Positions 1-36,972 of a DNA stretch of 36,972 bases are shown here, in pieces. Position 1 is the first letter of the stretch, and each line of letters starts with the position of its first letter. The notes under the pieces are model-generated. The model saw only the letters and a list, made by a program, of their open reading frames with translations, did no database searches and had not been told where the DNA came from. Origin of the DNA: a bacterium. GTDB taxonomy: Bacteria; Margulisbacteria; WOR-1; CAVSGV01. The stretch is taken from positions 1 to 36,972 of the forward strand of contig JBDRDU010000073.1 in the NCBI GenBank assembly GCA_043820455.1, read 5' to 3'. The position numbers and the translations under genes were made by a program.

Positions 1-291
1 AGTCTTTTCGTTGCAGCTGACCTTAATGAGCATCAGTTCTCTTTCTACTGCGACATCTTTTGGGATATCAAATACTTTAATGACGTCTATCAGCTTGTAA
101 AGCTGCTTTGTTATCTGCTCAAGCACATTGTCATCACCGGAGGCGACAATGGTCATTCTGGAGACCGAGTCGTCCTCGGTCGTTCCGACCGCCAAAGATT
201 CAATATTGAACCCTCGCCTGGCAAAAAGGCCTGCCACCCTGGCAAGTACCCCGGGTTTATTTTCAACTAAAACTGAAATAGTATGTTTCAT
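1..291 (-). CDS. ilvN: Acetolactate synthase small (regulatory) subunit, 3' end beyond window
   Basis: Manual translation from ATG at 291: [36 protein letters not shown], the ACT-domain signature; directly follows ilvB. Confidence 0.95.
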
Positions 292-292
292 T

Positions 293-1966
293 TCAATCAA
301 CCAGCATTTCGTTTATTGCCTGCCCAACAGGCACGAAGGGGAACACGTTCTCCCCCCTTGCCACTTTAAAATCGATCAGAGTGGGCCGGTCCTTGATGGT
401 TAAAGATTCCTCGATGGCCGGTCTTACTTCCTCGATCTTCGTGACCACAATGCTTTTTGCTCCGTATGCTTCTGCGATCCTCGCAAGGTCGGGATTCCCT
501 TCCAGATCCGTTTGTGAATATCTTTTTCCGTGCAAAAGCTCCTGCCACTGTCTTACCATCCCAAGATATGCGTTATCAAGCACAGCGATCTTGACGGGAA
601 GCTTGTTATTTACCGCAGTTGTCAACTCCTGAATGTTCATCTGGATGCTTCCGTCGCCCGCAATGTCGAACACTATTTTATCAGGGCAGCCGAACTGGGC
701 GCCTATTGCGGCCGGCAGTCCATATCCCATTGTTCCAAGGCCTCCCGAGGAGATCATAGTCCTTGGTTTTGTGAACTTGTAGTACTGGGAAGCCCACATC
801 TGGTTCTGGCCTACTTCGGTCGCTATGATCGCTTCGCCCTTGGTAGCTTCATATATCTGCTCCACGACATATTCCGGCTTGATCTCGCCGGTCTTTTTGT
901 ATGACAGCGGATACTTGCTCTTCCATTCATCCACTTGCGCAAGCCACGGCGCATGGTCGCTCTTTACTGAGACTTTTTCGACAAGTTCCTTGAGTACGGT
1001 CTTAACATCGCCCACAATAGGTATGTCGACTTTTACGTTCTTTCCTATCTCAGCGGGATCTATATCTATATGTATGTGCCTTGCTTTCGGCGCGAATTTC
1101 TCAATGTGTCCCGTTACCCTGTCGTCGAACCTTGCTCCTATCGCGATGAGAAGGTCGCATTCCTGGATGGAATAATTTGCGTATACTGTCCCGTGCATCC
1201 CCGGCATCCCCAGCGAAAGCTTGTTCGTTTCCGGGAATCCGCCCTTTCCAAGCAGTGTAGTTGTTACCGGAATGTTGCATTTTATCGCAAGTTCGGTCAA
1301 TTCTTTTGATGCGCCGGACGCGATCACGCCTCCGCCGGAGTAGATCACAGGCCTTTTTGACAGCGCTATCGCGGCTGCCGCCGCTACTATCTGTTTGGGA
1401 TGACCTTCATGCTTTGGTTTGTAGCTCAGGATACTTACTTTTTCCGGATACTTAAAATCGATCTTTGCCATCTGAATATCCTTCGGTAGATCAATAAGCA
1501 CAGGACCGGGCCTTCCGGACCTTGCGATGTAAAAAGCTTCCTTGAATATCCTTGGAATATCCTTTGAGTCTTTTATCAAATAGTTATGCTTGGTTATCGG
1601 AGTTGTTATTCCGGTTATATCAGCTTCTTGGAACGAATCCCTGCCGATAAATGCTGTTCCTACCTGGCCGGTTATTGCAACGACAGGTATTGAATCCATA
1701 TATGCTGTGGCTATTCCGGTCACAAGATTGGTCGCGCCGGGACCCGATGTTGCCAGACATACGCCGACCTTGCCAGTCGCCCTTGCGTACCCATCGGCTG
1801 CATGGGCGGCTCCCTGTTCATGGCGCACAAGTATGTGTTTTAAGTCCTTTTCATAATACAAAGCGTCATAAAGCGGCAGTACCGACCCGCCGGGGTATCC
1901 AAAGATCAAGTCTACCCCTTCTTTTTTAAGACATTCAAGTATTGCCTGCGCGCCCGTTAGTTCCAT
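293..1966 (-). CDS. ilvB: Acetolactate synthase large subunit
   Basis: MELTGAQ start, [20 protein letters not shown] and ThDP motif GDGSIQMN...DN; start trimmed from 2023 to the ATG at 1966. Confidence 0.96.
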
Positions 1967-1967
1967 T

Positions 1968-3620
1968 TTATTTAAGCACCGCTCCCGTGTTCGCTGACGT
2001 AACGAACCTCGCGTATCTTGCAAGCCATCCGGTCTTTACCTTTGGCTCCGGCGCTTTCCACATGGACCTTCTTTTTGCCATTTCCGCGTCGGAGATCTTC
2101 GCGTTTATTTTTCTTGCAGGGATATCGATCTCGATAGTATCGCCGTCTTTGAGCAAGGCGATCGGTCCGCCTTCCATCGCTTCCGGCGATACGTGGCCGA
2201 TGCAGGGACCCTGTGTTCCGCCGGAGAATCTGCCATCCGTTATCAATGCCACGGAATCGGACAATCCCATTCCGGTCAATGCTGAAGTAGGGGAGAGCAT
2301 TTCTCTCATTCCGGGACCGCCTTTCGGCCCTTCGTAGCGGATAACAACAACATCGCCAGCCTTGATCTTCTTGTCCATGATCGCTTTCATGGCGTCTTCC
2401 TCGCGGTCAAAAACCTTTGCTGCTCCGGTGATCCTTTGCGCTTTTTCGGAAACCGCAGTTTGCTTTACGACAGAACCGTCCGGCGCTATATTGCCCTTTA
2501 GAACTGCGATCCCGCCTTCCTTATGGAAAGAATTGTCGTGGCTTCGGATGACGTTCGGATCAAAAATGATCCCGTCCTTTGCAATGTCGCGAATATTCCT
2601 GCCGTTAACGGTCTCAGCATTAAGAAGCTTGTCTTTTAGTGAATGCAGCACTCCCGGCATCCCGCCGGCGTATTCAAGGTCTTCCATGAAGAATTCCCCG
2701 GACGGTCTCAAACTTGTGATGTGAGGCGTGTCCCTGCTTATCTCGTCAAAATCATCAAGGTTAAGCTCTATGCCAAGCTCATGAGAGATCGCCGGAAGAT
2801 GAAGCGTGGTATTTGATGACCCTCCAATGGCCATATCCAACCTGATGGCATTGATGAACGCATTTTTTGTCATTATATTTCTCGGCGTCATATCCTCTTT
2901 GACCAAAGCAACTATTCTCTCGCCCGAAGCATGAGCGATCCTCTTTTTCTTTGATGATACGGCAAGGGATGTTCCGCATCCTGTAAGCGACATCCCAAGA
3001 GCTTCGGTCAGGCATGACATGGTGTTGGCCGTATAAAGCCCGGCGCATGATCCCGGTCCGGGGCAGGCGTTTTCCTCAAAACAGTTCAATTCTGCCTCTG
3101 TGATCTTTCCGGCCCTTACTGCTCCCGCAGCTTCGAAAGTATCCTTTACCAGGTCAAGTTTCCTCATTTTATAGCGACCGGTGAGCATGGGCCCCACGGT
3201 TACGATGATCGTCGGGATATTCAGCCTTCCGGCTGCCATAAGCATTCCGGGGGTTATTTTGTCGCAAGCGGTCAGCATCACCAGTCCGTCAAGCTTGTGA
3301 GCTTCCGCTATTGATTCTATCGAATCAGCTATCAATTCTCTTGACGGCAGGGAGTAATGCATTCCGCCGTGTCCCATTGCTATTCCGTCGCATATCGCAG
3401 GGAGTCCGAAAATAAAAGGCATGCCTCCCCCGGCTGATACGCCGTTCTCAATGGCCCGCTCAAATTCCCTCATTGTCACATGCCCTGGCACGAGGTCGGT
3501 GAAACTTGATGCTATTCCAATGAAAGGCTTGTTCAAGCCTTGTTTAGTGACACCGGTTGCGTAAAGAAGAGCCCTGTTCCCCGCTCTTTCGAGCCCTTTT
3601 TTCACTTCATCGCTTCTCAT
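1968..3620 (-). CDS. ilvD: Dihydroxy-acid dehydratase
   Basis: [45 protein letters not shown] motifs; SD GGAGGT at 3632-3627. Confidence 0.97.
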
Positions 3621-3646
3621 TATAGTACCTCCATATGATGTGGGCT

Positions 3647-3655
3647 ATTTTATCA
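3647..3655 (-). promoter_or_regulatory. Extended -10 promoter for ilvDBN (TGATAAAAT)
   Basis: TGn-TAAAAT just upstream of the ilvD SD. Confidence 0.55.
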
Positions 3656-3744
3656 CATATTTTATGTTTTTGGGTGGGATTTTTAATGGATTTTTCCGAT
3701 ATATATGTAGTAAGGGATTTAATTTGTCATTGGAAATTGGTCAT

Positions 3745-3884
3745 TTGTCATTACGCGTTAGCGTTGCTGGGTTGTTCGTGACTTGTTTAAAGATTGGTAG
3801 ACTATTTCTCTGATTAAGTTCGGAGAATCCTTTAAGTACTACTTTACTTTAACTAGACGGCAACCCAGTTTATTTTAATGACAA
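3745..3884. ncRNA. Candidate structured RNA (rod-like hairpin, 6S-like topology)
   Basis: Nested inverted repeats TTGTCATTA/TAATGACAA (3745-3753/3876-3884) and CTGGGTTG/CAACCCAG (3767-3774/3861-3868), plus inner TTAAAG/CTTTAA and TTCTC/GAGAA pairings; minus-strand promoter at 3889-3916. Confidence 0.4.
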
Positions 3885-3888
3885 GTTT

Positions 3889-3916
3889 AGTATAGCAGAT
3901 TTTTTATATAAATCAA
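3889..3916 (-). promoter_or_regulatory. Sigma70-type promoter TTGATT-N16-TATACT with extended TG
   Basis: Consensus match on the minus strand, pointing into the 3745-3884 hairpin. Confidence 0.55.
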
Positions 3917-3945
3917 TAAGAAATTTACTCAGCCCAATCTTTAAA

Positions 3946-4036
3946 AAATCCCAACCTCAAACCACAAACCTCCAAACAACTCACAAATCCAAAATCACAA
4001 CGTTTGGGATTTGGATGTTTGAAGTTGGAAGTTGAA
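3946..4036. repeat. Degenerate heptamer tract (AAATCCC/AACCTCA/AAATCCA) followed by its inverted copy
   Basis: aaatccc aacctca aaccaca aacctcc aaac aactcac aaatcca aaatcac then tttgggatttggatgtttgaagttggaagttg. Confidence 0.8.
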
Positions 4037-4054
4037 ATGTGTTATAATCCAGCC

Positions 4055-5188
4055 ATGCTAAGATATTTAACAGCAGGAGAATCACACGGGAAAGCGATAG
4101 TAGCCATACTTGAAGGCATGCCGGCCAACCTTAAGGTCTCCCCGGAAGACATTGATCAAGAGCTTAAAAGAAGACGGCTCGGGTATGGGCGTGGAGAGCG
4201 CATGTCCATAGAGAATGACAAGATCGAGATACTCTCGGGCATACGGCTCGGGAAGACCTTGGGCAGCCCGATAGCCCTTATGGTAAATAACCTCGATTAC
4301 GAGAACTGGAAAAAGATAATGCCCATTGAAGGGTCCAAGAACATATTTCAGGAGCCCTTGACGGCGCTGAGGCCGGGCCACGCGGACCTGACAGGCTGCA
4401 TCAAATACGGCCAGCAGGACATAAGGAACATATTGGAGCGGGCCAGTGCCAGGGGAACAGTTTCCCTGGTAGCCGTCGGCGCAATAGCCAAAAAGTTCCT
4501 TTCGGAATTCAAGATCTCTATCTTCAGCCACGTTGTCCAGATCGGCGGCGTAAAAGCTTCACTTGAAAAAAAGAAATATGAAGAATTGCATCGAATAGCG
4601 GAAGGGTCGGATGTCAGGTGTGCAGATGAGAAAGCGGCGATCCGCATGAGAAAAGAGATTGATGCGGCAAAAGATAATAAGGACTCGGTCGGCGGAGCGT
4701 TCGAAGTGGTGGTGCTTGGCGCTCCGGTAGGGCTCGGCAGCCATGTGCATCCGGACAGAAGGCTTTCCGGCAGGCTTGCCTCGGCTGTCATGTCCATCCA
4801 GGGGATCAAAGGAGTTGAAATGGGACTAGGATTTGCGGTCGCTTCAATTCCCGGATCAAAGGCCCACGATGAGATATTCTATGAGAACGAAAAATTTACA
4901 AGGCATACGAATAACGCCGGAGGCCTTGAAGGCGGAATAACCAACGGCGAGCCGATCATCATAAGGGCTGTAATAAAGCCTGTAGCGACGATAGGCAAGC
5001 CGCTTAACTCCGTTGATATTGTCACAAAAGAGCCTGTCAAAGCGCACGTTGAAAGGGCAGATGTGTGCCATGTGCCGTCGGCAGGGGTTATTGCGGAAGC
5101 TTCCGTGGCCATTGAGATCGCCAACGCGTTCCTTGAAAAATTCGGCGGCGACAGCATGGAAGAAATTGCCAATCGGTACAACGCGTGA
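4055..5188 (+). CDS. aroC: Chorismate synthase
   Basis: MLRYLTAGESHG start, RPGHAD, ERASAR, NNAGGLEGG; start trimmed to 4055; extended -10 at 4040-4048. Confidence 0.97.
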   Translation: MLRYLTAGESHGKAIVAILEGMPANLKVSPEDIDQELKRRRLGYGRGERMSIENDKIEILSGIRLGKTLGSPIALMVNNLDYENWKKIMPIEGSKNIFQEPLTALRPGHADLTGCIKYGQQDIRNILERASARGTVSLVAVGAIAKKFLSEFKISIFSHVVQIGGVKASLEKKKYEELHRIAEGSDVRCADEKAAIRMRKEIDAAKDNKDSVGGAFEVVVLGAPVGLGSHVHPDRRLSGRLASAVMSIQGIKGVEMGLGFAVASIPGSKAHDEIFYENEKFTRHTNNAGGLEGGITNGEPIIIRAVIKPVATIGKPLNSVDIVTKEPVKAHVERADVCHVPSAGVIAEASVAIEIANAFLEKFGGDSMEEIANRYNA

Positions 5189-5233
5189 TATAATTATGAG
5201 GTTCACTAAAAATCAACAGGAGGCATTGATCAA

Positions 5234-5605
5234 TTGTCAGTAAAAATAAGGCTTTCAAGGGTTGGAGCAAAAGGACAGCCCTCATACAGAGTGGTAGTAG
5301 CGGATGAAAGGGCTGCCAGAAACGGCAACATCATCGAAATTGTCGGGCATTATAACCCGCTCGTTGAACCCTCCTCATTTAATGTTGATAAGGATAAGGT
5401 CCTGGAATGGATCAAAAAAGGGGCCATCCCCACGCCGACGGTCCGTAAAATGCTCGGCAAGGCCGGCGTATTAAAACCTGTTGATTTTTCCACTTTCAAG
5501 AAGCGCGCCTCGAAACAAAAAGGCACTGCAGAAGAAGCTCTGGCGGCAAAAGCCCCGGAAGCCAAGCCTGCAGCAGAGGAAAAGAAACAGGCGGAAGCGC
5601 AATGA
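5234..5605 (+). CDS. rpsP: 30S ribosomal protein S16 with Ala/Lys/Glu-rich C-terminal tail
   Basis: SVKIRLSRVG...YRVVVAD...IEIVGHYNP; TTG start with GGAGG SD. Confidence 0.96.
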   Translation: MSVKIRLSRVGAKGQPSYRVVVADERAARNGNIIEIVGHYNPLVEPSSFNVDKDKVLEWIKKGAIPTPTVRKMLGKAGVLKPVDFSTFKKRASKQKGTAEEALAAKAPEAKPAAEEKKQAEAQ

Positions 5606-5844
5606 AGGAATTGGTAGAATATTTAGTTAAGGCCTTGGTGGACAAACCGGAAGAGGTCAATGTATCACAGACCGAAGGAGAATCAGTGACGATGATCGAG
5701 ATAAGGGCTGCCGCGGACGATGCGGGCAAGGTCATAGGCAAGGAAGGCAGGATCGCGAACGCGATAAGAACGCTGGTGAAGGCAGCTGGGGCAAAGAGCC
5801 AAAAAAGGGTTACAGTTGAAATAATGACAGAAGAGAGGAAGTGA
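5602..5844 (+). CDS. khpA: KH-domain RNA-binding protein (KhpA/YlqC)
   Basis: MKELVEYLVKALVD and GKVIGKEG (GxxG loop); canonical position after rpsP. Confidence 0.92.
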   Translation: MKELVEYLVKALVDKPEEVNVSQTEGESVTMIEIRAAADDAGKVIGKEGRIANAIRTLVKAAGAKSQKRVTVEIMTEERK

Positions 5845-5848
5845 GCTT

Positions 5849-6274
5849 ATGGCAGAAAAAGTTATCGAATTGAAAAGGGTGGTAATGGTAAAGGCGGTAG
5901 TTACAGAGGCTTTCAAGGACAATCTTGTCAAAGAGCTTGACAGGGCGATGAAAAATCTGGATGCGCAGGCGCAGCAGATGGATTTTCAGGCAAAGACATA
6001 CATGGAGGACCTTAAGAAAAAAGGAATGATCTCCCAAATGACGGCGTTCAAGCATCAGCTTGACGAAGAAAAGGGCAGACAGGCCGCGACGAAATCGGAC
6101 CTTTTATTGAAAATAGAAGAGGCGAAAAAGCTTGTATTGAACACGGAGTTCATACAAGGCCCGCTGGAGGGTCCAGTTGTTGTTAAAACAGGAGATAATC
6201 TTTACAAAAAGATCGGCGCCGCCGAGATACTCGTAAAAGACGGGATAATTCAGGAAGTAAGGAACGCAGAGTAA
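5849..6274 (+). CDS. YlqD-family protein
   Basis: LKRVVMVKAVVT start, coiled coil, V.TGDNL...EILVKDGII end; canonical position. Confidence 0.85.
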   Translation: MAEKVIELKRVVMVKAVVTEAFKDNLVKELDRAMKNLDAQAQQMDFQAKTYMEDLKKKGMISQMTAFKHQLDEEKGRQAATKSDLLLKIEEAKKLVLNTEFIQGPLEGPVVVKTGDNLYKKIGAAEILVKDGIIQEVRNAE

Positions 6275-6363
6275 ATCCCAATTCGCGGAGATAAACTCCG
6301 CTCTATGATTGAAAGAGCAGAGCTTGTCCCTGCGAAGATAGACAGCTACAAGCAGTATTAATT

Positions 6364-7143
6364 ATGAGAATCGATATTCTTACGCTTTTCCCCTCAATGT
6401 TCTCTCCGCTTGAGGAAAGCATAATAGGCAAAGCAAAAGACAAGGGCATCCTTGATATTGCCGTTACCGACATAAGAAGCTTTGCAAAAGACAAGCACAG
6501 GACAGCGGATGATACTCCCTATGGGGGAGGACCGGGAATGGTCATGAAGCCGGAGTTGATATTTGAAGCTGTTGAACATATAAAATCCTCCGCCAAAGGC
6601 GGATCCGCCTCAGGCGGAAAAACAAATCCAAAATCCAAATGTCAAAATCTCGATCAAAAAACGATATTACTTACGCCCGCGGGAAAAACTTTTGATCAGG
6701 ATACTGCCAAAGAATTATCAAAATATGATCACCTGATACTGATCTGTGGGCACTATGAGGGAGTGGATGAAAGGGTCAAGGATATCGTCGATGAGGAAAT
6801 ATCCATAGGAGATTATGTCCTTACAGGGGGCGAACTTGCCGCGATGGTCATTATTGATGCCGTATCCAGGTTCATTCCGAAGGTTTTAGGGGATGAATCT
6901 TCGTCCAAGGAGGATTCATTTTCCGATGATTTACTTGAACATCCCCAATATACAAAACCGGGCAGTTATCTGAACAAGAAAGTCCCGGAGGTCCTGCTTG
7001 GCGGGAACCACGGGAACATCGCCGGATGGAGAAGAGAACAAGCGGTCGTCAATACTTTTTTTAAAAGGCCGGACCTCCTGTCCAAAGCCGATATTACATC
7101 GAGCGATATGGCGTCATTGGAAAGGATATTTACGGGGGATTAA
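6364..7143 (+). CDS. trmD: tRNA (guanine37-N1)-methyltransferase with in-frame repeat insertion
   Basis: DDTPYGGGPGMVMK, CGHYEGVDER, SIGDYVLTGGE, LLEHPQYT. Confidence 0.97.
   Translation: MRIDILTLFPSMFSPLEESIIGKAKDKGILDIAVTDIRSFAKDKHRTADDTPYGGGPGMVMKPELIFEAVEHIKSSAKGGSASGGKTNPKSKCQNLDQKTILLTPAGKTFDQDTAKELSKYDHLILICGHYEGVDERVKDIVDEEISIGDYVLTGGELAAMVIIDAVSRFIPKVLGDESSSKEDSFSDDLLEHPQYTKPGSYLNKKVPEVLLGGNHGNIAGWRREQAVVNTFFKRPDLLSKADITSSDMASLERIFTGD
6582..6651 (+). repeat. In-frame insert in trmD: two 15-bp palindromes TCCGCC-NNN-GGCGGA inside a heptamer tract
   Basis: TCCGCCAAAGGCGGA (6589-6603) and TCCGCCTCAGGCGGA (6604-6618), then a aaac aaatcca aaatcca aatgtca aaatctc. Confidence 0.85.
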
Positions 7144-7144
7144 A

Positions 7145-7696
7145 ATGAACGTATACGTTGCACTGCTTCACTTTCCGGTATATAATAAGAACAAGGAAGT
7201 GGTCACGACCTGCGTGACCGGCTTTGATCTTTCCGACATAGCCAGAAGTTGTTGCACTTACGGGATCAAGAAATACTTTGTCGTGAATCCCATAAGCGGG
7301 CAGCGCCAGTTCGCGGAGAGGATCTTGAACCACTGGAAAAAAGAAGAGAGCTTGGATTTCAATTCCACAAGGGTTGAAGCTCTTAATTTAGTATCAATAA
7401 AAAAAGAATTAAAAGAAGTCATTGATGAAGTAAGCAAGAGCGGCAGCCCGGTGGTGGTAGCCACCAGCGCAAGGAAAAAGGGAAGTTACCCGTACGTCAA
7501 GTTGCGGGAAGAGATCAGAAAAGGAAAGAGGCCCTATCTCATTCTTTTCGGTACAGGATGGGGGCTTTGTGAAGAGGTAATAGACGGAGCGGATATCGTG
7601 CTTCCGCCGATCACCGGGAAAACAAAGTATAACCATTTATCGGTAAGGAGCGCGGCGGCGATAATAATGGACAGGCTGTTCGCAGCAGAGGAGTGA
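7145..7696 (+). CDS. SPOUT-type SAM-dependent RNA methyltransferase (TrmD-associated family)
   Basis: YVALLHFPVYNK, DIARSCCTYG, LFGTGWGL, YNHLSVRSAAAIIMDRL; start trimmed to the ATG at 7145. Confidence 0.88.
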   Translation: MNVYVALLHFPVYNKNKEVVTTCVTGFDLSDIARSCCTYGIKKYFVVNPISGQRQFAERILNHWKKEESLDFNSTRVEALNLVSIKKELKEVIDEVSKSGSPVVVATSARKKGSYPYVKLREEIRKGKRPYLILFGTGWGLCEEVIDGADIVLPPITGKTKYNHLSVRSAAAIIMDRLFAAEE

Positions 7697-8106
7697 ATAA
7701 AGTGAGCATTATTCAGGATGTGGAAAAAAGTTTCATGAAAAAAGAGATACCTGCCTTTAATGTAGGTGACACTGTAAGGGTTTTCTCAAAGATAGTCGAA
7801 GGGGACAAGGAACGTCTTCAGGCATTTGAGGGGACCGTCATAAAAAAACGCGGCAGAGGGATAGGCGAGGTCGTAACCGTAAGAAAAGTGGTCCAGGAGG
7901 TAGGGATAGAAAAAACTTTCCCGCTCCATTCCCCAAGGGTGGATAAGATAAAGGTAATTAAATCCGGGCGCACCAGAAGAGCCAAGCTTTATTATTTAAG
8001 AGGACGCATAGGATCAAAAGCTCTTAAGATCGAAGAAGCAGTAACGGAAAAAACTGTCCCTGCTGAAGCTGCGGCGAGCAAGCCTGCTGCCACTCCGGAT
8101 AAATGA
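7693..8106 (+). CDS. rplS: 50S ribosomal protein L19
   Basis: FNVGDTVRV...EGDKERLQAFEG...RRAKLYYLR. Confidence 0.97.
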   Translation: MNKVSIIQDVEKSFMKKEIPAFNVGDTVRVFSKIVEGDKERLQAFEGTVIKKRGRGIGEVVTVRKVVQEVGIEKTFPLHSPRVDKIKVIKSGRTRRAKLYYLRGRIGSKALKIEEAVTEKTVPAEAAASKPAATPDK

Positions 8107-8834
8107 ACCGTCCAAGATTTGACCAAAAAAAATTCACTGCCCATGATTTTAAGGCAAAAGAATCTCTTTTAAATATTCTGAAACCCCAGAAAATAGAGGA
8201 ACCGCCCAAACCAAAGAAGCGGCCCTGGCTGCTCGACACGCTTAAAGTGTTCATTGCCGCATTCATCACAGCCCTGGTCATAAGGATGTTCCTTTTCCAG
8301 GTCTTTTATATTTCCACCAATTCCATGGAACCGGCATTAAGCGCCGGCGACGGGATCATTGTGAACAAGCTTATATACGGGATAACAAACCCGTTCTGGG
8401 GAGCGAATGATAAGGAAAAGCTCCTTTTTGTACTGCCGAACCCGTTACACAAAAAGCGCATGTATATCGCGAAGGCAAGGTACATAGCGAGATTTTCGCA
8501 TAGCCCGAAAAGGATGGATGTCATCGTGTTCAGGGCTCCCGCAAATGCCGGCGAGCTGGCAAAAAGAGTAATAGCGCTCCCCGGCGAAGAGATCAAGATC
8601 AGAAAAGGCGTTATTTATGCGAATGGAAGGCCTTTAAAAGGAAAATACGCGGTCCTTAAAAACAAGTCCGGCTTTGGACCGGTTAAGGTCCCTGCCGATT
8701 CGTATTTTGTCCTGGGGGACAATAGGTCCGATACAGGCGACAGCAGGCATTTGGGAGCTGTCTCACGGGATAATATAATAGGTGTTTTAGCCGCGAGAAT
8801 ATGGCCTTTGGGCAAGATCCGAACTTTTAAATGA
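8103..8834 (+). CDS. lepB: Signal peptidase I
   Basis: TM helix, SMEPAL catalytic Ser, KRVIALPGE catalytic Lys, FVLGDNR..S.DSR-like box. Confidence 0.9.
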   Translation: MNRPRFDQKKFTAHDFKAKESLLNILKPQKIEEPPKPKKRPWLLDTLKVFIAAFITALVIRMFLFQVFYISTNSMEPALSAGDGIIVNKLIYGITNPFWGANDKEKLLFVLPNPLHKKRMYIAKARYIARFSHSPKRMDVIVFRAPANAGELAKRVIALPGEEIKIRKGVIYANGRPLKGKYAVLKNKSGFGPVKVPADSYFVLGDNRSDTGDSRHLGAVSRDNIIGVLAARIWPLGKIRTFK

Positions 8835-9466
8835 TTGCCCCCTCGATGAGGCATGAGTTAAGATTGAAAAGACAGGGCGCAAGCTTTGTTGCCGGGGTGG
8901 ATGAAGTCGGGATCGGGCCTCTTGCCGGGCCTGTTGTTGCCGCTGCAGTGATCCTCCGCGATGATGTAAAGATAAAGGGACTGGACGATTCAAAAAGACT
9001 GACCCACGGGAGCAGAGAAAAATTGTACGGCATCATCATTGATTCATCCGTTTCCATCGGCATCGGCATAGTGGACAGCTGCATCATAGACAGGATAAAT
9101 ATCCTCCAAGCTTCATTAAGGGCAATGGAAGCCGCCGTGAACTCTCTTTCAGAAAAACCTGACCATATACTTGTTGACGGCATCAGAAAAATACCGGGCA
9201 TTGCAATCCCGCAGACGAGCATTAAATACGGGGACAGCATAGCATCAGTTATAGCGATAGCGTCCATAATTGCAAAAGTGTTCCGTGACAGGCTTATGGA
9301 ACATTATGATCGTGTTTATCCGCATTATGAGTTTTCGATCCATAAAGGCTATGGAACAAAAAGACATTTCAAGCTTCTTGGGAAATTCGGACCGACCGCG
9401 ATCCACAGGCTGTCCTATCAGCCGGTGATGGATTGCTTAATAGCCAAAGGGCTTATGTTCATATGA
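8831..9466 (+). CDS. rnhB: Ribonuclease HII
   Basis: AGVDEVG.GPLAGPV, DDSKRL, LVDG, AKVFRD, HKGYGT. Confidence 0.93.
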   Translation: MIAPSMRHELRLKRQGASFVAGVDEVGIGPLAGPVVAAAVILRDDVKIKGLDDSKRLTHGSREKLYGIIIDSSVSIGIGIVDSCIIDRINILQASLRAMEAAVNSLSEKPDHILVDGIRKIPGIAIPQTSIKYGDSIASVIAIASIIAKVFRDRLMEHYDRVYPHYEFSIHKGYGTKRHFKLLGKFGPTAIHRLSYQPVMDCLIAKGLMFI

Positions 9467-9488
9467 CATTCTGAAACCCAGAATTTGC

Positions 9489-9518
9489 TTGACATTCATG
9501 ACATGTGTGAGCTATAAT
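9489..9518 (+). promoter_or_regulatory. Sigma70 promoter of the HU gene (TTGACA-N18-TATAAT)
   Basis: Both hexamers are perfect consensus; AGGAGG SD downstream. Confidence 0.75.
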
Positions 9519-9571
9519 TCCAACAGAGTCTAGATTTCCTCTGACTATCTTTCGAAAAGGAGGTGAAATAG

Positions 9572-9844
9572 ATGAACAAGCAGGAATTGATCGCTCAAGT
9601 AGCCGCAAAGACAACACAACCCAAAGCCCTATGCTCCAGAATCATTGATACCACGTTCACATTGATGAGTGGTGCGTTGAAAAGGGGCGAAAAGGTCCAA
9701 ATGGTGAATTTCGGCAGCTGGAAAAGATTAAGAAGGAAAGCGCGCGTTGGCAGGAATCCGAAAACGGGACAGCAATTGAATATTCCAGCAAGAAATGTCG
9801 TGAAGTTTTCGGCCGGACAGGAATTATTGAGCTCTATCAACTAG
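9572..9844 (+). CDS. hup: DNA-binding protein HU
   Basis: MNKQELI, FGS, ARVGRNPKTG, IPA..VVKF. Confidence 0.93.
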   Translation: MNKQELIAQVAAKTTQPKALCSRIIDTTFTLMSGALKRGEKVQMVNFGSWKRLRRKARVGRNPKTGQQLNIPARNVVKFSAGQELLSSIN

Positions 9845-9867
9845 GATAATTGGTAGAATATCATAGA

Positions 9868-9911
9868 TAAACCCTCTATGTTCAGATCGTTAAGGAGCAT
9901 AGAGGGTTTTT
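9868..9911 (+). terminator. Intrinsic terminator after HU
   Basis: AAACCCTCTATG...CATAGAGGGTTT stem followed by T tract. Confidence 0.8.
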
Positions 9912-10040
9912 GTTTGGCTTGATGTAGAGTTTTTCGTCATTTGTTGTCTTCCCCGACACTTCACTGTGCTCAGGACAAGCTCTTCAACGGGAGGTCTATC
10001 CCATTTCATATTTGGCAAGATAATTGCTATTAATTCTGAT

Positions 10041-10409
10041 ATGGGAAAAGAAAGTACGACATTGGGGAAGGAAGGAGAGACCATAGCCGTTGACTACTTA
10101 GTAGGACATGGCTACAAGATACTTGACCGCAATTTCCGCTCACAGCAAGGCGAGATAGATATAATTGCGAAAGACGGCGACTTTCTGGTCTTTGTTGAAG
10201 TAAAGACCTATTCAGTCGGGAGTTTCGGGACGCCGCTTGGAGCGGTGAGAAGGTCAAAAAAAGAAAGCATGATCCACGCCGCGCGGACATATTTGCTGAG
10301 GAACAATATTAAGGATACCAACTGCAGGTTCGATGTCCTTGCCATATACAGAAGCTGGAAAGGCCTTGTGAACTTTGACCTGATAAAGGACGCGTTCCAT
10401 GTTAGTTAA
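10041..10409 (+). CDS. yraN: YraN family (UPF0102) nuclease-like protein
   Basis: G..GE..A..YL...GY.IL.RNF, GEIDIIA, LVFVEVKT, RFDV; start trimmed to 10041. Confidence 0.92.
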   Translation: MGKESTTLGKEGETIAVDYLVGHGYKILDRNFRSQQGEIDIIAKDGDFLVFVEVKTYSVGSFGTPLGAVRRSKKESMIHAARTYLLRNNIKDTNCRFDVLAIYRSWKGLVNFDLIKDAFHVS

Positions 10410-11925
10410 GGTGAACAGCGCGGCGATATCCGGGCTGGATGGCTTTATTGTTGAGGTCGAAGTGGATTCGATCAGAGGCCTTCCGGGGCAGTCGATAGTA
10501 GGGCTTCCTGATGCCGCCGTTAAAGAAAGCCGCGACAGGGTCAAATTCGCGATAACGAATTCCAAATTTGAATTCCCGCCAGGCTACTTCACGATAAACC
10601 TGGCCCCTGCTGACATAAGGAAAGAAGGACCCCTTTATGACCTTCCCATAGCCATAGGGATACTTGCGTCATCCGAGCAGATAAAAATAGATAAGCTCAG
10701 TGAAACAGTGATCATGGGGGAACTCTCACTGGACGGGGGGTTGAGGCCAGTTACCGGTGTTCTGCCGATGTGCATGGCTATTTCAGGTAATGGAATCAAA
10801 AGGGTTATTTTGCCGAAAAACAACGCCGATGAGGCTGCCCTTGTGTCAGATGTGGACGTGATATCCTGCGAAAGCCTGCTTGAGGCAGCCAGATATTTGA
10901 ACGGACAAATTACAATAAAACCGCATACAGTAGATATTAAAGCTCTTTTTTCCGCAAAAGTTCCATATGAGATGGATTTCTCCGACGTGAAAGGGCAGGG
11001 GCATGCCAAAAGGGCGCTGGAGGTTGCGGCGGCAGGAGGCCATAACGCCCTTATGGTAGGATCTCCCGGCAGCGGTAAAACAATGCTTGCAAGACGCCTT
11101 CCGACCATACTTCCGCCGCTTTCCATTAAAGAAGCGCTAGACGTTACAAAGCTTTACAGCGTAACGGGGCTTTTGAGCTCAAAGAAAGTTCTCGTGACCG
11201 AGAGGCCTTTCAGGTCGCCTCATCACACCACGTCCGATATCGGGATAATAGGCGGGGGGCGGATCCCGCGTCCCGGGGAAGTGAGCTTGGCGCACATGGG
11301 GATCCTGTTTCTGGACGAGTTCCCTGAATTTGAAAGGGATGTCCTGGAAGTCCTGCGCCAGCCGCTGGAGGACGGCGTTGTTACCATCGCACGGGCAGCA
11401 AGCTCGGTCACTTACCCGGCCGAGTTCATGCTTGTGGCCGCGATGAATCCCTGTCCCTGCGGGAATTATATGGACCCGACAAAAACCTGCACATGCCCTT
11501 CACATAAAGTTCAGCGCTACTGGGGAAAACTTTCAGGCCCTTTAATTGACAGGATAGATATCCATATCGAGGTCCCGAGATTGAAGAAAGAGGAACTATC
11601 AAGCAGGTTGCCGGGCGAACCGTCTGAAATGATCAGGGAAAGAGTGTCACGGGCGCGTGATATCCAGATAAAACGATTTGAAAAAACGTATGTCAGATGC
11701 AACGCAAGAATGCTGCCGAAGCATGTGAAGGAGTTCTGCAAGCTGGACAAAGAAGCTGAAAGCCTGCTTAAATCGGCGATCCTTCAGCTGAAGATGAGCG
11801 GCCGCTGTTATGACCGGATATTGAAAGTTTCAAGGACAATTGCAGACCTGGAGGCTTCAGAAGTAATTAAAGCCTGTCATATTGCCGAGGCGATACAGTA
11901 CAGGTCGATGGATAGAGAAAAATAG
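10399..11925 (+). CDS. comM: YifB/ComM family Mg-chelatase-like AAA+ ATPase
   Basis: VGLPDAAVKES, GSPGSGKTMLA, PFRSPHH, LFLDEFPEF, AMNPCPCG. Confidence 0.93.
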   Translation: MLVKVNSAAISGLDGFIVEVEVDSIRGLPGQSIVGLPDAAVKESRDRVKFAITNSKFEFPPGYFTINLAPADIRKEGPLYDLPIAIGILASSEQIKIDKLSETVIMGELSLDGGLRPVTGVLPMCMAISGNGIKRVILPKNNADEAALVSDVDVISCESLLEAARYLNGQITIKPHTVDIKALFSAKVPYEMDFSDVKGQGHAKRALEVAAAGGHNALMVGSPGSGKTMLARRLPTILPPLSIKEALDVTKLYSVTGLLSSKKVLVTERPFRSPHHTTSDIGIIGGGRIPRPGEVSLAHMGILFLDEFPEFERDVLEVLRQPLEDGVVTIARAASSVTYPAEFMLVAAMNPCPCGNYMDPTKTCTCPSHKVQRYWGKLSGPLIDRIDIHIEVPRLKKEELSSRLPGEPSEMIRERVSRARDIQIKRFEKTYVRCNARMLPKHVKEFCKLDKEAESLLKSAILQLKMSGRCYDRILKVSRTIADLEASEVIKACHIAEAIQYRSMDREK

Positions 11926-11943
11926 AGGATAAGGAGGATAAAA

Positions 11944-12492
11944 ATGAATAAATTGATCAAAGTAAATGATGTTGCCGATAAAATATTTGAATTGAGAGGG
12001 CGGAAAGTCATATTAGACCGGGACATTGCGGGGATTTATGGCGTGGAGCCAAGGAGAATGAGAGAACAGGTAAAAAGGAACATCGAAAGATTTCCAGAAG
12101 ATTTTATGTTCCAGCTTAATGAATATGAAGTTAATAAGGTGGTGACGCAAATTGCGTCACCATCACTAAGTTGGACAGGCGGAATAAAGCCTTACGCATT
12201 TACCCGTAACGGGGTAAATATGCTGGCTACAGTGCTTAGATCCAAGGTCGCAGTGCAGAGGTCCATATTCATAATGCGGGCATTTTCGGTATTGGAAGAA
12301 GCTGTCGGGAAAAATAAGCAGCAACTTCTCTCCAGTCCGCAGGTGATAAAGCAGCTTTCCGTGCATTCAAGGGCGATCATGAGGTTATTTAAGGAAACGA
12401 ATATCAATCAAAAACAGATAGTTATATTAAAAGGCCTGCAAGGGGAACTGGCAAAACTGATCCAGAAGATAATTGTTGCATCGATAAAGTAG
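11944..12492 (+). CDS. ORF6N-domain DNA-binding protein
   Basis: RGRKVILDRDIA.IYGV...VKRNIERFPEDFMFQL...PYAFT..GV.MLATVLRS. Confidence 0.88.
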   Translation: MNKLIKVNDVADKIFELRGRKVILDRDIAGIYGVEPRRMREQVKRNIERFPEDFMFQLNEYEVNKVVTQIASPSLSWTGGIKPYAFTRNGVNMLATVLRSKVAVQRSIFIMRAFSVLEEAVGKNKQQLLSSPQVIKQLSVHSRAIMRLFKETNINQKQIVILKGLQGELAKLIQKIIVASIK

Positions 12493-12530
12493 TATAATAT
12501 TTTATTCATTAAGCTTCTTACCTTTCTTGC

Positions 12531-12558
12531 TTGAAATGATCCCCCTTAGGCGTATAAT
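12531..12558 (+). promoter_or_regulatory. Sigma70 promoter TTGAAA-N16-TATAAT for the small ORF
   Basis: Consensus match; SD-like AAGGCGGTGA follows. Confidence 0.6.
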
Positions 12559-12582
12559 CTCTAAACAAGGCGGTGATATATT

Positions 12583-12687
12583 ATGGGTAAAGGTGATAAT
12601 AGAGACAAAAAAGACTCAAAAAAAGCGCCAAAGAAAACGCTTAAAGAAAAGAGGGCCGAGAAAAGGGCGAAGAAGCAGGGTAATTAA
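12583..12687 (+). CDS. 34-aa Lys/Arg-rich small protein (not in ORF track)
   Basis: MGKGDNRDKKDSKKAPKKTLKEKRAEKRAKKQGN; has its own promoter and SD. Confidence 0.75.
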   Translation: MGKGDNRDKKDSKKAPKKTLKEKRAEKRAKKQGN

Positions 12688-12847
12688 TAGAATGGATTGA
12701 TAGTCCTGGTGGGAGGACGGGGTGGATCGCCCGCATGGACAATAATAGATAGTGCGTTTTAGGGCATAGTGTGCTATACTTCTTTACATAAGAGTCGAGG
12801 TTAATGGTTTCTTAGTTAGATAGTTTTTATTAGATAGCTCGAAATGC

Positions 12848-12876
12848 ACCCAAGATCTCTGGTCTTGGGTTTTTTA
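12848..12876 (+). terminator. Terminator-like hairpin in the 5' leader of the RRM gene
   Basis: ACCCAAGATC-TCT-GGTCTTGGGT followed by TTTTT, between TGCTATACT (12772-12780) and the ATG at 12927. Confidence 0.65.
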
Positions 12877-12926
12877 TAAATGAGTCATTAACTGGAAATA
12901 GAATGTATTGCGAGGTGAAATAAAAT

Positions 12927-13220
12927 ATGGCAAAGAGTTTATTTGTGGGCAACCTTCCGTGGTCAGCGACCGAGGACGAGATAAAAGCCAAGTTCGAGGA
13001 ACATGTGAAGGTTATTGCTGTCAGGCTTATAACGGACAAAATGACAGGCAGAGCCAAAGGTTTTGGTTTTGTTGAAGTCGATGACGCCGAAATGGATAAG
13101 GCTATTACAGCGATGAACGGTCAGAAGATCGGCGATCGAGAGATCGTTGTCAATGAAGCAAAGCCGAGAGGCGAAGGCGGAGACAGACCAAGAAGCGGCG
13201 GATATAACAACAGATTCTAA
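12927..13220 (+). CDS. RRM (RNP) RNA-binding protein with Gly-rich tail
   Basis: RNP2 LFVGNL, RNP1 KGFGFVEV, VNEAKPR. Confidence 0.95.
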   Translation: MAKSLFVGNLPWSATEDEIKAKFEEHVKVIAVRLITDKMTGRAKGFGFVEVDDAEMDKAITAMNGQKIGDREIVVNEAKPRGEGGDRPRSGGYNNRF

Positions 13221-13237
13221 GAATATCTTAGCTCATT

Positions 13238-13278
13238 AAAGAGGGCCTGTTATGCGAAAGCGTAATGGGCTCTTTTTT
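13238..13278 (+). terminator. Intrinsic terminator, possibly bidirectional
   Basis: AAAGAGGGCCTGTTATGC-GAAA-GCGTAATGGGCTCTTTTTT between convergent genes. Confidence 0.8.
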
Positions 13279-13370
13279 ATGCCTATCCTGGTTGAAATTC
13301 AGGAAGACCATTCGTTACATTCAGGGTGACACATGCCGAAGGACTCAGGGTGACAATAATGTCAGGGCGT

Positions 13371-14459
13371 TTATAAAAACCTTTCCTTTCCGATCAATAA
13401 ATTATCAATTCTCTTGTCATTATATAATGAAAGCCAGAAATTTGAATGCTTGAACAACTTTTGTTTTAATGCCGGGATATCTTTTTTGCAAGGATTGAAC
13501 CTATGGATATCCATTATATTCGTAAGCTTCATATTGGCCCCGCCCTTCATCCCGATACCGCCGATAAAGCCTGCGTGTTCGGCACGGCTCATCAATTTTT
13601 TATCCACACTTCCCCATGGCCAGCAGATGTAATCAGCTTTTTTGTTCAATTTGGTTTCGACCAATTCTTTGGTAAACGTCAGCTCGTGCATGATCCTGCT
13701 TTCAGATCCCGCTTCAGCCTCGAAGGCGCTGTTCAGTTTCCCGTGCTTTTTGACGATGTCTTTAAGTTCAATGCTTGCTCCCGGCTTCAGCATGAAATCT
13801 CCTCCGCCGTGCTTTTCCACATAACTTGCAAGCTTTTCTCTTAGTTCTTTATCGTCAAAGTATCTTCGTGCGCAGAGGGAAGGGCCGGTAGGGTAGATCG
13901 GAATTCCGGGCCTTGTGTCGCCATCCGTTGCCCAGCCGAGTTTAGTATTGATCCCTCCGTCGTAGAACGATATTATCCTGTTATCTTCGAAATATGCCGC
14001 GTGAGTGTGGCAATGCGCCTGAATATCGATCAGCCCGCCTTTCTCCATTTCTCTCATCTCTTCCCAGCTGAGAAAGTCATCGAGTCCGCCTTTAGCAAAA
14101 GGAAGGCCCATAAGAAGCTCGAAGTTACCCATAAGTTTTCCGCGTTCTTCCGCTTTGTCCTTAATGAACGCGGTGATGGGGAATATGGTCGCTTTCATGT
14201 TGTATTTTTTAAGTATCGGATAAGCATACAGGAAATTATCGGCGTATCCGTCGTCAAAGGTAATAAGGATAAGCTTTTCAGGGATATCCCATTGCTTGAG
14301 ATGAGCGAAGAATTCGCTCAAATGCAGCGATCTATATCCGGCCTCGGCAAGATATTTTATCTGCATTTCGAAGTTTTGCGGGCTTATTGATATTGAATCT
14401 TCCGGCCCAGGATTTACATGGTGATACATCATTGCGGGGATACAGTTAAAAACGCCCAT
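13371..14459 (-). CDS. Polysaccharide deacetylase (NodB/CE4 family)
   Basis: MYHHV, ITFDDGY, HCHTH, WPWG motifs. Confidence 0.88.
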   Translation of the reverse strand: MGVFNCIPAMMYHHVNPGPEDSISISPQNFEMQIKYLAEAGYRSLHLSEFFAHLKQWDIPEKLILITFDDGYADNFLYAYPILKKYNMKATIFPITAFIKDKAEERGKLMGNFELLMGLPFAKGGLDDFLSWEEMREMEKGGLIDIQAHCHTHAAYFEDNRIISFYDGGINTKLGWATDGDTRPGIPIYPTGPSLCARRYFDDKELREKLASYVEKHGGGDFMLKPGASIELKDIVKKHGKLNSAFEAEAGSESRIMHELTFTKELVETKLNKKADYICWPWGSVDKKLMSRAEHAGFIGGIGMKGGANMKLTNIMDIHRFNPCKKDIPALKQKLFKHSNFWLSLYNDKRIDNLLIGKERFL

Positions 14460-14460
14460 G

Positions 14461-15462
14461 CTAAGCTTTCAGGAAATTCTTGAACTCCGCGTATTCCTGC
14501 CGCGGCAGGGGATGCTTTTTGCCCCATTCCTTGACGAAGCCGCAAACTTCTTCCACTTCGATCTCATTCATTGAGGGGTAGAGCGGGAGCGATACGGCGA
14601 ACCTTTCAAAATGCTCGGTATTCGGGAGTTTCTTGTAATACTGCTTAAAAGCGGGCTGTTTGTGAACGGGCTTGAAGTGCATGCTGCATTCTATTCCGTT
14701 ATCTCCCATGAACCTTACGAAATCATCCCTTTTATCGACAACTGTCTGGAATATATGGTCGGACCTTACCGATGTTCCCAGGGTCTTATTGTAAAGATCT
14801 ACCAGGAGCTTCCTTTTCTTCGCCTCTTCATCTATTCTTTTGAAGTACTCGAGACCGATAGCGGCTTGAATATTGGTCATGTTCATTTTCCAGGCGGGGA
14901 ATTCAATTATATAATCCCATTCCTTGCCCACCCTTGCATGCCATCTGGCTTTCTTGAGCCACTCCGCATAGTCCTTGTTGTTCGTTGCGATCATGCCGCC
15001 TTCGGCCCCGGAGAGGTTCTTTGTCGGGTAGAACGAGTAGCAGGCCAGATCATTCGCTTTTTGGGGCGCATCGCCTCTGTGAAGCGCGTGAGCAGAATCA
15101 TAGATTATGCCCTGTTTTGGACTGTTCGAGGCCAGGGCGTATCTTGATCCGGACCAGGATTCATCCAGCCAGGCAATCTCCCCGCCGGCATGGATCACGG
15201 AGCTTGCAACGGACACAAAGGTCATGGAGGGAATGCTTACTTTTTTCGGGCCAAGGAGTTTCAGGCAAAGGAAAAGGGCGGATGTGCAGGAATTCACCGC
15301 TATTGCATGCTTTGTCCCGACGAAATCCTTGAACTCATCCTCAAATCTTTCGACCAATGCTCCTTGAGTCAAGTGTCCGGACCTTATACAGGATGCAACA
15401 GCTTCTATTTCGCTGTCGGTCCAGGTGCGTTTATAAAAAGGAATTCTTATAGAAGCCGACAT
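14461..15462 (-). CDS. DegT/DnrJ/EryC1/StrS sugar aminotransferase
   Basis: VNSCTSAL, DSAH, SFYPTKNL (PLP lysine), EGGMI, SLPLYP. Confidence 0.92.
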   Translation of the reverse strand: MSASIRIPFYKRTWTDSEIEAVASCIRSGHLTQGALVERFEDEFKDFVGTKHAIAVNSCTSALFLCLKLLGPKKVSIPSMTFVSVASSVIHAGGEIAWLDESWSGSRYALASNSPKQGIIYDSAHALHRGDAPQKANDLACYSFYPTKNLSGAEGGMIATNNKDYAEWLKKARWHARVGKEWDYIIEFPAWKMNMTNIQAAIGLEYFKRIDEEAKKRKLLVDLYNKTLGTSVRSDHIFQTVVDKRDDFVRFMGDNGIECSMHFKPVHKQPAFKQYYKKLPNTEHFERFAVSLPLYPSMNEIEVEEVCGFVKEWGKKHPLPRQEYAEFKNFLKA

Positions 15463-16327
15463 ATTTTTTTATACCCTCTTCAATGGAAGCTTTCGGTTTC
15501 CATCCGAGCTTTTTGATCTTGCCTGCGTTGCAGCAAAGCCTCTGTACTTCTCCGGGACGGGACTTGATGTGAACTATCCTGCTCTTGCTTTTTGAAAGCT
15601 CCTTTATCAGGTGCGCGATCCTGTTCACTTTTATGGTCGTTCCGCTTCCGGCATTGAAAACGCCTTTCCGGCTCACGACCTTAAGATAGGCATTTACCGC
15701 ATCATCTACCCACATATAATCCCTTTCCTGTTCGCCCGATCCGAAGATGTTCAGATCCTTGCCAGCAAGCGCCGCTTTCGTGAAGATCGCAATGACACCT
15801 CCATAACTGTCATCACCCTGGTAAGGGCCGAAAGTATTAAAGTTCCTGAGTATCGATATGTCCAGTCCGTAAGTGTCAATATAAGATTTGCATAATCTGT
15901 CCGCTGCCAGCTTTGAAGCGCCGTAAGGGCTTTGAGCGTCCAGGGGATGGCTTTCATCCATTTTTTTATTCTGTGCCGTTCCGTAGACCTCAGAGGTTGA
16001 AGCAAAAACAAGCTTAACATTGTGTTTCCTGCAAAGTTCAAGTATGGTCAGTGTTCCATTGACATTGATGTCGATAGTTTCCTGTGGACTGTGTATGGAC
16101 CTATCCACGGATATCTGCGCGGCCAGGTGGAAGCAGGCGTCGCATCCTTTGAAGAATTGTACGATATCCTGGGAATACCTGACATCCGCGAATTTTGAAT
16201 CAAAAGGATTTTCGCAGGGATGCATCATATTGTCCAGCGATACCACCTTGTGGCCCAGGCTTTCGAGCTTCCTGCAAAGATGCGATCCGATGAATCCTGC
16301 CCCGCCGGTTACCAGGTAATTAGCCAT
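15431..16327 (-). CDS. NAD-dependent nucleotide-sugar epimerase/dehydratase (extended SDR)
   Basis: TGGAGFIGS, STSEVYG, YGASK, R.FNTFGP. Confidence 0.93.
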   Translation of the reverse strand: MANYLVTGGAGFIGSHLCRKLESLGHKVVSLDNMMHPCENPFDSKFADVRYSQDIVQFFKGCDACFHLAAQISVDRSIHSPQETIDINVNGTLTILELCRKHNVKLVFASTSEVYGTAQNKKMDESHPLDAQSPYGASKLAADRLCKSYIDTYGLDISILRNFNTFGPYQGDDSYGGVIAIFTKAALAGKDLNIFGSGEQERDYMWVDDAVNAYLKVVSRKGVFNAGSGTTIKVNRIAHLIKELSKSKSRIVHIKSRPGEVQRLCCNAGKIKKLGWKPKASIEEGIKKYVGFYKNSFL

Positions 16328-17541
16328 TATTTGTTCTCCTTAAGGACCTTCCTGTAAATATCCTCTATTTTATCAGTTATGATCCTCCAAGTATAATGTT
16401 TTTCCATGAGCTGCCTTCCCCTGCGGCCAAATGCCTTGGCTTCCTCGGCATTCCTGACAAAATACAGCATTTTTTTCGCCAGTTCATCTATATCCTCGGG
16501 ATCGTCAACCAGGAGACCGGTTTCCCTGTCTTTGACTATCTCAGGTATGCCGCCTCGCTTTGATGCTATCAGGGGCAGGCTCATTGCGGAAGCTTCATAA
16601 CATACGGTAGGGGAGGCGTCCATCACTATGGACGGTACCACGACAGCGTTCGCGAGCCCGTAAATGTTCGGTATGTCCGGCCTGTTAATGAATCCGGTGA
16701 ATATGATATTCTCTTTTACCTTTTCCGAAGACCTTTGAAGCTCTTTTATGAAAGGAGTTATCTTGGCCTGCCCGCCGAAAAAACTTGAACCGACGATCAT
16801 CAGTTTTACCCGTCTGATCCCCAGGTTGGCTATCAGGACTTTCGCGGCTTCCAAAAGCTGTCCCGCGCCTTTGTCCTCTGAAAGCCTGCCGATATACATG
16901 AAAATGAAATCGTCTTTATCTATTCCGTATTTTTCCCTCAGTCCGTTAAGGGTGTCCGGGCTTAATTTGGCAGGATCGAATTTATCCGCGTCTATACCGT
17001 GGCTTACAGTATGGCATTTGTCTTTATATTCGGGAAATCTGCTTAAAACCTCCGCCTCAACAGTAAAATCGCTGCAGCCCACGAAACCGTCCACAAGATC
17101 AAGGTATTTTTTGGCCTTTTTCCCGCTCATCTCCATAAGATAGTTGTTGTAATGATGGAGGATGATCTTTACGCTGTTCCCGAGATGTTTTCTCAGTATC
17201 GGCAAGAACCAGGGCCTGTTCATAACCTCGATCAGGTCCGGTTTTACCTCTTTTATCTGGCCGATTATGTCAAAGACATACGGAAAATAATTCAGCGTAG
17301 TAAGGTGCCTCAGATTGATCTTGAATTCTTCCCGTGGAGACTGGCAAATCCTCCGGTGCTCTACATTCCCGACAGTTTCCTTCAACGGAAGATCGTCGAT
17401 CCCATACTCGCAATTCGAGAAGACATAAGGCTTGAATTCCCTGAAAAGAGGGACCGTTTCGGCGACGACAGCTTGAATTCCCCCGCCCCTTATCGGCGGA
17501 ATGGGAAATGAATTCGGCGCTATTATCGCTATTTTTTGCAT
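16327..17541 (-). CDS. Glycosyltransferase family 4
   Basis: GRLSEDKG, VPS....ASPTVCYEA, GGIPEIV. Confidence 0.9.
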   Translation of the reverse strand: MQKIAIIAPNSFPIPPIRGGGIQAVVAETVPLFREFKPYVFSNCEYGIDDLPLKETVGNVEHRRICQSPREEFKINLRHLTTLNYFPYVFDIIGQIKEVKPDLIEVMNRPWFLPILRKHLGNSVKIILHHYNNYLMEMSGKKAKKYLDLVDGFVGCSDFTVEAEVLSRFPEYKDKCHTVSHGIDADKFDPAKLSPDTLNGLREKYGIDKDDFIFMYIGRLSEDKGAGQLLEAAKVLIANLGIRRVKLMIVGSSFFGGQAKITPFIKELQRSSEKVKENIIFTGFINRPDIPNIYGLANAVVVPSIVMDASPTVCYEASAMSLPLIASKRGGIPEIVKDRETGLLVDDPEDIDELAKKMLYFVRNAEEAKAFGRRGRQLMEKHYTWRIITDKIEDIYRKVLKENK

Positions 17542-18713
17542 AAAGATCTTATCAGCCCTTCAACTTCTTTTGTGAATCTTTTTGTTGACCCTTCGGTGCT
17601 CTTGGCCGCGTTGTGGCCGAGCCTCTTAACCAACTTCCTGTCGCTGAGCTTGAGCATCTGTTTTGAAAGGTCCTGCACATCAACGATCGCCCCCTTTACC
17701 AGAAGCTGCCTGTCTTTTCTCGGCTCCCATTTAGCGACCCTGGTCAGGAGCCCGTTGTAGCCGTCCTTTACCCATTCGTTCATCGGCGGAGCTTTGACCG
17801 TGATGACTGGAAGCCCGAGCGAAAGCGATTCTATGAAAGGGATGCCTATCCCTTCCCATTTGCTGGGCAATACGGAAACATGGCATGAACGGCCGAGTTC
17901 GATCAAATCGTTCATGTGCAGGTCTTTTTCTGTTACCCTTATCCTCCCGTTGTCATTTATTATGTCGCGCATCTTCTTTGGGTATTCTTTGATCGGCCTC
18001 TGCGACTTAAGTATAAGGATGATATTTTTGTTATTTTTACAGGCGGACTCGAACGCTTCAACGACAGCAAGCGTGTTCTTTCGCCACCCGGCACCGCCGT
18101 ACCCCGCATTATGGAAGAACCTTATCGGCGGATTAATGCCCGTGCCGGCCGGCTTATAGGTGTCATTATCCACTGCCCAGCGGATGAACCTGAGGTTCTT
18201 GAACCCGTGCTTCTTGAGCAGATCGTACGTGCACCTGACGGGGCACATAAGGACGGTGTTTTTCTTGTATCCGTCGAATTCCTCTTCCTTTATCGTTTCG
18301 TAGTTGATCACGTCCACCGTGGCGACGCCGTTCTTATTGCACCAGTCGAGGACCTTTGGATGTTCCAGCCTGTCCGGGAAGAAAACGACCTTTAATCCTT
18401 CTTTTTTGATCCAGCGGATCACTTTCCAGGGCTTTATCAGTTTTGTGAACACGAGATTTTTATAGCCCCAGTCCGCCTCATCCTTCATGTATTTATTGTA
18501 TGCAAATATGGAGATATCGTGCTTTGCGCTCAAACAGCTGGACAAGAACCTTGATTGGTATGGGACTCCTGTATTGTGCCAGTCCGAGACGATCCCGACC
18601 TTAGGGCCTTTTTTTGAAGGGCTCTTTGAAGTGATCGCTCTTACTTCGATCTCGTTCTTGTAGAAATAGAAAAGAACAGGAAGAAACAGGGCGATCAGGA
18701 TTAACCAGAGCAT
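17529..18713 (-). CDS. GT-B glycosyltransferase (GT4-like) with N-terminal membrane anchor
   Basis: Hydrophobic N-terminus; PSKWEGIGIPFIESLSLGLPVI motif. Confidence 0.85.
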   Translation of the reverse strand: MLWLILIALFLPVLFYFYKNEIEVRAITSKSPSKKGPKVGIVSDWHNTGVPYQSRFLSSCLSAKHDISIFAYNKYMKDEADWGYKNLVFTKLIKPWKVIRWIKKEGLKVVFFPDRLEHPKVLDWCNKNGVATVDVINYETIKEEEFDGYKKNTVLMCPVRCTYDLLKKHGFKNLRFIRWAVDNDTYKPAGTGINPPIRFFHNAGYGGAGWRKNTLAVVEAFESACKNNKNIILILKSQRPIKEYPKKMRDIINDNGRIRVTEKDLHMNDLIELGRSCHVSVLPSKWEGIGIPFIESLSLGLPVITVKAPPMNEWVKDGYNGLLTRVAKWEPRKDRQLLVKGAIVDVQDLSKQMLKLSDRKLVKRLGHNAAKSTEGSTKRFTKEVEGLIRSLCKK

Positions 18714-18772
18714 AATAAGGAATTATAGCACTCAAAGGGAAGATGGGGAATGGGTTAGGGAGTAGATACTGG

Positions 18773-18937
18773 TTTGAAGCCGGAAGTTGGGTTTGGAAGT
18801 TGGCCCAAATTCCAGCTTCAATGCCCAGCGTCAAACCCGCCTCCAAACCCTAATCCAACTTCTAATTGAAAAAACCTTTACGAGGTATTAGAATAGCATT
18901 TGGATGTTGGAATTTGGGGATTGGGATTTGGAGGTTT
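18773..18937. repeat. Heptamer-type inverted-repeat cluster enclosing a promoter
   Basis: ggaagttgggtttggaagttgg; cctccaaaccctaatccaacttctaa versus ttggatgttggaatttggggattgggatttggagg; TTGAAA-N17-TAGAAT at 18866-18894 lies between the arms. Confidence 0.75.
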
Positions 18938-18958
18938 ACCCAAAAGGGGGTGCTTGTT

Positions 18959-19213
18959 ATGGCAGAGAAGGAGAAAAAGATCGGCGAGATCGCACACTAT
19001 TTCGGAAAAATAGGGGTGGCCGCGATAAAGATGAAGAGCGGATTGAATGTGGGAGATACCATCCATATAAAAGGACATACGACCGATTTTGAACAGGTAG
19101 TTGATTCGATACAAATAGAGCATCAGAGCATCCCAAAGGCCAAGAAAGGCGACGACATCGGCATAAAGGTTAAAGATCACGTGAGAGAGGGAGATGAAGT
19201 GTTTTTAAAATGA
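18959..19213 (+). CDS. Small translation-factor-like beta-barrel protein (EF/IF2 domain-like)
   Basis: IG.IAHYFGKIGVA, L.VGD.IHIKGHTTDF.Q.V.SIQ.EH, GD.IGIKV...VRE.D; start trimmed to 18959. Confidence 0.8.
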   Translation: MAEKEKKIGEIAHYFGKIGVAAIKMKSGLNVGDTIHIKGHTTDFEQVVDSIQIEHQSIPKAKKGDDIGIKVKDHVREGDEVFLK

Positions 19214-20538
19214 TAAACGAACAAAAGATCAATAAAGTATTAAAGACCATTAAACAGAAACGTATCAGAGATATTCAATTATGGTTCACCGATATTCTCG
19301 GATATCTGAAATGCGTAACGATCACGGACAGCGAGATCCATGAAGCTTTAACGCACGGCAAGGGCTTTGACGGTTCATCCATCACGGGTTTTGCGGAGGC
19401 GGAGGAAAGCGACATCATTGCCCGCGCCGATCCGGATTCTTTCACTGTTCTGCCATGGGAAGGGACCGAAGCCCCGGTTGGCAGGATGTTCTGCGACATT
19501 ATGAACCCGGACGGGACGCCATATCCGGGAGATCCGCGATACGCCCTGAAAAAACAGGTTGACCGGGCAAAAAAGATGGGACTCGATTTCTATGTCGGAC
19601 CGGAGCTGGAGTTCTTTTATTTTAAGACGGACAGCAAGCCGGAAATCGTCGACGATGGAAAATATTTCGACCTTATACCCAATGATCTGGCGAACTCGCT
19701 GAGGAAGAAAACAACAAGGATGCTCGAATCGGTAGGGATACAGATAGAAGCAAGCCACCATGAAGTCGCTCCGTCCCAGCACGAGATAGACCTTAAATAC
19801 GACAAGGCGGCGATAATGGCGGATAAGGTCATGACATATAAAATGGTCGTGAAGGAAATAGCCCAGCAGAGCGGAGTTCACGCGACGTTCATGCCAAAAC
19901 CGCTTTTTGGTGTATGCGGGAGCGGAATGCATGTCCACCAGTCATTGTTCAGAGGCAAGAAGAATGCATTTTTTGATAAACGGGACAAATACGGATTATC
20001 AAAGGTGGCGAAATATTTCATAGCCGGACAGCTGAAGCACGCTTTTGAAATGAGCTCCGTTTTCGGCCAGTGGGTGAATTCCTATAAAAGACTGGTGCCT
20101 GGCTATGAAGCCCCTATTTATATATCATGGGCAAGAAGGAACAGAACGGCTTTGATCAGAGTGCCATACTATAAACCGGGGCACGAAAATGCCACAAGGG
20201 CAGAGCTTAGATGCCCGGATCCTTCCTGCAACCCGTATCTTGCTTTTGCCGTCATGCTTGCCGCGGGGCTTGAAGGGATAGAGAAGAAATATGAGATCAC
20301 GGAGCCGATTGAACCAAATATCTATAAAATGGAAGTCGAGGAAAAAGAACGCAGAGGGCTAAAGTCATTACCAGTTGACCTTTTTGAGGCTATCAAGGCT
20401 ACGGAAAAAAGCAAGATCGTCCGGGAAGCGTTGGGCGAACACATATTCCCAAGGTTCATCCACAGCAAGATGAAGGAATGGGAAGATTTCAGGATAAGGA
20501 TAACCTCTTACGAGATAGAGAAGTATCTGAACTTGTGA
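19210..20538 (+). CDS. glnA: Glutamine synthetase type I
   Basis: FDGSSI, GPELEFF, HHEVAPSQHE, FMPKP...GSGMHVHQS, SYKRLVPGYEAP. Confidence 0.96.
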   Translation: MINEQKINKVLKTIKQKRIRDIQLWFTDILGYLKCVTITDSEIHEALTHGKGFDGSSITGFAEAEESDIIARADPDSFTVLPWEGTEAPVGRMFCDIMNPDGTPYPGDPRYALKKQVDRAKKMGLDFYVGPELEFFYFKTDSKPEIVDDGKYFDLIPNDLANSLRKKTTRMLESVGIQIEASHHEVAPSQHEIDLKYDKAAIMADKVMTYKMVVKEIAQQSGVHATFMPKPLFGVCGSGMHVHQSLFRGKKNAFFDKRDKYGLSKVAKYFIAGQLKHAFEMSSVFGQWVNSYKRLVPGYEAPIYISWARRNRTALIRVPYYKPGHENATRAELRCPDPSCNPYLAFAVMLAAGLEGIEKKYEITEPIEPNIYKMEVEEKERRGLKSLPVDLFEAIKATEKSKIVREALGEHIFPRFIHSKMKEWEDFRIRITSYEIEKYLNL

Positions 20539-21782
20539 AGAGCCTCGAGCTTAAATATGGAAGCAAAAGGATCTCCCTAAAACTGGAAGAAGGCAGCATA
20601 CTTTCTGTCCTGTCCGGCAAAAAACTGGCCCCGCTTGCGGATCCCAAAGAAAGGATCAAGAGGGTATTAAAGTACCCGATCTCATCCAAAAGCTTCTATG
20701 AGATCTTCCGCCCCGGGGAAAAGATCGCTATCGTTGTATCCGACAGGACAAGGAATGTGGCGGCCGCGGTTTTCCTTCCGATCATCATAGACAATCTCAA
20801 TTCCATCGGCATTGCGGACAAGGATATCTTTATTGTATTTGCGTGCGGGACCCACAGGCTTCATACAAAAAATGAGCATGCAAAGATAGTAGGGGAGGAT
20901 GTTGCCCGAAGGATAGAATTAGCGGACCACGATTGCAATGCCAAAGGCGATCTCGTCACACTGGGGACTACATCCAGAGGCACGAAAGTGGAGATCAACA
21001 GGAAAATTGCTGAGGCTGATCGCGTGATCCTGACAGGCGCGATAACTTACCATTACTTTGCAGGATACGGCGGGGGAAGAAAGGCAGTACTCCCCGGGAT
21101 CTCCGCTTTTCAGACCATACAATCGAACCATAAACTTTGTCTTACGAGCGAAAAAGCAAGAACGGGCGTGCTTGAAGGCAATCCCGTTCATGAGGACATG
21201 GTTGAAGCTGCGAAAATGCTCGATGTGGACCTTATTTTCAACGCGATAATGGATGATTCCGGGCGGATCTCCTCTGTTTTTGCAGGCGACCTTGTTGCCG
21301 CACATGAGGCCGGATGCGAGATGCTGGACAAAAACTTCAAGATAAAAGTTGATAAAAAGGCAAGGGCTGTTATCGCTTCCGCCGGCGGAGGCACAAAAGA
21401 CCTTAATTTTGTCCAGTCGCATAAGGCAATGGAAAATGCATCCTATGTCCTGGAAGAGGGCGGAACAATGGTGCTGCTCGGCGAATCTTCCGAGGGATTC
21501 CCTTCCGGCGAGTATATGAAATATGTGAATTTGGGATCAGCAAAAGCGATCGAAGACGAACTCAACAGGAATTTCACGATCCCGGGACATACTATCCTTT
21601 CTGCGATCAAGAAGGCGGAAAGGTTCAAGATCATCTGGGCGTCAAAGCTTCCCCAAGAGGTGATCAGGAAGATGGGGATCATTCCCGCTGATGGTCTGGC
21701 TGAAGCGATGAATTTAGCCGGAGAGCTTGAACAGGCTTATGTAATGCCGGATGCGTACAACACCTTTCCAGTGATAGGTTAG
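20535..21782 (+). CDS. larA: LarA-superfamily nickel-pincer-dependent hydroxy-acid racemase/epimerase
   Basis: SDRTR, GTHR, HYFAGYGGGRK..LPG, Q..KA motifs; GTG start overlaps the glnA stop. Confidence 0.85.
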   Translation: MKSLELKYGSKRISLKLEEGSILSVLSGKKLAPLADPKERIKRVLKYPISSKSFYEIFRPGEKIAIVVSDRTRNVAAAVFLPIIIDNLNSIGIADKDIFIVFACGTHRLHTKNEHAKIVGEDVARRIELADHDCNAKGDLVTLGTTSRGTKVEINRKIAEADRVILTGAITYHYFAGYGGGRKAVLPGISAFQTIQSNHKLCLTSEKARTGVLEGNPVHEDMVEAAKMLDVDLIFNAIMDDSGRISSVFAGDLVAAHEAGCEMLDKNFKIKVDKKARAVIASAGGGTKDLNFVQSHKAMENASYVLEEGGTMVLLGESSEGFPSGEYMKYVNLGSAKAIEDELNRNFTIPGHTILSAIKKAERFKIIWASKLPQEVIRKMGIIPADGLAEAMNLAGELEQAYVMPDAYNTFPVIG

Positions 21783-22504
21783 ATCGAAACGATCTTAAGA
21801 GTTCCCCAGGCGCCCATTATGTCGTTCTTTATGATAAGCACCCCGTGAAGGCCCTTGATCTTCTTTGCTATATTAAGCCCCTCTTCTATCGTTTCTTCAT
21901 CTTTTACCACGTTCCCTATCGCGGTAGCCGCCGCATCCGCAAGAGCGCAAGATCTTGCTGCTACGACCACAGCGTCGGCCGCGCCGAAAGAAACAGAATG
22001 GCCTACCGTTCCTGCGGAAGTGCAGATCCCCAGAGGGGTTTCTTGAGGCGATATTTCTATCGCGATCTTTTCAGAGAACTTGGACGTGCCGGCATAAACA
22101 CCGATGCGCCTCGGCTTATTTATTTTGACGAATATGTCGCCACCGTTCTCAACAATGACCTCATTTGAATACTTGAGCAAGCCTTTTCCAACAGCTTCGG
22201 CTATAGCTCCGGCGACAGAGGCCATTGGCCCGACATTTGCGCGTTTCGCGGCCCGGGACATCGTCTTTATTATTTTCGGCGAGAAAATGGATACCCCGTA
22301 AGGTTTAAAGGTCTTTGTGAATCTAGGGTTTTTGTTAATGTAATTTTCAAGTTCTTTTCTTTCTTTTTTAAGTATTTCGTGGGCAGGGCCGGTAAGTGCT
22401 TTTTCCGCAAGGATAAGGAGATTCGATTCCTTTTCTATGACCGCGCTGCGCACCAATCCTTTTGCGCTTATCAGTTTCCTGTATTTGAATTCTTGTGATT
22501 TCAT
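21779..22504 (-). CDS. UPF0280 / ApbE-like protein
   Basis: VGPMASVAGAIA, IVENGGDI, GICTSAGTVGHS.SFG.AD, ADAAATA. Confidence 0.88.
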   Translation of the reverse strand: MKSQEFKYRKLISAKGLVRSAVIEKESNLLILAEKALTGPAHEILKKERKELENYINKNPRFTKTFKPYGVSIFSPKIIKTMSRAAKRANVGPMASVAGAIAEAVGKGLLKYSNEVIVENGGDIFVKINKPRRIGVYAGTSKFSEKIAIEISPQETPLGICTSAGTVGHSVSFGAADAVVVAARSCALADAAATAIGNVVKDEETIEEGLNIAKKIKGLHGVLIIKNDIMGAWGTLKIVSI

Positions 22505-22522
22505 AAAGTTCAATTATACATT

Positions 22523-22562
22523 CCTGCGGGATAGCAGGCAAGCCCGCCTTTGGCGAGGCAAG
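22523..22562. repeat. Two tandem 20-bp hairpin units ending in GGCAAG (REP-like)
   Basis: CCTGCGGGATAGCAGGCAAG and CCCGCCTTTGGCGAGGCAAG between divergent -10 boxes. Confidence 0.55.
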
Positions 22563-22584
22563 CAAATATGTTATAATTAAATAA

Positions 22585-23313
22585 ATGAAACTAGGGATTT
22601 TGGCCGACATCCATTCAAATTTGGAAGCGTTGAAATGTGTGCTGGACGCATTGAAAGGTGTTCCAGAATTTATCTGCCTCGGCGATATCGTGGGGTACGG
22701 TCCGAACCCGAATGAGTGCGTTGAAATTGTAAGGTCGCTGAACTGCAGGACAGTTGCGGGAAACCACGGCTATTCTTGTATCGGTAAATTTGATGCATCC
22801 CAGTTCAGTGGCGATATAGAGAAATCTATCAGCTGGACCTCAAAAATTTTAACCCCGGATAACCGGAAGTTCCTGGAAGGCCTGCCCGACCGTCTGGAAG
22901 TGGATGATTTCGAAATGGTTCACGGAAGCCTCCGCAACCCCATTGAGGAGTATATTTCAAATGTCCAGCTTGGCGCCGCCACAATAGAGCTCATGAAAAA
23001 GAAAATATGTTTTGTGGGGCATCTTCACGTCCCTCTTGTTATAGTAAAAGAGAAAGACGGCAAATACAAAGGATGGCAGCTTAATGACGGAGATATCGTT
23101 GATGTGTCAAAATTTGACAAAGTTGTCATAAATGTCGGCAGTATAGGCCAGCCGCGCGACATGGACCCTCGCGCCAGCTTCGGCATCTATGACAATGAAA
23201 AACAAACCGTTGAAATAAGAAAAGTTGAATACGATATTCAGGCTGTCCAGGAAAAAATGAAAAAAGCCGACTTACCAGATTTCCTGATAGAGCGGCTCAA
23301 ATACGGGAGATGA
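22585..23313 (+). CDS. Calcineurin-like metallophosphoesterase
   Basis: DIHSN, LGDIVGYG, GNH, HGS, GHLH, NVGSIGQPRD. Confidence 0.92.
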   Translation: MKLGILADIHSNLEALKCVLDALKGVPEFICLGDIVGYGPNPNECVEIVRSLNCRTVAGNHGYSCIGKFDASQFSGDIEKSISWTSKILTPDNRKFLEGLPDRLEVDDFEMVHGSLRNPIEEYISNVQLGAATIELMKKKICFVGHLHVPLVIVKEKDGKYKGWQLNDGDIVDVSKFDKVVINVGSIGQPRDMDPRASFGIYDNEKQTVEIRKVEYDIQAVQEKMKKADLPDFLIERLKYGR

Positions 23314-23324
23314 TTGGTTTACCG

Positions 23325-23351
23325 GGAACCCGCGACTAAAGTCGCGGTTCC
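23325..23351. terminator. GC-rich palindrome between convergent genes (terminator or REP-like)
   Basis: GGAACCCGCGACT-AA-AGTCGCGGTTCC. Confidence 0.6.
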
Positions 23352-23355
23352 TTAA

Positions 23356-23946
23356 CTACAATATCCCTTTGGTGGAAGGGACCCCTTTTTTCCTTGGGCT
23401 TATCTCACAGGCTTTTGACAAAGCTACGGCAAAAGCCTTGAAGATCGACTCAATTATATGGTGCATGTTACTGCCGCGGATCAGGTTGACATGCATCGTG
23501 ACACCCGCGTTCAAGGTGAAAGCTTCGAAAAACTCTTTTACAACTTCAACGTCAAAATCAACAAATCTCTTTTTGGCGAATGCAACGTTGTAGGTGAGAT
23601 GAGGCCTGCCGCTTATGTCGATTATTATCTCGGAAAGGGACTCATCCATGGGGACTTTCGCCTCTCCGTACCGGTAGATGCCGGATTTTTTGCCGAGAGC
23701 TTTCTTTAATGCCTGGCCGAGGCAGATGCCGATGTCTTCAACTGTGTGGTGGTAATCAACTTCAAGATCGCCTTTGGCGGAAAGATTAAGGTCAAACACG
23801 CCGTGTTTGGCGAAAAGCTCGAGCATGTGGTCAAAGAAAGGGATGCCTGTCTTTATCTTGCTTTTCCCCCGGCCGTCTATGTTCAAGGAAATAACGATAC
23901 TTGTTTCGCCGGTTTTGCGCTTTATATCCGCTTTTCGCTTTGCCAT
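23356..23946 (-). CDS. hisB: Imidazoleglycerol-phosphate dehydratase
   Basis: FFDHML, DYHHTVED, PMDE, NMHHIIESIFKA, PSTKG. Confidence 0.96.
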   Translation of the reverse strand: MAKRKADIKRKTGETSIVISLNIDGRGKSKIKTGIPFFDHMLELFAKHGVFDLNLSAKGDLEVDYHHTVEDIGICLGQALKKALGKKSGIYRYGEAKVPMDESLSEIIIDISGRPHLTYNVAFAKKRFVDFDVEVVKEFFEAFTLNAGVTMHVNLIRGSNMHHIIESIFKAFAVALSKACEISPRKKGVPSTKGIL

Positions 23947-23948
23947 TA

Positions 23949-24239
23949 TTATTCTTTCTTTTCGCCTTTCAAAAGTTCTTCGTCATGCTTAAGTTTACTT
24001 TCGAGTTCTCTGATCTTTCCGAACATTCTTGTTTGCTCGGCAGCAGATATTATGCCCGTGAATATTACACCGATCAATATTGATATGAGTATCACCAATG
24101 AAAGAGAAACATTAAGGTTCCAAATAAGGATCGATACCGTGACCATCTGCGAATTAGCCAGTGCAAACCAGGTAAAAAATATCGCGAGGGTTATTGAAAG
24201 AATCAAGGTTCTGAATGACATAAATTTCCTCCTTTCCAA
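23949..24239 (-). CDS. LapA / DUF1049-like small membrane protein
   Basis: Two TM helices, FALAN...V.V, SLSLVIL, C-terminal coiled coil; start uncertain (TTG 24239 or ATG 24221). Confidence 0.75.
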   Translation of the reverse strand: MERRKFMSFRTLILSITLAIFFTWFALANSQMVTVSILIWNLNVSLSLVILISILIGVIFTGIISAAEQTRMFGKIRELESKLKHDEELLKGEKKE

Positions 24240-24264
24240 TGTTCACATTATATGTTCATTTTTC

Positions 24265-24687
24265 TTATAATACAAGATTAACCAAGTGATCTTTAAGGAA
24301 ACTTTCGACGGCTTTTACCGTTTCATCTTTAACTTTTGCCGGGCTATTTGTTACCCATAGGGTAAAGTTGTAAAACTCCTTCGTGTCAATATTGATCCAT
24401 TTTTTGTTTTTGTAAAGGAACACGAACAAGGTGGTCATTGCTATTCGTTTGTTCCCGTTTTGAAACGGGTGATTCTTTATCATGAGATAAAAAAGAATGC
24501 CTGCTTTTGCCAGAAGAGAAGGATATAGCGACCTACCGGAGAATGTCTGAAAAGGCGTTGAAAGGCAGCTCTCAAGAGCATTCGGGAATCTGGTGGTAAA
24601 ATCTGGTATCGGCTCATTGAAAGTCAAGACTTCTTTAGCAAGCCTGAAAGCGAGGTATTCCACTTCTTTTATTGTAAGCTTTTTCAT
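24265..24687 (-). CDS. doc: Doc-type Fic-family toxin
   Basis: HPFQNGNKR Doc signature; LYPSLLAKA..L...I.NH. Confidence 0.88.
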   Translation of the reverse strand: MKKLTIKEVEYLAFRLAKEVLTFNEPIPDFTTRFPNALESCLSTPFQTFSGRSLYPSLLAKAGILFYLMIKNHPFQNGNKRIAMTTLFVFLYKNKKWINIDTKEFYNFTLWVTNSPAKVKDETVKAVESFLKDHLVNLVL

Positions 24688-24953
24688 TATTCTTTTCCGA
24701 GGAGTTTCAGGGTTTCGCCGTATTCTTGAACGGTTTTGTGGACGGCTTTATCGATCTCTTCCTTATCGCTTTTGCCAAGTTCTTTGCCCAGAATATCTGA
24801 CATGGCAGTTTTTAGGATGGCATAATTCCTGCCAATTTTTTCAGCTTTGATCTGGCCTTTTTTGACCTTTTTGAATACGGCTATTCTGCTTATGCCAAGA
24901 ATTTTTGCTAATTCAGCAATAGTCAGGTACTCTTTTTTGCTGTTATCTTCCAT
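24687..24953 (-). CDS. Excisionase-like HTH protein, probable antitoxin
   Basis: YLTIAELAKILGISRIAVFK..KKG.IKA.KIGRNYAI; C-terminal EYGETLKLLG; translationally coupled to doc. Confidence 0.8.
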   Translation of the reverse strand: MEDNSKKEYLTIAELAKILGISRIAVFKKVKKGQIKAEKIGRNYAILKTAMSDILGKELGKSDKEEIDKAVHKTVQEYGETLKLLGKE

Positions 24954-24967
24954 AAAAATCTCCTTTC

Positions 24968-25044
24968 ATGTTAACCAGCCAAAAGCAAGTTAACATATGT
25001 TAACCAAGTGTGTATAGGTTAACATCATATTGCTTATATGTCAA
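24968..25044 (-). promoter_or_regulatory. TA promoter (TTGACA-N17-TAACCT) overlapping two tandem 29-bp operators ATGTTAAC-N13-GTTAACAT
   Basis: Units at 24968-24996 and 24997-25025; GTTAAC at 24970, 24989, 24999, 25018; -35 at 25044-25039. Confidence 0.8.
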
Positions 25045-25112
25045 TGAGTTGAATTACAAATTATGACATCAAAATGGAATAATAAAGGAAGGAATGAAAA
25101 AGAATAATGCGC

Positions 25113-25666
25113 TCAATTTCCTTTTATTGCTTTATCTAATTCATCCAACTCAGATTTATACTTAATATTATCGAATGATTTAATTAGGTTAGCATGCTCT
25201 ATATAATCCTCAGGAGTCAATTTTACTGTATTTTTAATCAGATTCGCTTTTACACTTTTCAATTCATTTTTGACTAACTCTTCCTGTTCCGCAATATTAA
25301 AGGCCGTACCAGCTCTTAGTTTCCAAATATAAGCAAGATAAGGTTTATTCTCTGTTTCCCAAAGTGCTCCAAAAGTCCGATATGCTTCTCCTTTCACATA
25401 TGCAATCTCTTTACTTTGCTCATAGAATAACTCACTATTCTTCGCAGAAAGATTTTCTAAAGCTTTTTTTCAGATATTTTTGGCTTCCCTTTGTATATAG
25501 TTCTTTTAAATCTGAATATTTATTACTGTAAACAATATACCAACCAGTGCAAGAATTGCAGAGAATATTATTAATTGGGCATTTAGAATGTGAGTGAAAT
25601 AGGACTCGGCAACCGAATAATGAATTAACATATTATAAATAGCTTCATTTGAAATAAGTGTGTCAT
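25113..25666 (-). pseudogene. AT-rich disrupted gene for a membrane-anchored helical protein
   Basis: GGAGG SD and ATG at 25666, early frameshift, TM segment (LIIFSAILALVGILFTVINI), in-frame TAA and TGA, second frameshift into ORF 25113-25397. Confidence 0.6.
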
Positions 25667-25676
25667 TAAAAACCTC

Positions 25677-26699
25677 CTAGAATAATCTTTCTTGAGCTTT
25701 TTCTTTCTTCTTTATCCCCAGATGTTCATAGGCGGCTTCGGTCGCGAGACGCCCCCTGGGAGTTCTCTCCATGAAGCCTATCTGCATAAGATAAGGTTCA
25801 TAAACATCTTCTATGGTCTCGGTTTCCTCCGATATGGATGCCGCGAGCGTCTCTATTCCCACGGGCCCGCCGCTGAATTTCTCGACGATAGTTTTAAGGA
25901 GTTTCCTATCGACAAGATCAAGGCCAAGCTGATCTATGTCCAGTTTATTGAGCGCGATCGTCGTTACATCAATATCGATATTACCGTGGGATTTGACTTG
26001 GCTGTAGTCTCTTATGCGCCTCAATAACCTGTTAGCTATCCTGGGAGTCCCCCGCGATCTTTTTGCGATCTCGTGCGCACTTTCATCGCTTATTTTTATG
26101 CCGAGCACTTCGGATGCGTGCTTAATGATAGTTTCAAGCTCACCGATATTGTAAAATTCCAGCCTTGCCATCATCCCGAACCTGTCGCGAAGGGGAGAGG
26201 TCAGCTGTCCCGCTCTTGTTGTTGCGCCAATGAGCGTGAATTTTGGAAGGTCAAGCCTTATTGACCTTGCCGACGGGCCCTTGCCTATTATTATATCAAG
26301 GCCGAAATCCTCCATTGCGGGGTACAGAACTTCCTCAACGGTCCTGTTCAGGCGGTGGATCTCGTCGATAAAAAGGATATCAAAATCCTTTAGGTTCGTA
26401 AGTATCGCCGCAAGGTCGCCGGGACGTTCTATCGCAGGGCCTGAAGTCACTTTGATGCTGACAGTCATTTCATTTGCGATGATGTTCGCCAGGGTTGTTT
26501 TCCCAAGCCCCGGAGGGCCGTAGAGAAGGATGTGTTCCAGGGCTTCACCCCTTTTCCTTGCTGCGTCCATGTGAATGACAAGGTTTTCCTTTATCTTATC
26601 CTGACCCATGAAGTTCGCGAGTTTTTTCGGCCTGAGGCCGACAAAAGCCAGGTCTTCTTCTTTCCTCTCAACCGTTATTATTCTTTCTTCTTCTTTCAT
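25677..26699 (-). CDS. ruvB: Holliday junction branch-migration helicase RuvB
   Basis: [38 protein letters not shown]. Confidence 0.98.
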
Positions 26700-26702
26700 T
26701 GC

Positions 26703-29012
26703 TTATCCTTTTACGGAAATGCGCAAGAATTTTTCACTATAGTGCCTCTTATATTCATAATAACTTTTCATTACCTTCTGGACGTAGCGTTTTGTTTCGG
26801 AAAGCGGGATGCTTTCTACGAATTCGTCGATATCGATATTTGGCCCCCCTTTGTTCCACCATTTATTCCTCCACCTCTGCACCCTTGAGGGGCCGCCGTT
26901 ATATGCCGCAAGGGCCATAACCTTGTCATTATTGAATCTTTTCAGCAACTGGGAAAGGTAATAACATCCCATTTTGATATTGGTGTCAGGATCATGAAGC
27001 TTCTTGGTGTAATAAGATTTTATGCCGATAAGCCTTGCTATGCTCATGCCTGTCGGAGGGATTATCTGCATTAAGCCCCGCGCTTGCGCCCAGGAAAGAG
27101 TTTTGGGATTGAACCGGCTTTCTTCCCTTATTACCGCAAGCACAAGGGATTCCTCGATCCCGAATTTATTCGCATATTCGCTCACATATTTATAATAACC
27201 TTTCGGGTAAGCAAGATGCCAAACGGCGCGCGGCAGCTGTCCGGAAGTGCCTGATATTATCGCGCTGTTGCAGAGGCCTTCAGCGTAAACGATGGATCCT
27301 TTTATCTGCCCGGCGCCAAGATTTGCTGACGCAAGGGCAAGTTTCGCCGACATTTTCTTGTCTGCAGGGGAACTTACAATGAGTGCCGCTGCTTCTTTTG
27401 CGGCTTCGTCGTAAAAACCGATAGCCATCAGCTCCGAATATTTCTTAAAGTGTTCCCTTGTATCAAAAGCCTTTATGGAACGGCCTTCGCTTGTGACCGT
27501 TCTATCTTCTATGCCAGGCTCGAAAGGAAGCGATTCTTCCATGAACGCCTGGTCATCTGGAAGCGGGGTAGAAGCAAAAGGGCCTTCATTTATCATGTTT
27601 GCCGCGTCCGGGTCCGCGAAGGCCTCTTTCATTTCTATGTTCGGGACTCCGAGCGCAGATAATTTTTCCCTTGCCCTGTATCCGTAATAAGTATGATCGT
27701 ACCTTCCAACGACGAACTGATACGAGGCTACGGCATCCCACTTGTTGCCCATTTTTTCCTGCGACAGGGCTTTCCAGTAAGCGCAGGCATCAAGCAAGTC
27801 CCCGCTTGTGCATGACCAGACAGCTTTTGAGAAGGCTTCACAGGCCTTCGCATAATCCTTCTTAAAATAATTAAGCCTACCGATCCTCCAGTATGCATCA
27901 TCCAGGAATTCGCTTTTCGGGAACTGCTGGGCAAAATGATCATAATACTTCAAGGCAGTGTCTTTGAAGTTGTTCATTTCGTAGTAATACCCGAGGTAAT
28001 ATGCGGCATCGTCGGCATATTGCGAATTCGGATGATTTATCATCACTTTATTAAGGCAGTCCAGCGCCTGATAGAAATAACCGGTTTTGCCGTAGGCAAA
28101 TGCAAGGTAGAACTGCGCGGCGTCGGCAAAATCCCCTCCCTGCTTAACGCAGAGCTTGAACCTTGATATTGCCGAGCTCATTTTTTTTCTTTTGTAATCA
28201 CAAAAAGCCAGCTTAAAGAGCGCGTCTTCCCACAAATTGCTTTTCTTATAGTTCGTGACTATCTTCTGGAAAGTTATCCCTGCAGAAGCAAAATCCCCAA
28301 AGTTATAATAGACCATAGCTTTGTTATAAATATCTTCCGCTGAAGCGGCGCCGGGATAGATCTTATATTTCCTGGACAGGTAGCCGATTCTTGAAACAGC
28401 TTCCTTAACGAGCGGGCTTAACGGATGGTAAAGGTTCACTTCATGATATGCTTTTATCGCTTCCTTTGGCATTCCTGATTTTTCGTAGCATTTGCCAAGA
28501 TTGAATCTTGCCCTGTCAAGCTGGGCTAGGCTTGAATTTTCTGCAATAAGCGCCTTGTTTATTTCCAAGGCTTCCTTGATATTCATCAACTGGTAAAGGC
28601 ATTCTGCCATTTTGATGTCCGCTTCAGGCCTCAGGGTGCTGCCAGCGGATATCTCCACATACTGGTTATATGCCATTTCATAATCCTTCTTATTGAGATA
28701 AATTTCTCCGATGTAGTATTTTGAATAGTCGCAAAGCGCAAAATCGGGCTTTAACGACAGTATCCGGAAAATGTCTTCCGCGTAACTAACATCGCCTTTT
28801 TTGTAAAGGCAATGCGCCTTAAGGAAGAGTGCCCGGCTTGACCACGGCTCCTTTGCTTGCGATATCAGCTTGTTCAGCTCGATCACGGCATCATCATAGT
28901 ATTTCCATTTGTACAGGGTTATGGCGCGCTCCATCACGGAGTTGCTTGCGCAGAAGGAGGATGTTGATAAAAAGACGCATAGAACGGCGAGCAATATCAG
29001 GGTTTTCTTCAT
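26703..29012 (-). CDS. TPR-containing soluble lytic transglycosylase
   Basis: Signal peptide, multiple TPRs, IREESRF, ARGLMQI, AAYNGG, ETKRYV; alternative GTG start at 29036. Confidence 0.92.
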   Translation of the reverse strand: MKKTLILLAVLCVFLSTSSFCASNSVMERAITLYKWKYYDDAVIELNKLISQAKEPWSSRALFLKAHCLYKKGDVSYAEDIFRILSLKPDFALCDYSKYYIGEIYLNKKDYEMAYNQYVEISAGSTLRPEADIKMAECLYQLMNIKEALEINKALIAENSSLAQLDRARFNLGKCYEKSGMPKEAIKAYHEVNLYHPLSPLVKEAVSRIGYLSRKYKIYPGAASAEDIYNKAMVYYNFGDFASAGITFQKIVTNYKKSNLWEDALFKLAFCDYKRKKMSSAISRFKLCVKQGGDFADAAQFYLAFAYGKTGYFYQALDCLNKVMINHPNSQYADDAAYYLGYYYEMNNFKDTALKYYDHFAQQFPKSEFLDDAYWRIGRLNYFKKDYAKACEAFSKAVWSCTSGDLLDACAYWKALSQEKMGNKWDAVASYQFVVGRYDHTYYGYRAREKLSALGVPNIEMKEAFADPDAANMINEGPFASTPLPDDQAFMEESLPFEPGIEDRTVTSEGRSIKAFDTREHFKKYSELMAIGFYDEAAKEAAALIVSSPADKKMSAKLALASANLGAGQIKGSIVYAEGLCNSAIISGTSGQLPRAVWHLAYPKGYYKYVSEYANKFGIEESLVLAVIREESRFNPKTLSWAQARGLMQIIPPTGMSIARLIGIKSYYTKKLHDPDTNIKMGCYYLSQLLKRFNNDKVMALAAYNGGPSRVQRWRNKWWNKGGPNIDIDEFVESIPLSETKRYVQKVMKSYYEYKRHYSEKFLRISVKG

Positions 29013-29032
29013 TTGTTGGAATTTTACCACAA

Positions 29033-31162
29033 TCACGAAGCTTTTGTAAGGGGAGCGTACTTGGCCATGAGAAGCTTTTCTCCGGCGGCTTCAAAGGTCA
29101 CCTGGATCATTAATTCGCTTCCCTTGCCGGATAGCCCGATTATCTCTCCATGGCCGAATTTCGGATGATTAATGGTGTCTCCAACATTGAAATTATATTC
29201 TATCTCCTCGGCCGGCACATCTATCTCGATCTTTTCAGGCCCTTTGGCGGCAGAGTTGGCCTTCATAAGCCCCTCCGGTATCTCTTCAAGGAATCTCGAC
29301 GGTCCGTTATACCAGCTCTCTCCGAATATCAATCGTTCTGCGGCCGAGGTCAAATATAGACGCTTCTTTGCCCTTGTCATGCCCACATAGCAGAGGCGGC
29401 GTTCTTCTTCAAGCTCGGCGGGTTCAAGAAGGCTTCGATAATGCGGGAATATCCCTTCTTCCATTCCGGCGATGAAAACCGCAGGGAACTCAAGCCCCTT
29501 CGCACTGTGGAGCGTCATCAATGTGACCGCAGGAGTCGATTCATCCAGATTATCCAGGTCGGTCATCAGGGAAACCTGGATAAGGAAAGCCAGCAATGTG
29601 TTCTCCGCGGAATTCTTCTCGAATTCCTTCGCGACGGATATCAATTCTTTTATGTTCTCGACCCTGCTTATGGCCTCGAGGGAATTCTCCTCCTCAAGCT
29701 TTTTTTTGTACCCGGACTCATTGATCACTTTTTCTATCATCTCGGATGCGGTGAAATTCGGAAGATCGAACTTGAAGCCGTTTATGATGTCGGCGAATTT
29801 TTGCAGCGGTTTATTAAGCTTCGGCGTCAACCCAAGCTTGTCGATATCCTGGATCACCTCAAAGATCGACTTATTCTCTTTTTCCCCGGCTTCTTCAAGC
29901 TTTGTCAGCGTGCCTTTGCCGACCCCGCTGAGAGTGTTCATTATCAAACGTGCCGCGCTTATGTTATCCTTCGAATTAACTATCAGCCTCAGATACGCAA
30001 GGATATCCTTTATTTCCGCCCTTTCGTAGAACTTGACGCCGGAAACTATCCGGTAGGGGATGCTTTCTTGCATGAAGACTTCCTCAAGCACGCGAGACTG
30101 GGCGTTAGTTCTATATAAGACAGCGAAATTGTTATACATATACTTATCCGCAAGCTTTTTTATCTCGCTTGTTATGAATTTTGCCTCGCCGTGGGAATCG
30201 CCGGCGGTAAAATGCTCAATGAGCTCGCCCTCCGGATTCTCCGTCCAGAGGTTCTTTTCTTTTCTAAGCTCGTTATTGGCGATGACATTGTTTGCGGCAT
30301 CAAGTATCGTTTTTGTTGACCTGTAGTTCTGCTCCAGCAATATGACCTTGGTGTCCTTGTGATCGCGCTCAAAATTAAGGATGTTCCTGAAATCCGCGCC
30401 ACGCCATCCGTATATCGACTGGTCGTTGTCTCCCACCACGCATAGGTTGTGGTGCTTTTTTGCGAGCATGTTCGTCAATGTGTACTGTACCAGGTTCGTG
30501 TCCTGGTATTCGTCCACGTTGATATATTGCAATCTGTCCTGATAGGATCCCAGCGTTTCGGGGGAGGCATTGAAAAGCTTGACGGTGAACAGGAGCATGT
30601 CGTCAAAGTCCATCGCGTTGTTCTTGAAAAGCTTTTCCTGGTAAAGCTTGTAGGCGTGAGCGAACTTTTCCGCGGAAAAGTCAAGGGCAGTGTCTTCGTA
30701 TTCCTTCGGGCCTTTAAGCTCGTTTTTCGCCTTGCTGATCTTTTCAAGCACTACCCTTGGCTTGAACCTGTCGTCAAGATCAAGCTTCTTTATTATTTCC
30801 CTTATCAGCGATTCCTGGTCGTTCTCGTCGAAAATGAGAAAGTCCTTCCTCCAGCCGATCTTGTCGATATCATGTCTGAGTATCCTTCCGCATATGGAAT
30901 GGAAAGTCCCTATCCAGAGCTGGCGCGACAATATCCCTGTAAGGCGGTTCAAGCGGTGCTTCATCTCGTTCGCCGCTTTGTTGGTGAAGGTCACGGCAAG
31001 TATGCTGGAAGGCGGGACATTGTGTTCCTTTATAAGATAGGCGATGCGGTGCGTTAAAACCCTGGTTTTTCCAGACCCTGCGCCGGCGATAATAAGAAGG
31101 GGGCCATTAACGTGCTTAACGGCTTCTTGCTGTTCGGCGTTCAGGCTCTTAAGTATGGACAT
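29033..31162 (-). CDS. pcrA: UvrD/PcrA DNA helicase
   Basis: AGAGSGKT, DEYQDTN, VGDNDQSIYGWRGA, TLHSAKGLEF, EERRLCYVGMTRA, C-terminal HPKFG domain; start trimmed (31162 or 31168). Confidence 0.96.
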   Translation of the reverse strand: MSILKSLNAEQQEAVKHVNGPLLIIAGAGSGKTRVLTHRIAYLIKEHNVPPSSILAVTFTNKAANEMKHRLNRLTGILSRQLWIGTFHSICGRILRHDIDKIGWRKDFLIFDENDQESLIREIIKKLDLDDRFKPRVVLEKISKAKNELKGPKEYEDTALDFSAEKFAHAYKLYQEKLFKNNAMDFDDMLLFTVKLFNASPETLGSYQDRLQYINVDEYQDTNLVQYTLTNMLAKKHHNLCVVGDNDQSIYGWRGADFRNILNFERDHKDTKVILLEQNYRSTKTILDAANNVIANNELRKEKNLWTENPEGELIEHFTAGDSHGEAKFITSEIKKLADKYMYNNFAVLYRTNAQSRVLEEVFMQESIPYRIVSGVKFYERAEIKDILAYLRLIVNSKDNISAARLIMNTLSGVGKGTLTKLEEAGEKENKSIFEVIQDIDKLGLTPKLNKPLQKFADIINGFKFDLPNFTASEMIEKVINESGYKKKLEEENSLEAISRVENIKELISVAKEFEKNSAENTLLAFLIQVSLMTDLDNLDESTPAVTLMTLHSAKGLEFPAVFIAGMEEGIFPHYRSLLEPAELEEERRLCYVGMTRAKKRLYLTSAAERLIFGESWYNGPSRFLEEIPEGLMKANSAAKGPEKIEIDVPAEEIEYNFNVGDTINHPKFGHGEIIGLSGKGSELMIQVTFEAAGEKLLMAKYAPLTKAS

Positions 31163-31231
31163 GAGCATGACATTATACCAAAAAAATGCCCCCCCGACGA
31201 GTCGAGGAGGCACTTAATGATATCTATCCAG

Positions 31232-31849
31232 CTACATCAAGTACTGCAGGGCCAAAGAGAATGTCGAATAGCTTTCGTTGTCCGCAGTGAACATCGCGAG
31301 TTCGCCCATAAAACTCACCGTTTTGTTCAATGAGTATTTTATGCCGCCGCCCCATTGGAGCGCTGATGATGAAGTTGACGCTGTTCCCGTCGCTTTCGCT
31401 GAAAATTGCAGAACATTGAGAAGGCCGTATACCGTGAAATTGTTCCTTAAAGATTTGCTTATTTCCACGCCGAATCCCATCGTGCTCGTTGAATAATCCT
31501 TTGACGATGAGGAATCATAATTAAAAACCCCGGCCATATCGATAGGGTCTTTTGCGGACATCTTTAAGAAAGTATATTTTGCCCCAACCCCCATTGTCGT
31601 GGAGCTGACTCCCGCAACAGATCCCATGGCTAGCTTGCCGATCAGGTCGAGGTCTTCCGTCGCGCCGTATATGATCCTCGGGCCGAACTGCGTCAAGCTT
31701 GAATCAAGGGCTTTAACGTTAGTCGAGCTGTAAAATCCCTGGATAGCCAGGTTATCCATGCCTATCGGCAGGGCTGACATTAGGTTTTCTGCGTAGCAGG
31801 TGCTGACCAATAAACTCGCGATCAAAATCGATAATAATATTTTTTTCAA
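31232..31849 (-). CDS. Probable outer-membrane beta-barrel protein
   Basis: Signal peptide, alternating beta-strand pattern, C-terminal FSLALQYLM; TTG start with GGAGGTG SD. Confidence 0.65.
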   Translation of the reverse strand: MKKILLSILIASLLVSTCYAENLMSALPIGMDNLAIQGFYSSTNVKALDSSLTQFGPRIIYGATEDLDLIGKLAMGSVAGVSSTTMGVGAKYTFLKMSAKDPIDMAGVFNYDSSSSKDYSTSTMGFGVEISKSLRNNFTVYGLLNVLQFSAKATGTASTSSSALQWGGGIKYSLNKTVSFMGELAMFTADNESYSTFSLALQYLM

Positions 31850-31948
31850 ATATTTTCACCTCCCTATGGGAATAATTCTACACAAAGCAGTTTTTAAGTC
31901 AACTCATAGTTTGCAAGATACTTTTTATGATGATAATATTGCTTCCCC

Positions 31949-32803
31949 ATGCCAAAGAAAAAGAACAAATTCGATGAACTTGTAAGGATCGTCCGCCGCC
32001 TCCGCGCCCCGAACGGCTGCCCGTGGGACCGAATTCAAACTCACGCGACCCTTAAGCCCTATATGGTGGAAGAGGTATATGAAGCGCTGGAAGCCATAGA
32101 TTCCAAGGATCACAGGAAGCTGGCCGAGGAGCTTGGCGATATCCTTTTACATATAGTAATGCACGCGGAGATGAGCAGGGAAGAAGGGAAATTCGAGATC
32201 GGTGACGTCATTGATTCGATCTCGGCAAAAATGGTAAGGCGCCACCCCCATGTTTTCTCGAACAAAAAAGTCAGATCGGTCGAGGAAGTGTGGAAAAAAT
32301 GGGAAGAGATAAAAGGGGAAGAGGTGAAGGGAAAAGGGGAAAAGCACAAAGGCATTCTCGAGAGCGTCCCGCATGCCCTGCCCGCGCTGTACCGGGCCGA
32401 CAAGGTCCAAAGAAGGGCTGCAAGGGTAGGGTTCGACTGGAACAACGTGGCAGGTGCTTGGCGGAAAGTTGATGAGGAGAAAAGAGAGATTCACGAACTG
32501 CTGCGTAAATCCAAACTTCAAACCTCAAAATCCAAAACAAATCCCAAAACCAAAGCACCAAACAAAAAACAAAAGGAGAGGATTACAGAAGAGATTGGCG
32601 ATCTGTTGTTTGCCATAGTTAATGTCACAAGAAAGCTGGATATCGATGGAGAGGAAGCGCTTCAGAAAGCCACCTCAAAGTTCATGAGAAGGTTCAAGGA
32701 GATCGAGCTTCACGCCAGGAGATCCGGAAGGCATGTCAGCAAGCTGACCCTCCCCGAAATGGACGCAGTGTGGAACGACATAAAAAGGCGAGAAAAAAGA
32801 TAA
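31949..32803 (+). CDS. mazG: Nucleoside triphosphate pyrophosphohydrolase MazG with in-frame repeat insertion
   Basis: GCPWD, EEVYE, EELGD, RRHPHVF, GFDW, EEIGDLLF. Confidence 0.95.
   Translation: MPKKKNKFDELVRIVRRLRAPNGCPWDRIQTHATLKPYMVEEVYEALEAIDSKDHRKLAEELGDILLHIVMHAEMSREEGKFEIGDVIDSISAKMVRRHPHVFSNKKVRSVEEVWKKWEEIKGEEVKGKGEKHKGILESVPHALPALYRADKVQRRAARVGFDWNNVAGAWRKVDEEKREIHELLRKSKLQTSKSKTNPKTKAPNKKQKERITEEIGDLLFAIVNVTRKLDIDGEEALQKATSKFMRRFKEIELHARRSGRHVSKLTLPEMDAVWNDIKRREKR
32507..32563 (+). repeat. In-frame heptamer tract in mazG
   Basis: aaatcca aacttca aacctca aaatcca aaac aaatccc aaaacca aagcacc aaac, encoding KSKLQTSKSKTNPKTKAPN. Confidence 0.85.
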
Positions 32804-32857
32804 TCCCCCATCTCGCATCTCGCGCCGCTCATCTCATTGTGTTATAATCCAGCTCTT

Positions 32858-34684
32858 ATGAAAGATACATGGAAAAACCTGTTCTTCTACATGCTGTTCC
32901 TGCTAATAATAGTGTCGCTCCTGGCGCCGTTATTCAGCGGACAGCCAAAATCTTCAGAGATAGCTTTTTCGGATTTTCTGAACAACATTGAGAACGGCAT
33001 TGTCCATAGTGTATCGGTGAACGGCGACATTATTGCAGGCAAACTTAAGAACGGCCAGACCTTCAAGACAAGAGCATTCAATTACCCGGGATTGATACCG
33101 ATGCTCAGGGAAAAAGGTGTCAGTATCAGCATTGAGCAGCCGTCGGATTCCGGTTGGTTCTGGAACCTGATCATCCAGCTGGTGCTTCCGCTCCTGTTCT
33201 TTGCGGGCCTCTGGTGGCTCCTTATGAGGCAGGCTGCGGGTTCCTCAAGCCAGGCACTGTCCTTTGGAAAATCCAGGGCAAAACCGTTGCAGGGAAAGAT
33301 AAAGATCACTTTCGCTGATGTGGCGGGGGTGGATGAGGCAAAGGAAGAATTAAGCGAGATAGTGGAATTCCTGAAAACCCCCCAGAAATTCCAAAAACTC
33401 GGCGCGAAGATACCAAAAGGGCTTTTATTGATGGGCGCCCCGGGGACGGGAAAGACCCTTCTGGCAAGGGCCATAGCCGGGGAGGCCGAGGTCCCTTTCT
33501 TTTCCATATCCGGCTCTGATTTTGTTGAGATGTTCGTCGGCGTAGGTGCCTCAAGAGTAAGGGACCTGTTTACTCAGGCAAAAAAACAAACTCCCTGCAT
33601 AATATTCATGGACGAGATCGATGCTGTTGGCCGCCACCGTGGGGCGGGGTTGGGCGGGGGCCACGACGAAAGGGAGCAGACGCTGAATCAATTGCTTGTG
33701 GAGATGGACGGGTTTGATCCGAACACCAATATAATTGTGATCGCAGCTACTAACAGGCCGGATATCCTTGATCCTGCTCTGCTTCGGCCCGGAAGGTTTG
33801 ACAGGCAGATAGTTCTCGACAAGCCTGACCTCAACGGAAGGCGCGGCATTTTGAAGATCCATGTGAAAGGAAAGCCGCTGGCTAAGGATTTTGACCTTGA
33901 TATTATTGCAAGAAGGACCCCCGGATTCACCGGAGCGGACCTCGAGAGCGTATTGAATGAAGCCGCCATACTTGCCGCGAGGGCCAATAAAAAACAGGTA
34001 TCAATGAACGAAGCGAGCCAGGCCATAGACAGGGTCATTGCGGGCCCCGAAAAAAAGAGCAAGGTGATATCCGACAGGGAAAAAGAGATAATCGCATATC
34101 ACGAAGTAGGCCACGCCATCCTTGCAAGGACACTTAAGAATGCCGATCCGGTGCACAAGATATCCATACTTCCAAGAGGCCTTGCGCTCGGCTACACGCT
34201 TCAACTTCCCCTTGAAGACAAGTACCTGACCACAAAGAGCCAGGCAATGGACCAATTAACAGTAATGCTCGGGGGGCGGGTTTCGGAAGAGCTGATCTTC
34301 AACGAGCTGACATCCGGGGCTCATAACGATCTTGAACGTGCCACGGAAACTGCGAAAAAAATGGTGTGCGAATTCGGGATGAGCAGACTGGGCTTACGGA
34401 CATTTGGAAAGCGCGACAGGCAGATCTTCTTGGGACGCGACATCACCGAAATGAAGGATTACGGCGAAGAAACTGCGGATGCGATAGACAAGGAAATAAG
34501 ACATATAATAGATGAATGCCACACAACGGCGAAAAAAATACTTTCGGCGAACAAGAATAAGCTCATCGCGATCGCGAAAAAAATGAAGGAAGTCGAGACT
34601 CTCGAGGGAGAAGAACTGGAGAAGGTGTTCAATGATCTGGGGCTTAGGGCGAAAAACGGCGGGGGAAGAAAACCCACAGGCTGA
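32858..34684 (+). CDS. ftsH: ATP-dependent zinc metalloprotease FtsH
   Basis: Two TMs, [30 protein letters not shown]; start trimmed to 32858. Confidence 0.97.
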
Positions 34685-35570
34685 AGAAAAACTTATCGAA
34701 TGTGTCCCGAACTTCAGCGTCGGGCACGACAGTTCCGTTATCCACAAGATAGTTGATTCCATAAAAGGATCCTCGGTAGATGTCATAGACCAGTCATACG
34801 ATAAAGACCATAACAGGCTTGTTATCACGTTCATTGGAAAATCCGAAAATGTCCTTAATGCCGCGTTCAACTCCATCCAAACCGCTTCAAAACTTGTTGA
34901 TATCAATAAGCAGACGGGCGTCCATCCTTTTATCGGCGTGGTTGACGTGGTGCCTTTCATCCCGCTTAAAGGGGCGAAGATGAATGATTGCAAGGACCTT
35001 GCGAAGTCTCTCGGCAAAATGGTCGCCGATCAGTTGAAGATCCCGGTTTATCTTTATGGGGAAGCCGCAAGGAACGGGAATTTCAGGCATTTATACAACA
35101 TAAGGCACGGCGGGCTTGACCATTTAAAGACGGCGATCTCCACAAAAGATTTTAAGCCTGATTTCGGCGAGCCGAAAATTCACCCCACCGCAGGGGCGGT
35201 CGCGATAGGCGCAAGAGATTTTCTCATCGCTTTTAATTTCAACCTGGATACGGACGATCTCCAGGCGGCGAAAGATATCGCAAAAATGATAAGGGAAAAA
35301 GACGGAGGGCTTCCGGGGATAAGGGCTCTTGGGGTCCCGCTCAATTCAAAAAAAATAGTCCAGGTAACGGTGAACGTGACGCATTACAAAAAGACCTCCC
35401 TGAAGGTACTCATGGACAGGGTGAAAAAAGAATGCGAAGCCAGGAAGATCCAGATACTCAATACAGAGCTTATTGGCCTTGTCCCGAAAGATGCCACTTT
35501 CCCTGGGATGAAGGAAACCCTCATGCTGGAAGACTTTGACGAAGGAAAGATACTGGAAACTTATCTATGA
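34632..35570 (+). CDS. Glutamate formiminotransferase (FTCD N-terminal part only)
   Basis: LIECVPNFS.G, D.DHNR, HP.IG.VDVVPF.P, HPTAGA, GAR.FLIAFN; start uncertain. Confidence 0.88.
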   Translation: MIWGLGRKTAGEENPQAEEKLIECVPNFSVGHDSSVIHKIVDSIKGSSVDVIDQSYDKDHNRLVITFIGKSENVLNAAFNSIQTASKLVDINKQTGVHPFIGVVDVVPFIPLKGAKMNDCKDLAKSLGKMVADQLKIPVYLYGEAARNGNFRHLYNIRHGGLDHLKTAISTKDFKPDFGEPKIHPTAGAVAIGARDFLIAFNFNLDTDDLQAAKDIAKMIREKDGGLPGIRALGVPLNSKKIVQVTVNVTHYKKTSLKVLMDRVKKECEARKIQILNTELIGLVPKDATFPGMKETLMLEDFDEGKILETYL

Positions 35571-36972
35571 GCGAAGAACTCTCTAAAGTATACGAGCCGA
35601 AGTCCGTCGAGGAAAAGTGGTATAAAATATGGGAGCAAAATAATTACTTTGCTCCAAATGGATCGCTTTCGACCGCGCCTTTCGTCATAGTAATTCCCCC
35701 TCCGAACGTGACCGGCTCGCTTCACATGGGGCATGCGCTTGACAACACTATCCAGGACATCCTTATAAGATATAACCGGATGAAAGGGTTGAGAGCGCTT
35801 TGGGTCCCCGGGACCGACCATGCCGGCATTGCTACCCAGAACGTGGTTGAAAAGGAATTGTATAAGGAGAAAAAGAGAAAAGAAGATATCGGCAGGGAAA
35901 AATTCGTCGAAATGATCTGGAAGTGGAAGGAAAAATACGGCGGCCAGATAACGATGCAGCTAAGGCGGCTTGGAGCATCCTGCGACTGGACAAGGGAACG
36001 GTTCACAATGGATGAGGGATTATCGAAAGCGGTCAAAAAAGCGTTCGTAACTCTCTATAACGACGGGCTTATTTACCGCGGCAAAAGAATGGTCAACTGG
36101 TGCCCGAGATGCAAGACGGCTATCTCGGACATTGAGGTGGAGTATACGGAAGAAGCCGGCAAACTATGGCATCTAAAGTATCCCGTTGAAGGATCAGGGG
36201 AATTTATCACGGTTGCCACGACGAGGCCCGAGACGATGCTGGGGGACACGGCGGTGGCGGTGAATCCGGAAGACGCCAGGTACAAGCATTTTATCGGGAA
36301 AATGCTCGTTCTTCCCCTTGTGGGACGAAGGATCCCGGTGATAAAGGACAGCTTTGTGGACCCGGCATTCGGCACGGGAGCGGTCAAGGTAACGCCCGCT
36401 CACGATCCGAACGACTACGAGATCGGCCTGCGGCACAACCTTCCTCAGATAATAATGATGCATCATGACGGAAAAGTGCATATCAGTCATTTTCCGGATG
36501 AAGAAAAAAAACATATCGCTTCGTATGAGGGGATCGACCGCTTCAAGGTGAGGGATATGATAATGAGCGACCTTGAAGGGGGCGGCTATCTTGATAAGAT
36601 CGAAGATTATAAGAACAGGGTTGGCAGATGCTATCGATGCAAAACAATAATAGAGCCCAGTCTTTCCGACCAATGGTTCGTAAGAATGAAAGACCTGGTA
36701 AGGCCTGCCATACAGGCGGTTGAGGACGGAAAGATCAGTTACATTCCCGATCGCTGGACAAAAGTATACATAAACTGGATGGAAAACCACCGTGACTGGT
36801 GCATTTCCCGGCAGATATGGTGGGGGCACCGCATACCCGCATGGGAATGCGGAAATCCAAAATCCAAAACCCAAAATCCAAAAGAAGGATGTGGAGAAAT
36901 TATCGTGTCAGAGGAAACTCCCGCAAAATGCCCCAAATGCGGAGGGACAAATTTGATCCAGGATCCGGATGT
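35567..36972 (+). CDS. valS: Valyl-tRNA synthetase, 3' end beyond window
   Basis: PPPNVTGSLHMGHA, GTDHAGIATQ, ATTRPET, GTGAVKVTPAHD, DWCISRQIWWGHRIPAW. Confidence 0.97.
   Translation, partial: MSEELSKVYEPKSVEEKWYKIWEQNNYFAPNGSLSTAPFVIVIPPPNVTGSLHMGHALDNTIQDILIRYNRMKGLRALWVPGTDHAGIATQNVVEKELYKEKKRKEDIGREKFVEMIWKWKEKYGGQITMQLRRLGASCDWTRERFTMDEGLSKAVKKAFVTLYNDGLIYRGKRMVNWCPRCKTAISDIEVEYTEEAGKLWHLKYPVEGSGEFITVATTRPETMLGDTAVAVNPEDARYKHFIGKMLVLPLVGRRIPVIKDSFVDPAFGTGAVKVTPAHDPNDYEIGLRHNLPQIIMMHHDGKVHISHFPDEEKKHIASYEGIDRFKVRDMIMSDLEGGGYLDKIEDYKNRVGRCYRCKTIIEPSLSDQWFVRMKDLVRPAIQAVEDGKISYIPDRWTKVYINWMENHRDWCISRQIWWGHRIPAWECGNPKSKTQNPKEGCGEIIVSEETPAKCPKCGGTNLIQDPD
36853..36880 (+). repeat. Four tandem heptamers in frame in valS
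   Basis: aaatcca aaatcca aaaccca aaatcca inside WEC-GNPKSKTQNPKEG-CGE. Confidence 0.85.

Follow-up and report, generated by a model that had tools for sequence, protein, structure and literature searches.

The window, a stretch of 36,972 nucleotides, comes from a Margulisbacteria MAG (G000; 1.2 Mb, 1.21 Mb scanned, 80% complete) which by ValS comes closest, among named relatives, to a Candidatus Margulisiibacteriota MAG (68% identity). It carries heptamer tracts both between genes and within trmD, mazG and valS, where they are read in frame, as an initial annotation of the sequence had stated (Table 1). The first tract is placed between the divergent genes ilvD (1968-3620, minus strand) and aroC, and the A/C-rich arm that follows it lies upstream of aroC; the fold of this arm with its G/T-rich partner (3930-4060) has an MFE of -22.4, with a z of only -1.6 for the locus relative to shuffles. 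The large cluster of arms has a glycosyltransferase gene (17529-18713, minus strand) on one side and an ORF upstream of glnA on the other. TRF reports AAATCCA x2.3 at 6624-6639 in trmD and AAATCCA x4.4 at 36853-36883 in valS (91% matches), and the mazG element maps to the MazG inter-domain linker and is common to the relatives G004 and G005 in the orthologue alignment. All five sites of the initial annotation are present at the positions it described, but its list was incomplete, as the window also has tracts at 3722-3752, 4003-4037 and 32803-32823. Its trmD tract (6582-6651) is likewise real, but a second element, the doublet at 6589-6618, had not been separated from it.

Table 1. Heptamer tracts, hairpin doublet and host genes in the window.
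Feature	Position	Strand	Remarks
Heptamer tract, TTTGTCA/TTGGTCA-type	3722..3752	-	TRF period 7, 4.4 copies; lag-7 score 12
A/C-rich arm, AAATCC-type heptamers, degenerate AAAC junction	3946..3998	+	matches the ~60-nt element (blastn-short)
G/T-rich partner arm (TTTGGGA TTTGGAT GTTTGAA ...)	4000..4040	+	pairs with 3946-3998
trmD, host gene	6364..7143	+	PF01746, E 2.4e-62
30-nt hairpin doublet (TCCGCC-N3-GGCGGA twice) in trmD	6589..6618	+	reads SAKGGSASGG
trmD heptamer tract AAAC-AAATCCA-AAATCCA-AATGTCA	6619..6651	+	peptide KTNPKSKCQN
Cluster of G/T-rich and A/C-rich heptamer arms, two hairpins	18773..18937		MFE -70.6 for 18760-18950
mazG, host gene	31949..32803	+	PF03819
~60-nt AAATCC element, one arm, in mazG	32507..32568	+	read as KSKLQTSKSKTNPKTKAPNKKQ
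CATCTCG x2 tract, GAGATGC family on complementary strand	32803..32823	+	between mazG and ftsH
valS 5' part, host gene	35567..36970	+	PF00133; continues on contig C107 (overlap)
valS AAATCCA x4 tract	36853..36883	+	between two Cys codons: C-GNPKSKTQNPKEG-C

Tandem heptanucleotide units are dispersed over many loci of the G000 genome. A lag-7 detector (score of at least 12) found 72 period-7 tracts in 1.21 Mb, compared with 2, 3 and 1 in three order-5 Markov simulations of the genome, and the same detector returned 3, 8, 10, 21, 6 and 3 tracts at periods 5, 6, 8, 9, 10 and 11, respectively; TRF gave 118 period-7 rows versus 22-32 across six simulations. Chance, for which the initial annotation had named a shuffled-genome control, is thus excluded as the source of the period-7 tracts. 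The motif AATGWCMAATGWCMAAT, of which the tract at 3722-3752 is one example, has 29 matches in G000. In our comparison set of 146 genomes (65 of the class, G000 included, and 81 outside it), this motif is present in 52 of the 64 other class genomes and in 5 of the 81 outside, while its reversed control has 3 matches in total. Unit variants differ between genomes: we counted 8 AAATCCA doublets in G000 versus 1 in G005, and 10 AAATCCG doublets in G005 versus none in G000, where we found no CpG depletion. Fragmented MAGs lose repeats.

The layout (7-mer)n-AAAC-(7-mer)3, proposed from the window alone, corresponds to a genuine element, about 60 nt long, that is dispersed in the genome. A blastn-short search with one copy yielded 34 HSPs in G000, and the junction motif TCCMAAACAAATCYMAA, found at 32531-32547 in the mazG element, has 11 occurrences in this genome, with none for the reversed-pattern control in any of the 146 genomes. 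Many loci share a non-periodic succession of unit variants that extends over about 60 nt, and near-identical copies occupy non-orthologous sites. The idea that intergenic copies come as inverted pairs holds in part: of 50 non-coding loci, only 21 have folds clearly more stable than those of shuffles (z<-2), and many copies are single arms. Similarly, of the 15 tract-gene pairs in G000, 14 have the A/C-rich strand as sense, GcvT being the exception, and the restriction of coding copies to a single arm fails in TsaD of G004 and G002, where two arms are read in frame. The pattern 'one arm only, always sense' is thus a filter of selection and not a rule.

Alignment with orthologues demonstrates that the coding tracts of TrmD, MazG and ValS are insertions in variable loops: repeat-free orthologues have shorter loops, not loops of equal length, as would have been seen had the initial annotation been wrong on this point. 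Tracts lie in 16 Pfam-confirmed genes of G000 (these three and 13 more), and empty alleles, with exact empty sites, occur in close relatives. In ValS, the loop is C-x13-C in G000 and is also filled in 11 of 29 relatives, with units of AAATCCA, AAATCCC, AATGTCC, AATGACA, AAAGTCA, AATCCTA or GAACCTT type across genomes, whereas 14 have the empty C-x-C form. TrmD of other families lacks 10-21 residues, and the TrmD insert (model residues 80-94; pLDDT <50, coil) is predicted to be disordered. Different repeat families occupy one and the same loop in different genomes. The TsaD loop is filled by an AAATCC element in G000, by TAACGCG units in G005, by AAATCCC in G001 and, in both G004 and G002, by an inverted pair of the GAGATGC family; the PGM and MutL loops show the same pattern.

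Besides the heptamer element there is a smaller one, a hairpin of 15 nt that mostly comes as a 30-nt doublet, nests in the arrays and also enters genes in frame. The doublet nested within the trmD heptamer tract is absent from trmD of G004 and G005, that of the aspartate kinase gene, encoding a hairpin peptide, is absent in 5 of 5 same-family relatives, and both are G000-specific. Identical doublets also occur in non-orthologous genes of different families. The BioA tract of G000 is 71% identical to those of its orthologues (flanks 82-87%) and 84-89% identical to intergenic copies of G000, while the tracts of G004 and G005 are 91% identical to each other. We count this tract and the genome-specific AAATCCA and AAATCCG doublets as renewal of copies within a genome. 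Not every tract is being renewed, because old tracts such as those of MazG and IleS evolve like ordinary coding sequence.

The initial annotation saw no candidate enzyme in the window, correctly so, and the candidates lie on other contigs. Heptamer arrays lie as inverted arms on either side of PF05635/TIGR02436 four-helix-bundle genes (Avd-like, "23S rRNA IVS protein"), a protein type that the initial annotation had listed among possible partners. G000 has five full PF05635 genes and one fragment, and 5 of these 6 sit between inverted heptamer arms, compared with 4.1% of random windows having a tract within 150 nt; the copy on contig C108 has no flanking tract. The upstream arm of the gene on contig C30 bears the junction motif of the mazG element (C30:479-495), and the mazG element and the C30 copy are 88.7% identical over 62 nt. 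In other genomes, arms were found on both sides of 6 of 10 genes in one set and 23 of 40 in another, for a background of 0.22 tracts per kb, or about 3% per flank (expectation about 3-4% per flank). The link extends to cyanobacteria, with arms on both sides of 10 of 10 PF05635 genes on cyanobacterial plasmids. Under a single rule (tract score of at least 9 within 130 nt), tracts flank 41 of 65 pooled PF05635 genes on both sides and 51 on one side or more, and 14 have none. Gene-less arrays made of the arms of a PF05635 gene are scattered through the genome that carries it. The assignment of G000 tracts to the arms of resident genes (53 of 67) is not significant relative to letter-shuffled controls (mean 26.5, maximum 56, n=200). 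GAGATGC arms flank PF05635 genes in G004, G001 and G006, and the GAGATGC tracts of G000 are without a resident PF05635 gene in this 80%-complete assembly.

We therefore consider it probable that the tracts in the window are gene-less copies of the terminal heptamer arrays of very small PF05635-bearing insertion elements. The full-length element would consist of a heptamer array, one PF05635/TIGR02436 gene and an inverted heptamer array, each gene copy having its own heptamer unit, and the gene-less arrays, whether single arms or arm pairs, would be its non-autonomous derivatives. These may spread or be renewed by copying, through transposition-like insertion or gene conversion, in a manner dependent on binding of the four-helix-bundle protein to its own heptamer array. 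Within genes, only in-frame, stop-free, hydrophilic copies would survive, with the A-rich or purine-rich strand as sense (peptides such as NPKSKIQ, MTNDKxQ and EMRDxRCEMR), and would subsequently vary in multiples of 21 nt and through replacement. The earlier proposal of a spreading non-autonomous element that builds new protein loops fits the exact empty sites, the near-identical non-orthologous copies and the predicted disorder of the TrmD insert; its alternative, a templated repeat-addition process, is without direct support.

An unlikely alternative is that the arrays are the target, i.e. independent host or selfish hairpin repeats into whose hairpin loops PF05635 genes home, as the small GC-rich hairpins would, the gene becoming bracketed by arrays that it did not cause. 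This would agree with small hairpins being nested in arrays (trmD, C109:2991 and G022, as well as the arms on C25 and C48), with the reuse of the same loop or site by unrelated elements, and with some genomes of high repeat load that have few or no PF05635 matches (58 heptamer matches versus 1 in G117; 29 versus 0 in G144, which is 90% complete). Against it, arm unit and protein sequence co-vary: among the 65 genes, protein identity and unit distance are correlated with a rho of -0.22 (not corrected for phylogeny), a value reached by 0 of 500 permutations, and the unit is shared within 1 mismatch in 50% of pairs with at least 70% protein identity, but in only 1-2% of those below 50%. The upstream unit and the reverse complement of the downstream unit of the same gene lie at a mean distance of 1.63, versus 3.41 for shuffled partners. 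Also against it, congeners differ at one site in having or lacking an entire arm-gene-arm unit. G016 has this unit (about 490 nt) at the exact point where the sequences of G139 and G025 run on without interruption, and because neither of these two empty alleles has an array, arms and gene must have arrived or left together. The G016 arms match 11 other places in that genome, while all matches of the ORF are to other PF05635 genes; at this site, G012 carries a palindromic insert of 94 nt that is unrelated. No target-site duplication was evident at the few junctions inspected (ValS, TrmD, aspartate kinase and G016).

PF05635 is a multi-copy family in the class, with matches in 60 of its 65 genomes (mean 5.1), and is rare beyond it, with matches in 20 of 81 genomes (mean 0.42). 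Among class genomes, PF05635 copies and heptamer matches are correlated with a rho of 0.44, and outside the class the gene occurs in 4 of 5 heptamer carriers versus 16 of 76 non-carriers, neither comparison being corrected for phylogeny. Two other candidates of the initial annotation fared less well. The HUH (Y1) transposase was not seen to track the repeats: the one IS200-like Y1 gene of G000 has no flanking hairpins (none on C25), and Y1 genes, which occur in 41 of the 65 class genomes and in 32 of the 81 others, follow repeat load only weakly (rho 0.22). Reverse transcriptase gave no RVT_1 match in G000 (80% complete).

It is improbable that the tracts arose in situ, by slippage in 7-nt steps expanding chance proto-repeats, with unit likeness due to convergence and no copying between loci. 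In many bacteria, according to the portions consulted of PMC4692102 and PMC4679880, which quote Mrazek 2007, no class of long SSR is more common than heptanucleotide repeats, and polymerase slippage has been put forward as their cause; G005 has perfect (AAATCCG)4 arrays, and one site can hold different units in different lineages. Slippage does not account for the shared non-periodic order of unit variants in the 60-nt element, for a complete doublet in aspartate kinase where none of the five relatives has a proto-repeat, or for identical doublets in non-orthologous genes, and its single 7-nt steps would shift the frame in essential genes. Very improbable, finally, is that the arrays are selected cis-elements (sites for an abundant nucleic-acid-binding protein, or uptake-signal-like or terminator hairpins) maintained for their function and tolerated in genes like DNA uptake sequences: most families of the class retain one unit family, inverted pairs are placed between genes and a regulator-binding role is proposed for TAACTGA repeats in the available part of PMC4679880, but there are dozens of unrelated unit sequences, one per PF05635 gene, unit variants are genome-specific, both window loci lie between divergent genes and not at gene ends, and no Rfam family was found in the window.

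The small PF05635-bearing element that we favour resembles several known systems. Cyanobacterial STRRs are also dispersed tandem 7-nt units of several families, often hairpin-capable between genes, and the arrays around the plasmid-borne four-helix-bundle genes add to this likeness; here, the host belongs to a Margulisbacteria class and not to the (heterocyst-forming) cyanobacteria, and copies lie in frame in protein genes. STRR heptamers reportedly occur inside a functional RNA gene (title of Vioque 1997), and the STRR2 unit, which we take to be TT(G/T)GTCA, is presumably the same as the TTTGTCA family of G000. The AATGWCM double unit had no match in the 408-kb Nostoc plasmid pCC7120alpha.

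Rickettsia palindromic elements (RPEs), according to the portion of PMC10969869 available, also insert in frame in unrelated housekeeping genes, with a peptide compatible with protein function. That portion gives them about 150 bp, without describing a 7-nt period, and RPEs are not known to have a partner gene, whereas the G000 inserts are 30-70 nt, 7-periodic, mostly single arms, linked to PF05635 and from another phylum. In 23S rRNA intervening sequences, PF05635 (23S_rRNA_IVP) is the only ORF of a small insertion in a functional gene, with several insertion sites (bioRxiv 10.1101/2024.02.27.582315, in part). This arrangement, also that of 16S rRNA intervening sequences, recurs here as a PF05635 gene between pairing arms, but at intergenic sites and with gene-less arms in protein genes in place of rRNA genes. 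PF05635 'resembles the Avd protein' of diversity-generating retroelements, and the same excerpt of PMC10053308 knows of no biochemical activity beyond that role; the protein of one relative has a weak match to bAvd-like PF22296 (30.6 bits versus a cut-off of 40). Unlike these retroelements, G000 combines arrays of short tandem units with no reverse transcriptase detected in the 80%-complete assembly. The hairpin doublets, inverted arms, many gene-less copies per genome and single Y1 gene recall REP/BIME-RAYT systems and MITEs, but the Y1 gene is neither hairpin-flanked nor more than weakly tied to repeat load. The arm pairs, which fold and have matching up- and downstream units, resemble the terminal inverted repeats of MITEs, but the full-length partner carries only a PF05635 gene and no transposase-encoding parent was found. 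The TAACTGA and GGGAATC heptamers of Beggiatoaceae, Cyanobacteria, Bacteroidetes and Xanthomonas, for which 'no mechanism is evident' (PMC4679880; PMC4692102, both in part), are likewise dispersed direct repeats of patchy phylogenetic spread; they differ in being mostly intergenic, TAACTGA having stops in every frame of its forward orientation, and the sections seen of both papers do not mention four-helix-bundle genes. PF05635 proteins are described as widespread in excerpts of PMC10053308 and bioRxiv 10.1101/2024.02.27.582315.

In the titles and abstracts of the papers listed we found neither PF05635 nor TIGR02436 tied to heptamer repeats, and in the literature searched neither 'four helix bundle protein' combined with heptamers nor Margulisbacteria with repeats. 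To our knowledge, heptamer repeats have been catalogued for decades in cyanobacteria and other bacteria without a mechanism. We tentatively suggest, as a possibility falling short of probable, that PF05635/TIGR02436 proteins are sequence-specific trans-acting factors of unrecognised tiny mobile elements with heptamer-array ends, each paralogue recognising its own 7-mer; that one mechanism underlies cyanobacterial STRRs, PF05635 rRNA intervening sequences and the patchy heptamers of Bacteroidetes and Beggiatoaceae; and that it rewrites surface loops of essential Margulisbacteria proteins with within-genome renewal. The coupling of repeats and PF05635 yields a concrete hypothesis, a protein with a cognate 7-mer, that is testable in Nostoc and Anabaena. 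It bears on MAG annotation, where contigs break and frames shift at tracts, and on the interpretation of 'insertions' in phylogenetic marker proteins. For protein evolution, it points to a route by which selfish repeats create loops, and replace existing ones, time and again in tRNA synthetases, in enzymes that modify tRNA and in repair proteins.

Our analysis showed that period-7 repeats far exceed chance expectation in the genome that contains the window (G000), a 1.21-Mb metagenome-assembled genome (MAG; 117 contigs, 47% G+C, 80% complete) whose closest named relative by ValS is a Candidatus Margulisiibacteriota MAG (68% identity) and which, in the genome set searched, belongs to a class of 65 genomes within a phylum of 146. 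Below, other G-numbers denote genomes of the same phylum, C-numbers contigs of G000 unless another genome is given, and L-numbers fetched loci. TRF returned 118 period-7 rows in G000, whereas periods 6 and 8 gave 28 and 40 rows, and six Markov simulations yielded 22-32 period-7 rows. A lag-7 detector (score of at least 12; detection thresholds were our own) found 72 tracts, versus 2, 3 and 1 in three order-5 simulations and 3-21 tracts for the other periods from 5 to 11; the 72 come from a loosened version, a stricter one (mismatch -2) giving only 16. Many tracts lie at contig ends, where repeats are lost from MAGs, and their true number is therefore probably higher. Several unit families coexist in G000 (AAATGAC/AAATGTC/AATGACC, AAAATCC/AAATCCC, AACAATT/G, GAGATGC, AAAGGCA/AAAGTCA and AATTGGN), and the heptamer arrays are a real, class-wide system.

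The five heptamer tracts that the initial annotation had described in the window are present in the sequence exactly at the positions claimed. The two intergenic loci each separate a pair of divergent genes (ilvD/aroC, and a glycosyltransferase gene/the ORF before glnA), and an Rfam scan of the whole window gave no family at threshold. A TATAAT hexamer stands 6 bases 5' of the likely aroC ATG (4056; window 4040-4058), immediately after the repeat hairpin, a placement compatible with a leader that is very short or lacking. Positions 36793-36972 (about 180 bases, ValS residues 423-468 plus the AAATCCA tract) recur in reverse orientation at the C107 end (6793-6930); C107 holds the remainder of valS, the assembly break adjoins the repeat, and the valS tract is thus present twice in the assembly.

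Repeat tracts and tract-bearing genes of the window, and PF05635 loci of G000 with their heptamer arms
Feature	Location	Detail
AAATCCA x4.4 (valS)	36853-36883	TRF, 91% matches
AAATCCA x2.3 (trmD)	6624-6639	TRF
Further period-7 rows	3722-3752; 4011-4034; 32809-32823	TRF
trmD	6364-7143	Pfam; tract read as KTNPKSKCQN
mazG	31949-32803	Pfam; tract read as KSKLQTSKSKTNPKTKAPNKKQ
valS	35567-36970, runs off contig	Pfam; tract read as GNPKSKTQNPKEG
PF05635 gene	C99:1742-2083	arms AAAGTCA/AAAGGCA
PF05635 gene	C30:532-855	arms AACTTCC/AACATCC/AAATCCC; junction motif at 479-495
PF05635 gene	C48:4779-5114	arms AAATGAC/AAAATCC
PF05635 gene	C25:862-1221	arms AACAATT
PF05635 fragment	C43	arms AATTNCC
PF05635 gene	C108	arms none

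With the A-rich arm C30:4206-4275 as query, 34 HSPs were obtained in G000, including mazG (88.7% over 62 nt), an aminotransferase gene on C112 (91.7% over 60 nt) and further copies on C84, C109, C76, C25 and C103. There are 11 copies of the junction motif TCCMAAACAAATCYMAA, the 'AAAC' of the initial annotation, in G000, and one or two in 12 of the 64 other class genomes and in one of the 81 genomes outside the class, and its reversed control had no match in any of the 146; a sub-motif, AAACTTCAAACYTCAAAATCC, occurs five times in G000. The 13 intergenic loci that were folded are long imperfect hairpins in which an A-rich arm precedes a G/T-rich one. Fold z-scores fell below -2 in 21 of 50 non-coding loci (below -3 in 13) and in one of 12 coding loci; they were used in place of an ungapped inverted-partner test at a threshold of at least 70%, which was too strict (6/57 non-coding and 1/15 coding tracts).

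Of the kinds of gene proposed initially as drivers of the repeats, the four-helix-bundle family behaves differently from the transposase and the reverse transcriptase. PF05635, the four-helix-bundle family, is found in 60 of the 65 class genomes (mean 5.1 matches) and 20 of the 81 outside (mean 0.42) and, among 14 control genomes, in Bacteroides thetaiotaomicron only. With kinship ignored, its copy number correlates within the class with matches to the heptamer AATGWCM (rho 0.44), and outside the class it is present in 4/5 heptamer carriers versus 16/76 non-carriers; the two highest copy numbers there (six in G093, five in G101) belong to carriers. A Y1/HUH transposase was rejected as the main factor: the family is present in 41/65 class genomes and 32/81 outside, and it follows the repeats only weakly, as these occur both with and without it (AATGWCM matches in 36 of 41 genomes with Y1 versus 18 of 24 without; rho 0.22). 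The single IS200-like Y1 gene of G000 (C25:2197-2541) has end hairpins of its own. Templated repeat addition by a reverse transcriptase finds no support, PF00078 (RVT_1) having no match in G000 at its 80% completeness. In G000 (C25:697-4041, L188), as in the Nostoc plasmid pCC7120alpha (3776-5673, L235), roughly 1 kb separates a four-helix-bundle gene from an IS200/IS605-type tnpA.

By tblastn with two G000 proteins, six PF05635 loci were identified in this genome, five encoding full PF05635/TIGR02436 proteins and the one on C43 a fragment that misses the cut-off. The protein from C30 has a match to PDB 2rld (five chains, 'Uncharacterized protein') with an E-value of 4e-17. Inverted heptamer arms surround 5/6 of these loci, and only 4.1% of 5000 random 320-nt windows of G000 have a tract within 150 nt. 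Since the C30 arm includes the junction motif, the AAATCC element first noticed in the window is the arm type of the C30 gene. Ten loci of other genomes returned by the family search had tracts on both sides in six cases, within 12-51 nt. Among 40 further PF05635 genes, 23 were bracketed by tracts and 30 had a tract on one side or more (17 and 23 of the 29 in the class, 6 and 7 of the 11 outside). Housekeeping loci of relatives, 333 kb in total, gave a background density of 0.22 tracts per kb, or about 3% per 135-nt flank.

The same arrangement was found on plasmids, where tblastn with a Nostoc four-helix-bundle protein gave 28 records, nearly all cyanobacterial. In all ten records fetched, picked across genera with near-duplicates skipped, inverted heptamer arrays flank the gene upstream and downstream, each record having its own unit (GGGAACA...CTGTTCC in Nostoc C052, AGGGTGT...CTACACC in Calothrix, TCAGGAG...CTGACTC in N. 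punctiforme, long AAAAGCT and AAAAGCC arrays in Pseudanabaena); these ten records and the 40 genes were our own choice from ranked lists. The four-helix-bundle gene of pCC7120alpha has an array downstream only; the first 50 kb of this plasmid hold four period-7 tracts with other units, and the G000 double unit AATGWCMAATGWCMAAT has no match in it. Heptamer arrays are coupled to PF05635 genes in two phyla. Four-helix-bundle genes with arrays of up to about 28 units also adjoin cas genes, lying between cas6 and cas4 in Pseudanabaena pPg_01 (L298) and just upstream of cas4 in Anabaena sp. 90 pANA02 (L300). The Pseudanabaena arrangement agrees with a reported proximity of PF05635 to cas genes (PMC3936711).

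Arms and genes also vary together. When 65 PF05635 genes were pooled, 41 had tracts on both sides, and in 23 of these the upstream unit is the reverse complement of the downstream unit within one mismatch; the mean distance between the two units is 1.63, whereas shuffling the partners 2000 times gives 3.41 and never less than 2.93. Protein identity and unit distance are negatively correlated (rho -0.22), a value matched by none of 500 label permutations, kinship being ignored, and the eight pairs with at least 70% protein identity have a mean unit distance of 1.75. GAGATGC arms are carried by PF05635 genes of G004 and G001 (72% identical) and GGAGATG arms by that of G006; judged by these units, the three genes would supply the missing partner for the GAGATGC tracts of G000. 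When the full set of G000 tracts was assigned to arms belonging to resident genes, 53 of 67 were placed (shuffled mean 26.5, maximum 56), a result not significant as designed. In G016, a unit of arm, 106-codon gene and arm (about 490 nt) stands directly 3' of a stop codon (TTTTAG|CTCTTC), and three congeners align with it by the flanks only. The site is empty in G139, where the flanks are contiguous (11378|11379), and in G025, where 8 nt of the flanks overlap. The G016 junction shows no evident target duplication. Segments of the G016 arms match 11 other places in that genome and three in G012, and the ORF matches only other PF05635 genes. At the G016 insertion point, G012 carries an unrelated 94-nt insert of another small palindromic family, CCCTCTCC ... 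GGAGAGGG (L303, G012:C1:1023507-1023600), a family also represented by in-frame copies in the MutL linkers of G003 and G001 (L232, L233).

Heptamer arrays have been inserted and replaced in protein loops. Compared with its counterparts in other families, TrmD of G000 is longer by 10-21 residues, which lie between a helix and a strand, and G004 and G001, of the same family, carry other K/N/Q/S/T-rich inserts at this point; in the AlphaFold model (mean pLDDT 75), residues 80-94 are predicted as coil (pLDDT <50) between helix 63-77 and strand 98-109. The TrmD loop of G011, from another family, has a longer, different insert, e.g. PLSFSPLSRGRCPELCRGTEG (L006). In ValS the insert falls between two Cys codons, a position that in 29 relatives is empty (C-x-C) in 14, filled in 11 and without the Cys motif in four. 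G005, G002 and G003, which share the family of G000, have the empty form, and its junction immediately follows the first Cys codon. The filled genes carry AAATCCC with AATGACC (G004), AAATCCC (G001), three AATGTCC (G024), AATGACC/AATTACC/AATGTCC (G018), AATGACA/AATGTCA (G011, G030), AAAGTCA (G019), AATCCTA (G021, G022), a hairpin plus AAATGAC (G025) or the GAACCTT type (G009), the last forming a longer insert of 25 residues (L170). In the AATGACA-type inserts the middle unit is always altered, and a perfect run, read from the sequences, would give an in-frame TGA. The MazG linker shows the same pattern across families.

Beyond the window tracts in trmD, mazG and valS, thirteen more Pfam-confirmed G000 genes contain tracts; only Pfam-confirmed genes were counted, the greedy ORF calls being crude guides that over-extend starts, and three ORFs without a Pfam match (C43, C19, C30:917) were left out as doubtful. 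Heptamer tracts are present in the genes for MutL, GlyQ (C-terminal tail), TsaD, a MiaB-like radical-SAM enzyme, Tgt, IleS, a TrpE-like enzyme, a BioA-like class-III aminotransferase (two tracts), a ThiE fusion (tail) and the C-terminal part of ValS (the second valS tract), and hairpin doublets in those for a phosphoglucomutase-family enzyme, FTHFS and aspartate kinase. GcvT counts as a doubtful tract gene, showing no extra length against its profile and a tract in the opposite orientation. The sense strand, initially described as always A/C-rich, is the A-rich or purine-rich one in 14 of 15 tract-gene pairs, a strong bias but not an invariable rule. As the antisense strand of AAATCCA would encode W/I/L/D/F/G, this bias may reflect selection. 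In G001, the frame of mazG changes right after the heptamer tract (L115; matches 2-212 and 188-284 in overlapping frames), and trmD (L008) and mutL (L233/L234) are likewise split, which could come from a change in units that is not a multiple of 3 or from assembly errors at repeats. The mazG match of G002 (L132, G002:C8:265809-266654) contains 10 stop codons (4 TGA, 1 TAG, 5 TAA) and is therefore probably a pseudogene.

Comparison of G000 with five genomes of the same family showed that the tracts differ in age. Those of MazG and IleS are orthologous and have diverged about as much as their flanks (73-87% and 72-80% identity, respectively). In BioA, the G000 tract shares only 71% identity with its orthologues (flanks 82-87%) and 84-89% with intergenic copies in G000, and the BioA tracts of G004 and G005 are 91% identical to each other. 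The TsaD loop holds the AAATCC element in G000, an in-frame GAGATGC arm pair in G004 and G002, TAACGCG units in G005 and AAATCCC in G001, and the phosphoglucomutase loop and MutL linker also vary by genome. An 18-codon insert in the TrpE-like gene is absent from the best matches of all five relatives, which share only about 50% identity and could be paralogues. The AAATCCG doublet is absent from G000 and G003 but numbers 10 in G005, 5 each in G004 and G001 and 1 in G002, and the AAATCCA doublet numbers 8 in G000 (7 loci), 1 in G005, 3 in G004, 2 in G001, 1 in G002 and 0 in G003. Decay of CpG was rejected as the cause of the shift from AAATCCG to AAATCCA, with observed/expected CpG of 1.05-1.08 in G000 and 1.11-1.19 in the relatives' loci. 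Unit variants are properties of a whole genome, and taken together these comparisons point to copying between loci within one genome.

SDRs nested in heptamer repeats are known (on SDR5, PMC5861425), and a GC-rich hairpin is nested in the tracts here. CCGCC-N3-5-GGCGG is the commonest hairpin with a 5-bp stem in G000 (60 occurrences), and a 30-nt hairpin doublet is present at 10 G000 sites; 17 of the 64 other class genomes have it at 1-7 sites, and none of the 81 outside has it (control 0). The trmD doublet is an exact 30-nt addition relative to G004, within the heptamer tract, and that of aspartate kinase is absent in 5/5 relatives. The identical 30-mer is found in different genes of G004, G005, G022 and G137, each time read as SAKGGSASGG; in G005 it lies in the tail of an ORF that by eye is sigma-54-like, and in G022 it is again nested between heptamers. 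In a groundwater metagenome, loose ends occur at the doublet edges in 22 records (6589) and 10 records (6620), and in 3-4 at the 3722-3752 tract; one DNA run, with a 0.07 share, and no RNA run was listed for the organism, and its contigs include a few pieces of 151-222 nt that match at 100% identity, the depth of about 2 being too shallow to show length variation within the population.

The genomes compared are MAGs in which repeats are lost at contig ends, and our gene calls are crude. PF05635 is said to resemble Avd, the nucleic-acid-handling accessory protein of DGRs (PMC10053308), and to be the ORF of insertions within rRNA genes (bioRxiv 10.1101/2024.02.27.582315). We propose that the PF05635 protein would act on its own arms, and that the gene-less arrays would depend on it.
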